From: Candidatus Dormiibacterota bacterium
GTDB taxonomy: Bacteria > Chloroflexota > Dormibacteria > CF-121
Direction: 5' to 3'
DNA length: 64,000 nt
Assembly: GCA_036564925.1 (NCBI GenBank)
Contig: DATCOB010000082.1
Location: 149 to 64,148, forward strand
Shown: one piece after another, positions 1 to 64,000 of the stretch
How the letters are laid out: the number at the start of each line of letters is the position of its first letter
Position numbering within the stretch: position 1 is the first letter of the stretch
Translations under genes and position numbers: made by a program
The notes under the pieces: model-generated
What the model was told of the DNA's origin: nothing
Database searches by the model: none
Seen by the model: only the letters and a program-made list of their open reading frames with translations

Positions 1-115
1 TGCTGGTATTCGAGTTCAAGTTCGCGAGCATACGTCGCGAGTCGGAGCTTGCTTGTAGTTCCCTGCCGCGCAGCCCCGGCCAGCGACGTGTGCCACATCT
101 ATCCGGGAACTTCAA

Positions 116-901
116 CTAGCCGGGTCCCGTCGCGAGCTCGATCCCGGTGAAGAGGTCATCTTCCGCAAGGTCCGAGGACGCTCCGACGAGCGAAAAGACC
201 TCTTCGCTCCCCAGTCCGTCCGCCATCTTCCGCAGCGGCTCCCACTCCTGCGTTTGGGTGCGATGGGCGGTGAAGGCCCGGATCCTGGCGTCTTCGAACC
301 CCGTGATCGAGATCCGGGTGGTGATCGCGGACGGCGCCGGTAGCTTGAGGGCCGCCACGGTCGCGGGGGTGGCGCTCTGGAAGTACAACTTGCTCGGGTA
401 CCAGGGAGCGATGCCCAGCGCGACCGATTCGAGCTCATATTGGCCCGGGTCACCGGATCGCGTGCACGCCTGGACGACAAGCCGGCTCAGGACCTTGTGG
501 TCCGGGTGCCCGTAGACACCTTCCGGGCCGAAGGTCACGATCACCTGCGGCCGGTGCATTCGGATGCACTGCACCACGTCGCCAATGAACCGTTCTCGCA
601 CCGCGTCCACCTCTTCGATCTTCTCCAGTGCCCCATCGGGGTAATCGAAGACCTCGAGAAAGGTCACGCCGAGGGCGTCGGCCGCGCCCCGCAACTCCAT
701 CTCCCGCACGTCCGTCAGGCGTCGAAGATCGCCGGCCTCCCGGCCATTCCAGAGGCCCGCGCCGCCTCGCGTCATTGTGACCAGGCCGACCGTTGCACCC
801 TCCGCGGCGTACCGGGCGATGGTCGAGGCGGAGCCGAAGCACTCGTCATCCGGGTGCGGCATCACCACAAGGAGCCGCTGCCCGGCTCGCGAGGTCGACA
901 C
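116..901 (-). CDS. PIG-L family deacetylase (MshB/Mca/BshB-like)
   Basis: Motifs PHPDDE, TMTRGGAG, YPDG, TFGPEGVYGHPDH and AHRTQ. GTG start at 901 lies 2 nt after the upstream stop. Confidence 0.9.
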   Translation of the reverse strand: MSTSRAGQRLLVVMPHPDDECFGSASTIARYAAEGATVGLVTMTRGGAGLWNGREAGDLRRLTDVREMELRGAADALGVTFLEVFDYPDGALEKIEEVDAVRERFIGDVVQCIRMHRPQVIVTFGPEGVYGHPDHKVLSRLVVQACTRSGDPGQYELESVALGIAPWYPSKLYFQSATPATVAALKLPAPSAITTRISITGFEDARIRAFTAHRTQTQEWEPLRKMADGLGSEEVFSLVGASSDLAEDDLFTGIELATGPG

Positions 902-903
902 CG

Positions 904-1371
904 CTACCAGCCGCCCGTACCCGGCTCGCCTTTGAACGGTCCGGTGATGCCGGCCGTGATCCATCCGCCGTAGAAGTCGCCCGCCTGGGCACGGACCCGC
1001 TCATCCCCGATGAAGCAAGCATCGACCCGCCCCGGGTAGAAAGCGAGGTGACCCTGAAGCTCGACGTAGGCGGCCGCCGGCCGGCGATAGGTCCAGCCGA
1101 CTCTCGCGATTCGTCGCCTGTCCATGATGAGATCGAAATACGACGCCGTCCCTTTCCACTCGCAGAAGGAGGTCCCGTTCGCCGGCCTCAGGTACTCCGC
1201 GATCCGGACGTCAGCCGGTGGAAAGTAGATGACCGGGGGATGGCTCGTCTCCAACACGCGCAGCGCGCCCCCGCTCTCGGCGATCGTAACGCCGTCAACG
1301 ACCACCCGGGCGTGGGCACGGAGTGGCTCAACACGCGGGGGTCGTGGATAATCCCACACCGATTCGACCAT
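904..1371 (-). CDS. DUF427 domain protein
   Basis: ESVWDYPRPP, RVLETSHPPVIYFP, CEWKG and FYGGW are typical DUF427 motifs. Confidence 0.88.
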   Translation of the reverse strand: MVESVWDYPRPPRVEPLRAHARVVVDGVTIAESGGALRVLETSHPPVIYFPPADVRIAEYLRPANGTSFCEWKGTASYFDLIMDRRRIARVGWTYRRPAAAYVELQGHLAFYPGRVDACFIGDERVRAQAGDFYGGWITAGITGPFKGEPGTGGW

Positions 1372-1412
1372 CTGCGACGTAGTCTAGGAAATCCCGACCG
1401 CATAATAAGCGA

Positions 1413-1874
1413 GTGCCGCGTGAAGATCCGCCGGCCGGTTCCCGGCGAGAAGTGTCGGCGGGCGGTGTCGTCTTCCGGCAGGGTGCGGGCGGCCCTGAGT
1501 TCGCACTGATCAAAGCCAACGGGCGATGGGTGTTCCCCAAGGGTGTCATGGAGAAAGGCGAGACGCCGGAGGTGACTGCCCTTCGCGAGATCTCCGAGGA
1601 GACTGGTCTTCCACTTGGCGACCTGCGGATCGCGCGGCCGTTGCCGCCCATCGACTATGCCTTTCGCTGGCGAGGGCAACTGGTATTCAAGACCGTCCAC
1701 AATTACCTGGTCGAACTGCGGGGTGAGGCTCCCCTCCGGCCCCAGCTGTCCGAGGTGGAAGAGGCGCAATGGTTTCCGCCGGCACAGGCGCGCCGGGTGC
1801 TCGGCTTTAAGAACGCGCGGCTGACCCTGGATGCGGCGATTGCGGCGGTGGACACGCCCGTGGTCACCTCGTGA
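1413..1874 (+). CDS. NUDIX hydrolase (Ap4A-hydrolase-like)
   Basis: SAGGVV plus Nudix box GVMEKGETPEVTALREISEETG. Confidence 0.9.
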   Translation: MPREDPPAGSRREVSAGGVVFRQGAGGPEFALIKANGRWVFPKGVMEKGETPEVTALREISEETGLPLGDLRIARPLPPIDYAFRWRGQLVFKTVHNYLVELRGEAPLRPQLSEVEEAQWFPPAQARRVLGFKNARLTLDAAIAAVDTPVVTS

Positions 1875-2245
1875 GTGTCATCCTCCTCGTGCACCAGCGG
1901 CTGGCCCTTGCCGGCATCCTGATCACGCTCATCATCGGCCTCTGGGGTCTTATCACCTACCTCAGGAGGGCTCCCGCCAGCAGTGGCTATCGCTCCACGC
2001 TGGTCATGACCGAAGTCCTGTTTTTGGCTCAGGCCGTGGCCGGGATCGCGCTCTTCGTCTTCGGTGGGAAGCGCCCGCACGATGGGCTTCACGTGCTGTA
2101 CGGAGTCCTCCTGGTGATCGCCCTACCGATCGGTGCCAGCTACACCTCCGGGCGGGAACCGCGCCGGGAACCGCTCGTCTACGGGCTGGTTGGGCTCTTC
2201 ATGGTCGGGCTCACCATCCGTGCCATTACGACCGGAGGCGCCTAA
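1871..2245 (+). CDS. Hypothetical 4-TM membrane protein
   Basis: Four hydrophobic segments; GTGA overlap with the NUDIX stop. Confidence 0.75.
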   Translation: MSVILLVHQRLALAGILITLIIGLWGLITYLRRAPASSGYRSTLVMTEVLFLAQAVAGIALFVFGGKRPHDGLHVLYGVLLVIALPIGASYTSGREPRREPLVYGLVGLFMVGLTIRAITTGGA

Positions 2246-2249
2246 AAAC

Positions 2250-2279
2250 GGAAAGAGAGGGCTTGCGCCCTCTCTTTCC
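2250..2279 (-). terminator. Intrinsic terminator (possibly bidirectional)
   Basis: Perfect 13-bp stem GGAAAGAGAGGGC/GCCCTCTCTTTCC. On the minus strand the loop is GCAA and the stem is followed by GTTTTT. Confidence 0.85.
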
Positions 2280-2291
2280 AAAGCCCGCTGA

Positions 2292-2351
2292 CTAGCGGCT
2301 CTTCCGGGTCGCTTTCTTGGCCTTCTTCGTGGCCTTCTTCGTGGTCGCCAT
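2292..2351 (-). CDS. 19-aa Lys-rich small protein MATTKKATKKAKKATRKSR
   Basis: ATG...TAG preceded by TAAGGAGGTGA (2355-2365) and followed by the terminator. Too short for the ORF track. Confidence 0.7.
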   Translation of the reverse strand: MATTKKATKKAKKATRKSR

Positions 2352-2461
2352 GCGTCACCTCCTTATCGCGTGAGCGGCAAACCGCTTGCGCACCTGACGA
2401 TGTGCGCTCATCCGAGATAACGGCGCGTCCAAAACGAACTTGCAGATTTCTTGCGGCCTCG

Positions 2462-3439
2462 TTAGAAGAGGCGGAGTTGATCAACGGCCCCAAGTGGTTT
2501 CGCCCGCAGCCCCCGCCGGCGCAGGTGCATAGCGAGCTCTTCATCGAATCCCAACACCGTGTAGGTCATCGCGGCGCCGACCTGCTCCGCATAACAACAG
2601 AGCTCCTCGAAGTCGGCGTGGTCGGAAAGAGGAAAGACCGCGTCCACAGCGAGGCGATCCTTCAGGCTCCGGTCCATCGCCCAGCCGGTGAGCGCCGCCG
2701 TTTTGAATTCACCGAAGCCCGTGAGCCCGCCGCGGCGTCGTGCGGAGGGTGGGGCGATCACGACGCTGGGGCCGCCCCCTGCCTGATCCAGGCGACGGTA
2801 GGCGGGAAAGGTGCACCCGAGCTCTCGATACACGTCCGTCACCGAGAACAACGCGGGGTGAAGGGCGATCGTCAGCCCTTGTGTGGCGAGCGCGCTAAGG
2901 ATCTCCTGTCCCTTCCCCAGCGAATAGCCGAGCAGGACCGGGGTCCGGCCGCCGTCCAGGACGTCCCAACACCAGGCGATCATGGCTGCCACCACTTCAG
3001 CGGCATCTGGAAAACGGTAGTGCGGCTTTCCGAAGGTGCTCTCCAGCACCAGCACGTCGGCGGGAACTCGCTCGGCCGGTGCGCTGGTAAATCCCTGGCG
3101 GATCTTCAGGTCTCCCGTATAGAGGACACGCCCGAAGCTTGTCTCGACCAGGGTTTGCGCCGAGCCAAGCACGTGACCTGCGGAATAGAAGGTCAACCGG
3201 CAGGTGTCGAGGTCGAGGGATTGCCCATAGGGAATAGCCTCAACCGTGCCGCCGGAGGGCCGTCGATGCGTGACCAGGCGCCGGGTGGCGGGCGTGGCAT
3301 AAGCCAGTGGGTGGGCCGCGACGTGATCGGAGTGCGCGTGGCTGATGACGGCCCGGGGCCGCGGTCGCTTTGGGTCCAACCAGAGTCGTTGCTGCGGAAG
3401 GAAGACACCACTGTCCCATAGGATCGGATATGAGTGCAC
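2462..3439 (-). CDS. MBL-fold/beta-CASP nuclease (ligase-associated DNA damage response exonuclease-like)
   Basis: SHAHSDH, AGHVLGSA, YTGD, ESTFG, GYSLGKGQ and LSDHAD motifs. Confidence 0.88.
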   Translation of the reverse strand: MHSYPILWDSGVFLPQQRLWLDPKRPRPRAVISHAHSDHVAAHPLAYATPATRRLVTHRRPSGGTVEAIPYGQSLDLDTCRLTFYSAGHVLGSAQTLVETSFGRVLYTGDLKIRQGFTSAPAERVPADVLVLESTFGKPHYRFPDAAEVVAAMIAWCWDVLDGGRTPVLLGYSLGKGQEILSALATQGLTIALHPALFSVTDVYRELGCTFPAYRRLDQAGGGPSVVIAPPSARRRGGLTGFGEFKTAALTGWAMDRSLKDRLAVDAVFPLSDHADFEELCCYAEQVGAAMTYTVLGFDEELAMHLRRRGLRAKPLGAVDQLRLF

Positions 3440-3448
3440 GCGTCCGCC

Positions 3449-3775
3449 CTACTCTTGGACGGCGGCGCGACGGTCGAAGAGCTCGTCTCGAAGGGCGCAG
3501 TACGTACAGAACCGCTGACCGGGTGGGCCCGCGAAAACGCTCGTTCGGCCGCAGGTGGGACAGGTCTCCTTCGGCTCCGGCTCGGCGGGGGCCCGGACGG
3601 GTGCCTCGACCACCGGCGCGAGCTCGACCGTTGGTGGATCCAGCACGGCCACGACGGAATCGCTGCGAGTGGGCTTCACGGCCGCTTCCGGTGGCGGCGC
3701 TGGGGCTGGTGCTTCTGGCGGGGCGGCCTCAGCCTCGACGTGTTGCTTGAACAGCCGGGTCAGCCAACGAAGCAC
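3449..3775 (-). CDS. Hypothetical Pro/Ala-rich protein with C-terminal Zn-finger
   Basis: CPTC...FCTYC; lies between two same-strand genes. Confidence 0.6.
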   Translation of the reverse strand: MLRWLTRLFKQHVEAEAAPPEAPAPAPPPEAAVKPTRSDSVVAVLDPPTVELAPVVEAPVRAPAEPEPKETCPTCGRTSVFAGPPGQRFCTYCALRDELFDRRAAVQE

Positions 3776-3822
3776 TCGCGGCTACGGTAGAACACTGGGG
3801 CGGCGGTGTCAAATAAGCCGCT

Positions 3823-4719
3823 CTACGGAAGCAGCGCGAGCTGAACCGGTTCCGGGGGTGGTTGGGCGCGCCAGGCACGGCGATCAGCCACCCCGTGCCG
3901 ACGTTTCAACCGGGCCACCGCCTCGGCGATCGGCACCGTCGCTTCCCGCGGCGCATAGGCGTGGGGGAACAGCTCGCGGTAGCGCGGAATGAGGTGGGGA
4001 TACTCCCGGTCGAGGAATGCCATGAAGTGCTCCTTGGTTCCCGGCTTGAGATAGACGATGTTCGCCCAGAGAAAGCAGGCACCCGCTTCGGCCGCGGCCG
4101 ACACCGTCGCTTCCAGCTGGGCCGGTGCATCACTGAGCCCCGGGAGGACCGGTGCCATGCCGACGCCGGCCTCGACCCCGGCATCGACCAGTTGCTTCAT
4201 CACCTTGAGCCGCTTCCACGGTGGTGGCGTCCCGGGCTCCGTCCTGGACCAAACAACGGGGTCAACGGTTGGCACGCTGAAGCACACCGTCGTCCGAGCC
4301 CGCCTGGACAGTTCAACGAGCACATCGATGTCGCGGACGATCAGGGTGCCCTTCGTGATCAAGCCGACCGGGCTTCGGTAGGCTGACAGCGCCTCGAGGC
4401 ACCGTCGGGTCAACCGGTACGTCCCCTCGATCGGTTGGTAGGGATCCGTGGCGGTCCCGAACGCGACGGTCTCCCGTTTCCAGCTCCGGCTGGACAGTTC
4501 CCCGCACAGCAGTTCCGGAAGGTTGACCTTGACCCCGACCCGATCAGAGAAGCCGGCGCCGGGATCGCGGTCGGCGAGCTTTGCGTGGGCTCGTGCGAAA
4601 CAGTACACGCAGCTGTGGAAGCAGCCCTGGTAAGGGTTCAATGACCAATCGAATCCCATGTGCTGGACCCGGTTGAGGGCCGATTTCGCGACGATCTCGA
4701 AATACTGGGTGCGGGGCAT
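3823..4719 (-). CDS. Radical SAM protein, SplB/Rv2578c-like DNA-repair family
   Basis: LNPYQGCFHSCVYCFAR (CX3CX2C), GTATDPYQPIE and TKG motifs. Confidence 0.9.
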   Translation of the reverse strand: MPRTQYFEIVAKSALNRVQHMGFDWSLNPYQGCFHSCVYCFARAHAKLADRDPGAGFSDRVGVKVNLPELLCGELSSRSWKRETVAFGTATDPYQPIEGTYRLTRRCLEALSAYRSPVGLITKGTLIVRDIDVLVELSRRARTTVCFSVPTVDPVVWSRTEPGTPPPWKRLKVMKQLVDAGVEAGVGMAPVLPGLSDAPAQLEATVSAAAEAGACFLWANIVYLKPGTKEHFMAFLDREYPHLIPRYRELFPHAYAPREATVPIAEAVARLKRRHGVADRRAWRAQPPPEPVQLALLP

Positions 4720-4734
4720 CGGACTTCAACAATA

Positions 4735-4746
4735 GAACATTTGTTC
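4735..4746. promoter_or_regulatory. LexA (SOS/Cheo-type) operator GAACATTTGTTC
   Basis: Perfect GAAC-N4-GTTC palindrome abutting a TATTGT -10 (4729-4734, minus strand) in front of a DNA-repair-family gene. Confidence 0.8.
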
Positions 4747-4824
4747 GGGGGGTGATTGGGGACCGAAACTGATGGGTAAAGACACGGTGCCGGCTCACCA
4801 AATCTGCCGGATAGGAGGACACCG

Positions 4825-4998
4825 ATGATCCTGTTCGCATGGCGGCTCTACCGTCTGCGCAAGACTCTGCAATTGATCCAGGCGCTCCGCCGGCGCGACG
4901 TCGACGGCCTGCTCGGCCGCTCCCTCAAGGGCCGGTTGCTCTGGCGTCCCCTCTACCGGCGGTTCCTGGCCACACGCATGTCGCGCTACGCGCGGTAG
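4825..4998 (+). CDS. 57-aa Arg/Leu-rich small protein
   Basis: AGGAGG RBS at 4813-4818; sequence MILFAWRLYRLRKTLQLIQALRRRDVDGLLGRSLKGRLLWRPLYRRFLATRMSRYAR. Confidence 0.65.
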   Translation: MILFAWRLYRLRKTLQLIQALRRRDVDGLLGRSLKGRLLWRPLYRRFLATRMSRYAR

Positions 4999-5003
4999 TT
5001 GAG

Positions 5004-5166
5004 TTAGCTCAGAAACTTTTACGCGCGTGGCGCCGTCCAGCGGCCCATGGCGCGGCTCGGGCAAAATTCCAATGCCCTCGCCCTGCGCGACAGGCCGCAG
5101 GCGGCGCCCGCGCTATCCGGCGCCATCAGGCGCCGACCGGGCCTGCGGCCCGGCTCATCTGCTTAG
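5004..5166 (+). repeat. Structured intergenic repeat, copy A (MITE/REP-like or ncRNA)
   Basis: Shares a 40-nt identical core with copies B and C. Termini are TTAGCTCAGA...TCTGCTTAG. Confidence 0.85.
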
Positions 5167-5186
5167 TCGATAATGACGCTGTCGCT

Positions 5187-5963
5187 ATGAATGTGATTGT
5201 CTGCGTCAAGCAGATCCCGGATCCGAATGCGCCGGGAAAATTGGACCCGCAAACCAGGCGGTTGGTGCGCGAGGGGGTGGACCTGGTGCTCGATCCTGGT
5301 GACGAGCATGGCGTTGAGGCCGCCCTTCAGGTGGTCGAAAAGGCAGGGGGCGAGGTCACCGTGGTGTCGATGGGGCCGCCTAAGGCGCTCGACGCCATTC
5401 GCAAGGCCCTCTCGATGGGGGGTACCCGAGGCATCCTCATCACGGACCCCCTGCTCGAGAATTCAGACGCGCTGAGCACCGCCCGGGCGATCGCCGCGGC
5501 TGTCAAAGGGCAGCCGTTCGACCTCATCATCTGCGGGACGGAGAGCACGGACGGCTATTCCGGCGCCATGCCCGCCCAGCTGGCCGAACTCCTCGGACTG
5601 CCGCTGCTCAGCTTCGCAAAGAAGCTCGAGGTCGGCGACGGGAAGGCGGTGATCGACCGGCAGACCGACGACGGGTACGACGTCGTCGAGGCGCCGTTGC
5701 CTGCCGTCGTCACCGTGACCGGCGGCATCAATGAGGCCCGCTATCCCTCGTTGCGCGGCATCATGCAAGCCAAGCACAAAGAGGTCAAGCAGGTCGGCGT
5801 CGACGACCTGGGCCTCACGGGTCAGGTGGGGGCGGGGTCCCTCACCCAGGAGGTCGTCCAGGCCGTGCCGGCGGAGGCGCGGAAGGCCGGCGAGGTGGTG
5901 GAAGACAAGGGTGAAGGGGCGAAGCGGGTCGCCGACTTCCTGGCCCAGCTGAAGGTCATCTGA
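5187..5963 (+). CDS. etfB: Electron transfer flavoprotein beta subunit
   Basis: MNVIVCVKQIPD, DLIICG, and RYPSLRGIMQAK motifs. Confidence 0.95.
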   Translation: MNVIVCVKQIPDPNAPGKLDPQTRRLVREGVDLVLDPGDEHGVEAALQVVEKAGGEVTVVSMGPPKALDAIRKALSMGGTRGILITDPLLENSDALSTARAIAAAVKGQPFDLIICGTESTDGYSGAMPAQLAELLGLPLLSFAKKLEVGDGKAVIDRQTDDGYDVVEAPLPAVVTVTGGINEARYPSLRGIMQAKHKEVKQVGVDDLGLTGQVGAGSLTQEVVQAVPAEARKAGEVVEDKGEGAKRVADFLAQLKVI

Positions 5964-6928
5964 TGGCGATCTGGGTGTTCGCCGAGACCGTTGACGGCGC
6001 GCCGCGGCCGGTGGTCCTCGAGCTACTGACCAGGGCGCGCAGCCTCGGGGAGGTCTCCGCCGTCGCCCTGGGACCGGGGGCTGGTCAGGCCACCGAGGCC
6101 CTGGGCGCTTACGGCGCCGGGAAGGTGTTTGTCCATGAGGACCCGGCGTTCCGGGACACCCTGGCCACTCCGGCGGTCGATCTCCTCGCGTCCCTGATCG
6201 AGCGACATCAGCCGGAGGCGGTGCTGTTCGGCATGACCTACGATGGGCGCGACATTGCCTCCCGCTTGAGCGCGAGACTGGGGACCGCGTTGATCGCCAA
6301 CGCGACAGACCTCGATCGCAAAGACGGCACGCTCGCCGTCATCTCGCCGCTGTTCGGCGGAACGACATTGGTGACCACGATCTCAAAATCGAAGCCGCCG
6401 GCGCTGATTCTGGTGAGGCCAAAAGCCTTCACAGCCGAAACGGGCGGGGGCGTCACGCCGGAGGTGGAGCGCCTGACCGATGCGATCGACGCCGCAAAGC
6501 CGGCGGCACGGGTGTTGAAGCGTGAGAAAGAACAGGCCGCCGGGCCGCGGCTCGAGGATGCCGCCGTCATCGTGAGTGGCGGCCGGGGCCTGGGTGGGCC
6601 CGAGAATTTTGGCATGCTCGACGAGTTGGCCGCCGAACTCGGGGCGGCGGTCGGAGCGAGCCGCGCCGTCGTCGATGCGGGCTGGAAGCCCTATTCCTTC
6701 CAGATCGGGCAAACCGGCAAGACGGTCAAGCCCACCGTGTACATCGCGTTGGGCATTTCGGGCGCCATGCAGCACACGGTTGGCATGAAGGGCGCCAAGA
6801 CGATCATCGCCATCAACAAGGACGCGGAGGCGCCGATCTTCAAGCTGGCCGATCTCGGCATCGTGGGCGACGTCCATAAGATCGTGCCCCAGCTGATCAA
6901 GGAGGTCAGATCCCGCAAGGGGAAATGA
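5963..6928 (+). CDS. etfA: Electron transfer flavoprotein alpha subunit
   Basis: [37 protein letters not shown] and INKD motifs. Confidence 0.95.
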
Positions 6929-7779
6929 CCTCGAGCGAGCTCAGTCTCCTGGCGGTTCAGCCACACCCCGACGACGAGTCGATCACCATGGGCGGCACCC
7001 TTGCCCGCTACAGCGCCGAGGGTATCCGCACCACGCTCGTGACGGCGACTCGAGGCGAGGTCGGCGAGATCCTCGACAAGGATCTGGACCCGGTGGAGGC
7101 GGCGCCGCGCCTGGCCAGCATCCGCGAGGCCGAGCTTCGCACGGCCTGCGAGATCATGGGCGTCGGCGAGCTCGTCTTCCTCGACTACGAGGATTCAGGC
7201 ATGGCCGGCCTGCCAAGGAACCACGAACCGCGGACGTTCTGGCAGGCGGACGAAGAGGAGGCGATCGCCAGACTCATCGCGGTGATCCGGCGCGTCCGCC
7301 CGCAGGTCATCGCCACCCAGAACGAGGTCGGTGGCTACGGCCACCCCGACCACATCATGACGCACCGTGTTGCCATCGGCGCGTTTTACAACGCGGACAA
7401 CGTCGAGCGGTTCCCCGCCGGCGAGCCGTTCAAGCCCAGCAAGCTCTACTACACGGCCTTTCCCCGGTCGCTGATGAAGGAAATGGGCGAGGCGATGAAA
7501 CGCGCTGGGATGGAGAATCGCTTCTCAACTGACGATGAGCCGCCGGCGTTTACGGTGTCGGACGACCGGATTTCGGCCTGGCTCGACGTCTCACCCTACC
7601 TTGCTGTCAAGATCCGGGCGATGCAGGCGCACAAGACCCAGATCCCGCCGGACAGCTGGTTCATGAAACTACGGGACGCGCTTGGCGACCGAGCATGGAG
7701 GCTGGAAGCGTACGAACGGGTCCGCTCCACCGTCGAGCCGCCCCTGCCGGAGGACGACCTCTTCGCCGGGCTTCGATGA
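6925..7779 (+). CDS. PIG-L family deacetylase (MshB/Mca-like)
   Basis: [28 protein letters not shown] and AHKTQ motifs. Confidence 0.9.
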
Positions 7780-8546
7780 GATCGGCGACCGGGCCGGCGG
7801 TGGCGGCCGCGGCTCGATTGCTGGACGGCGCGCGAGCGGCGATCGCGTTCACCGGGGCAGGCGTTTCGGTGGAGAGCGGCATCCCGCACTTCCGCGGCGA
7901 AGGAGGGCTGTGGACGCAGTTCGACCCCTACAAGGTCGCCCACATCGACACCTTCCGCAAGGATCCCGCCCAGTATTGGACGTACAGCCTCAACCATCGC
8001 CGGGCGGGCGCCGAGCCGAATCCCGCGCACCACGCGCTGGCCGAACTCGAACGGTGCGGCCGGCTGCAGGCGGTCATTACCCAGAACACCGACGGGCTGC
8101 ACCAGCAGGCCGGCAGCACCGAGGTGGTCGAGCTCCACGGCTCGTCCAAGGCAGTGGTCTGCCTGACGTGCCAGGCCCGCTACCCCCGGGACGAAGTCGA
8201 CCGGATGAACGCCGTGCAATGTCCGCCCCGCTGCCGATCGTGCGGGGGCTGCTTTCTGAAACCGACCGTGGTGCTCTTCGGCGAGCCGCTCCCGGTTGAG
8301 GCGCTGCGGCGGGCGCAGGCCCTCGCCCGGGAGGCGGACGCCGTGCTCGTGGTCGGAAGCTCGTTGCAGGTCTACCCGGCCGCCGGGATCCCTCGCCTGG
8401 CGAAGGAGCATGGCGCCGAGCTCTGCATCGTCAACGCGGAACCAACTCCCTACGACGACCGAGCGGCGATCGTGATCCACGCCAGAGCCGGGGAAGTGCT
8501 GCCCCGGATTGTCGGCGCGATGGCGCCGCTCAGCCCACCTCGTTGA
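7776..8546 (+). CDS. cobB: Sir2-family NAD-dependent deacylase
   Basis: [39 protein letters not shown], two CxxC pairs and [10 protein letters not shown]. Confidence 0.93.
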
Positions 8547-8850
8547 CGGGGAAGGTCTGACCACAGCTGGGGCACACGACCAGCGCCTGTGTCGCCGGCG
8601 CGCCGAAGAGGGTTTCGCAGCTGGGACAGGCGTATTCCCGGGGCGGATTCTCGAGGAGCGTCCGGTCCTGCTCCATCGCGTCCGGCACTTGCCCCAGGTC
8701 CAGGGCCGGGCTTCCGCACTCGGTACAGCGGTACAACGGCGCGTCGACCACCCGGTGCTCCAGGTACCGTCCGAGGGTGTCCACGAACACGGACGCATTC
8801 CAGAGTTCGAAGCGGTTATTCGTGCACCGGTTGGGGCACGCGAGAAACAT
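8530..8850 (-). CDS. Multi-Zn-ribbon hypothetical protein
   Basis: CPNRC, CTEC, CPSC and CPSC; start overlaps the aminotransferase stop. Confidence 0.75.
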   Translation of the reverse strand: MFLACPNRCTNNRFELWNASVFVDTLGRYLEHRVVDAPLYRCTECGSPALDLGQVPDAMEQDRTLLENPPREYACPSCETLFGAPATQALVVCPSCGQTFPVNEVG

Positions 8851-10025
8851 CAGGCGTGGGCCCCCTGGAGCCGCTTGAGGCGGTCCGCGGCTCGCCGAAG
8901 CGTATCCATCTTCTTGGGAAATGAGAATCGGATCTGGTGGCGCCCCCGCTCGGGTTCCAGGTAGAAGCTACTTCCCGGCACCGTCGCTAAGCCGATCTCG
9001 CGGACCATCCGATGGGCCAGGGTCACGTCGTCCTCGCCGAACCGGCCGATGTCGGTCATCACGTAGTAGGCCCCGTCCGGCGGATAGCTCCGAAAGCCGG
9101 CCTCATCCAGGATCTCCAGCATGAAGTCGCGCCGCTCCCGGTAAGCGTGAAGCAGGTCGACGTAGTAGCTGTCCGGAAAAGCCAGGGCCGTCGCCGCCGC
9201 GATCTGGAGGGGATGGGGCGCGCCCACGGTCACGAAGTCGTGCACCTTCCGGATGGCCTGCGTCATGGATTGCGGGGCGATGGTATAGGCGAGGCGCCAG
9301 CCTGTCACGCTGTACGTTTTCGAGAGGCCGCTGATGGTGACGGTCCGTTCACGCATCCCGTCGATGGTCGCCAGGCTGACGTGCTCGCCGCGGTAGACCA
9401 GGTGCTCGTAGATCTCGTCCGTGACGGCGAGGACGTCGAATTCCTGGCAGAGCGAGGCGATGTACTCCAGCTCATTTCGGCTGTAGACCTTGCCGGTCGG
9501 GTTATGGGGCGTGTTGATCACGATCGCCCGTGTTCGCGCATTGAAGGTCCGGCGAAGCTGCTCCGGGTCGAAATGCCAGTCAGGCGGAACAAGCGGGACG
9601 GCGACCGGCGTCGCGCCGGAGAGGATACAGTCCGGACCGTAGTTCTCGTAGAAAGGCTCGAAGATGATCACTTCGTCGCCAGGGTCGACGAGCGCAAGGA
9701 CGGTGGACAGCATGGCTTCGGTGACCCCGCAGCAGACGGTGATCTCGGTTTCGGTGTCGACCTCGATGCCCCTGAAATGCTGGGTCTTTTTTGCGATGGC
9801 GTCGCGCATGACCTTGGCACCCCAGGTGGTGGCGTACTGGTTGAAGTCCGCTCGGATCGCGTCGACTGCTGCTTCTTTCAAGTCGGCGGGCGCCGAAAAG
9901 TCGGGAAAGCCCTGCGCCAGGTTCAGGCAATCGGCGCCGTGCTGGGTCACGCACATGCGGGTCATCTCGCGGATCACCGACTCGCTGAACAACATCGACT
10001 TCCTCGACGCCACGCTTTTCGTCAC
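8850..10025 (-). CDS. Class I/II PLP aminotransferase (YbdL/DapC-like)
   Basis: LNLAQGFPDF, NTPHNPTGKV, DEIY and SKTYSVTGWRL motifs. Confidence 0.93.
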   Translation of the reverse strand: MTKSVASRKSMLFSESVIREMTRMCVTQHGADCLNLAQGFPDFSAPADLKEAAVDAIRADFNQYATTWGAKVMRDAIAKKTQHFRGIEVDTETEITVCCGVTEAMLSTVLALVDPGDEVIIFEPFYENYGPDCILSGATPVAVPLVPPDWHFDPEQLRRTFNARTRAIVINTPHNPTGKVYSRNELEYIASLCQEFDVLAVTDEIYEHLVYRGEHVSLATIDGMRERTVTISGLSKTYSVTGWRLAYTIAPQSMTQAIRKVHDFVTVGAPHPLQIAAATALAFPDSYYVDLLHAYRERRDFMLEILDEAGFRSYPPDGAYYVMTDIGRFGEDDVTLAHRMVREIGLATVPGSSFYLEPERGRHQIRFSFPKKMDTLRRAADRLKRLQGAHA

Positions 10026-10043
10026 ATAACTAGAATGCCAGAA

Positions 10044-11213
10044 GTGTCGGCAGGCAAACTCCCGGTCGATGGCGTCTCGGCCTTTCGCCGACAGTTCCCA
10101 ATCTTCGAGGAGAAGGTTTATCTGAGCAGTTGCTCGCAGGGGGCGCTGTCACGCCCGGTTGAGTCAGCCCTGAAGGAGTTCATCCAGTCCTGGCACACCC
10201 ACGGCAACCCCTGGGAAATCTGGGTCGGCGAGATGGAGAAGCTCCGGGAGCAGTTCGCGCGCCTCATCAATGCCCGTTCCGCGGAGGTCGCCGTGACCTT
10301 CTCCGTGTCGACCGCCCTGAATTCGCTGGCCAGCGCGCTGGACTATCGCGAGCGTGCCACGGTGGTCACCAGCGACTTCGATTTCCCCACCGTCGGGCAG
10401 ATCTGTCTCGCGCAGCAGCGACGTGGCGCCCACGTCACCTATGCCAGGGCGCAGGGGCGGCGTCTCCCCCTGACATCGTTCGAGGCGGTCGTCGACCACC
10501 AGACAGCCCTGGTGGCCACCACGCATGTCTGCTACAAGAACGGTTTCAAAACCAACGTGGCCGCCCTGGCGGAGCTGGCTCACGAACGCGGCGCGTACCT
10601 GCTCATCGACGCCTACCAGAGCATGGGTACGCAGCCGATGGACGTGAAAGCGCTCGACCTGGACTTTCTCGTCACCGGGGCCCTCAAGTACCTGCTCGGG
10701 GCGCCCGGGGTCGGCTTCATGTACGTTCGAGAGGACTTGATCGAGCGCTTCGAGCCATCCGACTCCGGTTGGTTCGGCCAGGAGAACGTCTTCGCGTATG
10801 ACGTGCACCACCTCCAGTACGCGAAAACGGCGCGCCGCTTTGAAACGGGCTCGCCTCCAGTCCCGAACGTCTACGCGTCGCTCGCGGCCCTACGCCTGAT
10901 CGAGGAGGTCGGACTGGCGCCCATCCAGGCCCACGTGCAGGAACTGGCCGGACGCTTAATCCGGGGCGTCAAGGCCCGCGGCCTCGACCTCCTGACTCCA
11001 GAAGAACCCGCCGAGCGTGGGCCCCTCGTCATGGTGAACTCGACCGACGCTCCAAAACTCGTCGACGCCCTGGCGCGGGACGGCATCCTCTGCTCCACCC
11101 GAGACGGCGCCTTGCGGGTCTCCCTTCACTACTACAACACGCCCGCCGACGTCGAGGCCGTCCTTGGCGCCCTTGACCGCCACCCGGAGCTCCTCCGGAA
11201 GTCGGCCGATTAG
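10044..11213 (+). CDS. Class V PLP enzyme (kynureninase/epimerase-like, no desulfurase Cys motif)
   Basis: DAYQSMG, GALKYLLG, FETGSP and RVSLHYYN motifs. The ORF-track start at 9012 is a shadow extension; the start is GTG 10044 or ATG 10035. Confidence 0.85.
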   Translation: MSAGKLPVDGVSAFRRQFPIFEEKVYLSSCSQGALSRPVESALKEFIQSWHTHGNPWEIWVGEMEKLREQFARLINARSAEVAVTFSVSTALNSLASALDYRERATVVTSDFDFPTVGQICLAQQRRGAHVTYARAQGRRLPLTSFEAVVDHQTALVATTHVCYKNGFKTNVAALAELAHERGAYLLIDAYQSMGTQPMDVKALDLDFLVTGALKYLLGAPGVGFMYVREDLIERFEPSDSGWFGQENVFAYDVHHLQYAKTARRFETGSPPVPNVYASLAALRLIEEVGLAPIQAHVQELAGRLIRGVKARGLDLLTPEEPAERGPLVMVNSTDAPKLVDALARDGILCSTRDGALRVSLHYYNTPADVEAVLGALDRHPELLRKSAD

Positions 11214-11229
11214 AAAGCGTTGGCTACAG

Positions 11230-11258
11230 TTGCTCTCCGTGAGGCAACCGTGTATAAA
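11230..11258 (+). promoter_or_regulatory. sigma70-type promoter TTGCTC-N17-TATAAA
   Basis: 17-nt spacing, 52 nt upstream of the SBP start; an inverted repeat GTTGC...GCAAC overlaps the -35. Confidence 0.55.
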
Positions 11259-11310
11259 GAGCGAACCGAATTTAGGTCTGTAACGAAGGGAGAGGAGGTC
11301 GACAAGGAAG

Positions 11311-12507
11311 ATGGGTAAGCCCAGGATTCTTGTGTTCGCCGCCATGGCCAGCGTCGGGCTGGCGGCATGCGGCGGAGGCAATGGCAACGGCGGTGGCGCG
11401 ACGCAAAACGCGCCCACGAAGGTCCAGATCGCGGCGGAGGGACCATTCACCGGTGACGAGGCCTCGATCGGGGCCGGCGCCCTCCAGGCGATCAAGCTCG
11501 CGGTGAAGGACTTCAACAACAAAGGCGGTGTCCACGGGACGAAGGTGGACCTGGTCGTCTGGGACGATCAACACAGCGCCCAGACCGCCCAGACGCTCCA
11601 GGCACAGGGGATCTCGGATCCCACGCTGCTCGGGATTGTCGGCCCGATGAACTCGGGCGTCGTGCTGGGCTCGGTCCAGGGTCTCCAGAGCGCCAGCCCG
11701 CCGCTTCCCTTTGTCAGCGAATCCGCGTCCAACGTCAAGGTGACCGACTCGGGCAACAGCGTCGCCCATCGGGTCAATGCCCGCGACGACGCCCAGGGGC
11801 CGGCCGATGGCAAGTTCCTGATCGACAAGGGCGCCAGGAAGGTCGAGGTCCTGGACGCCAAGTCGGACTATTCGACCGCGCTGGCCGACCAGACCCAGAA
11901 ATACCTTTCCGATCACAATATCCCCTTCCAGCGGGACAGCGCCAAGGCCGGTCAGACGGACTTCGGCACCATCATCACCAAGATCAAGTCCTTCGGCGCC
12001 GACTGGGTCTACTTTGCCGACGAAGGTCCGGAGACGGCACCGTTCGTGTCCCAGATGAAGCAGCAGGGCCTGACCATCGGTCAGAACATCCAGTTCCTCG
12101 GCACCGATGGCGAGGAGGATCCCTCGATCATCCAGAAGTCACAGGGGGCCTACGTCGGCGCGTATGCCACCAACATCACCGCCGATCCGGCCGGGGTGTC
12201 GTCGGCCGCGGGCTACGTGACGGAATTCAAGAACGAGTACGGCGCCGATTCCGTCAGCAAGGCTGGCCCCTTCTACGGCTCTGCCTACGAGGCGGCGCAG
12301 ACGTTGCTGCAGGCGATCAGCAACGCGCCCGTGAACAATGGGAAGATCTCGCGTAACGACGTCATCAGCCATCTTGGCAGCGATTCGTTCAACACCATCT
12401 TCGGGACGGTGAAATTCAACGCCAAGGGCGATGTCCAGGGCGGCGGTATCTACGTCTACCAGGCGAAGGGTAGCGACATGGTGGTCATCGGGCCAGTCTC
12501 CGGCTAA
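11311..12507 (+). CDS. livK: Branched-chain amino acid ABC transporter substrate-binding lipoprotein
   Basis: Lipobox LAAC, GPFTG, DDQ, GPMNSG and FNAKGD motifs; first gene of a liv operon. Confidence 0.9.
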   Translation: MGKPRILVFAAMASVGLAACGGGNGNGGGATQNAPTKVQIAAEGPFTGDEASIGAGALQAIKLAVKDFNNKGGVHGTKVDLVVWDDQHSAQTAQTLQAQGISDPTLLGIVGPMNSGVVLGSVQGLQSASPPLPFVSESASNVKVTDSGNSVAHRVNARDDAQGPADGKFLIDKGARKVEVLDAKSDYSTALADQTQKYLSDHNIPFQRDSAKAGQTDFGTIITKIKSFGADWVYFADEGPETAPFVSQMKQQGLTIGQNIQFLGTDGEEDPSIIQKSQGAYVGAYATNITADPAGVSSAAGYVTEFKNEYGADSVSKAGPFYGSAYEAAQTLLQAISNAPVNNGKISRNDVISHLGSDSFNTIFGTVKFNAKGDVQGGGIYVYQAKGSDMVVIGPVSG

Positions 12508-12521
12508 GGAGTAGAAAGCGA

Positions 12522-12544
12522 GGGGGACGGGCAGTCCGTCCCCC
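12522..12544 (+). other. Intercistronic stem-loop after the SBP gene
   Basis: GGGGGACGGG-CAG-TCCGTCCCCC with no U tract; this position is typical of an mRNA-stabilising hairpin. Confidence 0.55.
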
Positions 12545-12555
12545 CCGATGCTGCA

Positions 12556-13482
12556 GTGGAGTACTTTCTCCAGAACTTTCCCCAGCAGCTCGTCAACGGG
12601 CTCGAGACCGGGAGTCTCTACGCCCTGATCGCCCTCGGCTACACGCTGATCTACGGCATCCTCGAAATGCTCAACTTCGCCCACGGGGACGTCTTCATGG
12701 TGGGCGGCTTCCTTGCCGCCGGCGTGACCGCCGTCCTCGTCCATTCGGGCGTGGCCTCGGTCCCTGGTGTCCTCGTAGTGATCTTGATGATGGCGTTCGC
12801 CATGGGCGGGACGGGACTCCTGGGGGTCGGCATCGAGCGGATCGCCTACCGGCCGCTCCGAAACGCCAACCGGCTCGCGCCCCTGATCACCGCGATCGGC
12901 GTCTCGCTCTTTCTAGAGAGCCTGGTCCAGGTCTGGATCAGCCCGGCGCCCGTCCTGGTGCCAAACAATGCGATCGTCTCGCAAGCCGTGGTCCACCTCG
13001 GCAACGTCGAAACGCCGCTTACCGGCGTGATCCTTTTCCTGGTATCGGTCGGCCTCATGCTCGCACTGGATCGGTTCGTGTTCGGCACGCGGTTCGGCAG
13101 CGCGATGCGGGCCACGGCGCAGGACCGGGAGGCGGCCACCTTCATGGGGATCGACGTTGACCGGGTCATCATGGTGACCTTCTTCCTCGCCTCGGCGCTG
13201 GCCGGTATGGGCGGCGTGCTCTTCGGCTTGCGTTTCGCCACGGTCAACTTTTTCATGGGCTACCTGCTTGGCATCAAGGCGTTCACCGCGGCGGTGATCG
13301 GGGGGATCGGGAACCTTCGGGGCGCGATGGTGGGTGGGCTCTTGCTCGGGGTCCTGGAAAGCCTCGGTGGTGGCTTCATCAGCACCGAGTTTCAGGATGC
13401 CTTCGCCTTCCTCGCGCTGATCGTGGTGCTGTTGGTACGGCCGCAGGGCCTGTTCGGCCAGCCCCTGACGGACCGCGCATGA
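12556..13482 (+). CDS. livH: Branched-chain amino acid ABC permease
   Basis: QQLVNGL, ALGYTLIYGI, NFAHG and KAFTAAVIGGIG motifs. Confidence 0.95.
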   Translation: MEYFLQNFPQQLVNGLETGSLYALIALGYTLIYGILEMLNFAHGDVFMVGGFLAAGVTAVLVHSGVASVPGVLVVILMMAFAMGGTGLLGVGIERIAYRPLRNANRLAPLITAIGVSLFLESLVQVWISPAPVLVPNNAIVSQAVVHLGNVETPLTGVILFLVSVGLMLALDRFVFGTRFGSAMRATAQDREAATFMGIDVDRVIMVTFFLASALAGMGGVLFGLRFATVNFFMGYLLGIKAFTAAVIGGIGNLRGAMVGGLLLGVLESLGGGFISTEFQDAFAFLALIVVLLVRPQGLFGQPLTDRA

Positions 13483-14738
13483 ACCCCCCGGGGACCGCGG
13501 AACCGCCCGCGATCGAGGAGGAGCCGACCCCGCGCCAGCGGGTGTGGGAGTCCGGCCCGGCAGGATGGAACCAGGCCCTCACCCGTCCGCAGGTGCTGAT
13601 CCCGTTCTTTGTCATCGCGGCGGCGGTGCCCCTCGTCCTGCAGGCGATCGAGGACAACTCCAGTTGGATCGGAGCCCAGTTCTGGACGACCATCCTGGCC
13701 AACTGCGCGATGTATGCCTGCCTGGCGATCAGCCTGAACCTGGTCGTCGGATACGCGGGGTTGCTGAACCTCGGCTTCATTGCCTTCTTTGGCATCGGGT
13801 CCTACGCTTACGCGCTGGTTGCCAGCGACCAGCTCAACCAGCACTACCCCCTGTGGGCGGCGCTGATCGTCGTGATCCTTGTCACCCTGGCCTTCGCGCT
13901 ACTCGTGGGCGTCCCGGCGCTGCGGCTACGGGGCGACTACCTGGCCATCGTGACGCTCGGATTCGGGCTCATCATGCGCGATCTGATCCTGGACCTGGAC
14001 CGCCCACCTGTTTTGGCCGGACACCAGTTCGGGCCGAGTGGCCTGAATCTCACCGGCGGGACCAACGGGATCCACCAGGTCGATCCCTTCAAGTTGCCGG
14101 CGAGCCTTCCGGTGATCGGGCCGGTCCCACACTTCGTCATGTACTACTGGCTCTTTATCGGCTTTCTCGCCCTCTGCGTCTTTTGCATGTTGCGCTGGCG
14201 GAACACGCGGACGGGACGGGCCTGGGTGGCCATCCGAGAAGATGAGCTCGCGGCGCGGGCGATGGGAGTCAACACCTTCAAATACCGGTTGCTCGCCTTC
14301 ACCGTCAGCGCCGTCATGGCGGGGATCGTCGGGATGATCGATGCGGCGTTCATCTTCAACGCCTTTCCCGGGAACTTCGATGTGCAGCAGACGGTGATGG
14401 TGTTCATCATGGTGATCCTGGGCGGCCTCGGGAGCATCCCGGGCGCCATCCTCGGTGCGGTGGCCTTTACCGTGCCCCCGTTCCTACTTCAACAATTCGT
14501 CTTTATCAAGTACCTGATCATCAGCATCGTCTTGATCGCCGTCATGGTGTTCCGTCCGGAGGGCCTGCTCGGCACCGTCTCCATCCGACCACGCAAGGTC
14601 ATGGGTGGGACCATCGAGCTCTTCACGTCGGATGCCGATGCCCGCGGTCCGGGTCCGGCTCCGGGTGCAAGCGGCCGCGCGGCGGACCTGGAGGCGACGG
14701 CGGGCGCGATCGTGCCGCCCTCCGAGCCGCCGCCATGA
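13479..14738 (+). CDS. livM: Branched-chain amino acid ABC permease
   Basis: LNLVVGYAGLLNLG, LRLRGDYLAIVTLGF and AIREDELAA motifs. Confidence 0.95.
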   Translation: MNPPGTAEPPAIEEEPTPRQRVWESGPAGWNQALTRPQVLIPFFVIAAAVPLVLQAIEDNSSWIGAQFWTTILANCAMYACLAISLNLVVGYAGLLNLGFIAFFGIGSYAYALVASDQLNQHYPLWAALIVVILVTLAFALLVGVPALRLRGDYLAIVTLGFGLIMRDLILDLDRPPVLAGHQFGPSGLNLTGGTNGIHQVDPFKLPASLPVIGPVPHFVMYYWLFIGFLALCVFCMLRWRNTRTGRAWVAIREDELAARAMGVNTFKYRLLAFTVSAVMAGIVGMIDAAFIFNAFPGNFDVQQTVMVFIMVILGGLGSIPGAILGAVAFTVPPFLLQQFVFIKYLIISIVLIAVMVFRPEGLLGTVSIRPRKVMGGTIELFTSDADARGPGPAPGASGRAADLEATAGAIVPPSEPPP

Positions 14739-15523
14739 CCGGCCCGACGCCGGTTCTCCAGGTGCGGGGATTAGGTCGTCGCTTCGGCGGGCTGACGGCC
14801 GTCGATGGTCTCGATCTGGAGATCAGTGAGGGCGAGATCGTGAGCCTGGTCGGGCCCAATGGCGCGGGCAAGACAACGGTCTTCAACCTGATCTCGGGGG
14901 TGCTCCAGCCGACCGCCGGCTCGATCCGGCTGCTGGGCCAGGAACTGGTCGGGACGCCACCGCACCGGATCACGCATCATGGGATCGCGCGGACCTTTCA
15001 GAACATCCGGGTCTTCCCGCAGCTGACCGTCCGTGAAAATATCCTGCTCGGCACCCATCACTGGACCAGGAGCGGAATGCTGGGCTCGGTCACGTTCTGG
15101 CCATCCACGATTCGAGCAGAGAAAGCGGCCCAGGCGGAAGTCGATAAAGCAATCGCGCTCTTTCGCGAGCGCCTCGAGCCCCGGTTGGACGACCCGGCCT
15201 TCAGCCTGTCGTACGCCAACCGGCGGCGGACCGAAATGGCCCGCGCCCTGGCGGCGCGACCGAAACTCCTGCTGCTCGACGAACCGGCCGCGGGGATGAA
15301 CCCCTACGAGCGGCTTGAGATCGCGGGGCTGATCAGATCGATGCGTGAGCAGGGCTTGACCATTTTCCTGATCGAGCACCACATGCCACTGGTGATGGAG
15401 ATCTCCGATCGAGTCGTGGTGATGGACCATGGCGTCAAGATCGCCGAGGGCCTGCCAAAGGAGGTCCATAGCAATCCAAAAGTGGTCGAAGCCTACCTCG
15501 GACGACGCGCCGCGAGTGCCTGA
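14735..15523 (+). CDS. livG: Branched-chain amino acid ABC ATPase
   Basis: GPNGAGKTT, ARTFQNIR, LSY, LLDEPAAG and EAYLG motifs. Confidence 0.95.
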   Translation: MTGPTPVLQVRGLGRRFGGLTAVDGLDLEISEGEIVSLVGPNGAGKTTVFNLISGVLQPTAGSIRLLGQELVGTPPHRITHHGIARTFQNIRVFPQLTVRENILLGTHHWTRSGMLGSVTFWPSTIRAEKAAQAEVDKAIALFRERLEPRLDDPAFSLSYANRRRTEMARALAARPKLLLLDEPAAGMNPYERLEIAGLIRSMREQGLTIFLIEHHMPLVMEISDRVVVMDHGVKIAEGLPKEVHSNPKVVEAYLGRRAASA

Positions 15524-16256
15524 CCCGCCCGTGGCCGCCGGAGAGCCGGTCGTCCTGCGACTCGAGCACATCAACGTCCGCTACGGCGCCGTGCCCGCCC
15601 TGCGTGACGTCACGATGGAGGTCCGCCGCGGGGAAATCGTCTGCCTGTTGGGCGGCAATGCCTCAGGGAAGTCGACGACGATGAAAGCGGTCATCGGGGC
15701 CATTCGGTGTACGGACGGCTCCGTTTTGTACGACGGCCAGGACATCACCAACTGGACCACGTCGCGACGGGTCGCCCATGGCATCGCCATCGTGCCGGAA
15801 GCCCGCCGGATCTTTCCGCGATTGACCGTCATGGAGAACCTGCTGATGGGTGCCTTTACCCGGCGCGATCGGATCGAGATCGATGCGGACCTCGAACGCG
15901 TGCTCGACATGTTTCCACGACTACGAGAACGCCGCACCCAACGGGGGGGAACGATGTCGGGAGGCGAGCAGCAGATGCTGGCGATGGCCCGTGCCCTGAT
16001 GTCTCGGCCACGCTTCCTCTGCATGGATGAGCCGTCCATGGGTTTGGCGCCGGTCCTGGTGGAGCAACAGTTCGAGACGATTCAGCGGCTGAACCAGACC
16101 GGCATCACGATCTTCGTCGTCGAGCAGAACGCCACCATGGCGCTGGCGATCGCCGACCGCGGCTACGTGTTGCAAAGCGGAAAGGTCGTGCTGGCCGACA
16201 CGGCGGCGAACCTGCTGCAGAATCCGCAGATGCGGCGGGCCTACCTGGGGATATAG
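15516..16256 (+). CDS. livF: Branched-chain amino acid ABC ATPase
   Basis: GGNASGKST, MSGGEQQMLA, DEPSMGLAP and VEQN motifs. Confidence 0.95.
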   Translation: MPDPPVAAGEPVVLRLEHINVRYGAVPALRDVTMEVRRGEIVCLLGGNASGKSTTMKAVIGAIRCTDGSVLYDGQDITNWTTSRRVAHGIAIVPEARRIFPRLTVMENLLMGAFTRRDRIEIDADLERVLDMFPRLRERRTQRGGTMSGGEQQMLAMARALMSRPRFLCMDEPSMGLAPVLVEQQFETIQRLNQTGITIFVVEQNATMALAIADRGYVLQSGKVVLADTAANLLQNPQMRRAYLGI

Positions 16257-16257
16257 G

Positions 16258-17040
16258 TCAGGCTGGCGCCAGCTTCGCCTCTGGTGAGCCGGCGGGCGAG
16301 AAGGCTCCGAGTACCTTCATGTGGGCGGTGCCGGTGTTTTCGAGCGTGTGCCGAACCCCGATCGGGAAGAACACCACGGAGCCGGGACGCAGCTCGCCAA
16401 CGGCCTCGTCACCCACCCAGAGCCGGCCGCTGCCCTCGAGGATGTAGACGGCCTCCTCGTGGGGGTGGGCATGAAGCGGGGCGCGTCCCGTGAGGATGAT
16501 GCCGGTGAACTGCGTCATCTGGCGGCAGCCGACCTCCGGGTTCACCAGCACGCGAAAGCTTCGCTCACCCATGAGTGTCGGGGTGACGCGCTGCTCGTCC
16601 ATCAGCCTGGGTCTGACGAAGGCCTCGCTGACGCCGGCGCCCGCCAGCGCCGCCGTCATGTCCAGCGACGGCATCACGGGGCGGATTGAGCCGGCGTCGA
16701 TCGGAGGGGCCATCGCTCCAACCAGGGTAAGGGGCGCCTGACCGGGGTTTTCGTAGCTGTGCTCGGCCGCCTCGGGCACGAAGACCGCGTGACCGCGGCT
16801 CACATCGTGCCGCGAGCCCGCGACGGTGATCCGGCCCAGCCCATCCACGACATAGAGCGATTCCTCCGCGCCGTCGTGGGCATGACTGACGACCTGCCCG
16901 GGATCGATGACGAGCCGGTAGGACATGATGTGGACGGCCCCGAGCCGCTGGTCGACCAGCCATTGCAGCGTGCCACCTGAGACGGGACGGCGCTCGACCT
17001 CGCTTTCGTGGAGTAACCGGGCGGCGTGGGTGACCGACAT
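16258..17040 (-). CDS. Tandem cupin-domain protein
   Basis: Two cupin motifs, HAHDGAEE...H and HAHPHEE...H. Confidence 0.85.
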   Translation of the reverse strand: MSVTHAARLLHESEVERRPVSGGTLQWLVDQRLGAVHIMSYRLVIDPGQVVSHAHDGAEESLYVVDGLGRITVAGSRHDVSRGHAVFVPEAAEHSYENPGQAPLTLVGAMAPPIDAGSIRPVMPSLDMTAALAGAGVSEAFVRPRLMDEQRVTPTLMGERSFRVLVNPEVGCRQMTQFTGIILTGRAPLHAHPHEEAVYILEGSGRLWVGDEAVGELRPGSVVFFPIGVRHTLENTGTAHMKVLGAFSPAGSPEAKLAPA

Positions 17041-17095
17041 GGCCGTGTCGCCGATGATAACAATGGCAAACCCGTACCATCTGAAAAGAAGAGGG

Positions 17096-18073
17096 ATGCA
17101 GTACCGTTTGTTCGGGCGGAGCGGGATGCGCGTCTCGGTCCTTGGGCTGGGTTGTGGGGGATTTGGCGGGGTCGGCTCGGCCCCCGATCTATTCGGAAAG
17201 GGCGAGGACAAAGACACGGCGTTTGCCCTGATGGACCGAGCCTGGCAGGCTGGGATCAACTATTTCGACACCGCCAATACGTATGGTGGCGGGGCGTCGG
17301 AGACCATGATCGGGTCGTGGCTCAAGGAGCGGAAGCTTCGCGACCAGCTGGTGCTCTCGAGCAAGGTGTTTTACGCGACAGGCGAGGGTCCGAACGATCG
17401 CGGGCTCTCGCGCCGTCACATCATGCAGGCGATCGACGCCAGCCTTCGGCGCTTGCAGACTGACTACCTCGACCTGTACGTCATCATGGAGCCGGATCCG
17501 GACACGCCGATGGATGAGACATTGCGGGCGTTCGAGGACCTGATTCGCGCCGGCAAGGTCCGCTACATCGGTGCCAGCAACATCGCCGCCTGGCGGCTCT
17601 GCAAGGCGCTGTGGGTCAGCGACCGCTTGAACCTTCATCGCTTCGAATCTGTCCAGAATTCGTACAGCTTGCTCGACCGGGCGGTGGAGGCGGAGGTGCT
17701 TCCGCTCGCGGCGGACCAGCAACTCGCCGTGACGCCGTTCAGCCCCACGGCGGGCGGGTTCCTGACGGGCAAGTACCGGCTCGGCGTGCCGCCGCCGCAA
17801 GGCTCACGATTGACGTTGCGGCCCGAGCCGTACCAGCACTTGATGAATGACACGACCTTCCGATCCATCGATGTGCTCCGTGCCGAGGCCCACGAACGCG
17901 GGGTCGATATGGGCGCGCTCGCACTCGCCTGGGTGCTGAGCCATCCGACCGTTACGGCCGCCCTGATCGGACCGCGTCGATTGGAACATTTCGCCCCATG
18001 GCTCGCCGCCGTCGATATTCGTCTCAGCCCGACGGAGCGCGACCAGCTCGCCAGCCGGATGTGGGCGGCCTGA
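17096..18073 (+). CDS. Aldo/keto reductase
   Basis: GINYFDTANTYG, SSKV, SLRRLQTDYLDLY and GKVRYIGASN motifs. Confidence 0.93.
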   Translation: MQYRLFGRSGMRVSVLGLGCGGFGGVGSAPDLFGKGEDKDTAFALMDRAWQAGINYFDTANTYGGGASETMIGSWLKERKLRDQLVLSSKVFYATGEGPNDRGLSRRHIMQAIDASLRRLQTDYLDLYVIMEPDPDTPMDETLRAFEDLIRAGKVRYIGASNIAAWRLCKALWVSDRLNLHRFESVQNSYSLLDRAVEAEVLPLAADQQLAVTPFSPTAGGFLTGKYRLGVPPPQGSRLTLRPEPYQHLMNDTTFRSIDVLRAEAHERGVDMGALALAWVLSHPTVTAALIGPRRLEHFAPWLAAVDIRLSPTERDQLASRMWAA

Positions 18074-19068
18074 TGGAGCTGCTCGTCCTCTCGGCCCGGG
18101 ACGTTGCCGCCCTTCTGCCGATGCGCGACTGCATCGATGTCATGCGCACGGCGCTCGCCGCCCTGGCCAACGGCAAGGCGCTCGTGCCCCTGCGCATGGT
18201 CATGCGGATGCCGGATGGAAGCGGCTTTCTGGGGCTGATGCCGGGGCAGATCTCGGCCGACGGCGGCCAGGATGGCGCGCTCGGGATGAAGGCGGTGTCC
18301 GTCTTTCCCGGCAACGCAGCCAGAGGCATCGACACGCACCAGGGCGCCGTGCTGCTCTTCGAGGCGGAGACCGGCCGGGTCTGCGCCTTGATGGATGGTG
18401 GCGCCATTACGGCCATCCGCACCGCGGCCGTCTCCGGTGTGGCCACGGACCTGCTGGCCCGACCGGACGCCGCCGAGCTGGCCATCCTCGGTACAGGTGT
18501 CCAGGCCCGCTCCCACCTGGAGGCGATCGCCGCGGTCCGTCGGTTGCGCAGGGTCCGCGTCTGGAGTCGCAACGGCGATCACGCTCGTTCGTTTGTCGCG
18601 GAACAGGAGACCGCGTATGACTTCCCGGTCGAGGCCGCCGGCGACCCAGAGGCGGCCGTAAAGGACGCCGATATCGTTGCCACTGTGACGGCGAGTCCAG
18701 AGCCGGTGTTGCGGCGGGCCTGGTTGAAGTCGGGTGTTCACATCAACGCCGTCGGGTCGTCGATTCCAACGGCTCGTGAACTGGACACGGCCACTGTGTC
18801 GGCGGCCAGGCTCTTCGTGGATCGGCGCGAGTCTGCCCTCAACGAGGCAGGTGACCTGCTGATTCCCATCCGCGAGGGGGCCATCAGCGCCGATCACATC
18901 CAGGCCGAGCTCGGGGAGGTGATCATCGGCAGGCATCCCGGGCGCACCTCGGTCGATGACCTGACGCTGTTCAAATCGTTGGGCCTGGCCGTCGAGGATG
19001 TGGCCGCCGCAGCCTTCGTGCTGCAACACGCGCGTAAGACCGGTGCCGGCCATAGAGTGTCGATGTGA
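18073..19068 (+). CDS. Ornithine cyclodeaminase/mu-crystallin family imine reductase
   Basis: TAIRTAAVS, GTGVQA, HINAVG and FKSLGLAVED motifs. Confidence 0.92.
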   Translation: MELLVLSARDVAALLPMRDCIDVMRTALAALANGKALVPLRMVMRMPDGSGFLGLMPGQISADGGQDGALGMKAVSVFPGNAARGIDTHQGAVLLFEAETGRVCALMDGGAITAIRTAAVSGVATDLLARPDAAELAILGTGVQARSHLEAIAAVRRLRRVRVWSRNGDHARSFVAEQETAYDFPVEAAGDPEAAVKDADIVATVTASPEPVLRRAWLKSGVHINAVGSSIPTARELDTATVSAARLFVDRRESALNEAGDLLIPIREGAISADHIQAELGEVIIGRHPGRTSVDDLTLFKSLGLAVEDVAAAAFVLQHARKTGAGHRVSM

Positions 19069-20018
19069 AGGCGACGGCACTCGGTATCGAGGACATTCGC
19101 CGGGCCCAGGCGCCCGTTGCGGCGGCGGCGAACCGCACGCCGCTGTACCGCCTTAACGTCTGGGATCTGCCCGCCGAGATCTTCCTCAAGCTCGAGAACC
19201 TGCAGCCGATCGGGTCGTTCAAAATTCGCGGGGCCGCCAACGCCATGAGCCTGATGTCCGAGGCGGAGCTGGCCAGGGGTGTGCTGGTCGCGAGCGCTGG
19301 AAACATGGCCCAGGGAGCCGCCTGGAACGCCCGGCGCCTTGGCATCCCCTGCACCGTCATCGCGCCCGACTATGCGCCGCAAACCAAGCTCCAGGCGATC
19401 GAGCGGCTCGGCGGGCGGGTGATCAAGGTCTCCTTCGACCGCTGGTGGCAGACCTTCACCGACCGGAGCTACCCGGGGGTCGACGCCGCGTTCGTCCATT
19501 CGTTTGACGACGAGCGCGTGATTGCCGGCAACGGCACCATCGGATTGGAGCTCTTCGCGGACCTCCCCGACGTTGATACGGTGCTCATTCCCTGGGGAGG
19601 CGGCGGGCTCGCCTGCGGCATTGCGACGGCGCTTCGGGCCCTGAACCCGGCGATCCGGATCTATGCGGTCGAAGCGGACACCGGCGCCCCGCTCGCGGCC
19701 TCGCTGAAGGCCGGAGCCGTCCAGACCGTCGACTACCAACCGTCGTTTGTGGACGGCATCGGCAGCAAAACGCTCTTTCCTGACATGTTCGCCATGGCGC
19801 AGGAGCTGCTCGATGGATCCCTGACGGCGAGCCTGGCCGAGATCGCCGCGGCGGTTCGGCTGCTTGCCGAACGCAATCGGGTCATCGCCGAAGGCGCCGG
19901 CGCCGTCGCGGTGGCGGTGGCGGTGTCCGGACGGGCTGGGCTGGGCAGGATCGCCTGCATCGTTTCGGGCGGGAATATCGACTCGGGAACCCTCACCAAG
20001 ATCCTGAGCGAGGGCTGA
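19065..20018 (+). CDS. Threonine/serine dehydratase family PLP enzyme
   Basis: LKLENLQPIGSFKIRGA, SAGN, GGGGL and SGGNID motifs. Confidence 0.9.
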   Translation: MKATALGIEDIRRAQAPVAAAANRTPLYRLNVWDLPAEIFLKLENLQPIGSFKIRGAANAMSLMSEAELARGVLVASAGNMAQGAAWNARRLGIPCTVIAPDYAPQTKLQAIERLGGRVIKVSFDRWWQTFTDRSYPGVDAAFVHSFDDERVIAGNGTIGLELFADLPDVDTVLIPWGGGGLACGIATALRALNPAIRIYAVEADTGAPLAASLKAGAVQTVDYQPSFVDGIGSKTLFPDMFAMAQELLDGSLTASLAEIAAAVRLLAERNRVIAEGAGAVAVAVAVSGRAGLGRIACIVSGGNIDSGTLTKILSEG

Positions 20019-20019
20019 C

Positions 20020-20799
20020 GTGGCCGACCTCAACGGACGGGTTGCGCTCGTGACAGGTGGCGGTCGGGGAATCGGCCGGGCTACGGCGATGGCGCTCGCC
20101 GCCGCGGGAGCGGACGTCGCCGTGGCGGCGCGATCGAAAGGTGAGCTAGAAGAAACCGTAGCAGCCGTGCGCGGAAGCGGCCGGCGCGCGGAAGCCTTTG
20201 TCTGCGACGTGACGCAGCGGGCGCAGGTCGATGCGACGGTCGCCGCGGTTCGGGAGGCGCTCGGCGACCCCCTCATCCTGGTCAACAACGCCGGCATCGC
20301 GGCCGGAGCCAAACTGGCCGACACGACCGATGAGCTGTGGGACCGGATCCTGCGCGTCAACGCCACGGGGGCCTTCTACTGCACCCGGGCGGTGATGCCG
20401 CTGATGCTGCAGGCCGGATGGGGACGCGTCATCAACATGGCATCGGTGGCCGCTCGGGCGGCCGCCGCGTACATCGTCGCTTACGCCGCATCGAAGCACG
20501 CGCTCCTGGGTTTGACCAGGGCGGTTGCCGCCGAAGTTGCGACGCGTGGCGTCACCGTCAACGCGATCTGCCCCGGTTACGTGGACACCGAGATGACGGA
20601 ACAATCGATCCGCAATATCAACGCTCGGACGGGACGCTCCCCGGAACAAGCCCGGACCGTTCTGGAAGGCTTCAGCCCCCAGGGCCGCTTGATGACCGCG
20701 GATGAGGTCGCCGGTCTGGCCGCCTTCCTGTGTTCGGACGCGGCGCGTGGCATCACCGGCCAGGGGATCGTCCTCGACGGCGGGGCGGTACAGGCATGA
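20020..20799 (+). CDS. Short-chain dehydrogenase/reductase
   Basis: TGGGRGIG, NNAG, YAASK and PGYVDT motifs. Confidence 0.93.
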   Translation: MADLNGRVALVTGGGRGIGRATAMALAAAGADVAVAARSKGELEETVAAVRGSGRRAEAFVCDVTQRAQVDATVAAVREALGDPLILVNNAGIAAGAKLADTTDELWDRILRVNATGAFYCTRAVMPLMLQAGWGRVINMASVAARAAAAYIVAYAASKHALLGLTRAVAAEVATRGVTVNAICPGYVDTEMTEQSIRNINARTGRSPEQARTVLEGFSPQGRLMTADEVAGLAAFLCSDAARGITGQGIVLDGGAVQA

Positions 20800-21917
20800 C
20801 CGAGAGCGTATCGCTGGCGGCCGAGGCATTGTCCGTTGCGACGCGCCTTGCCGCGGTGGCTCGTTCCGGCGAGGAGGGCCGGGTAAATCGACCCCTGATC
20901 AAGGCGCTTGGCGACGCGGGGCTGCTGCCCCGGCTGTTCCCTCGGCGGGGCGGCGGGAGCCGGGATCGCGACGTGTTCGCGGTGGATCTGTGCACCGTTC
21001 GCGAGGCGCTTGCCAACCAGTCAACGCAAGTCGAGAACGCGGTCGCGATTCAGGCGCTGGGTGCCTATCCGATCGTCCTGTCGGGCGCCGACGAGGCGGT
21101 GAGCCGCTGGGTCACACCCGTTGCCCGCGGCGACGCGGTCGCCGCTTTCGCGATGACCGAACCAGGCGCCGGATCAGACGCCGGAAGTCTCGACCTGCGG
21201 GCGGAACGTGATGGCTGGGGCTTTCGCCTCTCCGGCACCAAGGTCTACATCTCGAACGCGCCCGACGCCGATGTCTACACGCTGTTCGCCCGGACGACCC
21301 CCGCCGCCGGTGCGAAGGGCATCACCGCCTTCATTGTCAACGGCGATGCCGCCGGGCTCACGGGCACCGTCCTGCATCTCCTGTCAGCGCACCCGATCGG
21401 GCGACTGGAGCTGGATGGCGTCTTTGTGCCCAGGGAGCAGGTGTTGAGCGAGGTCGACCAGGGGTTCAAGCTGGCGATGCGCACGCTCGACCTCTTTCGT
21501 CCCAGCGTCGGCGCATCAGTGGTTGGGATGGCCCAGGCGGCCCTGGACGCCGCGATTCGCCATGCGGACGGGCGGCACGCCTTCGGGCGGCCGATCCGAG
21601 AGTTCCAGGCCGTCTCGCATCAACTTGCCGAGATGGCCACGCGGCTGGAGGCGGCCCGGGCCCTCGTGTACTCGGCGGCAGAGGCCTACGATCGGGGAGA
21701 CCCGCGGGTGGCGCGGCGATCAGCCATGGCCAAACTGTTCGCCACTGAGACGGCGCAGCAGGTCGTCGACGCCGCGATCCAGGTGCATGGGGCGGTGGCC
21801 CTGGAACGGGGTCACCTCCTGGAACACCTCTATCGGGAGGTGCGCGCCCCCCGGATCTACGAAGGGACCTCCGAGATCCAGCGGGAAATCATCGCCCGGG
21901 ACCTCTACCGGCCCTAG
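20796..21917 (+). CDS. Acyl-CoA dehydrogenase
   Basis: FAMTEPGAGSD, GTKVYISN, FGRPIREFQ, QVHG and IYEGTSEIQR motifs. Confidence 0.93.
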   Translation: MTESVSLAAEALSVATRLAAVARSGEEGRVNRPLIKALGDAGLLPRLFPRRGGGSRDRDVFAVDLCTVREALANQSTQVENAVAIQALGAYPIVLSGADEAVSRWVTPVARGDAVAAFAMTEPGAGSDAGSLDLRAERDGWGFRLSGTKVYISNAPDADVYTLFARTTPAAGAKGITAFIVNGDAAGLTGTVLHLLSAHPIGRLELDGVFVPREQVLSEVDQGFKLAMRTLDLFRPSVGASVVGMAQAALDAAIRHADGRHAFGRPIREFQAVSHQLAEMATRLEAARALVYSAAEAYDRGDPRVARRSAMAKLFATETAQQVVDAAIQVHGAVALERGHLLEHLYREVRAPRIYEGTSEIQREIIARDLYRP

Positions 21918-21923
21918 CGTCGG

Positions 21924-22340
21924 TCACGCCATCACGGCGACGCCCATCAATTCAACACGAGCGTCCTCGTCGAAGAGGCGGCGCACCTCCAGCAGCGCCA
22001 TCGCCGGGTAATGCCGGCCGAAGTGCCGCTGGTAGACGCGACCGATTTCTTTTTGCGCATCCCGATACTCGTCGAGGTCGGTAACGAAGATCTGCATGCT
22101 GACCAGGTCCTGCGGATGGGCCCCGGCCGCTTCAAGGGCCTTGACGACATTGGCGGCGGCCTGGTCGAATTGCTCCACGATGCTGCCGCCTCTCAGCGTG
22201 CCATCGGCCATGAGCGCGGTCTGGCCGGCGAGGTAGACTGTGCGGCCGAGCTGGGCAACGACCGCGTGCGAGAACCCGGATGGCTTGGCCAGCGACTCGG
22301 CATTGACGAGCCGGTGCGGACTCTCTACCGGCCTGTCCAC
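21924..22340 (-). CDS. RidA/YjgF family imine deaminase
   Basis: GFSHAV, VYLAGQ, HYPAMALLEV and VELMG motifs; the GTG start is inferred. Confidence 0.88.
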   Translation of the reverse strand: MDRPVESPHRLVNAESLAKPSGFSHAVVAQLGRTVYLAGQTALMADGTLRGGSIVEQFDQAAANVVKALEAAGAHPQDLVSMQIFVTDLDEYRDAQKEIGRVYQRHFGRHYPAMALLEVRRLFDEDARVELMGVAVMA

Positions 22341-23152
22341 TTCGGGTCCCGACCTTCCCGGAAGGCCGCATAGAACTCCGCGTGATCGGCGCTCTTCATC
22401 AGGAGCGCCTGCGTCATCGTGTCGAGGTCGAGTGCCGCATTGAGGTTCATATCCATCTCCCTGGCGATCAGTACTTTGGTCGCGGCGTAGGCAAGTGCCG
22501 GCCCCTGGGCAAACCGCCGGGCCAGCTCCATCGCCCGGTTGCTCAGGGCGGCCTCGTCGACCACCTCCGTGGCCAGCCCGATCGCCAGCGCGCGCTCGGC
22601 GTCGACCCGGTCCCCGAGCAGGAGCAGTTCCGTGGCGCGGCCCAGGCCGATCAGTCGCGGCAGCAGGTACGCCGATCCCATGTCGCCACCACAAAGGCCC
22701 ACCTTCGTGAAGAGGAACGCAAAAGATGCGGAGCGCGCGAGGATGCGTAGGTCGGCGGCCAGGGCAATCACCGCGCCGGCGCCGGCGGCGATGCCATTGA
22801 CGGCGGCAATGATGGGGAAGGGGGCTTCCCGCATTCGCTGGGTCACGGTGCCCGTCATCCGGGTGAAGGCCAGCAGATCTCGCGGATCCATCCGCTGCAA
22901 CTCGCCGATGATGGCGTTCACGTCGCCACCGGAGCTGAACCCGCGCCCGGTGCCCGTCAGAACGAGGACGCGCACGTCGTCCCGCTGGCCCATCTCGGTG
23001 AGCACATCGCGCAGGTCCGCGTACACCTCGAAGGTCAGCGCGTTCAGTTTGTCCGGCCGGCTGAAGGTCAGCGTGGCGAGGCCGTCCCGCGTTTCCAGGG
23101 CGAAGTGCTTCCAGGATTGGGTCGGCGTGGCCGAACCGCGGAACGGGTGCAT
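22325..23152 (-). CDS. Enoyl-CoA hydratase/isomerase family protein
   Basis: RPDKLNAL, FSSGGD, AAVNGIAAGAG, DLRI and GDMG motifs, of the type found in anthranilate-CoA clusters. Confidence 0.9.
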   Translation of the reverse strand: MHPFRGSATPTQSWKHFALETRDGLATLTFSRPDKLNALTFEVYADLRDVLTEMGQRDDVRVLVLTGTGRGFSSGGDVNAIIGELQRMDPRDLLAFTRMTGTVTQRMREAPFPIIAAVNGIAAGAGAVIALAADLRILARSASFAFLFTKVGLCGGDMGSAYLLPRLIGLGRATELLLLGDRVDAERALAIGLATEVVDEAALSNRAMELARRFAQGPALAYAATKVLIAREMDMNLNAALDLDTMTQALLMKSADHAEFYAAFREGRDPKWTGR

Positions 23153-23195
23153 CCGCAAAAACTTATCATCTCCTCCGAAGGGAGGGGACGTCCGC

Positions 23196-24035
23196 ATGAA
23201 CATCGGAGTCGGTTTGCCGACCTCAACCCCTGGCACGAGCGGGGATCTGCTCCTCGAATGGGCGCGTCGGGCCGACCACGGACCGTTCTCGACCCTGGGG
23301 GTCGTCGACCGCCTCGCCTACCAGAATTACGAGCCCATGACGGCCCTCGCGGCCGCCGCAGCGGTGACCCATCGCGTCCTGCTGGCCACCATGATCGTGA
23401 TCGCGCCGCTGCGAAACACCGCGCTCCTCGCCAAACAGGCGGCGACGATCGACGCGTTGTCGCGGCAGCGGTTGACCCTGGGCCTCGCGGTTGGCGCTCG
23501 CGGTGAGGACTATGAAGCCGCCGGCGTGGACGCGCGGGCGCGCGGGCGCCGCTTTTCCGAGCAGTTGGAGCAGATGCGGGAGACCTGGGAGCAGGGCCGC
23601 GTCGGGCCCACCCCGCCAGGCCGGGGGCCTCGGATCCTGGTGGGCGGGTCGAGCGGCGAGGCGCTGGCGCGGATGGCGCGCTATGGGGATGGCTACATGC
23701 ACGGCGGCGGCCCGCCGCGCGCGTTTGCCAGTGGGGCGGCCAAGGCCCAGGCCGCCTGGGTTGACCTCGGTCGCCCCGGTAAGCCCACTCTCTGGGGGAT
23801 GGCCTATTTCGCCCTGGGCGGAGCGGAGGTCGAGACGGGGGCGGATTATCTTCGCCATTACTACGCGTTCACCGGCCCGTTCGCGGACAAGATCGCGGCG
23901 GGAAACTTGACCTCGCCGGGCACGATCGTCGACACGATCCGCGGCTATGAAGACGCCGGCTGCGACGAACTCGTCCTTTTTCCCACGGTCTCGGCCATCG
24001 AGCAGATCGATCGCCTCGCCGAGGTGGTTCGCTAG
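23196..24035 (+). CDS. LLM-class flavin/F420-dependent oxidoreductase
   Basis: DRLAY, LAKQAATIDALS, LGLAVG and DELVL motifs. Confidence 0.88.
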   Translation: MNIGVGLPTSTPGTSGDLLLEWARRADHGPFSTLGVVDRLAYQNYEPMTALAAAAAVTHRVLLATMIVIAPLRNTALLAKQAATIDALSRQRLTLGLAVGARGEDYEAAGVDARARGRRFSEQLEQMRETWEQGRVGPTPPGRGPRILVGGSSGEALARMARYGDGYMHGGGPPRAFASGAAKAQAAWVDLGRPGKPTLWGMAYFALGGAEVETGADYLRHYYAFTGPFADKIAAGNLTSPGTIVDTIRGYEDAGCDELVLFPTVSAIEQIDRLAEVVR

Positions 24036-24040
24036 CCCCG

Positions 24041-26101
24041 GTGAAGTACGCCGTCCTCGGCGGCGGCCCCGCCGGCCTCTACTTCGCGTTGCTGGCAAAG
24101 AAGGCCGATCCGGAGGTGGAGGTCCGCGTGGTCGAACGTAACCCGCCGGATGCCACCTTCGGTTGGGGCGTCGTGTTCTCCGAGGAAACGCTCGGCGCCC
24201 TGCGCGACGCGGACTACGAGACCTACGTCCAGATCGGTGAGAGCTTTGCTCGCTGGAATGCGATCGATATTTTCTATCGCGATACCCTCGTCCGCTCTCG
24301 CGGTCATTCGTTCACCGGGATCTCCCGCAAGGTGCTGCTGGGCATCCTGCAGCGCCGCTGCCTCGCACTCGGCGTGCACATCGATTTCGGTCGGGAGATC
24401 CACGACCTCGCCGAGATGGGTGATGCCGACCTCGTCGTCGGCGCCGACGGGCTCAACGGCCTGACCCGACGAAGCCAGGAAGCGACCTTCCGCCCGCACC
24501 TGATGGTCCATCCGACCAAGTACGTGTGGTTCGGCAGCGACATGGCCCTGGACGCGTTTACCTTCATCTTCCGCCGTAATGCGCACGGCCTCTTCCAGGT
24601 GCACGCCTATCCGTTTGATGCTCACACCAGCACGTTCATCGTCGAATGTCCGGAGGAGGCCTGGCGGAACGCGGGGCTCGATCGGGCCACCGAAGCCGAC
24701 AGCATCGCCTATTGCGAGCAGCTCTTTGCACCCGAACTGCGAGGCCATCGCCTCCTCTCCAATCGTTCGCTCTGGCTGAACTTCTCGACGCTGCGGAGCG
24801 AATCCTGGCATCAGGGCAACGTGGTCCTGCTCGGTGATGCGGCGCACACCGCGCATTTCTCAATCGGCTCCGGCACGAAGCTCGCCATGGAAGACAGCAT
24901 TGCGCTGATGGATGCGCTCCGCCGGCACCCCGATCTGAAGTCCGCCCTGACCGATTACGAGATGGAGCGCCAGCCCGTGGTCGAGCGCTTCCAGGAAGCT
25001 GCGCTGGAAAGCGCCACCTACTTCGAGCATGTGGCTCGGTACGAAGGATTTCAGCCGACCCAGTTCGCCTTCAACCTGTTGACGCGAAGCCGCCGCATTA
25101 CGTACGTCAACCTGACACAGCGCGACCCCATGTTGGTGCGCTCCGTTGACGCGCATTTCGCGGCGGTCGCCGGCGGTGTGCCGGATGGCCCCTTGCGGAT
25201 CAGCCCCCCACCGATGTTCGCGGGCTTCACAGTGGGCGGCCTGCGCCTCTCCAACCGGACAGCCGGGCTGGTCACCGGCGCCGGCCTCTATCTCAGCGAG
25301 TTCACCGCCGTCTCGCATGACGGCCGCGTCACGCCAGAGACCAGTGGGATCGATAGCGATGAGGGAATCGGTGCCATTCGGTCGGCCGTGGCCCGCGTCC
25401 ACAGCGAGCCCGGCGCGCGCTTCGCGCTACAGCTTGGCCATGCCGGCCGCCGCGGCGCCATGCGACCGCGGGCGCAGGGCGTCGACCGCCCCTTGCGATG
25501 GGGTGGCTGGCCGGTCATCTCGGCGTCGCCGATCCCCTACACGCAGCGAAGCCGAACGCCTCGGGCGATGACGGAGGACGACATGGTGCGCGTCGTCGCG
25601 GCATTCGACGCCGCGGCCGCGGCGGCATCACGCGCCCTGGTGGACGTCCTGGAATTGAACTTCGCGCAGGGCTACCTGGTGGCGAGCTTCATCTCACCGT
25701 TGACGAACGCGCGGGCCGATGAGTACGGTGGGGCTCTCGAGTGCCGACTGCGCTTTCCGCTGGCCGTGCTGGACGCCGTCCGGGCCAGGTGGAGCGGCCC
25801 GTTGATGGTACGGATCACGGCCGAAGATTGGGCGCCGGGAGGAAGCACGCTCGACGACGCCGTCGCCGTCGCACGGATCCTCAAGGCACATGGCTGTGAC
25901 GTGGTCCATCCCGTGCTGGGCCAGACGGTCAGCGAAAACCGGCCGGACTACAGCCGGCTCTTCGGCGTTCCCTCGAGTGACCGGATCCGCAACGAAGCCG
26001 GGATCCCGACGCTCGCGTCCGGCAACATCACGACGACCGACGAAGTCAACACCGTCCTGGCGGCCGGTCGCGCCGACCTGTGCGTCCTCGAGGCGCGATG
26101 A
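24041..26101 (+). CDS. abmA: Anthraniloyl-CoA/salicylyl-CoA monooxygenase-reductase-like flavoprotein with a degenerate OYE domain
   Basis: GGGPAGLY, TFGWGVVFS and GDAAHTAHFSIGSGTKLAMED in the monooxygenase half; C-terminal OYE-like barrel. Confidence 0.85.
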   Translation: MKYAVLGGGPAGLYFALLAKKADPEVEVRVVERNPPDATFGWGVVFSEETLGALRDADYETYVQIGESFARWNAIDIFYRDTLVRSRGHSFTGISRKVLLGILQRRCLALGVHIDFGREIHDLAEMGDADLVVGADGLNGLTRRSQEATFRPHLMVHPTKYVWFGSDMALDAFTFIFRRNAHGLFQVHAYPFDAHTSTFIVECPEEAWRNAGLDRATEADSIAYCEQLFAPELRGHRLLSNRSLWLNFSTLRSESWHQGNVVLLGDAAHTAHFSIGSGTKLAMEDSIALMDALRRHPDLKSALTDYEMERQPVVERFQEAALESATYFEHVARYEGFQPTQFAFNLLTRSRRITYVNLTQRDPMLVRSVDAHFAAVAGGVPDGPLRISPPPMFAGFTVGGLRLSNRTAGLVTGAGLYLSEFTAVSHDGRVTPETSGIDSDEGIGAIRSAVARVHSEPGARFALQLGHAGRRGAMRPRAQGVDRPLRWGGWPVISASPIPYTQRSRTPRAMTEDDMVRVVAAFDAAAAAASRALVDVLELNFAQGYLVASFISPLTNARADEYGGALECRLRFPLAVLDAVRARWSGPLMVRITAEDWAPGGSTLDDAVAVARILKAHGCDVVHPVLGQTVSENRPDYSRLFGVPSSDRIRNEAGIPTLASGNITTTDEVNTVLAAGRADLCVLEAR

Positions 26102-26105
26102 TGCG

Positions 26106-26651
26106 TCACGCTTTCGGGTGGGAGGCGAGCCAATCGGTTCGGAGGACCTCGGTCATGATCTCGTCCCGCCAGGCACCATCGCGAAACTCCTGCTCGCGCC
26201 GCTGTCCCACCTGCCGGTAGCCGGCCCTTTCCTGGGCCCGCCAACTCCCCTCGTTGCCGGCAATAAAGCTGGAGTTCAGCTTGCGCAGCGACATCTGCAT
26301 GAACGCATAGTGGGTCCGCAACGCCATGACCTCGGTGGCGACCCCCTTGCCCCAGGCGGTCTTGTCACCGATCAAGGTGCCCGTGCTGCCGCGCTGTTTC
26401 GCCCAATCGATGCGGTGGATCCCCGTGACGCCGACCAGCCGGTTGCGCAACTCGATCGCCCAGATGACGTGATCCGCCGCCTTGCCCATGGTTTCGAGCC
26501 ACTCCTTTTCGGCGTCAACGGACGGCGGAAATTGCAGCTTGAGGAAGCGCGTCACCTCCACGTCCTCGAACCAGCCGGCCATCGCCGGCGCGTCATCCAG
26601 CCGGGGCGGCCGGAGGATGACCTGCGTTCCCTTGAGAATGGGGCCGTACAT
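26106..26651 (-). CDS. RimJ/RimL-type GNAT acetyltransferase
   Basis: AWGKGVATE, N-x-GS and GYRQVG motifs. Confidence 0.88.
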   Translation of the reverse strand: MYGPILKGTQVILRPPRLDDAPAMAGWFEDVEVTRFLKLQFPPSVDAEKEWLETMGKAADHVIWAIELRNRLVGVTGIHRIDWAKQRGSTGTLIGDKTAWGKGVATEVMALRTHYAFMQMSLRKLNSSFIAGNEGSWRAQERAGYRQVGQRREQEFRDGAWRDEIMTEVLRTDWLASHPKA

Positions 26652-26854
26652 CAGGCGCCAAGGTCGTAGATCTGGCCCGGTTCGAGATCGAGCCCGTTCA
26701 CGACCTGCCACAGGGCGGCGACCGCCTTCAGGGCATTCCGGCGCTCGAAGGGGGCCAGGTCCTTGCCGTCTTTGAGGATGCGCACCAGTGTCCGGTAGCA
26801 GTCCGCAAGGGTGCGCTCGGACTCCGTCAGCTCGACTCCCATCGCGTTCTTCAT
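26651..26854 (-). CDS. 67-aa hypothetical protein
   Basis: Overlaps both neighbours at start and stop (translational coupling); helical composition. Confidence 0.75.
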   Translation of the reverse strand: MKNAMGVELTESERTLADCYRTLVRILKDGKDLAPFERRNALKAVAALWQVVNGLDLEPGQIYDLGA

Positions 26855-28215
26855 GAGGTCACCCTCCGCTCGCCCGCCGTCCCGATCACGGTGCGGTCGT
26901 CCTGGAGCCGTCTGGCCTTCAACTCGAAGCGCGGCAGGCTGCCCGCCTCGACCTGTTTGACGCCGAAGCGCAAGCCCTCGTGCGCTTCGGCAAGGGATTT
27001 CCTTAGTTCGTGGAGGATGTGATCGGTCCTGGTGCCGTCCCGATCGGCGATCTCGACCAACACCTCGATCTCGTCCTGGCGCCCGTCCGCGGTGTAGAGA
27101 TGGATGCGGAACTCGTCGATCTCCTTGAACTCGCGGACGATCGACTCCACCGCTCGTGGGTAGACGTTGGTGCCGCGCACCAGCTTCATGTCATCGACCC
27201 GGCCCCGAATTCCTCCCTCGTAGATGTCGAAGGTCCGGCCACAGGAGCAGGTGTTGGCCGGCACGCGGACGACCAGGTCGCGGGTCCGGTAGCGCAGGAC
27301 CGGGATGAAGCCGCGGCCGAAGGACGTGATCAGGCGCTCACCCAGCTCGCCATACCCGACCGGCGCGCCGGTCTCCGGATCGACGACTTCCTCGATGTAA
27401 TGATCTTCGATGATGTGGGTGCCGCCCGGCTGCTTCTCGCATTCGAAGACCATGATCGTGCCGACCTCCGTCATGCCGGCGGTGTCCGCCGCTTTGGCGC
27501 CCCACTCCTCTTCGATCAGCCGCTTCGTTGCCGGGATGGACCCGGCCGGCTCGCCGGAGAGGATGAGTCGCCGGACGGCGCTCCCTGCCAGGTCGACCCC
27601 CATGGTGCGTGCTTCCTGGGCCATGCGGAGTGCATAGGTCGGCGTCGAGCAGACGACCGTCGCCTTCATAGAGATGATCTGTTTCACGCGGGCCTCCGTC
27701 GTCATGTTCCCGCCGGGCAGGACGAGGCAGCCGATCTTTTCTGAGGCGTAGTGCGCGCCCCAGAACCCAACGAAGGTCCCGTAGCTGAAGGCAAAGAAGA
27801 CGGTGTCCGCCGGGCGGACGCCGAATCCCCAGAAGCCATAGCACCACATCTCGGTGATCCACTCCCAGTCCTTCATGCTGTCCAGGACCTGGAGCGGGAT
27901 GCGGCCGGTGGTGCCCGACGTCAGGTGATAGCGGATGGCGACGTCCTCGGGCGCTGCCAGCAGCGGGCCGTAGGGGGGCTGCTCGAGCTGCGCCTGCATC
28001 CAGTCGTCACGCGTCAACATCGGGATCCGGCGCAGGTCTTTGAGGGTCTGAATGGAGTCAGCGGTCACGCCGGCCGCCTTGAGCCGCTTCGCCTGCCAGG
28101 GAACCCGCGTCTCCGCCCAGGCCACCAGGGTTTTCAACTTGCGGACCTGGAGTGCCTCGATCTGATCCCGCGGCATCGTCTCGTGCCGCGGGTTCCAGTA
28201 CGGTGATTCCTTCAC
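26851..28215 (-). CDS. Phenylacetate-CoA ligase family aryl-CoA ligase
   Basis: TSGTTG, GEP, GMTEVG, RYRTRD and GRVDDM motifs; AAAGGAGG RBS before GTG 28215. Confidence 0.9.
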   Translation of the reverse strand: MKESPYWNPRHETMPRDQIEALQVRKLKTLVAWAETRVPWQAKRLKAAGVTADSIQTLKDLRRIPMLTRDDWMQAQLEQPPYGPLLAAPEDVAIRYHLTSGTTGRIPLQVLDSMKDWEWITEMWCYGFWGFGVRPADTVFFAFSYGTFVGFWGAHYASEKIGCLVLPGGNMTTEARVKQIISMKATVVCSTPTYALRMAQEARTMGVDLAGSAVRRLILSGEPAGSIPATKRLIEEEWGAKAADTAGMTEVGTIMVFECEKQPGGTHIIEDHYIEEVVDPETGAPVGYGELGERLITSFGRGFIPVLRYRTRDLVVRVPANTCSCGRTFDIYEGGIRGRVDDMKLVRGTNVYPRAVESIVREFKEIDEFRIHLYTADGRQDEIEVLVEIADRDGTRTDHILHELRKSLAEAHEGLRFGVKQVEAGSLPRFELKARRLQDDRTVIGTAGERRVTS

Positions 28216-28277
28216 GCTCCCCTCCTTTCGTCGTTGTTCTACTTCTAGCACTTTGTTGAACTAAGCTGTTCTACGAC

Positions 28278-29075
28278 TTGGCTGCCGTCGAAAGACCAGA
28301 GCAGGGTGATGGCACGCCGTACCGCCTTGGTGGGATGGGGTACCAGGACGAGTCCGGTCGGCGCCTCAACTACGGCAGCTATCTTCACATCCCCGAGTTG
28401 CTGTCCCTGCAGGCGGGACTGACGGACGCCCATGACGAACTCCTGTTCATCATCGCCCACCAGGCCTACGAGCTGTGGTTCAAGGAGCTCATCCACGAGT
28501 TGGAGGCGGTGCGCTCCGCCATCGATCGGGATGACCTCGTCCGGGCGCGCCATTACCTGCAGCGGGTCAAGGTCGTCGAGGCCCTCCTCGTGGAGCAGGT
28601 CGGCGTGCTGGAAACGATGGCTCCCCACGACTTCCTCGCCTTTCGATCGGAGCTCGCCCCGGCGAGTGGGTTCCAGTCGACCCAGTTTCGTGAGATCGAG
28701 TTCCTATCCGGCCTCAAAGACGCCGGCTACCTCAAGACGGTGCAGAGCCTGCCGGACGATCACGCCCGGCTCCAGCGGCGGCAGGGGGAGCCGTCGCTGC
28801 GGGATGCGTATCACGCCCTGCTGGCGCGGCGGGGCCTGGCCGTCATCGACATCTACCGCGACGCGCCCACCCACGCCGACCTCTACGGCCTGTCGGAGGG
28901 GCTCCTGGATCATGACGAGGGATTCAGCCTCTGGCGTTCGCGGCATGTGCACATGGTCGAGCGGCAGATCGGTGACAAACCGGGGACCGGTGGGTCAACG
29001 GGCGTACGCTACCTGCAGTCGACGCTCGGCAAGCGATTCTTTCCGGAACTCTGGCAAGTCAGATCCCAGCTCTGA
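28278..29075 (+). CDS. kynA: Tryptophan 2,3-dioxygenase
   Basis: YGSYL, HDELLFIIAHQAYELWFK, ASGFQSTQFR, VERQIG and GTGGSTG motifs. Confidence 0.95.
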   Translation: MAAVERPEQGDGTPYRLGGMGYQDESGRRLNYGSYLHIPELLSLQAGLTDAHDELLFIIAHQAYELWFKELIHELEAVRSAIDRDDLVRARHYLQRVKVVEALLVEQVGVLETMAPHDFLAFRSELAPASGFQSTQFREIEFLSGLKDAGYLKTVQSLPDDHARLQRRQGEPSLRDAYHALLARRGLAVIDIYRDAPTHADLYGLSEGLLDHDEGFSLWRSRHVHMVERQIGDKPGTGGSTGVRYLQSTLGKRFFPELWQVRSQL

Positions 29076-29522
29076 TCAACGACTGTTCGCGAACAGGCGG
29101 CTGAAGTAGGTGATGGCGAGGGGAACCAGCAGAGCCAGCAGCGAAGTCAGGACCGCGAGCCCGTCGGGCAGGTGGCTCGGATTGCTCATCCCGATATAGG
29201 TGAAGATGGCGGCCCCGATGGCGCTGCCGATCACGACGATCGTCGCCACGATGGTGGCCCAGTCTCGGTGCTGCATGTAAAGCGACAACGACTTGCGACC
29301 GGCAAGACGAAGTAACCATGAGGCGGTCAGGCCGTTGAGGACCAGCGAGCTGACGAGGGCGCAGGCGGCGATTGCAATCCGGAATTGAGACAGGTTGCGC
29401 ATTACGAACGCGGAAGCGTTGACGACGAGGATGCCGATCGGGGTGATGATTCCGATCGCCAGGAGCAGCCAGCGGGCGCTGAAGTAGCCGCGCAAGAGCC
29501 GGTCGCCCTGGCGGTTCGTCAT
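29076..29522 (-). CDS. Hypothetical 4-TM membrane protein
   Basis: Hydrophobic segments; start overlaps the kynU stop. Confidence 0.7.
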   Translation of the reverse strand: MTNRQGDRLLRGYFSARWLLLAIGIITPIGILVVNASAFVMRNLSQFRIAIAACALVSSLVLNGLTASWLLRLAGRKSLSLYMQHRDWATIVATIVVIGSAIGAAIFTYIGMSNPSHLPDGLAVLTSLLALLVPLAITYFSRLFANSR

Positions 29523-30763
29523 CAGGTGACCGTCAGGCGGGTGGCGTACTCGGGCCGTGCCCAGGCCCGTGACATGAGCACGTCGCCAAGGGTGCGGACC
29601 GCATCGTAGACGTCGACATACCGGGTGTAGAGTGGCGCGAGCCCGAACCTCATGACATCCGGCGTGCGGAAATCGCCGATGACGCCGCGGTCGATCAGGG
29701 CACGCATCACCCGGTAGCCCTCTGCATGGCGCAGCGAGACCTGGGAGCCGCGCCGCGTCGCCTCCCTCGGTGAGACAACCTCGACCTCCGATCCCCCGAA
29801 GGTCTCGTCGACGAGTCGAATGAAGAGGTCGCCCAGCGCCATGGACTTGCGTCGCATCTCAGCGTGGTCGACCCGGAGCAAGAGATCGATGGCGACCTCG
29901 AGAGCCGCCATGCTGAGGATGGGCGGCGAGCCGGCCAGCTGGCGCATGATGCCGTCGGCCGGCCGGTAGGTGCGCTCGAACGCAAAAGGCGCCGCGTGGC
30001 CCATCCAGCCGCTGAGCGGTGACTCCATGGCGCCCTGCAGCGTCCTGGCGACAAAGAGGTAGGCGGGAGCGCCCGGCCCCCCATTGAGGTACTTGTAGCC
30101 GCAGCCGATCGCCAGGTCCACGGCGTTCTTGTTTAGATCGACCGGCACCGCGCCGGCGCTGTGCGAGAGATCCCAGAGCGTGAGCACGCCATGACGTCGG
30201 GCTGCCTGCGTGAGTCGTTCCATGTCATGGATCTCGCCGGTCACGTAGTCGACGTGGGTCAGCATGAGAACGGCGACGCTGCCGTCCAGCGCTTGGTCGA
30301 GCTGGGATCGCTTCACCACGCGCAGGGCGTGATTCCCATTGAGCAGCTGGATCAGGCCCTGGGCAACGTACAGGTCGGTCGGAAAGTTCTCCTCTTCCGT
30401 GAGAACGAAGTGACGCCCAGGTTGGATCCGCAGGGCGCCCGCCAGCAGCTTGAAGAGGTTGACCGACGTGCTGTCGGCCGCAACGACCTCGCCGGCTTCC
30501 GCGCCGATCAGGGTGGCGATCTTGTCGCCGATCCGCCGAGGCGCGTCGATCCAGTGGGCCGAATTCCAGCTGCGGATGAGCCCCTTCCCCCACTCCTCGG
30601 CGATGACCTCGGTGAGCCGCGGCAGGGTGGCCCGGGGCAGCGCGCCGAGCGAATTCCCGTCGAGGTAGATCACGCCCTCCGGGATGGCAAACTCATCCCG
30701 CGCGGCCTTGAGCGGATCCTGCTGGTCGAAGCCGAGGCAGGTCTCGCGGTCCACGGACGGCAT
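29522..30763 (-). CDS. kynU: Kynureninase
   Basis: YLDGNSLG, WDLSHSAG, GCGYKYLNGGPG, RGSQVS and RFGLAPLY motifs. Alternative GTG start at 30754. Confidence 0.95.
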   Translation of the reverse strand: MPSVDRETCLGFDQQDPLKAARDEFAIPEGVIYLDGNSLGALPRATLPRLTEVIAEEWGKGLIRSWNSAHWIDAPRRIGDKIATLIGAEAGEVVAADSTSVNLFKLLAGALRIQPGRHFVLTEEENFPTDLYVAQGLIQLLNGNHALRVVKRSQLDQALDGSVAVLMLTHVDYVTGEIHDMERLTQAARRHGVLTLWDLSHSAGAVPVDLNKNAVDLAIGCGYKYLNGGPGAPAYLFVARTLQGAMESPLSGWMGHAAPFAFERTYRPADGIMRQLAGSPPILSMAALEVAIDLLLRVDHAEMRRKSMALGDLFIRLVDETFGGSEVEVVSPREATRRGSQVSLRHAEGYRVMRALIDRGVIGDFRTPDVMRFGLAPLYTRYVDVYDAVRTLGDVLMSRAWARPEYATRLTVT

Positions 30764-30777
30764 TATGGGCGCTGCCC

Positions 30778-32013
30778 TCAGAAGTGACTCGGGCACCACG
30801 GCGCCCGGTCGGTGGCGAACATCGCGTCGGCCCGCGCGACCGCGCCCGGGCGATTCTCCTCGATTCTTCCGGCCTCGAGCAGCGTGCGGAACCTGTTGCC
30901 GCCGAGGTAGAGCGCGCCGAGGTCCGCGGCGTCGAGCGCCAGGTCGGGGGCGCCTTTTATGCTTCGGCATTCGGCGCCCGCCGGCCCTCCCACCAGCTCG
31001 AACTGCCGATCGTTCCAGGGGCAGAAGGCATCGCGGACGCGCAGTGCCAGACGATCCTCGACCGAATAGCGACGTCCCTTAAGGGCCGCGGCGACATCCA
31101 CCAGCCGCAACCAGATGCCATCCTCGACCCTAGTCTTCGGCTGCCGAGAGTCCGCCAACAGGAAGCGCAGGGGCTCTTCCACCGGACGCATCTCGGCGGA
31201 CACCCGTGCGATCAGGTCCACATCCAGGACGTGGCGCCAGAGGGCCGCGTAAGCCTCGGCCGTTGCCGCCACCAGCATTTCGAGGCGCAGCTCCCCGTTT
31301 GGGCCGGCCGCATCCCAACCCATCTTGATCCGGTAAATCGCAAAGCCGGATGGCTTCCCGTCCGTCTCGTAGAGCACGCGATATTGTGGGCTGGCGCCAG
31401 CCCGGCTCACCTCGAGGTCGGCCATCTGGGTGCGGATCCAGCGCTCGTCCAGCGCCAACATGCCGGGCTGGTTGCCTCGAGCATCCTCCCAGACGCGAGT
31501 GAAGGCACTGATGGCGGTTGCGAGATCCGCCATCGAGAGCCGTCCCCTGCCGTAGACCGTTGTGGCAAAGGCCGCGTGCGAACGCGCGATCTCCAGCGCA
31601 GCCTGGTAGGTCGCCAGGCCATAGCCGAAACGTCCGTAGATCGGCGCCTCGGAGGCGTAGAGGGCCGCCAGCGGCTCGCCGCGTTCGTGCATGTCGTCCA
31701 GCTGGCGCCGCATCATCGCCGTCAGCAATCCACGGCGGCGATGCGTGCTCAGGACGCTGACCCGTGTCACGCCGCCGCACCGGAGTGCGCCTCCGGGAAC
31801 GGTCATTTCGTAGGAAAAGATGCCAGCCGTGGCCACGATTTCGGGGCCGTCGAAAACCGCCAGGCTCCGGTCGAACTCCGTGATCTCACGGCTGGCCGCC
31901 AGCTCCTCGTCCGTCGGCGGCGGCGAACCAAAGGCGCGCCGAATGTGCGTCGAGTACGCACGCTGTTCTTCCGGCTTGAGTTGCCGGAGCTCGAGGCCGG
32001 GGTGCGCGCTTAG
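30778..32013 (-). CDS. Eis-like GNAT acetyltransferase with SCP2 domain (start codon unclear)
   Basis: GVTRVSV, HRRRGLL, LYASE, IYGRFGYG and WLRLVDV motifs. No in-frame ATG/GTG at the expected N-terminus. Confidence 0.85.
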   Translation of the reverse strand, partial: LSAHPGLELRQLKPEEQRAYSTHIRRAFGSPPPTDEELAASREITEFDRSLAVFDGPEIVATAGIFSYEMTVPGGALRCGGVTRVSVLSTHRRRGLLTAMMRRQLDDMHERGEPLAALYASEAPIYGRFGYGLATYQAALEIARSHAAFATTVYGRGRLSMADLATAISAFTRVWEDARGNQPGMLALDERWIRTQMADLEVSRAGASPQYRVLYETDGKPSGFAIYRIKMGWDAAGPNGELRLEMLVAATAEAYAALWRHVLDVDLIARVSAEMRPVEEPLRFLLADSRQPKTRVEDGIWLRLVDVAAALKGRRYSVEDRLALRVRDAFCPWNDRQFELVGGPAGAECRSIKGAPDLALDAADLGALYLGGNRFRTLLEAGRIEENRPGAVARADAMFATDRAPWCPSHF

Positions 32014-32795
32014 CGTTGAACCAGGGCCAGCGCTCGGCAGGGGCTTCCTGATCCTTTCACGAGCTTCAGCGGAGCCACCACAAGGACGGCGCCGGTCGGC
32101 GGCAACTTGGCCAGGTTGGCGAGCTGGGTGAGGCCGTACTTGTTCGCGCCGAGCAGAAACTGGTGGCAGGGAAATGGCGGATTGAAGGAATGGGCAGTGC
32201 CGGCGTCGGTGCCGACCGTCTCGACACCCACGCCGACGACGGGGCTCTCTTTCGCGAGCCAGGTCGCCAGTTCGATGTCGATGCCGGGGGTATGAGGGCC
32301 GGTCTCGTTCGCATTGAGGAAGGCCTTCTGGTCCTGTGCGCGCGCATCCCACCCCGTTCGATAGAGGAGCCAGCATCCCTTCGGGATCGGGCCGTGCTCG
32401 CGTTCGAAGGCCCGGATATCGTCCCGGGTCAACAGGTAGTCGGGATTGGCCTGCGCCTCTTTCGACTTGTCGATCACCACGGCTGGCCCGATCAACCGCG
32501 CGACTGGGACCTGCGACACGTCGTCCTTGTCTTTTCCGGTGACCCAGTGGATGGGGGCGTCGAAATGGGTGCCGGCGTGCTCGCCACCCTCGAACCAGTT
32601 CCAGTACCACGCCGGGCCCTTCTCGTCGTACCGGCTGATCTCGTGCGTCTTCCACGCCGGCGTGTTGGCGAATGGTGGTGGCAGCTGGATCATCGGAGTC
32701 CGGTCCGACAGCGGCTGGGTGAGGTCGATGACCTCGATGGAACCCGACATGAGTCCGGTGACGAAGGATGCGAGCGTGTCGACCGTCGTACTCAT
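32010..32795 (-). CDS. kynB: Cyclase-family metal hydrolase (kynurenine formamidase-like)
   Basis: EHAGTHFDAP, GVETVGTD and GSGSPCRA motifs; in the same operon as kynU. Confidence 0.82.
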   Translation of the reverse strand: MSTTVDTLASFVTGLMSGSIEVIDLTQPLSDRTPMIQLPPPFANTPAWKTHEISRYDEKGPAWYWNWFEGGEHAGTHFDAPIHWVTGKDKDDVSQVPVARLIGPAVVIDKSKEAQANPDYLLTRDDIRAFEREHGPIPKGCWLLYRTGWDARAQDQKAFLNANETGPHTPGIDIELATWLAKESPVVGVGVETVGTDAGTAHSFNPPFPCHQFLLGANKYGLTQLANLAKLPPTGAVLVVAPLKLVKGSGSPCRALALVQR

Positions 32796-32797
32796 CT

Positions 32798-33472
32798 TCA
32801 CTCCTCCCTTGATTTCAGCGCCGGGATGTTCGTTGGCTGGACTTTGGTCACACGGGTCGGCCTCCGCAAGTCCTCCGTGCGGCGCGGTGGCTGCTGCAAG
32901 GCTCGCGGGAACTCGAAGCGATTCTCGAGCATGTGCACATCCATCAAAAAGCTCTTCGGCATCTCCGCCTCCACCTTTGCCACCACGCAACTCAGATCGT
33001 CGCCGTTGATGGCGTCGAGCGCCGCCTCCTCGAACGCATCCAGCTCGCGGACCAGTTGCGACCGGGGAAAGCCCGCCGCCTTGGCGATGCCGGCGAGATC
33101 CGTTCCCGTCGAGGTCGCCGTGGTAAACCAGCGGTAACCGCCCGGAGCGCCGCCTCCGACGGAGAGCAGCGTCTCGTTATCGAAGATGAGATGCACCAGG
33201 TTGCGTGGCCTGGACCGAGCCATGGTGGTGAGTCCGCCGAGGTTCATCAGGACCGAGCCGTCCCCGTCGACCACCACCACCTTGCGATCGGGCTGGGCGA
33301 GCGCAAGACCGAGCCCGATCGATGACGCCAGCCCCATGGCGTGTTCCAGGTAGAAGAAGTTTGCCCGATGGCCCAGCGAGTAGAGCTCGGCGGCCACCGC
33401 GCCCATGATGGTGACCACCGCGCAATCTTCCAGTGCCGGGTAGATCGCCTTGAGGCAATCGATCCGCTTCAC
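32798..33472 (-). CDS. TPP-dependent decarboxylase beta subunit (ComE/Ppd-like)
   Basis: MGLASSIGLG, DGDGSVLMN and FDN motifs; GTGA overlap with the alpha subunit. Confidence 0.88.
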   Translation of the reverse strand: MKRIDCLKAIYPALEDCAVVTIMGAVAAELYSLGHRANFFYLEHAMGLASSIGLGLALAQPDRKVVVVDGDGSVLMNLGGLTTMARSRPRNLVHLIFDNETLLSVGGGAPGGYRWFTTATSTGTDLAGIAKAAGFPRSQLVRELDAFEEAALDAINGDDLSCVVAKVEAEMPKSFLMDVHMLENRFEFPRALQQPPRRTEDLRRPTRVTKVQPTNIPALKSREE

Positions 33473-33987
33473 GTCGGCTCCTCCCACATGAGGTCCCGGT
33501 TGAGGAGCAACGCGACCGGCGAGAGCGAGCTCTGGGCGAGCGTCATCGCCTGGCTGAGCTTGGGTTCGATGTCCTGCGGCCGCGCCAGGTCGTCGTGCGC
33601 GATGTGCAGCGCATCCAACACCGGCCGGGTGTGCTTGCCGCCCTCCGTTTGCCAGGGATCTTTCTCTCCGAAGGTGCCGCGATCGGTGATCAGCATCAGC
33701 AGGGGGATCTTGTAGAGGAGCGAGATGCCGACGATCCCGTTGATCGCCTGCAGGAACCCATGATTCTGCAGCAGCATGGCCGACTTGACGCCGGCGAAGT
33801 GCGCGCCGGCCGAGATGCCGACGCCTTCCTCTTCCTTGGCGAGCCGCACGAGCGTCATATCCGGGTCTTCGTCCGCCATCCGGATCAGGTGCACCAGCCA
33901 CGTCTCCGGGAGCGCGCTCACCAGCTTGACGCCCGTCTTCTTCAAGGCGTCATAAACGATCTGCGAATTGGCGATCGACACCGGCAC
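33469..33987 (-). CDS. TPP-dependent decarboxylase alpha subunit (ComD-like)
   Basis: LPETW, KEEEGVGISAG, LQNHG and RG-x-FGE motifs. Confidence 0.88.
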   Translation of the reverse strand: MPVSIANSQIVYDALKKTGVKLVSALPETWLVHLIRMADEDPDMTLVRLAKEEEGVGISAGAHFAGVKSAMLLQNHGFLQAINGIVGISLLYKIPLLMLITDRGTFGEKDPWQTEGGKHTRPVLDALHIAHDDLARPQDIEPKLSQAMTLAQSSLSPVALLLNRDLMWEEPT

Positions 33988-33996
33988 GTGCCTTAT

Positions 33997-34157
33997 CTAA
34001 GCAGAATCAGCGAGGCCACAGGCCGAGCCGCGCTTTCGCGCGGAAAGCGCCGGCGCCGCATGCCGCCTGTACGCGCAGGGCGAGGGCATTGGAATTTTGC
34101 CCGAGCCGCGCATGGGCGGCTGGACGGCGCACCGGCGCGTGTAAGTCTCTGTGCTAA
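33997..34157 (-). repeat. Structured intergenic repeat, copy B
   Basis: Reverse complement contains the 40-nt core. Termini are TTAGCACAGA...TCTGCTTAG. Confidence 0.85.
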
Positions 34158-34177
34158 CCCGGCTTAGAATGGCCTGA

Positions 34178-35554
34178 GTGCAGGTCCTGGAGAGCATCCT
34201 GGAGGCCGTCGGGCACACGCCGCTGGTGCGGCTCCATCGCGTCACCGCCGGACTGAAGCCGACCATCCTTGCCAAGGTCGAGACGCTCAATCCGGGCGGC
34301 AGCGTGAAAGACCGGATCGGCGTGCGGATGATCGAGGATGCGGAGCGTCGCGGGCTGCTGAAGCCGGGCGGCACGATCGTCGAGCCGACGTCCGGGAATA
34401 CCGGCCACGCCCTGGCGATGGCGGCGGCCCTGAGGGGCTATCGCATGATCTTCGTGATGGCGGACAAACAGTCCGCCGAGAAGATCGCGCTGTTGCGCGC
34501 CTACGGCGCCGAGGTGGTCGTCTGTCCAACGGCGGTGCCTCGCGACTCGCCCGAAAGCTACTACTCGGTCGCCGAGCGCCTCAGCCACGAGATCCCGGGC
34601 GCCTTTCAACCGAACCAGTATTTCAACCAGGCGAACCCTCAGGCGCATTACCAGACCACCGGGCCGGAAATCTGGGAACAGACCGACGGCTTGATCGACG
34701 TCTTCGTGGCGGGTCTTGGCACGGGCGGCACGATGACGGGCACGGCGCGATTCTTGAAGGAGAAGAAGCCCTCCGTGATGACGGTCGGTGCCGACCCGGA
34801 AGGCTCGCTTTACTCGGGGGACACCATCCGACCCTACAAGGTGGAAGGGATCGGCGAAGACTTCATCCCGGGTACGATCGACCTCAAGCTGATCGATCGC
34901 ATCGTTCAGGTCAACGATCGGGACTCGTTTCTGACAGCCCGCCGCATCACCCGCGAAGAGGGCATCCTTGTCGGCGGGTCGGCCGGAACGGCGATGAAAG
35001 CGGCGATGGAGGTCGCCCAGGAGCTCGACGAGAAGGCGGTCATGGTCGTCATCCTGCCCGATACCGGGCGGAACAACCTGAGCAAGATCTATTCAGATGA
35101 GTGGATGCGACAGAACGGGTACCTGGAGCGGTTCCCCCGGCAGCTGGTCCAGGATGTGATGGCGGCCCGGGAGCGCGAGGTCCCCAGGCTGGTCACGGTG
35201 TCCTCGCATGAGAAGGTCGGCCGGGCCATCGATCTCTTACAGGAATACGGCATTTCGCAAATGCCCGTGATCGAGGATGGACGAGGGCCCGGCGGGAAGG
35301 TCGTCGGAAGTATTCAGGAGCGCTCCTTGCTCGATCGGGTCTACCGCGACCCCGGCCTGATCGAGACCACGGTCGGCGCCGCGATGGACGGACCCTTTCC
35401 CACGATCGCCGCCGCCGCCCACATCGACGACGCGTTCAATGCCCTCCTGGGTGGGGCGACGGCGCTGGTCGTCATGGATGTCGAACGGCCCGTGGGAATC
35501 ATCACGAGGCTGGATCTGCTGCAGTTCATGGCTCACACGCGGGCGGCACGGTGA
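34178..35554 (+). CDS. cbs: Cystathionine beta-synthase with C-terminal CBS domains
   Basis: NPGGSVKDR, TSGNTG, GTGGT, EGIGED and a C-terminal CBS pair. Confidence 0.93.
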   Translation: MQVLESILEAVGHTPLVRLHRVTAGLKPTILAKVETLNPGGSVKDRIGVRMIEDAERRGLLKPGGTIVEPTSGNTGHALAMAAALRGYRMIFVMADKQSAEKIALLRAYGAEVVVCPTAVPRDSPESYYSVAERLSHEIPGAFQPNQYFNQANPQAHYQTTGPEIWEQTDGLIDVFVAGLGTGGTMTGTARFLKEKKPSVMTVGADPEGSLYSGDTIRPYKVEGIGEDFIPGTIDLKLIDRIVQVNDRDSFLTARRITREEGILVGGSAGTAMKAAMEVAQELDEKAVMVVILPDTGRNNLSKIYSDEWMRQNGYLERFPRQLVQDVMAAREREVPRLVTVSSHEKVGRAIDLLQEYGISQMPVIEDGRGPGGKVVGSIQERSLLDRVYRDPGLIETTVGAAMDGPFPTIAAAAHIDDAFNALLGGATALVVMDVERPVGIITRLDLLQFMAHTRAAR

Positions 35555-36711
35555 CGGAGCCCGCGGGCTCGGGTTTTTCGACCCGGGCGATCCACGCCGG
35601 TCAGGAGCCCGACCCGCTGACCGGCGCCGTGGTCGTTCCGATCTACCAGACGTCGACCTACGCGCAATCGGGCGTGGGCCGGCACAAGGGGTACGAATAC
35701 TCCCGGACCGCCAACCCCACGCGGACGGCGCTGGAACGCTGCATCGCCGCCCTGGAGGGCGGCCGCCACGGCCTGGCCTTCGCCTCCGGGATGGCGGCCG
35801 AGTCGGCGATCATGCAACTGCTCAAGCCGGGCGATCACACCATCGCCGGCGACGACTTGTATGGGGGTACATACCGCCTCTTTCGGCGTCTTTTGGAGCC
35901 GATGGGATTGACGTTCTCGTTCGTCGACGCCTCTGACCCACGTACCGTGGAAGAGGCCTGGACGGACAGGACGCGCATGGTGTGGCTCGAGTCCCCGACC
36001 AACCCTCTCCTCAAGCTGGTGGACATCGCGGCGGTCAGCCGGCTTGCCCACGCCCATGATGCCCTCGTCGTCGTGGACAACACCTTCATGAGCCCGTATC
36101 TGCAACAACCGCTCGCGCTGGGTGCCGACATCGTGGTCCATAGCGCCACCAAGTTTCTTGGCGGACACAGTGACGTCATCCTGGGCGTGCTGGCCGTCGA
36201 CCAGGACGACCTCCGTGAGCGGCTGGCCTTCATCCAGAACGCGGCCGGCGGCGTCCCGGGCCCGATGGACGCCTGGCTTGTGCTACGGGGGATCAAGACG
36301 CTGGCGGTGCGGATGCGGGAACACGACCGCAACGCGCGGCTGATTGCCGAGTTCCTCAGCGAGCATGACAAGGTGGAGCGGGTCTTCTACCCGGGGCTTC
36401 CGACCCACCCCCAACATGCGCTCGCCAAGCGACAGATGTCGGGGTTCGGCGGCATGATCTCCTTCGAGGTCAAGGGCGGGCTGGAGGCCGCTCACCGGGT
36501 GGTGGAAGGCACGAGGCTGTTCACCCTCGCGGAAAGCCTGGGCGGGGTCGAGGCCCTGATCGAGCTTCCGGCAGCGATGACGCACGCCTCCATCCCGGCC
36601 GAAACCCGCCGCGCGCATGGCGTGGCGGACGGGCTGGTGCGTATCTCCGTGGGGATCGAGGACGTCGCGGATCTGATCTCAGACCTTGACCGGGCCCTGT
36701 CCGACGCGTGA
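35551..36711 (+). CDS. Cystathionine gamma-lyase/synthase
   Basis: YSRTANPT, ESPTNP, DNTF, HSATKFLGGHSD and AESLGGVE motifs. Confidence 0.93.
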   Translation: MTEPAGSGFSTRAIHAGQEPDPLTGAVVVPIYQTSTYAQSGVGRHKGYEYSRTANPTRTALERCIAALEGGRHGLAFASGMAAESAIMQLLKPGDHTIAGDDLYGGTYRLFRRLLEPMGLTFSFVDASDPRTVEEAWTDRTRMVWLESPTNPLLKLVDIAAVSRLAHAHDALVVVDNTFMSPYLQQPLALGADIVVHSATKFLGGHSDVILGVLAVDQDDLRERLAFIQNAAGGVPGPMDAWLVLRGIKTLAVRMREHDRNARLIAEFLSEHDKVERVFYPGLPTHPQHALAKRQMSGFGGMISFEVKGGLEAAHRVVEGTRLFTLAESLGGVEALIELPAAMTHASIPAETRRAHGVADGLVRISVGIEDVADLISDLDRALSDA

Positions 36712-36736
36712 AGCTCAACAATAAAGGAGGCGCTCA

Positions 36737-36928
36737 ATGAAAGTCATCGTCAACTTCGCCAATATCCTGGTCGCCATCATCCTGCTCCTGCTCGGCCTGT
36801 CCGTCTTCACCCGGCACCGCATCGCGTCGTACGTGGTGGGGGGCTTCATCATGGTGCTCGCCGCGCTCAGCATCCTCGCGTTCTTGAAGATCCTGAATGT
36901 GCAGGGTGGCCCGATCACGATTGGCTGA
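36737..36928 (+). CDS. 63-aa two-TM membrane protein
   Basis: AAAGGAGG RBS; two hydrophobic helices. Confidence 0.75.
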   Translation: MKVIVNFANILVAIILLLLGLSVFTRHRIASYVVGGFIMVLAALSILAFLKILNVQGGPITIG

Positions 36929-37004
36929 GCGTCCGGCAACGCCGAAGCCGTGACGTATCCGTAACGTTCGATTCGCGACCTCAGACCGCGGGTAGACTCC
37001 AGTC

Positions 37005-37865
37005 GTGGACGTACTCAAGATCACGCCGCGTGGCTACTGCCACGGGGTGGTGGAAGCGATCCGCGCGGCCAAACAAACGGCCAAAGCTCGTCCGGGCGAG
37101 AAGATCCAGATGCTGGGTTACCTCGTCCACAACGTGCATGTGACCGACGAGCTCCAGGAGAACGGTATTCAACTGGTGGACGCTGACGACCGGCTGGAGG
37201 GCCTCGATCAGATCGAGGGCGGTACGGTCATCTTCACGGCTCACGGGGTGTCCCCAGCCGTCAAGGCCAGGGCCGCCGAACGCGGGCTCAACATGGTTGA
37301 CGCCACCTGCTCCGACGTCGTGGTCACCCACGACCTGGTCAAAGACCTGGTCGAGCGGGGCTACGACGTCGTCTATATCGGTCGGCGTGGCCACCCCGAG
37401 CCCGAAGGTGTGATCGGGGAGGCGCCCGGCAAGGTGCATCTCGTCCAGGATCCGCAGGACGTGGATGCCCTCGACATCGCGAACGGCAAGATCGCGGTCA
37501 CCTGCCAGACCACGCTCAGCATCTGGGATACCGCGGCCATGATCAAGCGGGTTCGGGACAAGTATCCCCATACGGAAGCCTACAACGAGATCTGCCGGGC
37601 AACCCAGGACCGCCAGGAGGCGGCGGTGGAGGCCGCCAAGGAGTGCGACATTGTCATCGTCGTCGGCAGCGAGCGAAGCTCCAACTCCAAACGACTCGTG
37701 CAGGTGGTCCAGGAGCTCGCCCACAAGCCGGCGTACCTGGTGGATACCGTGCGTGACATCAAGCCCGAGTGGTTTGACGGCAAAAAGCGCGTCGGCGTGA
37801 CCTCAGGGGCCTCCACGCCCACCCAGCTGACCCGCCAGGTCATCGAACACCTCGAAGCGCTGTAG
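37005..37865 (+). CDS. ispH: 4-hydroxy-3-methylbut-2-enyl diphosphate reductase
   Basis: GYCHGV, VHN, AHG, DATC, QTT, ICRAT, SSNS and GASTP motifs. Confidence 0.97.
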   Translation: MDVLKITPRGYCHGVVEAIRAAKQTAKARPGEKIQMLGYLVHNVHVTDELQENGIQLVDADDRLEGLDQIEGGTVIFTAHGVSPAVKARAAERGLNMVDATCSDVVVTHDLVKDLVERGYDVVYIGRRGHPEPEGVIGEAPGKVHLVQDPQDVDALDIANGKIAVTCQTTLSIWDTAAMIKRVRDKYPHTEAYNEICRATQDRQEAAVEAAKECDIVIVVGSERSSNSKRLVQVVQELAHKPAYLVDTVRDIKPEWFDGKKRVGVTSGASTPTQLTRQVIEHLEAL

Positions 37866-37936
37866 CTGGCGCCGAAGCCGCTGTAGACTCGCCTCGACTT
37901 CGTTGTTCTTCTATCTCATTAAGGGGAGCTGCACCC

Positions 37937-38593
37937 ATGCGCCTTTACCCCGACGTTTACAGCCGTCGTTTCGGATGGATGCTCGCGGACCTCTTCACGG
38001 TCGCGTGGATCTACCTTTGCGTTCAAGCGGGGCTCTTCGTGAACCGGCTCGTGCTCCAGTTGGATGCGCTGGCGCAGGGCGTCATCAATGCCGGCAAGAC
38101 CTTCGACAGCTGGATTCGGTCCTTCGAGAGCGCCGTCCCCTCGGGGGTCCCGTACCTCTCGGACTTCCTTCGCCGAACCGCCGAGGGCTTGAAGAGCCAT
38201 TCCGGCGATTCGCTGATCTCGGCTGGCCTGGCCGGCTCGCATGCGATCCACCTGCTGGCCCTGCTGTTGGCCGTCATCGTGGCCGCCATCCCGATCTTCC
38301 TGCTCCTGATGCTGTTCGTCCCGCGGCGCCTTCGGTTGATCTATGACATGCAGGGGGTGCACGTGACCATCCGCCGGGCGCTGGCCAAACCGGAGCTCAC
38401 CCCCCAGATGTTGGAGATCCTCGCCGGCCGCGCCATCTACACGCTGCCCTACCATCGGCTGCTGGCCTATTCGCAGAACCCAGCCGAGGACTGGCATCTC
38501 CGCCGCTTCGAACCGCTGGCCCGGGCTGAGCTCGAGCGACACGGTCTCTCGGTGGAACGGTACTTTGGCGTTCGCCCGGCCCTTCCGGCCTGA
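37937..38593 (+). CDS. Conserved-looking hypothetical membrane protein
   Basis: AAGGGGAG RBS; two TM segments. Confidence 0.7.
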   Translation: MRLYPDVYSRRFGWMLADLFTVAWIYLCVQAGLFVNRLVLQLDALAQGVINAGKTFDSWIRSFESAVPSGVPYLSDFLRRTAEGLKSHSGDSLISAGLAGSHAIHLLALLLAVIVAAIPIFLLLMLFVPRRLRLIYDMQGVHVTIRRALAKPELTPQMLEILAGRAIYTLPYHRLLAYSQNPAEDWHLRRFEPLARAELERHGLSVERYFGVRPALPA

Positions 38594-38672
38594 CCGCGGA
38601 CCCGGTGCTTGCAAGAAACTCGCCGAAGGGATGGTTGCTCTAGGAGACCGCCCGTCGGCGGCCGATATCCCT

Positions 38673-39974
38673 ATGGCCATTCAGCCCCCGCCGCAAGCCA
38701 CCCAGCAACCCCAATTCGTGCCAGTCGCCCCGGCTCGGATCGAGGATTGTGGACTCCCTGTGGCGCGGCTGGCCGAGTTGTTGCTCAAGCACCTCTACTT
38801 CAAGTCGCCGCTTTCGGCGAAGGACTGGGCGGCCGCCGCCTGCCTGCCCTACGCCACCGTGACGCCCGCCATCCAGAGCCTGGTCGAGCAGGGCTGGTGC
38901 CAGACGATCGGGCGGATGGCCGGGCCGGCCATGAGTCATGACTTCGGAGAATCCCTCGGGTACCTGATCACGGACCCGGGCCGGCTCCGGGCTCGGGACG
39001 TGCTGGCACGAGACCACTATGTCGGACCGGCCCCGGTCCCCTTCGCGCAGTACGACGAGTCCGTCCGAGCCCAGGTCAGCCAGGCCGACGTGACGGCTGC
39101 CTGGTTGAGTCGGGCGCTGCAGCACCTGACCCTGAGCCCGGACCTGCTCGTCCAGCTCGGCCCCCCGGTCAATGCCCGGGCCCCGCTCTTCCTCTATGGA
39201 GCTCCTGGCAATGGCAAGACGACCATTGCCGAGGCGTGCGCCGATCTGCTTGGCGAACCGATCTACGTCCCCTACGCCATCGATATCGAGGGTCAGATCA
39301 TGCGGCTCTTTGATCCGCTACACCACCAGCGGGTGAACCGGGAGATGAACTTCAACCTGGACGGGCGCTGGGTGCTCATCAAGCGACCGTTCGTCAAGGC
39401 TGGCGGCGAGCTGACGACGGCCCAACTCGCGCCCTCCTTCGATCCCTTGATGCGCTTCTACGAGGCGCCCATCCACCTGAAGGCGAACGGCGGGATCTTC
39501 CTCCTCGACGACTTTGGGCGCCAGGATTCATCGCCGCGAGCCCTGTTGAACCGCCTGATCGTCGCGCTCGAGCGCCGGATCGACTACCTGACACTGGCCG
39601 GCGCCGGTATGGCCGTGGGCGCGCCCTTCGAGGCCATGGTGGTCTTCAGCACGAACCTCGAGCCCGCCTCGCTCGTCGATGAGGCGTTTCTCCGTCGGGT
39701 CCGCTACAAGATCCACGTCCCGGATCCCACGCCCCTCGAGTTCCGCCAGATCTTCGAGCGGTCATGCAAGGAGTACGAGATCGTTTTCAACGAAGCTGGC
39801 TACAACTACGTGCTCGATCGCTACTACAAGCCGTTCAAGCGCCCCTTTAGAGGATGCCAACCCCGCGATATCCTCAACCAGCTCGACGAAGTCGCCTACT
39901 TCCTCGGTCGGCCGCCGCGACTCGAGCCCGACCTGATCGACCTCGCCTGCCGGTCATATTTCGTCCAGACTTAG
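38673..39974 (+). CDS. AAA+ ATPase with an N-terminal winged-helix-like region
   Basis: Walker A GAPGNGKT, Walker B FLLDD, STN sensor and AFLRR arginine finger. Confidence 0.85.
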   Translation: MAIQPPPQATQQPQFVPVAPARIEDCGLPVARLAELLLKHLYFKSPLSAKDWAAAACLPYATVTPAIQSLVEQGWCQTIGRMAGPAMSHDFGESLGYLITDPGRLRARDVLARDHYVGPAPVPFAQYDESVRAQVSQADVTAAWLSRALQHLTLSPDLLVQLGPPVNARAPLFLYGAPGNGKTTIAEACADLLGEPIYVPYAIDIEGQIMRLFDPLHHQRVNREMNFNLDGRWVLIKRPFVKAGGELTTAQLAPSFDPLMRFYEAPIHLKANGGIFLLDDFGRQDSSPRALLNRLIVALERRIDYLTLAGAGMAVGAPFEAMVVFSTNLEPASLVDEAFLRRVRYKIHVPDPTPLEFRQIFERSCKEYEIVFNEAGYNYVLDRYYKPFKRPFRGCQPRDILNQLDEVAYFLGRPPRLEPDLIDLACRSYFVQT

Positions 39975-39984
39975 CCGGTCGAGT

Positions 39985-40380
39985 TCAGTCGCGGATCTGG
40001 TTCCAGAACTCGATCTCCCACCGCCACTCCTTCCGGTCGTCGGCGTGCCACCAACGCTTGAGGATGCCGGCCTCGCCACCGGGTAAGAGGACGAGCCGCC
40101 CGATGTCGTGCTGGGCCGGCCAGCCATCCTCGAGGCTGATCTGTGTTCCACGTCGCACCAGGTAGCTCATGGGACCGGCCTGATGGCGCTCGAGGTTCTC
40201 GCCGTTCGCGAGCAGGCGGCCATGGGCGTCGCGCACCGTCACCTGCAGGGTCTTGGGCGCGGCATGGACGAGAATGCGATCCCTCGCGTCCTGAGCCCGC
40301 ACCCGGCAGCGCGCAAACGACAGCCCGGTCGCGCCCGGCCCGGGCAGCCACAGGTCCCAGAACTCCAGTGGATCGGCCAT
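39985..40380 (-). CDS. Trp-rich hypothetical protein
   Basis: 131-aa ORF filling the gap; no family recognised. Confidence 0.7.
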   Translation of the reverse strand: MADPLEFWDLWLPGPGATGLSFARCRVRAQDARDRILVHAAPKTLQVTVRDAHGRLLANGENLERHQAGPMSYLVRRGTQISLEDGWPAQHDIGRLVLLPGGEAGILKRWWHADDRKEWRWEIEFWNQIRD

Positions 40381-40399
40381 ACGTCTAATTTACCCCCAT

Positions 40400-40557
40400 C
40401 AAGCGCAGACACTTCTCGCGCCGGTGCGCCGTCCAGCGGCGCATGCGCGGCTCGGGCAAAATTCCAATGCCCTCGCCCTGCGCGACACGCCGCATACGGC
40501 GCCGGCGCTATCCGCGCGAAAGCGCGGCTCGCCCTGCGGGCTCGCTCTTCTGCTCAG
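40400..40557 (+). repeat. Structured intergenic repeat, copy C
   Basis: Contains the 40-nt core. Termini are CAAGCGCAGA...TCTGCTCAG. Confidence 0.85.
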
Positions 40558-40647
40558 CTCTCGCCCTCCGGGCTAGACGCAAAGCCGCCCGGGAAACATT
40601 TCCCGAGCGACCCTGCAGGAGGCGAGGCGATCGAGGTTCGGTAAAAG

Positions 40648-40953
40648 TTAGGTGCGGACCGTCTTGATCAGTCGGTCCTGCGCCTCGAAGATGATGTCCT
40701 GGATGTCGAGGGCGCTTGGCCCCGATTGATCGATGCGGTAGGCAAGTTGCGGATCGACGGCCTCCACGATCTGGCGGAGTCTCGCTTGCATTTCGATGGG
40801 GACTTCCATCATGTCGCTTTCCAGCAGTCGCTCCACCTGCTCGAGGGCCCGGTAGAGCGAATACCGAAGTGTCCGGCGTGCCGACTCCTCGCGGCGCAAC
40901 TGGTTGAACCACTGGTCCTGCTGGTTGATCATCCTGAGCGTGTTCCTGAGCAT
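40648..40953 (-). CDS. 101-aa helical hypothetical protein
   Basis: AAGGGGGAG RBS before ATG 40953. Confidence 0.75.
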   Translation of the reverse strand: MLRNTLRMINQQDQWFNQLRREESARRTLRYSLYRALEQVERLLESDMMEVPIEMQARLRQIVEAVDPQLAYRIDQSGPSALDIQDIIFEAQDRLIKTVRT

Positions 40954-41115
40954 GGTTCTCCCCCTTGCCCACATCCGAGCGCCTGCGCCCTTGACGCGCA
41001 CGCCCGGCGTCTGCCGCCGCCGGTGACATCCCCACTCGCGCGAGCCTTGGTTGGCTACCTCCCCCAAATATGGGGCATTCCCCGCGTCTCGGATACCAAA
41101 TGTAGGTTTTGGCGA

Positions 41116-41144
41116 ATTGTAGCGCCGCCCCACAGTCCTGTCAA
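41116..41144 (-). promoter_or_regulatory. Near-consensus sigma70 promoter TTGACA-N17-TACAAT
   Basis: -35 at 41139-41144 and -10 at 41116-41121 on the minus strand. Confidence 0.75.
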
Positions 41145-41328
41145 CACAGTCGCCCTCGTCTCTCGAAAAACGTCCCCGTCCGCCCAACATCCGCCATCGA
41201 GAGGAGAGAGGGAGACAAAAATACCGTCATCACACAGGACCGTCCAGACGGAACGTTTGTTGGTGGCGGTTTTCCACCTGGAGCTAACAGGCGGTGCATA
41301 AGTCCTGTGGAAAAGCGGTGCAGGCGCG

Positions 41329-41649
41329 TCAGGTCGGGTCGCGCTGCTCGTACTTTTTCAGTGTCGCGGACAGCGTCGACGACAGGTCGATTCCCAGGTC
41401 GTTGGCCAGGAGGACGACCACGAAGAGCACGTCACCGAGTTCATCAGCAATGGAGCTACCCAGGTCCTTGGCAGCGCGGGGCTTGTCACCGTATCGGAAG
41501 TTCAGCTCGCGCCCGAGTTCGCCAACCTCTTCGGCCAGCCTCGCGTACTGGGACAGCGGCGACCAGTACCGTCCGCGCTGCTTGATCCAGGCGTCAACGA
41601 CCTGCTGCAGTTCTGAGAGTCGCGGTGATGCGCCGGGCTGCGGGTCCAC
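41329..41649 (-). CDS. MazG-like nucleotide pyrophosphohydrolase (YpjD-like)
   Basis: YWSPLS, LAEEVGEL and ELGDVLF motifs. Confidence 0.9.
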   Translation of the reverse strand: MDPQPGASPRLSELQQVVDAWIKQRGRYWSPLSQYARLAEEVGELGRELNFRYGDKPRAAKDLGSSIADELGDVLFVVVLLANDLGIDLSSTLSATLKKYEQRDPT

Positions 41650-41651
41650 GC

Positions 41652-44234
41652 TTAGAGGGCGGGCAGGCGCTGACGCAAGGTCAGCGCGTCGTGGAAGAGG
41701 TCGCCCTTCTCCAGCAATCGATCGCCAAGAGTCTTGATCGTCCACCTGTCTGGTCGTAACCTCGGATCGTCCAGCTCCTCCCAGCTGATCGGAGTCGATA
41801 CCGGTGCCCGGACGGCTGGCCGCACCGAGTAGGGGCCGGCCAAGGTCTTGTTGATCACGTTCTGCGTGTAGTCGATGCGGATCTTTCCGGTTCGCCGCTT
41901 GACCTCCCAGATTTCCGTGACCTTGTCGGGCATCAACTCCGCAATCATGTGCGCCAGCTTTTCGACGAATCCCCGGCTCTCATCAAGCGTGTAGCGGCGC
42001 TCGATCGGGATATAGACGTGCAGGCCGGTCTGGCCAGTCGTCTTCAACACGGCCTTCAGCGTCAGGTGATCCAGCGCGGTCTTCACCACCCTGGCGACGG
42101 CGATGACGTCCTTGAAGGTCGCGCCTTCCGCCGGGTCGAGGTCGACGACAGACCAGTCCGGGTACTCCGGCTTGTCGACGCGTGAGTACCACGGGTGCAG
42201 GTCGATCACGGCGTGGTTGGCCAGCCAGGCGAGCGTGGCGACTTCCTCGATGAGCATCCAGTCCTTGATGTTCTTGCGGTCCTCGTAGGTGAACGTCGGA
42301 ATCCAATCGGGGGCGTAGGCCGGCTTGTCCTTCTGCCAGAAACTCTTGCCGTGGATGCCATCCGGATGGGGATTCATCGAGAGGGGCCGGCGGCTGTAGT
42401 AGGGAATCAGCACCGGCGCCACCGCCGCGTAATAGCGGATCAGGTCGCGCTTCGTGAATCGATCCTCCGGGAAGAGTTGCTTGTCGAGGTTCGTCAGGTG
42501 CACGGTGCGGCCGCCGATTTCCCAGTCGCCGTCTTTGACGATCGCGTCCAGCGCCTCGAGCTCCTCGGCCGTCGCGCCTCGAAGCTCCGTCTTGAGCTTT
42601 TTGGCGATCGCGGCCGCGGCGCGGCTGAGCGGCGCATCCGGCACCTTCACGTCGGTTTTGGTGCGGCGCGGACGCGCGGTGCCCGTCCGCTCACGCCGAA
42701 CGGCTCGCGGTTCGACATCGTCGCGCATGCCGAGGAAGACCGGTTGGCGCATCAGGCCGTCTCGCGTCCATTCGGCGAATTTGACCTCGGCTACCAGCTC
42801 CGGCCGGACCCAGGTGGGTTTCTCATTCGCGCGGGGCGGTTTGCCGCTGAAGGGAGAAGCCTTGACGATCAGCGGTTTCATCAGCTTGTGCACCGAAGCC
42901 AGGGTCTTTTCGTCGAAGCCGCCACCCGTGTGCCCGGTGTAGATCAGCCCGGCGTCGTCGTCGTAAACCCCCACCAGCAGTGCGCCGAAGTGCTTCCGGC
43001 TATTGCGGGGTGCCGTGAACCCACCGATGACCACCTCTTGCTCTGCGACGGCCTTGATCTTCAGCCAGGCGCTGCTTCGAACGCCGGGCTGATAGGTGCT
43101 GTCCCGAAGCTTGGCCACAATCCCTTCAAGCCGCTTCTCCTTCGCCGCCCCAAAGAATGCTTTCCCCTGGCCCAGCACATGTTCGGAGTACTTGAGTACC
43201 CCGGCATCCCGCACGACGTTCCGCAGCAGGCGCTTGCGATCCTCGAGCGGAACGTTGAACAGCCGCTGGCCATCCAGGTAGACGATGTCGAACACGACAT
43301 ACTGCAGGGGCAGCGCTTCTTTGCCCCGGTTCTGGAGGAGCTGGAACGACGGGCGCCCCTCCGAATCGAGCGCGACCACTTCGCCGTCGAGCACGGCCTC
43401 CCTGGCCTTGACGAGCGATCCGATGGACTGCAGTTCGGGATACTGGCTCTCGACCATCCGGCCGGTGCGAGTTTGCAGAGAAACCGTCTCGCCTTTGATG
43501 AAACTGATCAAGCGCACGCCATCCCACTTCACTTCGAACAGCCACCGGTCGTCGTCGAACGCCGTCGTCACCAGCTGGGCCTTCATCGGATCCAGGGTGC
43601 GCGGCATCGGGCCCTTCTCGGCGGTCGCCAGGTCGATCAACCCACCCTCGCCCTCGTTGCGCCGGCTCGACCAGACCGCATCCTGGCCCTCTTCGATCTG
43701 CTCTCTTGTGCGGCCCGTCTTCACCGAAGACGAGAGGCGCTCGATATCAAAGGCGGGGTCGGCTGCTTCATCGCGCTTCTTGATCAGCAGCCAGTCTTTC
43801 TCGGAGCGGGTCCGGACGAGCGCGTACCGCCCGCTGAGCTTGACTCCATTGAGTCGGAATTTCACCTCACCGCGTCGTAGCGACTCTGCGGGCGTGGATT
43901 CCTCCAGGGTGAAGGTTCCCCAATCCCAAACCATGACGGTGCCGCCGCCGTACTCCCCCTTCGGAATCAGGCCCTCGAAGTCGTAGTAACTGACGGGGTG
44001 GTCCTCGACGTGGGCGGCCAGCCGCCGCTCCGACGGGTTGAGCGTCGGTCCTTTGGGGATGGCCCAGCTGACCAGGACGCCCTCCATCTCCAGCCGAAAG
44101 TCGTAGTGCAACCGGGTGGCCCAGTGCTTTTGCACCACGAATCGGTTCCCACCGCTCGGATCGGGCGCGCCCTCCGGTTCGGGCGTCCTGGCAAAGTCAC
44201 GCTTTCGGTTGTATTCGCTGAGCGATCGCGGCAT
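41652..44234 (-). CDS. ligD: DNA ligase D (phosphoesterase-ligase-polymerase)
   Basis: QKHWATRLHYDFRLE (PE domain), EVKWDG (ligase), KTTG-x-x-GLH and RIDY (polymerase). Confidence 0.95.
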   Translation of the reverse strand: MPRSLSEYNRKRDFARTPEPEGAPDPSGGNRFVVQKHWATRLHYDFRLEMEGVLVSWAIPKGPTLNPSERRLAAHVEDHPVSYYDFEGLIPKGEYGGGTVMVWDWGTFTLEESTPAESLRRGEVKFRLNGVKLSGRYALVRTRSEKDWLLIKKRDEAADPAFDIERLSSSVKTGRTREQIEEGQDAVWSSRRNEGEGGLIDLATAEKGPMPRTLDPMKAQLVTTAFDDDRWLFEVKWDGVRLISFIKGETVSLQTRTGRMVESQYPELQSIGSLVKAREAVLDGEVVALDSEGRPSFQLLQNRGKEALPLQYVVFDIVYLDGQRLFNVPLEDRKRLLRNVVRDAGVLKYSEHVLGQGKAFFGAAKEKRLEGIVAKLRDSTYQPGVRSSAWLKIKAVAEQEVVIGGFTAPRNSRKHFGALLVGVYDDDAGLIYTGHTGGGFDEKTLASVHKLMKPLIVKASPFSGKPPRANEKPTWVRPELVAEVKFAEWTRDGLMRQPVFLGMRDDVEPRAVRRERTGTARPRRTKTDVKVPDAPLSRAAAAIAKKLKTELRGATAEELEALDAIVKDGDWEIGGRTVHLTNLDKQLFPEDRFTKRDLIRYYAAVAPVLIPYYSRRPLSMNPHPDGIHGKSFWQKDKPAYAPDWIPTFTYEDRKNIKDWMLIEEVATLAWLANHAVIDLHPWYSRVDKPEYPDWSVVDLDPAEGATFKDVIAVARVVKTALDHLTLKAVLKTTGQTGLHVYIPIERRYTLDESRGFVEKLAHMIAELMPDKVTEIWEVKRRTGKIRIDYTQNVINKTLAGPYSVRPAVRAPVSTPISWEELDDPRLRPDRWTIKTLGDRLLEKGDLFHDALTLRQRLPAL

Positions 44235-44262
44235 GGAAATTTCAGTTTGCCAGAATGATCCT

Positions 44263-45447
44263 GTGGACACCGGGCTTCGCCACGATCTTTTGAAATTCGG
44301 CGCCGGGGCCGAGGAACGCCTGGTCACAATGCGGCGCGAGCTGCATGCCCAGCCCGAGCTCTCGTTCCAGGAGAAGGCAACGGCGGAGTACATCGTCGAT
44401 CATCTGAACGCGGGCGAACTCGCCCACCTGGGGCAGGGCGTGGGCGGCACCGGCGTCGTCGCCGACGTCAGGGGGAAGCTCCCAGGTCGCTCCGTGCTGG
44501 TGCGCGCCGATATGGACGGGCTTCCAATCGTCGAAGCGACCAATCTGCCGTACCGGTCAAAGAGCGATGGCGTCATGCATGCCTGCGGCCACGACGTCCA
44601 CATGGCGATCGCCCTCGCGCTTGCGGAGGGGCTGTCCGCCAACCGGCATCGCCTGCCCGGCATGGTCCGTTTCGCGTTCCAGCCGGCCGAGGAGGGCGCG
44701 GGCGGAGCCCGGCCCATGATCGACGCCGGTGTCCTCGACGGCATCGATCGCGTCATCGGCTTGCACGTCTGGTCCGAACTGCCTGTGGGAAAGATCTCGG
44801 TACGCGATGACGCCATGATGGCGAGCGCCGATCAATTTCGTCTGATCATCCGGGGTAAGGGTGGGCACGGCGCCATGCCAGAGGCCACCGTGGACGCGGT
44901 GGTCATTGCGGCCCAGGTGATCACCGCGCTTCAGACGCTGGTCAGCCGCGAAACCTCGCCCCGGTCACCTGTGGTCGTGACCCTCGGCAGCGTTCATGGC
45001 GGTACCGCGCCCAACATCATCGCCGGCGAGGTGGTCATCCAGGGAACGCTGCGAACGTTCGATACGCAGCTCCGGGAGGACTTACTCCTTCGCATTGCCG
45101 AGTTGAGCGCCGGGATCGCGGGCGCGCTGCGGGGATCCTGCGAGTTTCGGCACGAATCGGGAGCCCCCCCGGTCGTCAATGACCCGGCGATGAGTGCCCT
45201 GGTCGCCGAGGCCGCGCGGACAGTGGTCGGCGAGGATGGGGTGGTGCCCTTTATGCCACTGATGGTGGGCGAGGACTTCGCCTACTTCTTGAAGGAGCGC
45301 CCGGGTTGCTTCTTCCTCCTGGGGGGCGCGCCGCGCGGACCTCGGGTCGTCCACCACACGGCCCAGTTCCAGGTCGACGAGGCCTGCCTGCCGATCGGGC
45401 TCAAGGTGATGACGGCCGCGGTGTTGCGGTTACTGGCCCTGGACTGA
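44263..45447 (+). CDS. M20 family amidohydrolase
   Basis: HAQPELSFQE, RADMDGLP, MHACGHD, QPAEE and EDF motifs. Confidence 0.93.
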   Translation: MDTGLRHDLLKFGAGAEERLVTMRRELHAQPELSFQEKATAEYIVDHLNAGELAHLGQGVGGTGVVADVRGKLPGRSVLVRADMDGLPIVEATNLPYRSKSDGVMHACGHDVHMAIALALAEGLSANRHRLPGMVRFAFQPAEEGAGGARPMIDAGVLDGIDRVIGLHVWSELPVGKISVRDDAMMASADQFRLIIRGKGGHGAMPEATVDAVVIAAQVITALQTLVSRETSPRSPVVVTLGSVHGGTAPNIIAGEVVIQGTLRTFDTQLREDLLLRIAELSAGIAGALRGSCEFRHESGAPPVVNDPAMSALVAEAARTVVGEDGVVPFMPLMVGEDFAYFLKERPGCFFLLGGAPRGPRVVHHTAQFQVDEACLPIGLKVMTAAVLRLLALD

Positions 45448-45450
45448 GTC

Positions 45451-45708
45451 CTAGAACTTTGGGCGGCGGAGGCTGGGTCGCACCGTATAGCCGATCAGGA
45501 TCAGGCTCAACAGGAGTGCCGCCAGCATGCTGCCCCAGTTCAAGGGGAACCCAGCCACCGCGGCCAGCAGGCCCAGGGTGGAGCCGAGGAGGGTCACCAT
45601 GCCCAGCAGGCGCACCACGCGGTTGAAGCGGCTGCGAAAGGGAACCCGGATCCTCGGGCGGGGTTCGGCACATTCGGTCGTCGATCGCTGCGCGATGTTC
45701 TCAGCCAA
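45451..45708 (-). CDS. Small two-TM hypothetical protein
   Basis: Two hydrophobic helices; the start is uncertain. Confidence 0.55.
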   Translation of the reverse strand: MAENIAQRSTTECAEPRPRIRVPFRSRFNRVVRLLGMVTLLGSTLGLLAAVAGFPLNWGSMLAALLLSLILIGYTVRPSLRRPKF

Positions 45709-45824
45709 CTCCGGGGATATAACGAAACGACGCCTCGTCTCCCGTCACGGGCCCGTTACAGTCGATTCTCGGGAGGATGACGGCGGGCGACCGAACGGAC
45801 GTCGCAGCCACCTATAATTCCGAC

Positions 45825-46220
45825 TTGATGCCCACCGCCCTGCGGGATGCGCGCACGGCCGAGCAGGCGATGTCCGGTCAATTCGCCTTCTGCTTTCCGA
45901 ATACGACCCTCGCGCAGGCGGCCAAGATGATGGCCCAGAACCGGGTTTACGAACTTCCCGTCATCGTCGATCAGCGGTGCCTCGGTTACGTGTCATATCT
46001 GGACATCCTGCAGCGCTATGTCAAGGCACGGCTTGGCGTTCGGGTCGCCGACGTCATTCGGACGCCGCTGCCTGAGGTTCGGCCCGACACGCCGTTGTCC
46101 GACGCCGTCGGGGTCCTGCGGGAGAGCGGGCGTCACCTGGTCCTCGTCACGACGGAAGCCGGGATGCCGATCGGGGCGGTCACCCTGCGGGATGTGACCC
46201 GCGTCATGGGTCAACCCTAG
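45825..46220 (+). CDS. CBS-domain protein
   Basis: CBS pair; TATAAT (45813-45818) 6 nt before TTG, with ATG at 45828. Confidence 0.85.
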   Translation: MMPTALRDARTAEQAMSGQFAFCFPNTTLAQAAKMMAQNRVYELPVIVDQRCLGYVSYLDILQRYVKARLGVRVADVIRTPLPEVRPDTPLSDAVGVLRESGRHLVLVTTEAGMPIGAVTLRDVTRVMGQP

Positions 46221-48427
46221 TGCCCAGTCTCAGCAAGATCCTGCAGCCGATCGGCGCCACGTGCGCAGCCGACACCAGCGCCGCCGAGGCCATCCGGCAG
46301 CTCCGGGCCTCTGGTGAGGACGCGTTGTTGGTCAAAATGGACGGCGGGGTTGTCGGCGTCTTCGGGTATCGGGAGGCCCTTCACGCCTTCGGCGACGGGG
46401 TCTCACCGGTCGAGAAGTTCATGCGCCGGCCTTTGCCAGGACGCAATGTGGCGGACTCAATGGAGTCGGGCGCTGACATCATGGTCCGGGAGGACACGCC
46501 GATCGTCCTGCTCAGTGAGGATGAGGGCGCGTTGTTTCGCAAGACGTCCAGGCCTGTCGGGATGGTGAGCGCCTATGCCATCCTGGCCGAGATCGGGAAG
46601 ACGACGACGGACACCGCCTCGAACAAGGTGTTTTTCGGGCGTAAGGATCTGGGCCTGAACGTGCCGGTGTCGCCGTGCCAGCGCGCCTGCCCGATCCACC
46701 AGGACATCGCCACCTATGTCGATTACGTCTCGCAGGGTCGCTACCTCGATTCGTGGCTAGTCATCCACGAGACCAACCCATTCCCCTCGATGCTGGGCCG
46801 TCTGTGCAACCACCCGTGCGAAACGGACTGCAAGCGTGGCTGGGTGCAAGGACCCGAGAATGCGGTGTCGATCAAGTCGCTCAAGCGTTTCGCGACCGAT
46901 TATGCGTGGGCCCGCGGGATGAAGATCGATTACCGCCGGGCGCCGGAGAATGGCAAGCACATCGCGGTCGTCGGATCGGGGCCGGCCGGGCTCACGGCGG
47001 CCCAGGACCTGCGTCTGATGGGCTACGCGGTCGACCTGTACGAACGCGAGAAGAAGCTCGGCGGCCTGCTATCGGCCAGCATCCCGCACTTCCGCTTTGA
47101 GATCGATCAGCTGCTCTGGGAAATCCAGATGATCGTTGATACGGGCGTCACGGTCTTGCTCGAGAAGAATGTCGGCAAGGACATCAAGGTTGAGCGGCTG
47201 CTCGATGACTACGATGCGGTTTTCCTTTCTGTGGGGATGATGACGGGCCGGATCCTGCCGGTGCCCGGGTCGGATCTGCCAGAGGTCATTTCGGCGATGG
47301 AGTTCCTGCGGATCCGCTCCTACGACGTCATTCCTGACAACTTCCCCAAAGGCGGCGACGTCGTGGTGATCGGCGGCGGCGCGGTGGCCACCGATGCGGC
47401 GCAGACCTCGATCAAGAGCGGAGCGCGCAAGGCATGGATGGTGTCCATTGAGCCGGCCGACCGGCTCCCTGCATTCGGGAACGAACTGGTCGAAGCGCGC
47501 GAGATCGGCCTGCAGCTGCACACGGGCGTCATCGTCAATGCCATCAAGGCCGATGAGCAGGGTCACGTCAAAGGCGTGGAATTCATCCGTGTGGACGAGA
47601 AGAAGCTCGAATTCGATCCCGAAAGTGGCAAGCTGCTGATCAGCACCGTGCAGAAGATCCCGGGCAGCGAGCACGTCATCCCGTGCCGCTATGCGATCTT
47701 CGCCTCCGGCCAGATCATGGATTTCGCCCAGGACGCGGGCGTGCCGCTAACGCCGCGCAAATTGATGGAAGCGGACACGGGCGGCCACACCCGGGTCGCC
47801 AAGTTGTTTGCCGGCGGTGACTGCGTTGAGGGGCCGTCCTTCATCGTCAACGCAGTCGCCTGGGGCCACCGGGTCGCCCGCTCGATCAACGAGTTTCTCG
47901 GTGCCTCAGTGCCGCGGGATGCGAAGGCCCTCACGGTGATCGAGGCGACGGATGACCATCGAGAGGCCGACTACTATCCGCGCGAAGAACCGCCCATCCT
48001 TCCCGCGGACAAACGGATGGACATGAGCCCCGTCGAGCTTTCGTGGAACGACGAGCAGGCCATCACCGCGGCGCTGCGCTGCTTTCAGTGCGACACCGTC
48101 CACCACGTGGACGAGTCCACCTGCATCCTGTGCGGGGCGTGCGACGACGTCTGTCCGGAAAAGGCGCTCGACGTGATCGTGTTTGGGGAAAATCGGGATA
48201 CATCGAGCGGCGGCTTTGTCGAGATCTGCAACACGGTGCTCGGAGAAGAGTTCGGGGGAAAGGCAGGCAAGATCATGGTCAACTACGATCGCTGCACGAA
48301 CTGCCGGATCTGCGAGGATCACTGTCCGGTGAACTGCATTACCTTCCAACGGGTCCGCTTCCCCGACGACACGATGCAGATGATCCCCTTGACGCCGGTG
48401 CAGGCGCCCGCAAGGGCTGGGGTCTGA
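46220..48427 (+). CDS. CBS + GltD/DsrL-like FAD oxidoreductase + 2x[4Fe-4S] ferredoxin fusion
   Basis: PCQRACP, LCNHPCETDC, GSGPAGL, GGG-x-x-A-x-D, AGGD, RCFQC and two CxxCxxCxxxCP motifs. Confidence 0.88.
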   Translation: MPSLSKILQPIGATCAADTSAAEAIRQLRASGEDALLVKMDGGVVGVFGYREALHAFGDGVSPVEKFMRRPLPGRNVADSMESGADIMVREDTPIVLLSEDEGALFRKTSRPVGMVSAYAILAEIGKTTTDTASNKVFFGRKDLGLNVPVSPCQRACPIHQDIATYVDYVSQGRYLDSWLVIHETNPFPSMLGRLCNHPCETDCKRGWVQGPENAVSIKSLKRFATDYAWARGMKIDYRRAPENGKHIAVVGSGPAGLTAAQDLRLMGYAVDLYEREKKLGGLLSASIPHFRFEIDQLLWEIQMIVDTGVTVLLEKNVGKDIKVERLLDDYDAVFLSVGMMTGRILPVPGSDLPEVISAMEFLRIRSYDVIPDNFPKGGDVVVIGGGAVATDAAQTSIKSGARKAWMVSIEPADRLPAFGNELVEAREIGLQLHTGVIVNAIKADEQGHVKGVEFIRVDEKKLEFDPESGKLLISTVQKIPGSEHVIPCRYAIFASGQIMDFAQDAGVPLTPRKLMEADTGGHTRVAKLFAGGDCVEGPSFIVNAVAWGHRVARSINEFLGASVPRDAKALTVIEATDDHREADYYPREEPPILPADKRMDMSPVELSWNDEQAITAALRCFQCDTVHHVDESTCILCGACDDVCPEKALDVIVFGENRDTSSGGFVEICNTVLGEEFGGKAGKIMVNYDRCTNCRICEDHCPVNCITFQRVRFPDDTMQMIPLTPVQAPARAGV

Positions 48428-48428
48428 C

Positions 48429-49427
48429 ATGGCTAGGTTGACCGTCACGGAAGGGGTGGCGACGCGTGATGTTGCCGCGCAGCGGCCGGTACTCAATGCC
48501 TGGCGGCTTACGCCGCTGGCGTTTTATCTGCTGGGATTTCTCCTGGTCCGCCCGGACCTCGCGCGACTTCCGGGCGCGATCGCCGATTTTTCCCTCCACC
48601 TGTACTTCACGGCGATGGTCCTCTATGTGGGGGCGATGTTCTTTTACTTCGCCTATTTCGCTTACCGTCGGGAGGGGCTGCGCTGGCTGGGATTGACGCT
48701 GGCGGTCCCGGGTGCCGCCGTGCATCTCGGGGCGATCATCAGCCGTGGGTTCGCCGATGGCCACTACCCGCTGGCCAACATGTACGAGTACAGCTCGATG
48801 TTCGCCCTCGTCGCGGTCGCCGCCTACCTGCTGATGACGGTGCGGTATCCCGTTGCTTCGCTGGGTGGCGGCGTCGCGCTGTTCGTGGTCGTCGCGCTGA
48901 TGGGCATCGGCTACGGGCTCTACCAATCGCCGGAGCCCCTCGTACCGGCCCTCCAGAGCTACTGGCTCAAGATCCACGTGAGCAGCATGATGGCCTCCTC
49001 CGGGATCCTGGTGTCGAGCTTCGTGTTCGCGGCGCTCTACCTGGTCAAAGACCGAAGCGCGAACGCCAGGTCGTGGCTCAGCGGCTCGGCGATCGCCGCC
49101 CGGTTGCCGTCACTCGAGACGCTGGACCGCCTCACATTCCGGGCTATCCTGCTGGGCTTCCCCATCTGGACCTTCGGGACGATGGCCGGGGCCATCTGGG
49201 GTGAGCATGCCTGGGGTCGGTGGTGGGGCTGGGACCCAAAAGAGACATGGGCCGCGATCACGTGGATCGTCTACGCCATCTACCTGCACGCGCACGGCTT
49301 GCGGGCCTGGCGGGGGCGGCGCACGGCGCTGATCGCGACCGCCGGCTTCATCTCCATCATGGTGACGCTCTACGCGGTGAACCTCTGGATCGTCGGACTC
49401 CATAGCTACGCGAAGGGCGCCGGCTAA
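48429..49427 (+). CDS. ccsA: Cytochrome c biogenesis protein CcsA/ResC
   Basis: HYPLANMYE, LQSYWLKIHV and WWD motif WGRWWGWDPKETW; C-terminal LHSY. Confidence 0.92.
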   Translation: MARLTVTEGVATRDVAAQRPVLNAWRLTPLAFYLLGFLLVRPDLARLPGAIADFSLHLYFTAMVLYVGAMFFYFAYFAYRREGLRWLGLTLAVPGAAVHLGAIISRGFADGHYPLANMYEYSSMFALVAVAAYLLMTVRYPVASLGGGVALFVVVALMGIGYGLYQSPEPLVPALQSYWLKIHVSSMMASSGILVSSFVFAALYLVKDRSANARSWLSGSAIAARLPSLETLDRLTFRAILLGFPIWTFGTMAGAIWGEHAWGRWWGWDPKETWAAITWIVYAIYLHAHGLRAWRGRRTALIATAGFISIMVTLYAVNLWIVGLHSYAKGAG

Positions 49428-49432
49428 GCAAA

Positions 49433-49466
49433 CGGCTCGCCCGGCGGGCTTGCTGAATCGCCTGAG
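49433..49466 (+). repeat. 3-prime fragment (E) of the structured repeat
   Basis: cggctcgcccggcgggcttgctgaatcgcctgag matches the last 34 nt of copy B at about 25/34 positions by manual count. Confidence 0.55.
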
Positions 49467-49508
49467 GTGAGAATCCGGCCGCGGTGGACACCGGCGGCGC
49501 CGGGTCAC

Positions 49509-50717
49509 ATGTCCGGCGACATCAGTCCGACCTGGCGCACCAGTCTGTACCTCACGTGCCTGGCGCAGGCCATCGCCATGCTCGCCTTCGGCTTCGTTCT
49601 GCCATTCTTGCCGCTCTACCTGCGCGAGATCGGCGTCAGCCCTGACAGCGCCGTGGTCTTCTGGTCAGGGGCGCTGGTGACCAGCACGGCGGTCTCGCTC
49701 GCCATCGCCAGTCCAATCTGGGGAATGGTCGCCGATCGTCGAGGCCGCAAAGTCATGGTGCTGCGCGCCCTGATCGTCGGCGGCTTGATCATCGGCCTGA
49801 TGGGACTCGTGCAGAACGTCTTTCAATTCCTCGCGTTGCGGATCCTCCAAGGGATCTTTACCGGCACCATTGCCGCCTCGACGGCCCTGGTCGCGACCTC
49901 CGTTCCGCGCGAGCGCCTGGCGTCGAGCATGGGTCTTCTTCAGACGAGCGTGTACGTGGGCATCTCGGCCGGTCCCGTGCTCGGTGGCGTGATGGCCCAG
50001 GTGGTCGGCATTCGCGGTACGTTCGCCGTCGCGGGCGCCCTGCTGATCGGGGGCGGCGTGCTGGTGTGGCAGTTTGTCCATGAGCACTACGCGCCTGAGT
50101 CGATTGGGCGGCGCCCTGGATTTTGGCCGACCGTGCGTGAGGGCCTCACGTCCCGCACGCTCATGCCGTTGCTCGTCGTCCTGCTGCTCATCCAGTTGAG
50201 CTCGGCGATCTCGTTCCCGATCCTTCCGCTGTTCGTCCAGGGGATCTCGTCGCCCGGTGCCCCGGTCAAGCTCTACGCCGGCCTTGCCTTCGGCGTGACG
50301 GCCGGCTTCAGCGCGCTGGCTGCCATCACCTACAGCCCCGTCGTCAGCCGGAGCGGCTATCGCCGGCTGCTGATCGCGGCATGCTGTGGCGCCGCGATCT
50401 TCTTTTTGCCCCAGGCCTTCACTCGGAACATCGGCCAGTTCCTTCTGCTTCGCGCCGGCCTGGGCATCTTCTTCGGCGTGCTAATTCCGGCCACCAACGC
50501 CATCGTTGGCCTGTCGACGCCCGGATCGATGCGGGGCTCGGCGTACGGTCTGACCAGTAGCGCCACGGCCTTGGGGAATGCCATCGGGCCGCTGGTGGGC
50601 GCTGCGCTTGCGGCGAGCCTCGGATATCCCTCGATCTTTGTGGCGACCGCCATCGTCCTCGGACTCCTCGCCGTCTGGATCATGGGGTTGGTGCGTGAGC
50701 CGTTGCCCTCGGGCTGA
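49509..50717 (+). CDS. MFS transporter (MdtG/DHA1-like)
   Basis: WGMVADRRGRK motif A, LRILQG and 12 TM segments. Confidence 0.9.
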   Translation: MSGDISPTWRTSLYLTCLAQAIAMLAFGFVLPFLPLYLREIGVSPDSAVVFWSGALVTSTAVSLAIASPIWGMVADRRGRKVMVLRALIVGGLIIGLMGLVQNVFQFLALRILQGIFTGTIAASTALVATSVPRERLASSMGLLQTSVYVGISAGPVLGGVMAQVVGIRGTFAVAGALLIGGGVLVWQFVHEHYAPESIGRRPGFWPTVREGLTSRTLMPLLVVLLLIQLSSAISFPILPLFVQGISSPGAPVKLYAGLAFGVTAGFSALAAITYSPVVSRSGYRRLLIAACCGAAIFFLPQAFTRNIGQFLLLRAGLGIFFGVLIPATNAIVGLSTPGSMRGSAYGLTSSATALGNAIGPLVGAALAASLGYPSIFVATAIVLGLLAVWIMGLVREPLPSG

Positions 50718-50744
50718 GCTGGGCTCCAGCTAAACTCCATCTCA

Positions 50745-52160
50745 ATGCCCTTGCTCGACCAATCACTCGTGGACAGCGTGATCAAGCGCGCGCTGCGTTC
50801 CGGGGCGGACTTCGTCGAGCTGTTCGTCGAGCGAAAGCGCAACCAGGCGATCAGTGTGGAAGAGGGCAAAGTCCAGCGGGTCAACTCCGGAAATGATCAC
50901 GGTGCCGGTCTTCGGATCATTCATGGCGGCACGGTTAGCTACATCTATACGGAAGACCTTTCGGAGGACGCCCTCCTCAAGACCGCCGACCTCGCCGCAT
51001 CCATCGGTCGACGGGGGGGCGGAAAATACGCGCTGGGACAGCTGATCGGCGTTCCCAACAGGCCGCAATCCATCGAGGTGCCGCCGGACTCGATCGGGCC
51101 TGAGGCAAAGATCGAATTATTGCTGGAGGCGGACCACGCGGCCCGTGCCGTGGATGGCGCCATCAAGCAGGTGGGCGTCGGGTACGGCCAGAGTGCGCAG
51201 GAGGTACTGGTCGCCAATTCCGAGGGGATTCGACACACGGACTCGCGGACGCGGGTTCGGCTGATGGTCCATGCCGTCGCGGAGCGCAATGGCGAGATTC
51301 AGACCGCGATGGAGGCGCCGGGGTCGCAGCGGGGCTTCGAGTTCTTCGATGACACCTCGCCCGCCGAGTACGCGCGCGCTGCGGCCGAGCGCGCCGTGGC
51401 CCTCCTGGACGCGGGCCCGTCGCCAGTCGGGACGATGGCTGTCGTCATCGGCAACGAGTTCGGGGGCGTCCTGTTCCACGAAGCCTGTGGACACGGGCTC
51501 GAGGCGGACTTTGTCGGGAAAGGGACGACCGTGTTCGGCGGAAAGATCGGCCAGGCGGTCGCCAGTCCTATTGTGACGGCGATCGATGATGGGACGTTGC
51601 CGAGCCGCTGGGGCACGCTCGCGGTCGACGATGAGGGTGTGCCGACACGCCGAAACGTTCTCATCCAGGACGGCATCCTGGTGAGCTACATGTACGACCG
51701 ACTCCGTAGCGGCCAGCAGAACCATCCACCAACGGGAAATGGACGGCGTCAGTCCTACCAGCACCTCCCCATTCCGCGCATGACCAACACGTTCATCGCC
51801 GCCGGCGCGCACTCCGTTGACGACATCGTCGCGGCAACGGCTCGCGGGTTATATGCGAAGAAGCTGGGTGCGGGCCAGGTGGATGTGACGAACGGCGACT
51901 TCGTCTTCGCGGTGACTGAGGGCTACCTGATCGAGGATGGAAAGGTCGGTCGCCCCGTGCGCGGCGCCACCATCGTCGGCAATGGGCCGCGCGCGCTCCA
52001 CAAGATCGACATGGTCGGCAATGACCTCAAGCTGGCGCCAGGGACGTGCGGCAAGGATGGGCAGGGTGTGCCGGTCTCGGTGGGCCAGCCGACCATCCGG
52101 GTCAGTGAGATGACGGTTGGCGGTACGGGCGCGGTCTCCGGCGGCGCGATGCGCCCGTGA
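50745..52160 (+). CDS. tldD: TldD metalloprotease
   Basis: HEACGH zinc motif, DDEG, RMTNT and CGKDGQ motifs. Confidence 0.95.
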   Translation: MPLLDQSLVDSVIKRALRSGADFVELFVERKRNQAISVEEGKVQRVNSGNDHGAGLRIIHGGTVSYIYTEDLSEDALLKTADLAASIGRRGGGKYALGQLIGVPNRPQSIEVPPDSIGPEAKIELLLEADHAARAVDGAIKQVGVGYGQSAQEVLVANSEGIRHTDSRTRVRLMVHAVAERNGEIQTAMEAPGSQRGFEFFDDTSPAEYARAAAERAVALLDAGPSPVGTMAVVIGNEFGGVLFHEACGHGLEADFVGKGTTVFGGKIGQAVASPIVTAIDDGTLPSRWGTLAVDDEGVPTRRNVLIQDGILVSYMYDRLRSGQQNHPPTGNGRRQSYQHLPIPRMTNTFIAAGAHSVDDIVAATARGLYAKKLGAGQVDVTNGDFVFAVTEGYLIEDGKVGRPVRGATIVGNGPRALHKIDMVGNDLKLAPGTCGKDGQGVPVSVGQPTIRVSEMTVGGTGAVSGGAMRP

Positions 52161-53494
52161 ACCCGGCCGCGGACCGCCTGCTCGATCGCGCGAAAAAAAA
52201 CGGCGCGGAGGAGGCCGAGGTCTACATCTCCCGGGGCAGCGAGTTGACCGTCAACGTGTACAAGCAGGAGATCGAATCCCTCGTCTCGGCGGAGAGTCGG
52301 GGGATCGGGCTCCGCACGCTGCGCGAGCACCGGGTGGGCTTTTCCTACACCTCCGACACCGACGACGCCGCTCTCGATGCGCTGGTCGATGAGGCGCTCG
52401 AGAACGGCCGCTACAACCATTCCGACGACGCCAATGTGCTACCGGAAACGGAGCCCGTTCTCCCCCTTGCCGGCCTGTACTCTCCGGGACTCGCGTCAGT
52501 CGATCCGCAGCGCAAGATCGACTTTGCCCTCGAGATGGAGCGTCGCGCCATCTCGATCGACCCACGGGTGCGCCGGGTCAGCGAGGCCGTTTACAGCGAC
52601 GGAGCCGGAAGTGTCGAGATTTATAACACGCGCGGCCTGGCCGTGGACTTCCACCGCAGCGTCGCCTATGGTGTCCTGCAAACGATCGCCGAGGCGGAGG
52701 GCGAGATGCAGTCCGGTTTCGCCTTTACCCACGGCCGGGACATTGATGCGCTCGATCTCGACGCGGTGGTTACCGAGGCGGTGGCGAACGCCGCCGGGCT
52801 ACTGGGGGCCAAGCGCGTCCCGACGGCCAGGGTCCCGGTTGTGCTGCATCCGCACGCCGCCGCCATGATCCTCGGCATCCTCTCGAGCTCGTTTTCGGCG
52901 GACGCCGTCCTCAAGCAGCGGTCCTTGCTGGCGGGGAAGGTGGGAGAGCAGGTTGCCGCCACCGTCCTGACCATCACGGATGACGCCAGGCTCCCCGATG
53001 GCCTCGCCAGCCGGCCGTTCGACGGTGAGGGGGTGCCGGCGCGCCGCAACGAACTGATCAAGGACGGGGTGTTGCAAGGCTACCTCCACAACACCTACAC
53101 CGCCAGGCGAAGCGAGAGCCGGTCGACCGGCAACGCGGTACGCTCGTATAAGAGCGTGCCCGAAGTCGGCGTCACCAACCTGGTCCTCACGCCGGGCACC
53201 ATCAGCCGTACGGAGTTGCTCAACCGGGTGGGTAACGGACTGCACGTATCGCAGCTCCACGGATTGAACACCGTCAACCCGATATCCGGCGAGTTCTCCC
53301 TGGGATTGACCGGGCACTGGATCGAGAACGGCCAGCTGACGCAGCCGGTCCGGGAGCTCACGGTGGCCGGCAATGTGATCGACCTGTTGAAGCGCGTGGT
53401 CGCCATCGCCGACGACCTTCGCTTCATGTTCGCCGGTGGGTTTGTGGGAAGTCCGACCGTGCTGATCGAGGAGTTGCCCGTCGGCGGGACGTAG
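52157..53494 (+). CDS. pmbA: PmbA/TldE
   Basis: FDGEG and SGEFS motifs, no HExxxH; paired with tldD. Confidence 0.93.
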   Translation: MNPAADRLLDRAKKNGAEEAEVYISRGSELTVNVYKQEIESLVSAESRGIGLRTLREHRVGFSYTSDTDDAALDALVDEALENGRYNHSDDANVLPETEPVLPLAGLYSPGLASVDPQRKIDFALEMERRAISIDPRVRRVSEAVYSDGAGSVEIYNTRGLAVDFHRSVAYGVLQTIAEAEGEMQSGFAFTHGRDIDALDLDAVVTEAVANAAGLLGAKRVPTARVPVVLHPHAAAMILGILSSSFSADAVLKQRSLLAGKVGEQVAATVLTITDDARLPDGLASRPFDGEGVPARRNELIKDGVLQGYLHNTYTARRSESRSTGNAVRSYKSVPEVGVTNLVLTPGTISRTELLNRVGNGLHVSQLHGLNTVNPISGEFSLGLTGHWIENGQLTQPVRELTVAGNVIDLLKRVVAIADDLRFMFAGGFVGSPTVLIEELPVGGT

Positions 53495-53528
53495 TCATTC
53501 GCCCCTGCCCATTCAACGTCCGGCCGTC

Positions 53529-54690
53529 GTGCTGGGGTTGCTGTGGCTCACCGGCATCAACCTGCGCACGGTGATCCTCGGCGTGCCGCCCACGCTGCCC
53601 ACCCTGCATCGGGTGCTGGGCCTTTCCTACAGCGCCGGCGGCCTGCTGACATCCCTGCCCGTTCTGGTCATGGCGATCGGGGCCATTCCTGGCGCCTTCT
53701 TGATCAGCCGCGTCGGTCCCCGGCAGGCCGTGACGTACGGCCTGGCCCTGCTGACCACCGGCGCGGCACTGCGAGCCGCCATCCCCGGCACCCTCGTCCT
53801 CTTCGTCTTCACCGTGGTCTTTTCGCTGGGGATCGCGGTCAGTCAGCCGGCGCTGCCCAGCCTGGCGCAGGCGTGGTTCCCCCGGCGCGTCGGCCGCGTC
53901 ATTGGGATCTACTCGAACGGCCTGTTGGTCGGGGAGGTGATCGCCGCGACCATCACGCTTCCCCTCCTCCTGGCCCGCCTGGGGTGGCAGGCGGCCCTGG
54001 CGGTGTGGGCGATCCCCGCCGCCAGGCTCGGTCGGCCTCTGGCTGGCCTTCACGCCACGCACCGGAGCCCGGCTCGTGGTGCCGGCCGCCTGGGTCCCCG
54101 ACTGGCGTAACACGTGGACCCTACGGCTGGGCCTCCTGATGGGTGGCGCGAGCCTGGTGTATTTCGGCATGAACACCTGGATCCCGGACACGCTGGATGC
54201 CCGCCACGCGCGGAACCTCATTCCCCTCACCCTCGGGGTGCTGAATTTCGCGCAGTTGCCGGTCAGCGCCGTCCTCGCCGTTGCCGGCGACACGATGGTG
54301 GGGCGTCGCTGGCCGTACTGGCTGGCCGGCTTCGCGTGCCTGATCGGGGTCGTCGGCTACGCGCTCGCGCCGGCAGCCAGCGCGCCCCTGTGGGCCGGCA
54401 TGGCCGGGGCCGGCAGCAGCCTGGCGTTCATCCTCAACCTCGGCCTTCCGGCGCTCCTCCCCCCGTCGGAGGTCGCTCGGACCAGCGGCTTCATGTTCAC
54501 GATCGGCTACGGATCCGCCTTTTTTGGCCCGGCGCTCGGGGGAGTCGCCTGGGATCTGACCGGCCACTTCCTGTTCGCGCTGGTGCCGATGGGGCTGGCC
54601 GCCCTCGCCATGCTTGCCCTGGGGACGACGCTGCCGCGGCCTGCGGTCAGCCCGTCAGCGCGGCCGGCGTCGTTTGGACGAGGGTGGTGA
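53529..54690 (+). pseudogene. CynX/CeaA-like MFS transporter split by a frameshift near 54021-54031
   Basis: The N-half (INLR, LTSLP) and C-half (YFGMNTW, TIGY) are in different frames and join into a single MFS protein. Confidence 0.75.
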
Positions 54691-55357
54691 CCGCCTGCAA
54701 TCCGGCGAGGACGTCCTCCCGCCTGATCGCGTCGCGGCCGTCCCGCAACGCGCGCGCCATCGCGATCACCTGGCCGCTGAAGGTGACATAGCTGGTCAAC
54801 ATGCTTCCCCGCACGCTATGCAGCCTTCCCTGCGTCAGCTCGGCCTCCACGGCCCCCACCAGGCGTCCGGCGCGGCGAAGCAGGGGATACGCGTCATCTC
54901 GAGTCAGCTTGACGCGGCGCAGTCGATGGAAGTAGGCGACCTCCGGCTCGGGTGGCCGCCGGATCTCGGCGAATCGTTCGGCCCCTTCGAGGAGTCGCAA
55001 CATCGTGTCGTAAACCGCGTCGAGGCGGGCCGCCCCCGTCCGCTCCTGGGTGTAGCCGTAATGCCAGAGGATGACGGCGTCGGCAAACGAGAAGAAAACG
55101 TTCCGGTACAGCGTGTCGCCGCTCAGCGTCGAGGCCAGGGCATTGCGCAGCCCCGCCCTCGCGTTCTTCATGGCCGGACGCTCGAACAGGTCATCGACCA
55201 GGCCGGCCCACTGCGGGCGAGCGGCCATGGAGGCGGTGGCCATCACGGTGAAGGCCGGCACGGACGCCAGGTGCTCGATGGCCGCTGCGAGCGGGGTCGC
55301 CTCGCGGCCGCCCAGGTCGAGTAGCGCTGCGCGCGCTTCGGCCACACCGGGATCCAC
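54647..55357 (-). CDS. Helical hypothetical protein
   Basis: Long ORF downstream of the PHP gene; the start is uncertain. Confidence 0.65.
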   Translation of the reverse strand: MDPGVAEARAALLDLGGREATPLAAAIEHLASVPAFTVMATASMAARPQWAGLVDDLFERPAMKNARAGLRNALASTLSGDTLYRNVFFSFADAVILWHYGYTQERTGAARLDAVYDTMLRLLEGAERFAEIRRPPEPEVAYFHRLRRVKLTRDDAYPLLRRAGRLVGAVEAELTQGRLHSVRGSMLTSYVTFSGQVIAMARALRDGRDAIRREDVLAGLQAVTTLVQTTPAALTG

Positions 55358-55368
55358 CAGCGTCGGGC

Positions 55369-56202
55369 TCAGACCGCTTGCTCCATCGCCGGCCATTGGA
55401 TCCGGGAGCCCAACTTGTCCAGGTAGCGGACGTCGATGATCTTCTTGGGCGCCTCGTAGTCGTCGCCGTTGAAGCCGTGGTAGTCGGTGCCGACCGTCAT
55501 CAAGAGCCCGTGCTGGTTGGCGAGTTCCTCATAGATGGGGATCTGCTCCGGTTTGTGGCGTCGCGTATAGACTTCGAGGCCGTCGACCAGCGGCAGCAGT
55601 TCCTTCATCAGGTCCTGGTCCGGAACGGATCCAGGATGGGCGTGGACCGCCAGGCCGCCCGCGGCGTGGATGGTGTCGATGGCCTCCTGCGGCGACGGAA
55701 TCGGGGCATAGAACTCGGTGGGCATGAAGTCGACCGCCTTCCGGACGCTGTCCCAGGCATCCTTCTCGGTCATCAGCCCATGCTGGAGGATGACCTTCAG
55801 GATGGCGCCCGGCATCACCATGGGCTTGTGCTGGTAGCTTTCCAGGCCGAGTTCCCCACCGATGTCCTGCTCGCGGAGCACGGCGATCCAGGCTTCCGCC
55901 TGCCGGCGGAGGACCCCCTGGGTACGCCGGATCATCGCCAGCAGCCGGGGGTTGTCCATGTCAACCCCATGGCCGAGGATGTGCCGCATCTGGTTGGGCG
56001 GGTAGGTGGTCACCTCCAGGGCCGGAAGGTAGCCAAGGCCGCGCCGGTGCGCCGTCGCCCAGGCGCGCGCCACCCCGTAGAACGAGTCGTGGTCGGTGAG
56101 CGCCATGACCCGGACGCCGTGATCCGCGGCGAGGTGGGCGACCTCGTCCGGGTCACGCCATCCGTCACTGACAGTGGAATGCATGTGGAGATCGGCCAGC
56201 AT
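55369..56202 (-). CDS. PHP-domain phosphoesterase (TrpH/YciV-like)
   Basis: DLHMHSTVSDG, LTDHD, AHP and GTDYHG motifs. Confidence 0.92.
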   Translation of the reverse strand: MLADLHMHSTVSDGWRDPDEVAHLAADHGVRVMALTDHDSFYGVARAWATAHRRGLGYLPALEVTTYPPNQMRHILGHGVDMDNPRLLAMIRRTQGVLRRQAEAWIAVLREQDIGGELGLESYQHKPMVMPGAILKVILQHGLMTEKDAWDSVRKAVDFMPTEFYAPIPSPQEAIDTIHAAGGLAVHAHPGSVPDQDLMKELLPLVDGLEVYTRRHKPEQIPIYEELANQHGLLMTVGTDYHGFNGDDYEAPKKIIDVRYLDKLGSRIQWPAMEQAV

Positions 56203-56339
56203 GAGCCCTAGTCTACCGGCCCTTACCGAACTCAGGTCGCGACTGTATTTCCCCCGGTGACGGATTTCCCGACGGCCCCCGTTGGGTATCAATAAGAGCA
56301 GGCAGCAACCGGTTTTCGCTAAAAAGTTAGGTGGGACAC

Positions 56340-56579
56340 ATGCTTGGGGAACTCGAACTGACGCGGTTGATCGAAGACAACGAATATCCGGCTCGCGTCG
56401 TCCAGACGGGCATCCTCTGGGTCGAGCTCGAGCTCATCGATGTCAACACGAGCGCCATCACCCGGGAGCGGATGTCCAAGTCCGCCTTCGCCGATCTCAT
56501 CCTCGACTGGCGGGAGCGCCGCACGCGCAACACCCGGCATCTAGGGCCCGCGCTCCGCAAGATCGGTATTGCTGCTTAG
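56340..56579 (+). CDS. ~79-aa hypothetical protein
   Basis: AGGTGGGA RBS-like sequence before ATG 56340; compact ORF in an otherwise empty gap. Confidence 0.65.
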   Translation: MLGELELTRLIEDNEYPARVVQTGILWVELELIDVNTSAITRERMSKSAFADLILDWRERRTRNTRHLGPALRKIGIAA

Positions 56580-56585
56580 GCCGCT

Positions 56586-56766
56586 CAAGCGCAGAGACTC
56601 TACACGGGCTGATACTCGCTCGTTTCGGCCCTCGAGCCGGCGCCTCGCGCAAAATTCCAGTGCGCTCGGCCTGCCTAACTCGGGCCGACTCGCTCGCCAG
56701 CCCTACGCTAAAGATCGTCTGCGGCGCGTGTCGGTCCGCGCCAAAACGCGGCCCGACCTTTTTTAG
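56586..56766 (+). repeat. Diverged structured repeat, copy D, ending in a terminator-like hairpin
   Basis: 5-prime CAAGCGCAGAGAC as in copies B/C; core GCGCA-AAATTCCAG-TGCGC; 3-prime stem 56730-56757 plus T6. Confidence 0.65.
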
Positions 56767-56782
56767 CGGAACCGCCTCCGAC

Positions 56783-57736
56783 CTAGGGGATGAGGACGAG
56801 CTTCTTATGCGGTGAGGTCGACTGCCGCTTCCAGACTTCGGGCGCCTGGTCGAGCGGGAAGGTCTCGTGCTCCACCCTCAGGCGTCCGGCGGCGGCGTGG
56901 TCGGCCAGCGTTCGAAATGCCGACGCCGTGACGTCCCAGGGCACGTCGAAGAGGGTAAAACCGAGGATCGTCAGCATCCGGCCGCGTACCAGTGAGGAGA
57001 GAAGTGGGACCTCGTTGCCGGCCGACTGGCCCATCTGGAGGAGACGGCCGCCCCGCTCGAGGGCCTGGAGGGCGGCGAGGCCGGGCGGGCCCCAGAGGGG
57101 ATCGATGACCAGGTGAATGGCCCCGCCGGCCGCCTCCTTGAATTTTTCCGGCAAGCCGTCGGTCGAGGTCAGGTCCACCGCCGCGTCGGCGCCGAGCGCG
57201 AGAGCATGGCGGAGGCCGGCGGCATCGCGCGCCGCCGCCACCACGCGACCGGCGCCGAGCAGCCGGGCCGCCTGCACGGCCACCGCCCCGACCACGCCAC
57301 TCGCCGCCAGGACAAGGACGGTTTCCCCTTTTCGCAGGTTGGCACGCCAGGTGAGAGCGAGCCAGGCGGAGAGTGTCGGGATACCGAGCGAGGCCGCGAG
57401 CGCGTCGGAGACGCCGTCCGGGACCTCGACCACGAGCGGCTCGCCGATCATGCTCTGCTGTGCGAACGAGCCGTGAGGACCGCCGTTGTTGAAATAGACC
57501 CGGGCTCCTGGCCGGACGCGCCCGCCCCTGGCAACGCGGCCGACCCCCTCGCGACCGGGCACGAATGGGGTGGGAGGCGACCCTCGATAGAAACGACCGC
57601 CGGCGATCGAGATGTCCACCGGGTTCATCGGCGCCGCCAGGACGTCGATCACGATGTCGCCATCTCCGGGCGAGGGATTGGGGACATCGCGCATCACCGG
57701 AGGGTCTCCATAGCGCTCGATGACCGCGGCCTGCAT
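56783..57736 (-). CDS. Zinc-binding ADH/quinone oxidoreductase (MDR) family
   Basis: MNPVD, PG-x-EGVG and AASGVVG motifs. Confidence 0.9.
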   Translation of the reverse strand: MQAAVIERYGDPPVMRDVPNPSPGDGDIVIDVLAAPMNPVDISIAGGRFYRGSPPTPFVPGREGVGRVARGGRVRPGARVYFNNGGPHGSFAQQSMIGEPLVVEVPDGVSDALAASLGIPTLSAWLALTWRANLRKGETVLVLAASGVVGAVAVQAARLLGAGRVVAAARDAAGLRHALALGADAAVDLTSTDGLPEKFKEAAGGAIHLVIDPLWGPPGLAALQALERGGRLLQMGQSAGNEVPLLSSLVRGRMLTILGFTLFDVPWDVTASAFRTLADHAAAGRLRVEHETFPLDQAPEVWKRQSTSPHKKLVLIP

Positions 57737-57773
57737 GTCCCAACGATAGGACTTCGGCCGATCTAACGAGGGC

Positions 57774-58433
57774 TTAGCGCCGGCGGCCGAAGATCCGCAG
57801 CAGGATCAGGAAGAGGTTGATGAAGTCGAGGTAGAGGCTCAGGGCCAGCAGGAGCGCGTTGTTATCGCCCGCGCGCTGCGCCTTCACCCGCCAGAAGTCG
57901 AATAGGGTCAAGCCGATGAACACGACCCCAAGGCCAAGGCTGATGACGAGCTGGCTGATGCCAAGATGGAAGATCAGCGTCGCGACGCTGAGCAGGATGC
58001 CGACCACCAGGGCGCCGAGTAGCCACCGCCCCCAGCCGGCCAGGTTGATGCTGGTGAGATAGACGACCGCGGCTGCCACGAAGAAGATGCCGACGGTCCC
58101 CAGCAGGGCGCTGCCGACCGCGTCGGGACTCTGGTGCAGGTAGGCATTGACGATTGGCGCGATGAAGAGGCCCTCGACCACGGAGAAGAGGGCGAAGAGC
58201 CCGCCCGCGAGAGCCTGGTTCTTCGACCTGGCCGTCGCCTGGACCGCGAAGATCAGCCCAAGCGCCACGATCAGGAAGATGAACGGGTTGATATTGATGT
58301 CGACGATGCCGGTTAGATAGAGGTAGACGCCGCCGGCCGTCAGCGCGAGGGAGAGGGCGAGCCAGGCCATCACCCGGCTGAGCAGCGACCGCTCGACCTG
58401 GACCTGGCTCTGGAGCGCTTGGTGCGGCAGCAT
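57774..58433 (-). CDS. Bax inhibitor-1/YccA family membrane protein
   Basis: Seven TM segments; ALSLYLDFINLF motif. Confidence 0.92.
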   Translation of the reverse strand: MLPHQALQSQVQVERSLLSRVMAWLALSLALTAGGVYLYLTGIVDININPFIFLIVALGLIFAVQATARSKNQALAGGLFALFSVVEGLFIAPIVNAYLHQSPDAVGSALLGTVGIFFVAAAVVYLTSINLAGWGRWLLGALVVGILLSVATLIFHLGISQLVISLGLGVVFIGLTLFDFWRVKAQRAGDNNALLLALSLYLDFINLFLILLRIFGRRR

Positions 58434-58497
58434 GGGCTTCGTACCAAGCATAGGCTCGCCCGCCGCGCTCGCGTTTTCTTATACTCATCCCTCGCGC

Positions 58498-59472
58498 ATG
58501 CATTGGTCTCGCTCACGTTTCTCCACCATCCTCATCACGGGCAGTCTGCTGGTCCTGGCGGCGTGCGGCACCCCGCCGGCGTCATCCGTGCCAGCCACGC
58601 CAAGTCCCACACCGAGCCGGCCGGGGCCCGCCATGGTGCAGATCGAGAACTCGCCGCTCGCCCGTCCGCTAGCCGGACTGCAGCAGGCCAACCTGGTGTA
58701 CGAGTACCTGGCGGAAGGTGGCATCACGCGGATGACCGTCATCTATTTCCAGCCTGGCGGCAACCAGCGGATCGAGCCGGTGAGGAGCGCTCGCCCGGTC
58801 ACGCTTCGGTTGCAGCGGGCCTACCACGGCGTCCTCTTTTTTTCCGGCGCCAACATCAAGGTGCTCCAGGCAATCCAGCAACAAAACATCCCGGCGCTCA
58901 CCGAAGGGTCAGACGGCGGAATCTATTTTGCCCGCGATCCGGCCCGGCGCGCCCCGCATAACTTGACCACGGATGGCGACCGGTTGGCGCAAGGGGTCAG
59001 CAAGCATGCGCCGCGCATCAGCTATCAATTGCCGGTGCCGGGCCTGCCGGCCCAAAGCCCACCACCCACGGCCGCGCAGCGAATCCAGTTCGATCAGACC
59101 CCATTTCACCGGGTGATCTACACCTACTCGCCGGGCGACGGCGCGTACGCTTACGCCACCGTCGATGGCCCGCTCCTCGATCAGGATACGGGGCAGGCGC
59201 TGAAGCCGGTCAACGTGATCCTGGTCCAGGTGGCACACCACGATGCCGGCTTCACCGACGTGCTCGGTGCGCCCGCGGTCGACTTCGATCTCCAGGGAAC
59301 GGGCCCGGCCGACGTCTTCACGCAAGGTCATCACTACGCCGCCACCTGGGACCTGGGGAATCCAGACCTCCCCCTCAAGATCCTCGGTGGCGACGGCAAG
59401 GTCATGCACTTGCCAGCTGGGCTGACGTGGGTTCACCTCGTCGATCCGGGCACGGCGGTCGCCGCCAGCTGA
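58498..59472 (+). CDS. DUF3048 (YerB-like) lipoprotein
   Basis: Lipobox LAAC, IENS-x-x-ARP, VYE-x-x-AEGGITR, PVRSAR and APHN motifs. Confidence 0.88.
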   Translation: MHWSRSRFSTILITGSLLVLAACGTPPASSVPATPSPTPSRPGPAMVQIENSPLARPLAGLQQANLVYEYLAEGGITRMTVIYFQPGGNQRIEPVRSARPVTLRLQRAYHGVLFFSGANIKVLQAIQQQNIPALTEGSDGGIYFARDPARRAPHNLTTDGDRLAQGVSKHAPRISYQLPVPGLPAQSPPPTAAQRIQFDQTPFHRVIYTYSPGDGAYAYATVDGPLLDQDTGQALKPVNVILVQVAHHDAGFTDVLGAPAVDFDLQGTGPADVFTQGHHYAATWDLGNPDLPLKILGGDGKVMHLPAGLTWVHLVDPGTAVAAS

Positions 59473-59476
59473 CGGG

Positions 59477-61183
59477 TCAGCCGCGCACCGCGGCGCTGAG
59501 CACCGGTGGGAGCCGCAGCCAGTTTCCGGTCGCTTCCAGGGCGGTCAATCGCGGCCCCACGATGTGGGCGGTGCGATGACTCGGGAAGAACAGGGGCCTG
59601 GGAAAGCCCGTCAGCGGGTGACGGATCACCGTTTTCTCGATGCCCGTCATCATCGACGTGTTGTGGACGAACCCCAGCCCGCTCTGGACATTCCGGAGTG
59701 AGGCGCTGGGGTGACCGCCCCAGGGGACTCCCAGGGCAAAGCCGTAGGCGCCCCAGATGTTGACGCCCACGGTCCCGTAGCGAAGGTGGATGATGGCGCG
59801 CTCCAGGGCGTCGCGGCCGCCCGGTGCGGCGAGCATGGCCGGATGAACCACGATGGTCGCCACCAGGGTGCCCCAGAGCCGGTCGTTGGCGAACCGCACG
59901 GCCTCCGCAAGAAACTCGATCGGGTCGTCCGACTGCAGCGGCGTCTCCGAGAGCACCGAACAAAACGGTTCGATCCTGAAGGCGCGCTCCTCGCGGTCGG
60001 CCGCGTCGAGGTCGCGGATGACCGCCCAGGGCAGCGTTCCATCCCTCTCGTCGCCGAAGGTGTCAAGCGCCACGCGACCGGCGGTCAGGGCTCGATAGCG
60101 GTCGGCCGCTCCGGGGTAATAGGCGTATCGGGCCGGCGCATCGCGGAGCACGCTCTCGATGGCCGTCATCAGTGTCGATCGGCCGGCCCACGATCCGCTT
60201 GTGATCAGCATTTTGTTGGCGTTGCAGTTGAACGAGGCGTTGTTGGTGATGCCACCGGCGATGCTCTCAGCCTGCCAGGCGAGCTGGCGTGGGCTGTACG
60301 GGCCCGGCACCACGATGACGGGTGAGATGTTCCCCAGCTCCGACGTGATCGGTTTGTTCAGCAGCGGCGTATTCTGCGAGCGGCGGGATTCGCGCTCGGG
60401 ACCAGGGTCGCCCCAGACGAGCGCATCGTGGGTTCGATCCGACCCGGTCAGGTGCACCTCGTCGACGCCCGGGTGTCGGGCCAGGTAGGCGCCTTCCTCC
60501 GCGGCGCCATAGGTGACCTGGAGGAAGCCACGGGCGATCGGTTCGGCGAACGCCGTTTCCAGGAATGGGCCGAGGTACGCGTTGACCGGGTTCATCTTCA
60601 GCAGGCAGACCTTGCCCTCGTTGAACATCTTCGTCATGACGTCGAGCGGTGGGATCGCGTTGACGTTCCCACCGCCGAGCACGAGCACGACCGTGCCCTC
60701 GTGCCGATCACCCGAGTAGAAGGGCGCGCGAGCTTCCATCTGGGATGCCGAATCAAGGTGAACCGTCGCCGCGACGTTTCTGAACACGACCGAGTCCAGG
60801 CGGGTCAGCGGAAACACGTCGACCGCGACGCGGCCGTCGAGGGTACGGCCGGCCTGGCCCACCGGCGTTGTTCCGTATCGATCCAGCGACTCCAGTGCGT
60901 CGATGAGCAGACGCAGGTTCTGCAGCGTGATCACCGGGCCGAGGACCCATTCCTCGCCGGCCAGCCGGTCCCGAATGGGGATGCGTTTTGCCTGACACGC
61001 CGCCGCGACCGTAGCGGCGGCGACCCCCGCATAGCCGGATCGCACGGCCTGGGCAAGTTGAATGCGCTGGCGGATCGAGAGTCGGGCAAAGACCGGCGCG
61101 CTCTCTTTCAGGCGTGCGATGGCCTGGTCCATGCCGGCCTGTCCAGTTCGCCGAGACCCGGAAGTGACCGTGGAGGACATCAT
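59477..61183 (-). CDS. Aldehyde dehydrogenase family protein
   Basis: LKMNPVN, TGS, SELGN, NASFNC and EPF motifs. Confidence 0.88.
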   Translation of the reverse strand: MMSSTVTSGSRRTGQAGMDQAIARLKESAPVFARLSIRQRIQLAQAVRSGYAGVAAATVAAACQAKRIPIRDRLAGEEWVLGPVITLQNLRLLIDALESLDRYGTTPVGQAGRTLDGRVAVDVFPLTRLDSVVFRNVAATVHLDSASQMEARAPFYSGDRHEGTVVLVLGGGNVNAIPPLDVMTKMFNEGKVCLLKMNPVNAYLGPFLETAFAEPIARGFLQVTYGAAEEGAYLARHPGVDEVHLTGSDRTHDALVWGDPGPERESRRSQNTPLLNKPITSELGNISPVIVVPGPYSPRQLAWQAESIAGGITNNASFNCNANKMLITSGSWAGRSTLMTAIESVLRDAPARYAYYPGAADRYRALTAGRVALDTFGDERDGTLPWAVIRDLDAADREERAFRIEPFCSVLSETPLQSDDPIEFLAEAVRFANDRLWGTLVATIVVHPAMLAAPGGRDALERAIIHLRYGTVGVNIWGAYGFALGVPWGGHPSASLRNVQSGLGFVHNTSMMTGIEKTVIRHPLTGFPRPLFFPSHRTAHIVGPRLTALEATGNWLRLPPVLSAAVRG

Positions 61184-61342
61184 GGCCGAGTCTACCCGCG
61201 GGGTTGATGCGGCCGCCCGGCGAGGACGGTCTTGCCGCTGGCGGGGGCGCCGCTGATAATCACCAGGGCGGGTGTGATGCATATCAGTGTGCTGGGGACC
61301 GACAACGACGGCGGCACACCGGCCGGGGGCCCGGCGCCCGGC

Positions 61343-61909
61343 ATGGCGGGCGTGCTGCTGGCCGCGGGTGCCTCGCGTCGCTACGGCCGCCCCAAACTCC
61401 TCGAGCCGTGGCGCGGTGAGCCGATCGTCCGGTGGGCCGCCAGGTCGTTGCTCGGCGGTGGCCTCGATCCGGTGGTGGTCGTGGTCCCGCCCGGTCGCTC
61501 AATTCGCGACGCGCTGCGCGATTGCGCTGTGACGTTCGTCGAAAATGCCGACGAGCACCTTGGCCTGGGCCATTCGATCGCGTGCGGGGTGTCGGCACTC
61601 CCCCCGGGCGTCGCCGCCGCCTTGATCAGCGTCGCCGATCAACCGCTGGTCGACGCGCAAGTCGTGCGCCGGCTTTGGGCGGCCTTTAGGCCCGGCGGCA
61701 TCGTTGTGGCGCGTTTTGGCGAGCACCTGGGGAATCCGCGGCTCTTTGATCGAAAATTTTTCCCGGCACTGGCCGCCTTGACCGGTGAGGTGGGTGGGCA
61801 GGCCGTTGCCGCGCACCATCCTGATGCCCTTATCGAAGTCCCGCTATCGCCGGCCATCGGTCGGGACATCGATCGGCCGGAAGACCTGGCCGAGCTTAGC
61901 GAAACGTGA
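61343..61909 (+). CDS. MobA/MocA-like nucleotidyltransferase
   Basis: LLAAGASRRYG-x-x-K, DQP, GNP and DID motifs. Alternative start at 61277. Confidence 0.88.
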   Translation: MAGVLLAAGASRRYGRPKLLEPWRGEPIVRWAARSLLGGGLDPVVVVVPPGRSIRDALRDCAVTFVENADEHLGLGHSIACGVSALPPGVAAALISVADQPLVDAQVVRRLWAAFRPGGIVVARFGEHLGNPRLFDRKFFPALAALTGEVGGQAVAAHHPDALIEVPLSPAIGRDIDRPEDLAELSET

Positions 61910-62036
61910 GCAGCAGTCGCTGCGCGCTGATCGTGATGGCCCAGAGGAGGGAACCGAGCAGTATCGCGTCGAGGCGCCAGCCGTACAGACTGCCGGCCGC
62001 CGCGATGTTGTTCAACAGAGACTGCATGGTGCTCAT
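61896..62036 (-). CDS. 46-aa single-TM small protein
   Basis: AAGGA 7 nt before ATG; sequence MSTMQSLLNNIAAAGSLYGWRLDAILLGSLLWAITISAQRLLLTFR. Confidence 0.6.
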   Translation of the reverse strand: MSTMQSLLNNIAAAGSLYGWRLDAILLGSLLWAITISAQRLLLTFR

Positions 62037-62119
62037 CTAATGGTCCTTGTTTGCTGGACTCAGCATTGCACTGGTCGCTGAGTGCAGCCCGCCACCATCC
62101 TTAAGGGAGGCTGAGAAAG

Positions 62120-62647
62120 GTGCCGAGCGGAATCTCAGCCAGAGCGGCGCGTCCCGAGGACGCGCCGGCCATTGCCAGGATCTGCAACGAGGGCATCGAA
62201 GATCGACTGGCGACCTTCGAGACCGAGCCCAGGACGGCGGACGCCGTCCTCCAGGTGCTGGCGGACTCGCCGAGCTTGCCGGCCGTGGTGGTCGAGCGGG
62301 CAGGACGCATCCTCGGATTCGCGTGGACCTCCCCGTATCGACCCCGTGGGGCGTACGCGGGGGTTGCGGAGTTTTCCGTTTACGTCGAGCGCGGTGCTCG
62401 CCGGACGGGTATCGGACGGGTGGCGCTGGGTGAACTGATCATCGAGGCCGAGCGAAGGGGGCTCTGGAAACTTGTATCCCGAATTTTTGAGGACAACATC
62501 GCGAGCCGCCGGCTCTGCCTCGCCCTGGGCTTCCGGGAGGTCGGGGTCTACCGACGGCACGGTAAGTTGGACGGCCGTTGGATGGACTGCGTCATCGTCG
62601 AGCGACTCCTGGGAGAGGCCGCCGCCGCACCTCAGCCAGTCGACTGA
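62120..62647 (+). CDS. ArsN1/Pat-like GNAT N-acetyltransferase
   Basis: NEGIEDRLATFET, YAGVAEFSVYV, LWKLVSRIF and VGVYRRHGKLDG motifs. Confidence 0.88.
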   Translation: MPSGISARAARPEDAPAIARICNEGIEDRLATFETEPRTADAVLQVLADSPSLPAVVVERAGRILGFAWTSPYRPRGAYAGVAEFSVYVERGARRTGIGRVALGELIIEAERRGLWKLVSRIFEDNIASRRLCLALGFREVGVYRRHGKLDGRWMDCVIVERLLGEAAAAPQPVD

Positions 62648-63639
62648 ATCTCGCCGGTCCCTTCGTGGGCCGTCGCGGCGTTGAGCTGGAGAAAGCGCGC
62701 CACGAGGTCGGGGTCCCACTGCGTGCCTGCGCCGTCGCGCAGGGTACGGATGGCTACCTCCCTCGGTAGCCGCCGTCGGTAGGGCCGATCGCTGTTCAGG
62801 GCCGTAAAGGCGTCGGCGATCGCAATGATGCGCGCGAAGAGCGGGATCCGATCGCCCTTGAGCCCGTCGGGGTAGCCCCGGCCATCCGCCCACTCGTGAT
62901 GATGACGGATCGCCGGCAGGAGCCGGTCGGCGCGAGGCAGCGCCTGCAGCAACTGCTCGCCAACGATTGGATGTTGCCTGACCTGGTCGAATTCCGTGGC
63001 GCTCAAGCGATCGGTTTTCGAGAAAATGGCGACCGGTACCCCCACCGTGCCGACATCGTGCAGGAGCGCCGCCTTGTAGAGCAGCGTCAGGTCATCGTCG
63101 GGTAGCCCGATCCCCGCACCCAACTCCATGGCCCAGTGCGCCACTCGTTCCGACATGCCGGCGCGAGTCGGGTCTCGTTCATCGACGACTCGGGCCAGCG
63201 AGACGATCACCCCTTCCAACTCGTGCAGCCGGCTGTTCAACGCGCCGATCAGCAAGTGGGCTTTGACAAGCGCGAGAACCATGGCCCGCCCGATCGGCTT
63301 GACGGCATGGTCATCGGCACCGGCGCTGATGGCACGTTGCCGTTGCATCTCGTCGGCCTCATCGGCCAGGATGACGACCGGGATATCCATGGTCGCCGGT
63401 GCCGCCTTGATCGCCCGGCACACCTCGAGTCCGTCCATGTCCGGAAGCGTCGCGTCACAGAGGACAAGGTCGCACCGATGCGCGGACAGCTGCCGCAGTG
63501 CCGAGGCACCGTCCTGCGCCGTGACGACATGGTGGCCGGCCGCGGACAGGTCCGAGGTCAGCGCGCCCGTCGTCGCGTCATCGCCAACCACCAGGAGGGT
63601 GGCCACGCTGTCCGGTCTGCGCGCGCGCCGCTCGATCAC
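62632..63639 (-). CDS. Response regulator with a degenerate HD-GYP domain
   Basis: REC domain (D...P-x-MDG, KP) plus HD, HHE and GYP motifs; GTGA overlap with the upstream gene. Confidence 0.9.
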   Translation of the reverse strand: MIERRARRPDSVATLLVVGDDATTGALTSDLSAAGHHVVTAQDGASALRQLSAHRCDLVLCDATLPDMDGLEVCRAIKAAPATMDIPVVILADEADEMQRQRAISAGADDHAVKPIGRAMVLALVKAHLLIGALNSRLHELEGVIVSLARVVDERDPTRAGMSERVAHWAMELGAGIGLPDDDLTLLYKAALLHDVGTVGVPVAIFSKTDRLSATEFDQVRQHPIVGEQLLQALPRADRLLPAIRHHHEWADGRGYPDGLKGDRIPLFARIIAIADAFTALNSDRPYRRRLPREVAIRTLRDGAGTQWDPDLVARFLQLNAATAHEGTGEIQSTG

Positions 63640-64000
63640 CGCCGGCTGCGCTTGATGAGCTGAGGCAGCTTGCTGAAGTCGCGCTCGGCCGCCATCCGCA
63701 TGAATGCGAACGCCAGGTCCACCCGGCCGCGCTCGCGCAACACGTCCGCATACATGGCGCAAACCTCGGCCAGCTTACCCGCCGCCTGGCGTGCAACCAG
63801 CGTCGTCAGAGCCTGCTTGAACTTCCGATCGGCGTGCGTTGGGCGACCGAGCTGCTCGAGGGCCGCGCCCTCCAGGGCAGCCGCGTAGGCCTGATGCAGG
63901 TGGTCGCCGGAACGATCTGCCGCCTGTTGGCTTTCCTTAGCGAGTATCGCTGCCCGACGCGCATCTCCATCCTCGAGCATGTAGCTGGCGAGTGCACCGC
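63636..64000 (-). CDS. C-terminal part of a TPR-like helical protein (truncated by the window edge)
   Basis: Open to the window end; alpha-helical repeats such as A-x-x-K-F-x-x-A-L and AF-x-FM. Confidence 0.6.
   Translation of the reverse strand, partial: GALASYMLEDGDARRAAILAKESQQAADRSGDHLHQAYAAALEGAALEQLGRPTHADRKFKQALTTLVARQAAGKLAEVCAMYADVLRERGRVDLAFAFMRMAAERDFSKLPQLIKRSRR

Follow-up and report, generated by a model that had tools for sequence, protein, structure and literature searches.

The 64,000-nucleotide window (the whole stretch of Candidatus Dormiibacterota DNA that was analysed) carries on its minus strand a micro-gene of 19 codons and a TAG stop (2292..2351), encoding the peptide MATTKKATKKAKKATRKSR, which frame conservation, pN/pS and metagenomic copies confirm as a real gene under protein-level selection. 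Judged by sequence likeness, it is a member of a widespread class of stand-alone polylysine micro-genes and not an isolated oddity.

The micro-gene and its neighbourhood

The micro-gene reads from an ATG at 2351 to a TAG at 2294-2292, and a spacer of 3 nt separates its start from the Shine-Dalgarno (SD) sequence TAAGGAGGTGA (2355..2365, minus strand), an 11-mer with a single occurrence in the 2.31-Mb genome and a predicted duplex energy with the 16S tail of about -16.8 kcal/mol. The sequence-only reading, an earlier inspection of this DNA, had seen a perfect anti-SD match here; the 11-mer is indeed present, but the match comprises 10 nt (AAGGAGGTGA) and not 11, because the 16S 3' tail of the family ends in ...GATCACCTCCTTTA, as read from 8 full 16S genes of family relatives (the assembly of this genome is without 16S). 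The peptide is as it had been described, with 9 basic residues among 19 (7 K and 2 R, besides 4 A and 4 T) and ACGAAGAAGGCC twice in tandem (2342-2319); it has a pI of 12.0 and a GRAVY of -1.62, a hydrophobic segment is absent, and its lysine fraction is the top one among 224 short SD-led ATG ORFs. Equally, the GNRA-capped intrinsic terminator (2244..2279, minus strand) is present with a 13-bp stem (2279-2250), a GCAA loop and a U5 tract (2248-2244), recovered by the terminator scan and by folding (z = -5.0, 200 shuffles) as well as in relatives, where the stem differs widely in sequence and its pairing is kept. The complete transcription unit that had been placed at 2250..2365 is self-contained as claimed, but its leader and promoter, which reach to about 2445, had been missed. 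Gene callers skip the micro-gene, as had been supposed: it is absent from protein collections, and of 7 related peptides, 20-27 aa in length, not one is found in a collection of 15 billion proteins, the 19-mer itself lying below the 20-aa minimum.

Upstream on the same strand lies a gene of the metallo-beta-lactamase (MBL) fold resembling the ligase-associated DNA-damage exonuclease (2462..3439; TIGR04122 with 228 bits, below the cut-off of 325), and downstream there is a convergent gene for a hydrophobic, probably membrane, protein without family match (1871..2245, plus strand), whose stop is overlapped by the terminator. The order radical SAM, hypothetical, MBL-fold nuclease, micro-gene and convergent membrane gene is found in 11 of 12 genomes. 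In one genome (G012) the unit from promoter to terminator is inverted as a block against its neighbours, and since the promoter is inverted along with it, the micro-gene is independent of them. A GAAC-N4-GTTC box, which we take to be LexA-like, is situated at 4735-4746, just before the radical SAM gene (4719-3823), and the exact box is found in 7 of 12 relatives, which suggests an SOS-controlled unit of radical SAM, hypothetical and exonuclease genes whose read-through could end at the micro-gene terminator.

Conservation and coding selection

The locus was recovered by DNA search in 23 of 24 other genomes of the family, the missing one being 83% complete, and by pattern search the micro-gene is present in all 23 family genomes that are at least 85% complete. 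A phylum-wide pattern search (2 of 301) was left out of account, as its pattern excluded codon 4 of this genome. The frame is kept in each of the 24 family loci from the DNA search, the genome of the window included. Among 23 gap-free copies, pN/pS is 0.18 in the micro-gene frame versus 0.59-3.57 (about 3.6) in the other five, the variable columns are distributed over codon positions 1, 2 and 3 as 3, 2 and 9, and the stop codon is TAG in 12 and TAA in 11 copies; the 24th copy carries a +3 insertion, the sole indel. A conservation search with a synonymous-site test had been proposed as a check on the sequence-only reading, and these loci, with low pN/pS in this frame only, bear the gene out. 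Metagenomic sampling gave at least 120 matches, selected on exact leader and start and therefore biased for that part; among the matches listed there are 101 distinct complete contexts, 2 truncated ones and, for the remainder, duplicates. The encoded peptide is 19 aa long in 100 of these 101 contexts and 20 aa long in 1, with neither a frameshift nor an early stop. Two unpublished genomes, G003 and G004, are included in the counts, and the conclusions are independent of both.

Public records with the same leader and peptide are labelled mostly as Candidatus Dormiibacterota or Chloroflexi, and the few that carry other depositor labels may be misbinned or relabelled. In a genome of another family (f3), a gene and leader of the type found in the family of the window (f1) are encoded on a 4-kb contig (L074, G465:C41), possibly by misbinning or transfer.

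Promoter and candidate sigma regulon

The leader is preceded by two boxes on the minus strand, a -35-like CTGCAAG (2439..2445) at conserved spacing from a -10-like CGTTAT (2417..2422), the latter being invariant in 34 aligned leaders and recurring as part of a motif elsewhere in the genome. Together they form GCAAG-N16-CGTTAT, probably a promoter of the alternative-sigma type. GCAA and CGTTAT are separated by 17 nt in 40 of 41 genome contexts and, among the metagenomic matches listed, in 88 of 90 scorable contexts (11 more are too short), although the sequence of the spacer is variable. In five genomes of the family, GCAA-N17-CGTTAY yields 59 matches, 5 of which are the micro-gene itself, versus 21 for reversed-pattern controls; in five genomes of other families the corresponding numbers are 10 and 8. 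GCAAG..CGTTA occurs 7 times at this spacing, as compared to 0-3 times at ten other spacings. Where matches were inspected (30 of 59), the motif is mostly located 5-17 nt before the starts of recurring genes, namely those for two TPR proteins, a Cache-HAMP histidine kinase and proteins of no assigned function, and in single cases before genes for a CAAX protease, a GGDEF protein, a STAS protein and a response regulator, with an LPG-synthase gene further downstream. Such short distances imply leaderless transcripts, and for the micro-gene itself they would put the transcription start near 2411.

CGTTAT might also have been conserved as an anti-SD strand, since in read-through transcripts the predicted SD accessibility is lowered (0.33 versus 0.52; 38 of 41). 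A promoter is nevertheless favoured because of the fixed spacing and the recurrence before genes without SD. Like ECF-type promoters, an assignment that we presume from -10 consensus types with 'CGT', this one has two conserved boxes a fixed distance apart and recurs upstream of a group of genes. We consider the family-enriched motif to mark a candidate sigma regulon of mostly leaderless genes. The genome has 22 matches to sigma-70 region 2, and at none of 20 loci inspected is the motif situated directly upstream of the sigma gene on its own strand. GCAAG-N16-CGTTAY is present at 2417-2445 of the window and, in the same genome (G000), on C8, C25, C48, C50, C60, C81, C101 and C105. Two metagenomic copies (L404, L481) are devoid of the promoter through apparent internal deletions, which may be assembly artefacts.

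Leader and mRNA folding

The whole 168-nt transcript is predicted to be structured (z = -3.6). At the 5' side of the leader, hairpin P1 pairs GCGCAC with GTGCGC around a variable loop (2388..2407, minus strand), with 92.7% of cells paired and 2 of 6 pairs changed on both sides; the support from covariation is modest, since slid controls score similarly. Further downstream, a start-codon helix (2343..2383, minus strand) is predicted between the leader segment GGU-xy-GCCGCUCAC and GUGACGC-AU-GGC-z-ACC, in which the nearly invariant 3' half of the leader would pair with the stretch from the end of the SD across the spacer to codon 3, AAGGAG being looped. This helix is predicted with P>0.5 in 85 of 91 distinct transcripts, the contexts for folding having been picked by a pattern that requires part of the leader. 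All 21 distinct variants are compatible with the pairing, including changes at codon 2, in the loop and in the spacer, and the helix end is kept in the minimum free energy structure of 19 of them; of three TTT/GCA variants, 2 come from the unpublished genomes G003 and G004. An alternative hairpin P2, GCGG-UUYG-CCGC (2374..2385, minus strand), excludes the start-codon helix and would free the start, so that it is a candidate for the open state, with a mean predicted probability at equilibrium of 0.02; as the main fold of the leader it was ruled out once the coding region was folded along. Opening of the ribosome-binding site is predicted to cost on average 10.6 kcal/mol (n=60) versus 9.5 for 118 crude control starts in this genome of 66% GC, and since both values are close, it is conservation that speaks for gating, not an unusual stability.

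Within the frame, a GGCC/GGCC hairpin is predicted between codons 6-7 and 10-11 (2319..2334, minus strand), with P>0.5 in 94 of 103 contexts, and these codons are invariant in 100 metagenomic copies among the matches listed. Another hairpin spans the stop codon (2282..2301, minus strand; predicted P>0.5 in 91 of 103 contexts). Such hairpins fix several codons and explain part of the low synonymous divergence of the micro-gene (pS of 0.26, as compared with 0.44 for HU and 0.62 for the upstream gene). Structure and low pS would both be expected if the RNA, as a structured small RNA or a ribosome-binding decoy, were the main product and the frame were kept only for translatability. This seems quite improbable, given the excess of third-position variation (9 versus 3 and 2), the exchange of stop codons and an only indel of +3, and given that other lineages encode similar peptides behind unrelated leaders. 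Moreover, no Rfam match near the gathering score was obtained for the micro-gene locus, 14 related loci and 5 paralogue loci.

Even less credence can be given to a lysine-sensing attenuator peptide, a type I toxin or a chance ORF, readings that are largely excluded. Runs of Lys codons followed by a terminator are reminiscent of an attenuator, but in each of the 12 family neighbourhoods the downstream gene has the convergent orientation, so that there is no gene to attenuate. A leader-masked start codon is typical of type I toxin mRNAs, and masking of the ribosome-binding site is predicted in the same 85 of 91 transcripts, with an opening cost near that of control genes; the hydrophilic peptide, however, offers no hydrophobic segment. 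A chance ORF is excluded by the conservation in 24 family loci, by pN/pS and by the metagenomic copies.

A paralogue and a wider class of polylysine micro-genes

No family had been recognised for the peptide, and for Pfam and NCBIfam this holds: six related peptides of 20-27 aa gave no Pfam match at E<=10 (the 19-mer being too short and low complexity limiting such searches), and in NCBIfam only sub-threshold matches to Rv3852 were obtained, with two f3 peptides. Yet the micro-gene is one of a widespread class, and its own genome carries a paralogue. This second polylysine micro-gene (G000:C8 51199-51270, L250:3700-3771, minus strand) starts with TTG, encodes 23 aa with a C-terminal KKSSKKK, and has a strong SD and a hairpin after the stop. 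It is present in 18 of 18 family genomes behind its own nearly invariant long-hairpin leader of about 110 nt, for which neither an Rfam match nor compensatory pairs were found. The leaders of both micro-genes share CGCTCACGCG, a 10-mer that occurs 10 times in the genome. Upstream of the paralogue there is a long ORF, by eye similar to class II ribonucleotide reductases. In another genome, the leader and start of the paralogue occur once more (L259 about 1061-1210, G010:C14) and are followed by sequence that is not lysine-rich, which we read as a duplicated leader that may drive a different or decayed ORF.

In family f3, polylysine versions of 21-28 aa are encoded, often two or three per genome, and many of them are preceded by a TTGAC-type promoter and a conserved leader, about 250 nt long. 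For this leader (L056:1515-1764, minus strand; 30 related loci), 4 of 50 predicted pairs are changed on both sides and a match in Rfam is absent; it might constitute a new cis-regulatory RNA. Paralogues are found behind diverged f3 leaders, and some genomes have tandem duplications of whole units.

A pattern scan of species genomes gave at least 119 matches, and 105 of those listed are stop-terminated ORFs of 45 aa or less. Among 109 listed matches of 52 aa or less, 55 have a Dormibacteria-type leader and 54 are without it; within the same list a terminator-like hairpin then follows in 54 of the 55 versus 30 of the 54. The 80 titled matches include Acidobacteriota, Planctomycetota, Methylomirabilota, Rokubacteria, Patescibacteria, Nitrospirota, Acidimicrobiia and an archaeon. 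Members of the class range from 14 to about 50 aa, with several copies per genome and tandem duplications of units. In the literature searched, mostly without subscription papers, nothing describing stand-alone polylysine micro-genes was found.

The MAKKK/MATKK start is also encountered as the N-terminal tail of longer proteins (L170, L128, L187, L097, L180 and L055), and by eye we take L170 to resemble a bacterial histone fold and L128 and L187 to resemble SWIB-domain proteins. Other proteins with such tails resemble, by eye, VOC proteins and a coiled-coil protein. In a viral collection, the 4 pattern matches are all N-termini of longer proteins.

Distribution relative to HU

Across five Dormibacteria families, polylysine micro-gene patterns, which can miss variants, are present in f1 (23/23, 18/18) and f3 (29/90, 53/75) and absent from f2 (0/65, 0/47), f5 (0/32, 0/24) and f4. 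HU is near-canonical in f2 (31/31, the unpublished G322 included) and f5 (19/19), divergent in f1 (34-45 bits), where the only HU/IHF match of the family is located at G000:C43 (L253:1480-1830), and it was not found in 51 of 53 f3 and 5 of 5 f4 genomes searched; with the genome's own HU as query, nothing convincing was obtained in 5 f3/f4 genomes. Thus, micro-gene patterns occur where HU is divergent or was not found (f1 and most of f3), a weak complementarity that represents very few independent events because only five families are involved. Family f4 has neither HU nor the micro-gene pattern (0/7, 0/5), and many f3 genera are without the pattern. We had considered that the micro-gene might be a split-off HU tail, an idea that was rejected; since the f1 HU keeps a short basic tail and the f2 and f5 tails are modest, only weak complementarity is claimed.

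Possible functions of the peptide

Hydrophilic and with a charge of about +9, the peptide most plausibly binds a polyanion, and the nucleoid-condensing or ribosome-associated function that the sequence-only reading had suggested seems plausible. Our favoured, though tentative, reading is that of a conditionally expressed, dose-limited polycation which compacts DNA like a histone H1 tail. A monocistronic gene of about 168 nt would be transcribed from GCAAG-N16-CGTTAT by an alternative, presumably ECF-type, sigma factor, and in its mRNA, a predicted chain of hairpins, the folded leader would cover the start codon together with the 3' end of the 10-nt SD. Output would be set by the start-codon helix against 30S binding, possibly via a transient P2 during transcription. 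The product, probably of 18 residues after removal of Met, would be a disordered Lys/Ala/Thr/Arg polycation acting like a free C-terminal segment of histone H1, neutralising the phosphate backbone and helping in chromosome compaction or protection whenever the sigma factor is activated.

DNA as the partner is supported by the MAKKK/MATKK tails of histone-fold-like (L170) and SWIB-like (L128, L187) proteins and by the occurrence of micro-gene patterns in families with divergent or unfound HU. Support also comes from K/A repeats elsewhere: the S/T-A/T-A-K-K pentapeptide repeats of Streptomyces DdbA condense DNA (PMC3643593), and KPAA peptides of AlgP bind DNA (PMC9239181). A bulk charge function fits a class that varies in length and copy number and has tandem duplications. 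However, the micro-gene itself shows a fixed length of 19-20 aa and few substitutions, which is more in keeping with a specific site than with bulk charge, even if RNA structure accounts for some of this constancy. On an alpha-helical wheel the nine basic residues all lie within the same half (p about 0.01 by permutation). This signal was noticed post hoc, it weakens to p about 0.035 for Arg4, a common variant, and of 53 other peptides of the class only 5 show it at p<0.05; a strict helix is also hard to reconcile with the Pro or Gly that some relatives have at position 8. The other genes sharing the promoter, i.e., those for TPR proteins, the sensor kinase and the membrane protease, do not point to chromatin.

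The fixed length and near-invariant sequence across the family would suit an RNA- or ribosome-binding factor, either a translation modulator like the PhaF tail or an accessory or hibernation-type ribosomal peptide, for which the structured leader would be an autoregulatory binding site. A strong SD together with a structured leader resembles the autoregulation of ribosomal proteins, and CGCTCACGCG is shared by the strongly conserved leaders of both paralogues. The precedent is the C-terminal KPAA region of PhaF, which in isolation binds leaders, that is, mRNA upstream of the SD, and activates translation (PMC12818456). Given this precedent and the fixed length, such a factor is a close rival; we rate it as possible but doubtful. 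The peptide has no KPAA, members of the class vary freely in length, related peptides match no Pfam, NCBIfam or PDB ribosomal chain, bS22 and bS21 are separate genes, and the micro-gene lies outside ribosomal operons behind a non-housekeeping promoter.

A third polyanion to be considered is polyphosphate, for which the peptide might serve as counter-ion in granules or similar condensates. The lysine-rich tail of AlgP is required for the spacing of polyP granules (PMC9239181), and the genome encodes PPK1, a weak support because PPK1 is common (7 of 14 control genomes). As none of the 12 neighbourhoods inspected links the micro-gene to ppk, this function appears improbable.

On a wider scale, stand-alone polylysine micro-genes of many phyla might encode bacterial chromatin proteins (or proteins that coat RNA) of a class so far overlooked, with a small multigene family in Dormibacteria that took over compaction from a diverged or lost HU, which we think unlikely. 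If true, the Dormibacteria members would differ in promoters and structured, dose-limiting leaders, the 19-codon gene being the member switched on within a family-specific sigma regulon, and a possibly abundant class of nucleic-acid-binding proteins would be absent from annotation and from trypsin proteomics. For an uncultured soil lineage associated with dormancy, the promoter motif outlines a candidate sigma regulon. As the peptide is cheap to synthesise, DNA, RNA, ribosome or polyphosphate as its partner is directly testable.

Comparison with known systems

Among small ribosomal proteins, bS22 (in the mS38/eL41 pocket), bTHX and SRA are 20-45 aa long, highly positive and often missed by annotation. 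They are like the micro-gene product in size and charge, but there is no sequence match. Identity with bS22 is excluded by a separate bS22-like gene for 31 aa with a TTG start (G000:C70 from 1477 onward, L252:1278-1370, plus strand; PF08213, 40 bits), and bS21 is likewise encoded elsewhere; with no family or ribosomal-chain match, known small ribosomal proteins were rejected as the identity of the peptide. Thx was not found in the genome (92% complete), so that its pocket is formally open.

A comparison of a 20-aa orthologue with the PDB gave only histone H3 tail peptides at a non-significant E of 2.9-6.5, and an f3 peptide gave no match; as no SET domain was found in the genome either, mimicry of the H3 tail was discarded. 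SASPs of Bacillus and ScvA of Coxiella are small, monocistronic, driven by an alternative sigma factor or stage-specific, and equipped with a strong SD and a terminator. An α/β-type SASP was rejected, since there is no sequence likeness and no PF00269 match among related peptides or in the genome. ScvA is described as specific for the small cell variant (PMC6759588), and Dormibacteria may form spores, which the authors call unproven (10.1101/647651). A role of the micro-gene in dormancy might be considered by analogy only.

Lysine-rich disordered segments that bind polyanions are also found in the tails of PhaF and AlgP from Pseudomonas. In these, KPAA is repeated at least 22 times and attached to a folded domain, whereas the micro-gene peptide is without KPAA and proline is absent in most relatives. 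With the N-terminus of DdbA, the C-terminal tails of HupS and HupB, and with chlamydial Hc1 and Hc2, the peptide has in common K/A/T low complexity and KK-spaced repeats, and its Lys/Ala-rich basic composition is that of H1-like sequences. The regions of DdbA, HupS and HupB, however, are domains of about 90 aa or more, and Hc1 and Hc2 are proteins of over 100 aa. In contrast, the micro-gene has a start, a stop and a terminator of its own at every family locus and encodes a stand-alone peptide of 19-20 aa, without a long repeat or a fused DNA-binding domain and without a profile match to Hc1, Hc2 or another described family. We infer that it may work like an H1 tail while belonging to none of the described H1-like, ribosomal or SASP families. 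Bacterial H1-like tails are known as parts of larger proteins, and the micro-gene would provide a free version of 19 residues with its own promoter and a putatively gated leader.

Follow-up and report, generated by a model that had tools for sequence, protein, structure and literature searches.

The DNA analysed here is a stretch of 64,000 nucleotides from an uncultured soil bacterium, a member of Candidatus Dormiibacterota (the window), in which four copies, A to D, of a dispersed element lie between genes. Copy A (5004-5166, plus strand, 163 nt including both flanking TTAGs; 130 bits with the covariance model) has a small Arg-rich ORF on one side and etfB on the other and is sense to both, and copy B (33997-34157, minus strand, 161 nt including both TTAGs; 167 bits) occupies the divergent intergenic region between a cystathionine beta-synthase gene (rightward from 34178) and a TPP_enzyme_N gene (leftward from 33987), being sense-upstream of the latter as A is of etfB. 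Copy C (40400-40557, plus strand, 158 nt; 147 bits) is antisense to the two minus-strand genes that flank it (a gene of ~100 aa with its end at 40648 and a DUF7712 gene with its start at 40380). A, B and C share an identical 40-mer, GCGCGGCTCGGGCAAAATTCCAATGCCCTCGCCCTGCGCG, at 5050-5089 (plus), 34072-34111 (minus) and 40445-40484 (plus), for which 100 dinucleotide shuffles gave no match, even with up to 3 mismatches. The first-pass annotation, which had reported this 40-mer, also read the ends of the element (5' TTAGCTCAGA, TTAGCACAGA and CAAGCGCAGA; 3' TCTGCTTAG and TCTGCTCAG), its smaller hairpins and the TTAG flanks of A and B correctly.

The fourth copy, D (56576-56766, plus strand, 191 nt including both TTAGs), which had been implied by an end coordinate of 56766, exists as a diverged subtype that lies 3' of a gene, between convergent genes, and scores 20 bits (E 0.0017) with a covariance model that was derived from the remaining copies. 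It has its 5' end, TCAAGCGCAGAG, in common with copy C, its long hairpin is longer (56606-56703) and carries CUCGCUCG on both strands, and a P4 hairpin is lacking; the P3-like hairpin is followed by T6 (56730-56764) and resembles an intrinsic terminator. The same subtype is found between lon and valS in a related locus (L005, 38.6 bits). Covariance model R1 recovers these four copies and no fifth one in the window, and one copy at each related locus. The orientation relative to the neighbours is thus mixed (A and B sense-upstream, C antisense, D after a gene), as had been claimed. Pfam scans of the ~57 predicted proteins of the window revealed housekeeping families only and no transposase, recombinase, reverse transcriptase or HUH enzyme, so that the earlier remark that no mobiliser is in view was correct, and six-frame translations of the element reveal no ORF whose start is conserved.

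The copies have a common architecture of three hairpins: a long one whose AAAAUUCCANU loop is invariant, a second with the motif cGAAAg, and a short GC hairpin. The first of these, P2, is an imperfect hairpin of ~90 nt capped by that loop (A, 5023-5113; B, 34138-34047; C, 40418-40508). P3 (A, 5118-5135; B, 34043-34028; C, 40512-40527) is GGCGCC-ATCA-GGCGCC in A (AUCA as RNA) versus CCGCGC-GAAA-GCGCGG in B and C, while P4 (A, 5137-5153; B, 34024-34014; C, 40531-40541) reads CCGGGCC-TGC-GGCCCGG, GGCC-TGT-GGCC and GCCC-TGC-GGGC, respectively. Among 18 copies from the window and from soil Dormibacterota contigs, pairing is kept in 97.6% of 735 cells and compensatory double changes occur at 16 of the 41 pairs, values which none of 500 shuffles reached (slid controls gave 28-48% pairing), bearing in mind that the copies had been aligned by fitting them to the model and that the 18 copies are not mutually independent. 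Loops and junctions are invariant and the stems covary; 17 of the 18 copies carry the cGAAAg tetraloop. Conservation within the family is highest in the apical stem-loop, whose helix 4 is invariant in 18/18; this stem-loop lies at 5056-5080 (plus) in A, as CUCGGGCA-AAAUUCCAA-UGCCCUCG, at 34081-34105 (minus) in B, at 40451-40475 (plus) in C and at 56644-56668 (plus) in D, as CUCGCGCA-AAAUUCCAG-UGCGCUCG, where CTCG-C-GCAAAATTCCAGTGC-G-CTCG represents a compensatory swap from G-C to C-G compared to A-C. As modelled, each copy is thereby shown to be able to adopt a defined hairpin set, whether the molecule is single-stranded DNA or RNA, with compensatory substitutions maintaining the fold. The earlier statements that the hairpins persist despite sequence change and that the family is dispersed, structured and non-coding are supported.

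The termini are the least conserved part of the element: the 5' end differs by subtype, terminal inverted repeats amount to only ~4-5 bp (CAGA/TCTG), and the closure of the structure through CAGA/UCUG end pairing is loose and overall not significant (z −3.9 to +1.2). Variable termini are the opposite of what is expected for the substrate of a DDE transposase. As to the strand of function, the data are ambiguous, since the annotated strand is favoured by the GAAA loop and by an excess of G-U over A-C cells (21 to 6), whereas the opposite strand folds better by 3.8 kcal/mol in 14 of the 18 copies. The element matches no Rfam family, in line with the first-pass annotation, which did not recognise it as a described family: there were no Rfam 15 matches in the window at gathering thresholds, and scans at permissive E-values (B, D and L-type copies) returned only chance miRNA-like matches with E>2. 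Plasmid, phage and viral contigs likewise contained no match to the element.

Filled and empty orthologous sites, which the first-pass annotation had proposed to look for, exist at A, B and C. In syntenic relatives the site of copy B measures just 41-56 bp (L019, L027-30, L033/34) and that of copy C 57-90 bp, in an environment of 84-91% identical flanking proteins and 20-kb synteny. Site A is empty in relatives with an 85% identical EtfB (L037-39) and filled in those at 91-97% EtfB identity (L035, L036, L040), and an allele without C is represented by a contig from run X12, which links 40369 to 40577 via 30 other bases. Three independent insertion-type presence/absence differences are found, then, within one 64-kb window. 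TTAG is present at both ends of A (5004-5007 and 5163-5166), of B (34157-34154 and 34000-33997) and of D (56576-79 and 56763-66), although the sequence inside the 5' TTAG varies by subtype. Copy C has no clean duplication (TTTAC...CTAG), and older L-type copies, which start with TTAC or TTGC, show NNAG...TAAC rather than TTAG...TTAG. At B, the minus-strand context (33988-34177) contains the half-sites of a palindrome, ATTCTAA (34170-34164) and TTAGATA (34000-33994), separated by the insertion, and removal of the element together with one TTAG yields ATTCTAA-GCCGGG-TTAGATA, which mirrors the palindromes of the empty relatives (ATTCTAG-N16/17-CTAGAAT or ATTCTA-TGCG-TAGAAT). This reconstruction needs one TTAG. 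TTAG behaves like a target site, as had been suggested, with a pattern that fits duplication of TTAG as well as insertion beside TTAG by an element that itself ends in TTAG. Taken together, the empty sites at A, B and C, the TTAG flanks and the reconstruction at B mean that the copies are inserted, non-coding, non-autonomous DNA. The occupied sites show that the element inserts into intergenic DNA at or beside TTAG (i.e. Py-T-A-Pu), in either orientation, and often a few to ~100 bases 5' of a start codon or directly after a stop codon.

The reconstruction at B is equally consistent with insertion 3' of a single TTAG, which would be expected if a HUH/Y1 enzyme mobilised the element as a single strand, in the manner of REPINs or of IS200/IS605-derived palindromic elements ('PATE' type). 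The sub-terminal hairpins would then be transposase recognition sites, insertion would occur 3' of TTAG without duplication, the 3' TTAG would be the element's own right-end cleavage motif, and the fold of an IS605-like parent could be a TnpB guide-RNA scaffold. The geometry agrees with this (TTAG, 14-17 nt and a hairpin on the left; a hairpin, 13 nt and TTAG on the right), as does the conservation, via compensatory change, of hairpins rather than termini; the TTAC with which some L-type copies begin is, moreover, the target of IS608. REP units and REPINs resemble the element in their GC-rich hairpins with compensatory change, their intergenic position and a tetranucleotide beside the hairpin, but REP units are 20-40 nt long and a REPIN consists of two inverted REPs, whereas the element is far longer (~160 nt) and more complex, with three different hairpins, and the scanned window encodes no RAYT or Y1_Tnp-type protein. 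IS608-type ends bear similar hairpins, while the left (P2) and right (P4) hairpins of the element are dissimilar; the TTAG adjacency would suit an IS200/IS605-derived element. Neither a Y1 transposase (TnpA) nor TnpB was seen in the window or at any examined related locus, no IS605/HEARO-type match was obtained with Rfam, and the orientations in the window (+,−,+,+) give no strand bias, although four copies are too few for a verdict. Single-strand mobilisation of this kind is, in our view, decidedly unlikely.

At some sites the orientation differs between lineages. At the glycosyltransferase locus the copies of L003, L009, L011 and L013 are opposite to those of L012, L015 and L017, and site A is reversed in runs X10 and X14, where contigs connect position 4993 with the reverse complement of 5163. 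Such pairs could reflect an inverton, i.e. a promoter or regulatory cassette that a site-specific recombinase acting in trans inverts in place at short flanking inverted repeats, and indeed L-type copies are flanked by inverted repeats of 11-13 bp and copies are found directly upstream of genes, including surface-polysaccharide-type glycosyltransferases. However, the junction sequences differ between orientations and L015 has an additional forward remnant, which means that these are not simple flips, and the two orientations occur in lineages that are 8-20% apart rather than within one population. With D and the L001 copy at gene 3' ends, no recombinase found nearby by Pfam scans and no promoter-like site in the consensus scan, an inverton is highly improbable.

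The position of the copies relative to genes also bears on a regulatory role in cis. The copies A, B and those at smc, valS and the glycosyltransferase genes are sense and lie 4-103 nt upstream of a start codon, as would a riboswitch or another 5' leader dedicated to regulating the gene that follows it, but these genes (etfB, a TPP decarboxylase-like gene, GT4 glycosyltransferases, smc and valS) are unrelated and have no common pathway, their orthologues in relatives occur without the element, and at 5 of the 11 loci (C, D, L001, L002 and L018) the element is outside a leader position. The gene-context data contradict this reading, which the first-pass annotation had already argued against on the basis of mixed orientation, and it is scarcely credible.

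In related lineages the element occurs as one copy per locus, at few conserved loci. Orthologous copies are 94-100% identical compared to 78-90% for the flanking coding DNA, and at the glycosyltransferase and smc loci copies have been retained in lineages whose flanks differ by 10-22%, being more conserved than those flanks, although this high conservation could partly stem from repeat collapse in metagenome assembly or from recombination. The expectation of hundreds of copies per genome is not supported, since ~305 kb of syntenic Dormibacterota DNA (partly redundant) contain no copies except three cut-off ones at site A (L035, L036, L040). Contigs from DNA runs do break within the element, and its word depth in run X1, the likely source run, is ~260 versus 11 in the flanks (~25 times), but that depth sums over the whole community. 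Runs labelled RNA-Seq at the locus turned out to be metagenomic DNA.

The persistence and excess conservation at the glycosyltransferase and smc loci, the invariant loops and junctions amid covarying stems and the nearly constant cGAAAg tetraloop could all be read as signs of a host-functional structured RNA, either a multicopy sRNA gene or an mRNA-embedded module, whose apical and internal loops bind protein or RNA and which spreads by rare duplication or recombination without a dedicated transposase. In addition, the terminator-like end of D is compatible with such an RNA, as is the fact that 5 of 6 copies (those between co-directional genes or after a gene) are sense to transcription. It fits less well with three insertion-type differences in a single window, with TTAG flanks on three copies, with an antisense strand that folds at least equally well and with the near-complete absence from related Dormibacterota DNA, while a consensus scan found no promoter-like or terminator-like site around B or D. 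We regard a host RNA of this kind as possible, but rather unlikely.

Many features are those of a MITE: a length of 158-191 bp, neither a conserved ORF nor a gene for a transposase, four dispersed copies within 64 kb, and filled and empty sites. Absent are conserved terminal inverted repeats, beyond the short CAGA/TCTG. Judging from the comparison with described repeats, bcr1, ERIC and Correia are closest in kind. The bcr1 repeat of the Bacillus cereus group is ~155 bp long, has 5-bp direct repeats, is transcribed and shows compensatory changes (Klevan et al. 2007 as summarised in PMC3184786). Both elements are non-coding, ~155-165 bp long, patchily distributed among relatives and flanked by short direct repeats, and both maintain a multi-helix fold by compensatory changes, but sequence and phylum are unrelated, the flanks here are the 4-bp TTAG, transcription is shown for bcr1, and the resident copies of the element in Dormibacterota exceed the flanking genes in conservation. 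ERIC, Correia and RUP-type MITEs, which are often co-transcribed with neighbouring genes and can influence how mRNAs are processed or how stable they are (PMC3184786, PMC2229807), are likewise small, intergenic, hairpin-forming, non-autonomous and found in either orientation; they differ in that their terminal inverted repeats are clear (here ~4-5 bp) and accompanied by TA duplications, and in having one long stem instead of three hairpins, and conservation in the present element lies in the centre and not at the ends. The recorded targets of IS5 are CTAG, CTAA, TTAG and CAAG, i.e. Py-T-A-Pu (PMC5493358), which the TTAG flanks of A, B and D and CTAG and CAAG-like variants resemble; a preference for promoter-proximal intergenic DNA and insertion in either orientation are shared as well. 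No IS5-like transposase gene or 16-bp terminal repeat was seen, and the link to the IS5 family is one of target type alone.

On balance, it is somewhat probable that the copies are non-autonomous, non-coding insertion elements of ~150-190 bp, broadly MITE-like and specific to soil Dormibacterota, which are mobilised in trans and whose fold likely acts once transcribed. The transposase would be encoded elsewhere in the genome (no partner IS or parent insertion sequence with matching ends was found in the window or at the examined related loci), with an IS5-like DDE enzyme as first candidate on account of the target type. That the element is instead primarily a functional structured RNA of an undescribed class (three hairpins, with a GNRA tetraloop and an apical loop of 11 invariant nt), maintained by purifying selection in Dormibacterota, possibly partnering some protein or mobile-element system as guide, scaffold or regulator, and with insertion-like spread being secondary, is unlikely.

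Rather than the novel system that had been proposed, the MITE-like element is a new family within a known class of small mobile intergenic repeats that are structured, such as bcr1, ERIC and Correia (PMC3184786). It is unusual within that class in combining variable termini with an invariant central loop, in orthologous copies that are more conserved than flanking genes, and in occupying one site in either orientation depending on the lineage. What makes it worth attention is a folded shape that has been conserved better than the surrounding genes, and an RNA-level function is possible. Most copies are situated within transcription units or in 5'/3' untranslated regions, and the fold therefore most likely acts after transcription, where it could be a processing/stability or protein-binding module that alters the expression of adjacent genes, which would explain why resident copies are retained and evolve more slowly than their flanks.

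The 40-mer that the first-pass annotation had described as identical in three copies is indeed exact at 5050-5089 (+), 34072-34111 (−) and 40445-40484 (+), i.e. within copies A (5004-5166, +), B (33997-34157, −) and C (40400-40557, +) of the ~160-bp intergenic element, and has no match in the shuffled window, even with three mismatches permitted. Reading the regions likewise bore out the ends quoted for these copies, the TTAG on either side of A and B and the differing hairpin sequences. A fourth, diverged copy (D, +) was picked up at ~56638-56707 by repeat search, and its bounds, as read from the sequence, run from TTAG at 56576-56579 to TTAG at 56763-56766. Copies C and D have the 5' end TCAAGCGCAGAG in common, and the apical stem-loop of D is that of the other copies, with a compensatory G-C to C-G swap. 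The 3' module of D (56730-56766) consists of GTCGGTCCGCGCCAAAACGCGGCCCGAC followed by T6; its word depth in metagenomic run X12 is 380-580x versus 12-45x in the flanks, which makes it a terminator-like repeat far commoner than the whole element.

Judged from filled and empty sites, the element is inserted DNA. The comparison with relatives that are syntenic over 20 kb, which had been proposed as a check, bears out the suggested insertion, as they have far shorter spacers at the same sites: at site B, the spacer between the cystathionine beta-synthase and TPP-enzyme genes is 190 bp in the window versus 41-56 bp in relatives, and at site C, that between a ~100-aa gene and a DUF7712 gene is 267 bp versus 57-90 bp. 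At site A (etfB), relatives with 85% identical EtfB are without the element, while those with 91-97% identical EtfB carry it, their contigs stopping inside it. In run X12, a low-depth contig joins 40369 to 40577 via 30 other bases and is thus an allele lacking copy C.

TTAG is present at both ends of each of copies A, B and D. What follows directly on the 5' TTAG varies by subtype (C[AT]CAGA for A and B, but GCCGCTCAAGCGCAGA for D), and it is therefore unlikely that TTAG is part of a conserved terminus. Where the cystathionine beta-synthase and TPP-enzyme genes diverge, element-free relatives have a conserved palindrome, ATTCTAG-N16/17-CTAGAAT or ATTCTA-TGCG-TAGAAT (9951-9990 in L027, ~9951-9989 in L033 and ~9953-9968 in L019, three fetched loci), which looks like an operator for the divergent promoters, split by copy B in the window (33988-34177). 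The window reads ATTCTAAGCCGGG-TTAG-element-TTAG-ATAAGG at this site, and taking away the element and one TTAG leaves ATTCTAA-GCCGGG-TTAGATA, a palindrome of the same kind as in the empty relatives. This reconstruction supports insertion at TTAG, which would involve either a 4-bp duplication or placement beside a single TTAG of an element that itself ends in TTAG. The flanks of copy C (TTTAC...CTAG) and of older copies outside the window (NNAG...TAAC) are not clean. The target tetranucleotides recorded for IS5 are TTAG, CTAG, CTAA and CAAG (Py-T-A-Pu), and IS5 prefers promoter-proximal, easily melted DNA, inserting in either orientation (PMC5493358). The likeness of the element to what IS5-type enzymes mobilise concerns the type of target alone.

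Outside the window, an exact scan of one genome per species with the apical motif gave matches in two MAGs only, both Candidatus Dormiibacterota (loci L001 and L002), and a looser motif retrieved 16 soil metagenome contigs that represent a handful of loci. These are the space between a divergent GT4 glycosyltransferase gene pair (one orientation in L003, L004, L009, L010, L011 and L013, the other in L012, L015 and L017), the region upstream of smc (L007, L008, L014 and L016), the lon/valS gap (L005, of a D-like subtype), and L006 and L018. L006 (Ga0137417_1337019, 1-5263) was considered as a composite transposon with two inverted copies, but the whole contig is palindromic (arms ~95% complementary, centre near 2630) and hence an assembly fold-back; it joins two strain variants, and its two element copies are one locus. 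Plasmid, phage and viral collections held no match except a 32-nt chance hit. Further copies were also sought as spurious ORFs via translation of the element, with no candidates from a word-indexed search and one low-complexity hit from an exhaustive search. A total of ~305 kb of partly redundant DNA fetched from relatives contained no copy except three cut-off ones at site A (L035, L036 and L040). Homologues of the flanking proteins, 84-91% identical and syntenic over 20 kb, are named Dormibacteraeota, and soil-metagenome DNA runs contain 80-90% of the window's sampled words, which makes the host an uncultured member of the Dormibacterota from soil.

That the element is a repeat is clear from these runs, since their contigs break within it and its word depth is raised: summed depth is ~260 versus 11 for the flanks in run X1, and 75-180 versus 12 in run X12. 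These values indicate an abundance of tens of copy-equivalents summed over the whole community; the hundreds per genome extrapolated by the first-pass annotation are not supported.

Each copy in the window has a common arrangement, with a short end pairing (CAGA/UCUG, P1), a ~90-nt imperfect hairpin with conserved internal loops and the apical loop AAAAUUCCANU (P2), a 5-6-bp hairpin closed on GAAA (P3) and a short GC hairpin (P4). A covariance model (R1) built on this arrangement recovers the known copies with scores of 130-199 bits, gives L005 39 bits and D 20 bits, and finds nothing beyond the known copies in the window. The covariation that had been put forward as a test is present: in a model-guided alignment of 18 copies, which are related and were fitted to the model, 97.6% of 735 cells are standard pairs and 16 of 41 pairs are changed on both sides. 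None of 500 column shuffles reached the observed pairing or covariation values, and sliding the 3' partners by 1-3 columns lowered pairing to 28-48%. The compensatory changes lie mostly in the middle helix of P2, in P3 and in P4, with no variation in the top five pairs or the loop. A robust closing helix P1 was rejected; in most copies, pairing of the 5' with the 3' flank is energetically no better than in shuffles, so the closing helix is weak.

With regard to the strand, G-U cells outnumber A-C cells (21 versus 6, one pair supplying 13 of the 21) and the cGAAAg loop is found in 17 of 18 copies, which would favour the annotated strand as the functional one. The opposite strand folds better, by a mean of 3.8 kcal/mol, in 14 of 18 copies. 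Six copies lie after a gene or between genes that point the same way, and five of these have the sense orientation relative to transcription. The runs labelled RNA-Seq (X5-X9, X11 and X15) give 30-60-kb contigs with even coverage of genes and spacers and are therefore metagenomic DNA rather than evidence of expression.

The genes downstream of the copies are unrelated (etfB, a TPP-dependent decarboxylase-like gene heading a kynurenine-pathway cluster, glycosyltransferases, smc and valS) and 5 of 11 distinct loci are not in a leader position, which together exclude a riboswitch. The window has no match to Rfam 15 at the gathering scores of its families, and permissive Rfam scans of B, D and the copies outside the window gave only chance miRNA-like matches. 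A scan for an internal sigma-70 promoter or intrinsic terminator found neither, though D shows a hairpin with T6 by eye. Coding of a type I toxin or small protein was rejected, there being neither a conserved start nor a hydrophobic ORF. An attC site was set aside on inspection, its end motifs being of the wrong polarity, with cassette array and integrase absent, and so were bridge RNA, omega-RNA and retron RNA, as no recombinase, TnpB/IscB or reverse transcriptase is adjacent in any of the 40 loci.

The window is an ordinary chromosomal region of ~57 predicted proteins, with (according to Pfam scans) ETF, a branched-chain amino-acid ABC transporter, acyl-CoA dehydrogenase, a kynurenine-pathway cluster, cystathionine beta-synthase and gamma-lyase, LytB, LigD, TldD/PmbA and others. 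As the first-pass annotation had stated, no mobiliser is in view: transposase, recombinase, reverse transcriptase and HUH enzyme are absent among these proteins. Copy B precedes the TPP-enzyme gene pair heading a conserved cluster (28278-33987; 10001-15700 in L019/L027) with a kynurenine formamidase-like cyclase, GNAT/SCP2 acetyltransferase, kynureninase, tryptophan 2,3-dioxygenase and AMP-binding enzyme, which looks like a tryptophan-degradation operon of Dormibacterota. Directly 5' of etfB lies a small arginine-rich ORF (~4840-4998, +; 53-79 aa, MILFAWRLYR...) that is kept in relatives (e.g. L037, 9704-9943) and is without a Pfam match. Two overlapping ORFs (193 and 204 aa) at 53529-54690 (+) match the N- and C-terminal halves of MFS_1 and are probably a single transporter gene with a frameshift or assembly error.

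The pattern of conservation is odd, and several features sit badly with a plain MITE. The terminal inverted repeats extend over no more than ~4-5 bp, and conservation is lowest at the termini and highest in the centre. Orthologous copies at the glycosyltransferase locus share 94-100% identity versus 78-90% for 370 bp of flanking coding DNA on each side; opposite-orientation copies are 92-98% identical versus 79-95% for their flanks. For the smc copies, conservation of the element (86-94%) is similar to that of the gene. Repeat collapse in metagenome assembly or recombination could inflate these identities. One site can have the element in either orientation: the arrangements typified by L003 and L012 share both neighbouring genes but differ in their junctions. 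At site A, position 4993 is joined to 5163 in reverse complement in contigs of runs X10 and X14. L015 (1220-1620) has an inverted full element followed by a forward 3' remnant (P4 and CTGCTAAC) of another copy, a vestige of turnover or of a nested insertion there. Weak termini, high copy conservation and both orientations at one site argue for constraint on the fold, and for either a hot spot that would have been hit repeatedly or a quasi-palindrome that would have been inverted in place.

By its kind, the element belongs with the small, dispersed intergenic repeats that are non-coding, form hairpins and have been mobile in the past, among them ERIC, Correia, RUP, Nezha and bcr1 (PMC3184786). 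It most resembles the bcr1 repeat of the Bacillus cereus group, which is ~155 bp long, varies in distribution among relatives, has short flanking direct repeats and maintains a multi-helix RNA fold through compensatory changes (PMC3184786). The element falls short of the terminal inverted repeats of a strict-sense MITE and differs from REP/REPIN in size and architecture; it may also be read as an IS200/IS605-type element. A primary role as a new functional structured RNA seems unlikely. Of the earlier reading, a selfish, MITE-like structured element that is neither a riboswitch nor in Rfam stands in outline, whereas copy number and novelty as a "system" were overstated: this is a new family within a known class of small mobile intergenic repeats. 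A literature search on Dormibacter(ota) repeats, mobile elements and non-coding RNAs found nothing relevant.

Dormibacterota are an uncultured, widespread soil phylum without genetic tools, for which this is a useful, previously undescribed repeat family with odd conservation features. With its covariance model it provides a marker of strain-level genome change, and it accounts for contig breaks in Dormibacterota metagenome assemblies, which aids MAG curation. The copies are also candidate cis-acting modules right at the starts of genes (etfBA, the kynurenine-pathway operon, smc, valS and glycosyltransferases), and if the unusual conservation is real, a mobile repeat would have been domesticated as a structured RNA or DNA signal.

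What the first reader, a model, noticed from the sequence alone, without database searches (positions are those of the whole stretch)
45813..49427. CBS + CBS-GltD/DsrL-like-ferredoxin fusion + lone ccsA operon
A stand-alone CBS pair overlaps a 735-aa protein. That protein fuses a degenerate CBS pair to a GltD-like FAD/Fe-S core and a C-terminal 2x[4Fe-4S] ferredoxin (the DsrL/SudA-type layout). The acidic SIEP at the dinucleotide site hints at NADH rather than NADPH. ccsA follows 1 nt later with no ccsB/resB, thioredoxin or CxxCH cytochrome in the window. Neither gltB nor dsr genes are present. I infer an adenylate-sensing redox module that feeds a membrane heme-binding protein, and I know of no description of this combination.
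Basis: partly seen in the sequence, partly recalled or inferred. Interest (0 to 1): 0.56.

Follow-up and report, generated by a model that had tools for sequence, protein, structure and literature searches.

The report
CBS-gated iron-sulfur flavoprotein beside ordinary ccsA
A soil Chloroflexota (Dormibacteria) lineage carries a conserved gene pair, a nucleotide-sensor protein plus an NADH-type iron-sulfur flavoprotein with its own sensor-like domain, and the haem-attachment gene ccsA next to it is an ordinary cytochrome c maturation gene that sits there in one family only.

Summary
A CBS-pair gene overlaps a 735-aa CBS / NfnB-GltD-like / 2x[4Fe-4S] fusion by 1 nt (TAGTG), and ccsA follows after a 1-nt gap.

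The conserved unit is the pair, not the trio. Across 80 public Dormibacteria loci the stand-alone CBS gene sits directly upstream of the fusion in all 78 loci with room. ccsA follows only in the window's own family (28/28). In the sister family it never follows (0/48); a tadA-like deaminase follows instead (48/48).

The window's ccsA is the genome's only one. It passes the System II model and keeps the WWD motif. Its partners lie on other contigs: resB, a ccdA-thioredoxin fusion and a 3xCxxCH cytochrome c in a Rieske/cyt b-oxidase cluster.

The fusion is the genome's only GltD-like protein. I found no GltB, DsrAB or NfnA.

The N-terminal domain is a degenerate CBS pair. A complex model predicts that it binds the canonical stand-alone pair.

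The scan met this unit before on other DNA (e1-933002, e1-3086085, e1-4539379).

Verdict: a CBS-regulated DsrL/NfnB-like flavoprotein with an unknown partner, a new variant of a known kind. A link to CcsA is unlikely.

The parts
45813..45818 (+). TATAAT -10-like box, 9 nt upstream of the ATG at 45828. It may drive a leaderless or short-leader transcript.
   Evidence: Read directly. The consensus scan found no full sigma-70 site, so function is not shown.
45828..46220 (+). Stand-alone canonical CBS pair (Bateman module), about 130 aa. The longest ORF starts at 45777.
   Evidence: Pfam CBS, 75.4 bits. Relatives start at the MPT... position. Both G-h-h-S/T-x-x-D/E ribose-binding motifs are kept. 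The gene lies directly upstream of the fusion in 78/78 loci with room.
46220..46600 (+). Fusion residues 1-127: degenerate CBS pair, proposed docking site for the stand-alone CBS pair.
   Evidence: hhalign 95%, E 3.7e-8. AF2 pLDDT 82-91. The motif Asp positions are not conserved. Complex model ipSAE 0.82 against a best control of 0.00.
46667..46924 (+). Fusion residues 150-235: Fer4_20-type Fe-S domain with 5 invariant Cys (C153, C157, C196, C200, C204). It matches only profile positions 30-112.
46952..47905 (+). Fusion residues 245-562: FAD domain with an embedded NAD(H) Rossmann fold. The motif VSIEP (E411) stands where NADPH-type relatives have YRR.
   Evidence: Pyr_redox_2, 83 bits. Alignments to NfnB, StnC and 9bov_A show YRR at this place. 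Invariance. The meaning of YRR is taken from PMC7596348.
48002..48097 (+). Fusion residues 595-626: displaced first segment of the Fer4_20 domain, with the invariant R-C-F-Q-C motif (C621, C624). It is inferred to complete the second [4Fe-4S] cluster.
   Evidence: HMMER aligns residues 595-626 to NfnB (4ylf_B) residues 13-44, and to the equivalent post-flavin CxxC of 9bov_A, 8oh5_C and 9n5u_A. The segment alone hits Fer4_20 positions 4-29, E 0.033, which is sub-threshold.
48098..48355 (+). Fusion residues 627-712: C-terminal 2x[4Fe-4S] ferredoxin domain (two CxxCxxCxxxCP motifs with an insert of about 30 aa).
   Evidence: Fer4, Fer4_7 and Fer4_10 hits. All eight Cys are invariant.
48429..49427 (+). 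ccsA (resC; called CcsB by NCBIfam): System II cytochrome c synthase and haem-export subunit. It is the only copy in the genome.
   Evidence: TIGR03144, 233.9 bits against a cut-off of 187.6. Only one PF01578 match in the genome. The WGRWWGWDPKETW motif and the flanking His align to solved CcsBA.

Best explanation
Two separate things lie side by side.

(A) A self-contained two-gene module found in two families of class Dormibacteria.
- Its enzyme is a DsrL/NfnB/GltD-type iron-sulfur flavoprotein. The NAD(H) site carries an acidic residue, E411, where NADPH-type relatives have YRR.
- The electron path runs through FAD, then two [4Fe-4S] clusters in the GltD-like domain, then a tethered 2x[4Fe-4S] ferredoxin domain. 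One of the GltD-domain clusters is inferred to be completed by a CxxC that lies after the flavin domain.
- The ferredoxin domain passes electrons to, or takes them from, a partner that is not encoded nearby.
- An N-terminal degenerate CBS pair serves as the docking site for the co-translated canonical CBS-pair protein. That protein binds an adenosine-type ligand and gates the enzyme.
- Direction: NAD(H) specificity makes NAD+ reduction from a low-potential donor slightly more likely than NADH oxidation. This is inference only.

(B) ccsA is the ordinary System II haem exporter and cytochrome c synthase. It works with resB and ccdA-thioredoxin, which are encoded elsewhere, and matures the 3-haem cytochrome c of the Rieske/cyt b complex.

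Its position behind the module is a rearrangement fixed in one family. It probably causes co-transcription there, not a shared function.

Shown: the anatomy, the distribution, the synteny and the presence of partners elsewhere. Inferred: the cofactor count, NADH preference, CBS gating, direction of electron flow and the partner.
For: Architecture and invariant residues.

Closest solved relatives by sequence and fold: NfnABC/StnABC GltD-like subunits, NfnB, GltD and DPD.

The fused N-terminus is a CBS pair. The stand-alone pair keeps both ribose-binding motifs; the fused pair does not.

Complex model of fusion residues 1-135 with the stand-alone CBS protein:
- Score 0.82 against 0.00 for the best of 3 controls.
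- That mark was reached by 58 of 80 solved complexes and 2 of 110 mismatched pairs.
- The runs share at least 88% of contacts, and the partner pLDDT is at least 86.
- My own alignments were used. CBS-pair dimers are common among solved structures, so the pass may reflect likeness.

Pair conserved, third gene not (smaller sample):
- CBS directly upstream in 78/78 loci with room.
- ccsA downstream in 28/28 loci of the 82-91%-identity group and 0/48 of the 56-61% group.
- tadA-like deaminase downstream in 48/48 of the 56-61% group.

In the sister family ccsA lies on other contigs. It follows resB in one genome and is followed by a thioredoxin-like gene in two.

Own genome:
- One ccsA.
- resB on C61.
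- A DsbD_TM + AhpC/TSA fusion on C66.
- On C65: Rieske, cyt b, SUIV, a 3xCxxCH cytochrome c, COX2 and COX1.
- No paralogue of the fusion, no GltB, no NIR_SIR.
- The only NfnA-like protein is PyrK, inside a carB-pyrK-pyrD-pyrE operon.

Distribution: families f1 21/23 and f2 15/18; f3 0/23, f4 0/11, f52 0/5; nothing in other Chloroflexota families sampled. There is only one full-length cluster at 50% identity among 1.84 billion representatives. The next relatives are 36% identical, 570-620 aa, and lack CBS. One relative carries a receiver domain in that position instead.
Against: No partner or acceptor was identified, so the physiological reaction is unknown.

The 0-1 nt ccsA junction is kept in all 28 loci of the window's family, which is tighter than mere neighbourhood.

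The AF2 model is poor over the Fe-S parts (pLDDT below 50), so the proposed C153/C204/C621/C624 cluster is untested. The segment's Pfam match is sub-threshold.

NADH preference rests on one motif. The CBS ligand is unknown.

The complex score could come from the model's memory of CBS dimers.
Confidence: 0.6

Rival explanations
1. The CBS-gated flavoprotein delivers electrons to CcsA, for example to keep haem ferrous at the cytoplasmic or transmembrane haem site before export. The trio would then be one functional unit in the window's family.
For: The stop/start junction of 0-1 nt is conserved in 28/28 loci of the family. resB is detached from ccsA in this genome. There is a published, modelled precedent for a GltD-like FAD protein with four Fe-S clusters docking on a membrane haem complex: the anammox Rieske/cyt b complexes (PMC12954380).
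Against: The sister family keeps CBS+fusion with ccsA elsewhere (0/48), and a housekeeping tadA is just as conserved downstream there (48/48). Lineage-wide adjacency therefore carries little weight here. Families f3, f4 and f52 of the same class lack the fusion. I did not search them for cytochrome c maturation genes. In this genome ccsA is fully accounted for by resB, ccdA-thioredoxin and cytochrome c elsewhere. Within the family the whole 10-kb block is syntenic at 80-90% identity, so the loci are not independent.
Confidence: 0.08
2. An electron-bifurcating Nfn-type transhydrogenase or ferredoxin:NAD(P) enzyme. It would need a second subunit and a second nucleotide site.
For: The best solved matches are bifurcating NfnABC, StnABC and NfnB subunits.
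Against: The genome has no NfnA-like partner apart from PyrK in the pyrimidine operon. No NuoE/F-like genes lie next to the module. The NADPH motif YRR is replaced by SIE. Only a single linear Fe-S chain is evident.
Confidence: 0.05
3. A dedicated NAD+-reducing electron sink for the genome's 2-oxoacid:ferredoxin oxidoreductase. The tethered ferredoxin domain would act as the OFOR acceptor.
For: An OFOR alpha subunit is present on C25. The DsrL study had to exclude DsrL-like genes that are directly linked to pyruvate/ketoisovalerate:ferredoxin oxidoreductase genes (PMC7596348, section 14), so such pairings exist. NAD(H) specificity fits a catabolic direction.
Against: OFOR is found in 78/81 genomes of the class, including all families that lack the fusion, so there is no discriminating co-occurrence. 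The two are never adjacent in the loci examined.
Confidence: 0.15

Closest known systems
DsrL (NAD(P)H:acceptor oxidoreductase of the Dsr sulfur pathway; PMC7596348)
   Same: The domain order is the same after the CBS pair: Fe-S domain, FAD with an embedded NAD(P) fold, a linker, then a C-terminal 2x[4Fe-4S] ferredoxin. It lacks the YRR motif that marks the NADPH-type DsrL-2 enzymes.
   Different: The genome has no dsrAB or any NIR_SIR gene. This protein has an extra N-terminal CBS pair and a separate CBS partner. Its linker is about 65 aa against about 100 aa. The best NCBIfam model (PRK12771) scores below its cut-off, 393 against 516.
NfnB / SudA and the GltD-like modules of NfnABC (9bov_A, 9n5u_A) and StnC (8oh5_C)
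   Same: These are the best sequence and fold matches, 28-33% identity. Like StnC, this protein keeps only 5 of the 8 N-terminal Fe-S Cys (PMC7483475) and has a CxxC after the flavin domain.
   Different: There are no NfnA, NuoE/F or NuoG-like partners or domains. It has SIE where they have YRR. It carries a plain ferredoxin tail instead of a molybdopterin-like domain. It has CBS regulation.
[quoted passage not shown]
   Same: The FAD/NAD(P)H/Fe-S core fold is the same.
   Different: The genome has no GltB. TIGR01317 and TIGR01318 score far below their cut-offs. This protein has added CBS and ferredoxin domains.
NAD(P) oxidoreductase subunits of anammox Rieske/cyt b complexes (Kustd1483, Kuste4570; PMC12954380)
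   Same: The cofactor string is FAD plus four Fe-S clusters, and those subunits are modelled docking onto a membrane haem protein.
   Different: Here the Rieske/cyt b genes lie on another contig with no GltD-like gene beside them. Sequence relatedness to the anammox proteins was not tested here.
CcsA/ResC of System II cytochrome c maturation (solved as CcsBA, 7s9y)
   Same: The window's ccsA passes the equivalog model and keeps the WWD motif and conserved His. ResB, CcdA-thioredoxin and a cytochrome c client are present in the genome.
   Different: The genes are dispersed over four contigs instead of forming a resABC-type cluster.

Membership tests
DsrL | The organism contains dsrAB (criterion 1 of PMC7596348) | tested here: not met
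   No PF01077 NIR_SIR match in the 92%-complete genome.
DsrL | Domain order: Fe-S, FAD with embedded NAD(P), linker, C-terminal 2x[4Fe-4S] (criterion 2) | tested here: met
   with an extra N-terminal CBS pair and a shorter linker.
DsrL | Not directly linked to POR/VOR genes (criterion 3) | tested here: met
   Neighbours are CBS, ccsA, MFS, M20 or tadA. The OFOR gene is on C25.
GltD (glutamate synthase small subunit) | A GltB large subunit is present, and the equivalog/subfamily model passes | tested here: not met
   PF01645 gives only 27- and 22-bit partial hits. TIGR01317 scores 217.5 against 447.7, and TIGR01318 scores 226.5 against 482.95.
NfnB (bifurcating NfnAB) | An NfnA partner (FAD/[2Fe-2S], PyrK-like) and an NADPH-type YRR motif | tested here: not met
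   The only PF10418 protein is PyrK in the carB-pyrK-pyrD-pyrE operon. The motif reads SIE.
NCBIfam PRK12771 'NAD(P)-binding protein' subfamily | Score above the curated cut-off | tested here: not met
   393.2 bits against 516. It is still the best-scoring model, aligned over residues 150-709.
CBS pair (PF00571), stand-alone protein | Two CBS repeats above the gathering score | tested here: met
   75.4 bits in 2 stretches.
CBS pair, N-terminus of the fusion | CBS fold and homology | tested here: met
   Pfam alone is below threshold, 20 against 24 bits. hhalign gives 95%, and AF2 gives two beta-alpha-beta-beta-alpha units at pLDDT 82-91. The ligand motifs are degenerate.
System II CcsA/ResC | Equivalog model, WWD motif and conserved His | tested here: met
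   TIGR03144 scores 233.9 against 187.6.
System II pathway | ResB/Ccs1, a CcdA plus thioredoxin branch, and a CxxCH client in the genome | tested here: met
   ResB on C61. A DsbD_TM + AhpC/TSA fusion on C66. A 3xCxxCH cytochrome c on C65.
Anammox-type R/b-associated NAD(P) oxidoreductase | Encoded within a Rieske/cyt b gene cluster | tested here: not met
   The Rieske/cyt b cluster is on C65. The only GltD-like gene of the genome is on C82.

The most novel reading that the evidence does not exclude
In the ccsA-linked family, the tethered ferredoxin domain of the CBS-gated flavoprotein docks on the cytoplasmic face of CcsA (or CcsA/ResB) and reduces haem before export. That would be a dedicated, energy-state-gated haem reductase for System II cytochrome c maturation, a step for which I know of no assigned enzyme (from memory, not checked here).
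Probability: 0.07. Interest if true: 0.75.

Novelty: new variant of a known kind. Interest (0 to 1): 0.33.

Why it matters
GltD/NfnB/DsrL-type flavoproteins are modular electron-input units, and their partners define their biology. This lineage-restricted version has a double CBS arrangement: a canonical free sensor docking on a degenerate fused one. It would be an example of ligand gating of such a unit. It occurs in Dormibacteria, soil bacteria discussed for persistence under energy limitation.

A relative with a receiver domain in the same position suggests that N-terminal regulatory domains recur in this clade.

For the scan, the useful result is negative. The eye-catching ccsA adjacency is a family-level rearrangement, and an equally conserved tadA neighbour in the sister family serves as an internal control.

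Tried and rejected
Synteny was obtained from the genome search, the fetch from genomes and the search for related loci instead.
- OFOR co-occurrence: OFOR is in 78/81 genomes of the class whether or not the fusion is present, so it tells nothing.
- An NfnA partner was rejected because the only candidate is PyrK. A GltB partner was rejected. A DsrAB partner was rejected.
- AF2 of the full protein gave mean pLDDT 64, with the Fe-S parts below 50. It could not test the proposed cluster geometry, and no coordinates are available.
- The promoter scan found no sigma-70 consensus. The 8 terminator-like hits (3.4 +/- 2.0 expected) lie inside coding sequence and were disregarded.
- ESM Atlas neighbours score 0.89, which counts as a lead only. 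They are 600-aa CBS-less FAD/Fe-S oxidoreductases.
- The weak NCBIfam hit of the CBS protein to an anti-phage CBS family (34.6 bits against a cut-off of 260) was rejected.
- A literature search for Dormibacterota plus CBS domain found nothing.
Full report
**Observation**

The window (65% GC) is contig C82 of a 2.31-Mb, 92%-complete MAG. On the + strand, ORFs run 45777/45828-46220, 46220-48427 and 48429-49427. The junctions are TAGTG, a 1-nt overlap, and TGA-C-ATG, a 1-nt gap.

Pfam gives these domains:
- The first protein is a CBS pair (75 bits).
- The 735-aa protein has Fer4_20, Pyr_redox_2 and two 4Fe-4S motifs, plus a sub-threshold CBS hit.
- The third protein is Cytochrom_C_asm.

Relatives begin their CBS protein at that methionine.

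**The fused N-terminus**

It is a CBS pair. Profile-profile comparison with the neighbouring CBS family gives 95% probability, E 3.7e-8, over residues 2-128. AF2 folds residues 1-125 as two beta-alpha-beta-beta-alpha units at pLDDT 82-91.

It is degenerate. The Asp/Glu of the G-h-h-S/T-x-x-D ribose motif is not conserved in either repeat. The stand-alone protein keeps both motifs.

A complex model of fusion residues 1-135 with the stand-alone protein scored 0.82:
- The best of 3 controls scored 0.00.
- That mark was reached by 58 of 80 solved complexes and 2 of 110 mismatched pairs.
- At least 88% of contacts were shared between runs, and the partner pLDDT was at least 86.
- My own alignments were used.

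CBS-pair dimers are common among solved structures. The pass therefore shows likeness to such dimers and supports binding, but does not prove it.

**The redox core**

The best solved relatives, by sequence and by fold, are the GltD-like modules of NfnABC (9bov_A, 9n5u_A) and StnC (8oh5_C), followed by NfnB, NfnI/SudA, GltD and DPD.

Only five Cys are invariant in the N-terminal Fe-S domain: C153, C157, C196, C200 and C204. The Pfam match covers only profile positions 30-112.

HMMER aligns residues 595-626, which contain the invariant R-C-F-Q-C, to the first 13-44 residues of NfnB (R-C-L-Q-C). It also aligns them to the equivalent post-flavin CxxC in 9bov_A, 8oh5_C and 9n5u_A. The segment on its own hits Fer4_20 positions 4-29, but only at E 0.033.

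I infer that the opening segment of the Fe-S domain has been displaced to a position behind the flavin domain. C621 and C624 would then complete the second cluster, giving four [4Fe-4S] clusters in all. The StnC paper likewise reports that StnC keeps only 5 of the 8 usual Cys (PMC7483475).

The NAD(P) site reads V-S-I-E-P, with I410, E411 and P412 invariant. NfnB, StnC and 9bov_A have Y-R-R at this place. YRR marks NADP(H) preference in DsrL-2 (PMC7596348). NADH preference here is an inference from that motif.

**Distribution**

Among 1.84 billion 50%-identity representatives there is one full-length cluster. The next hits are 36% identical, 570-620 aa long, and begin at query residue about 150, so they have no CBS domain. 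One 730-aa relative (P0158) has a receiver domain in that position instead.

Within the phylum the protein appears only in two families of the window's class. In the class sample the counts were f1 21/23, f2 15/18, f3 0/23, f4 0/11 and f52 0/5. Public records name these genomes Candidatus Dormibacteria/Dormiibacterota, Limnocylindria or Chloroflexi.

The tallies include the unpublished genomes G164, G224, G242 and G255. No conclusion depends on them, because the public loci give the same picture.

**Synteny**

In 80 public loci the stand-alone CBS gene lies directly upstream of the fusion in all 78 loci with room.

In the 30 loci whose fusion is 82-91% identical to the window's:
- ccsA follows directly in 28 of the 28 loci with room.
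- The whole LigD-M20-CBS-fusion-ccsA-(MFS)-TldD block is conserved.

In the 50 loci at 56-61% identity:
- ccsA never follows (0 of 48 with room).
- A tadA-like deaminase follows in 48 of 48 (Pfam identification).
- In the five of these genomes searched, ccsA lies on other contigs. It sits directly after resB in G119 and is followed by a thioredoxin-like gene in G083 and G155.

So the pair is the unit. A housekeeping tadA is as faithfully 'linked' in one family as ccsA is in the other. Family-wide adjacency among close kin is therefore weak evidence of shared function.

**ccsA itself**

It is the only PF01578 gene in the genome. It passes the System II equivalog model, 233.9 bits against 187.6. 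It aligns to solved CcsBA with the WWD motif and the flanking His intact.

Its partners exist elsewhere in the genome:
- ResB lies on C61, beside NuoL/M-like genes.
- A DsbD_TM + AhpC/TSA (CcdA-thioredoxin) fusion lies on C66.
- C65 carries a respiratory cluster: Rieske, cyt b, subunit IV, a 347-aa cytochrome c with three CxxCH motifs, COX2 and COX1.

**Partners of the flavoprotein**

- The genome has no second GltD-like gene.
- It has no GltB.
- It has no NIR_SIR/DsrAB.
- Its only NfnA-like protein is PyrK in the pyrimidine operon.
- An OFOR is present, but OFOR occurs in 78/81 genomes of the class regardless of the fusion.

The partner therefore remains unknown.

**Mechanism proposed**

The enzyme is an NAD(H)-linked relay: FAD, then two clusters, then two clusters in a tethered ferredoxin domain. 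It is gated by a canonical CBS sensor docked on the degenerate fused CBS pair.

NAD specificity favours NAD+ reduction in vivo. This follows the reasoning applied to DsrL-1 in PMC7596348. The direction and the partner are inference only.

The junction is tight in one family, and anammox Rieske/cyt b complexes offer a modelled precedent for such a flavoprotein docking on a membrane haem complex (PMC12954380).

**Earlier notes of this scan**

The scan met the same unit before on other DNA. A follow-up (e1-933002) reached a similar verdict. I reached mine from my own tests.

**Tools unavailable**

**Verdict**

This is a new variant of a known enzyme kind, of modest interest.

Noticed in passing
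own genome C61:29375-30652 (L004:7376-8653): The only resB of the genome is detached from ccsA. It sits directly after two NuoL/NuoM-like antiporter-type genes and before Tad pilus genes (TadE/TadG-like).
   Followed up: partly
own genome C66 (L033:1492-2694): CcdA (DsbD_TM) is fused to a C-terminal AhpC/TSA-Redoxin thioredoxin-like domain in one 400-aa protein. This combines the CcdA and ResA roles of System II.
   Followed up: partly
own genome C65 (L121:2835-9239, minus strand): A respiratory cluster: Rieske, cyt b, subunit IV, a 347-aa cytochrome c with three CxxCH motifs, then COX2 carrying an extra C-terminal cupredoxin/plastocyanin-like domain, and COX1.
   Followed up: partly
L066-L115 (e.g. 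L021:8289-8756): In the sister family a tadA-like deaminase (MafB19-deam / dCMP_cyt_deam_1) follows the fusion on the same strand in 48/48 loci with room. In 46 it follows within about 200 nt, and in 2 at about 1.6 kb.
   Followed up: yes
P0158: A 730-aa relative, 35% identical, has a response-regulator receiver domain in place of the CBS pair, ahead of the same Fer4_20 / flavin / 2x[4Fe-4S] layout.
   Followed up: no
G216:C2:613808-615980: In one sister-family genome the fusion matches as two pieces (query residues 4-353 and 433-722). This could be a frameshifted or disrupted copy.
   Followed up: no
window 45451-45708 (minus strand): A small ORF of 85-90 aa lies between the M20 peptidase gene and the CBS gene. 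It was not examined further.
   Followed up: no
record titles (L057, L061, L064, L074, L086, L104): Some MAG records carrying this Dormibacteria-type locus are labelled Eisenbacteria, Acidoferrum, Actinomycetes, Angelobacter or Saccharimonadales. These are probably mislabelled or misbinned records.
   Followed up: no
window 41652-44393 (minus strand) and 50745-53494 (plus strand): A three-domain LigD (phosphoesterase, ligase, primase-polymerase; 913 aa) and a TldD/PmbA pair flank the locus. Both are syntenic across the window's family.
   Followed up: partly
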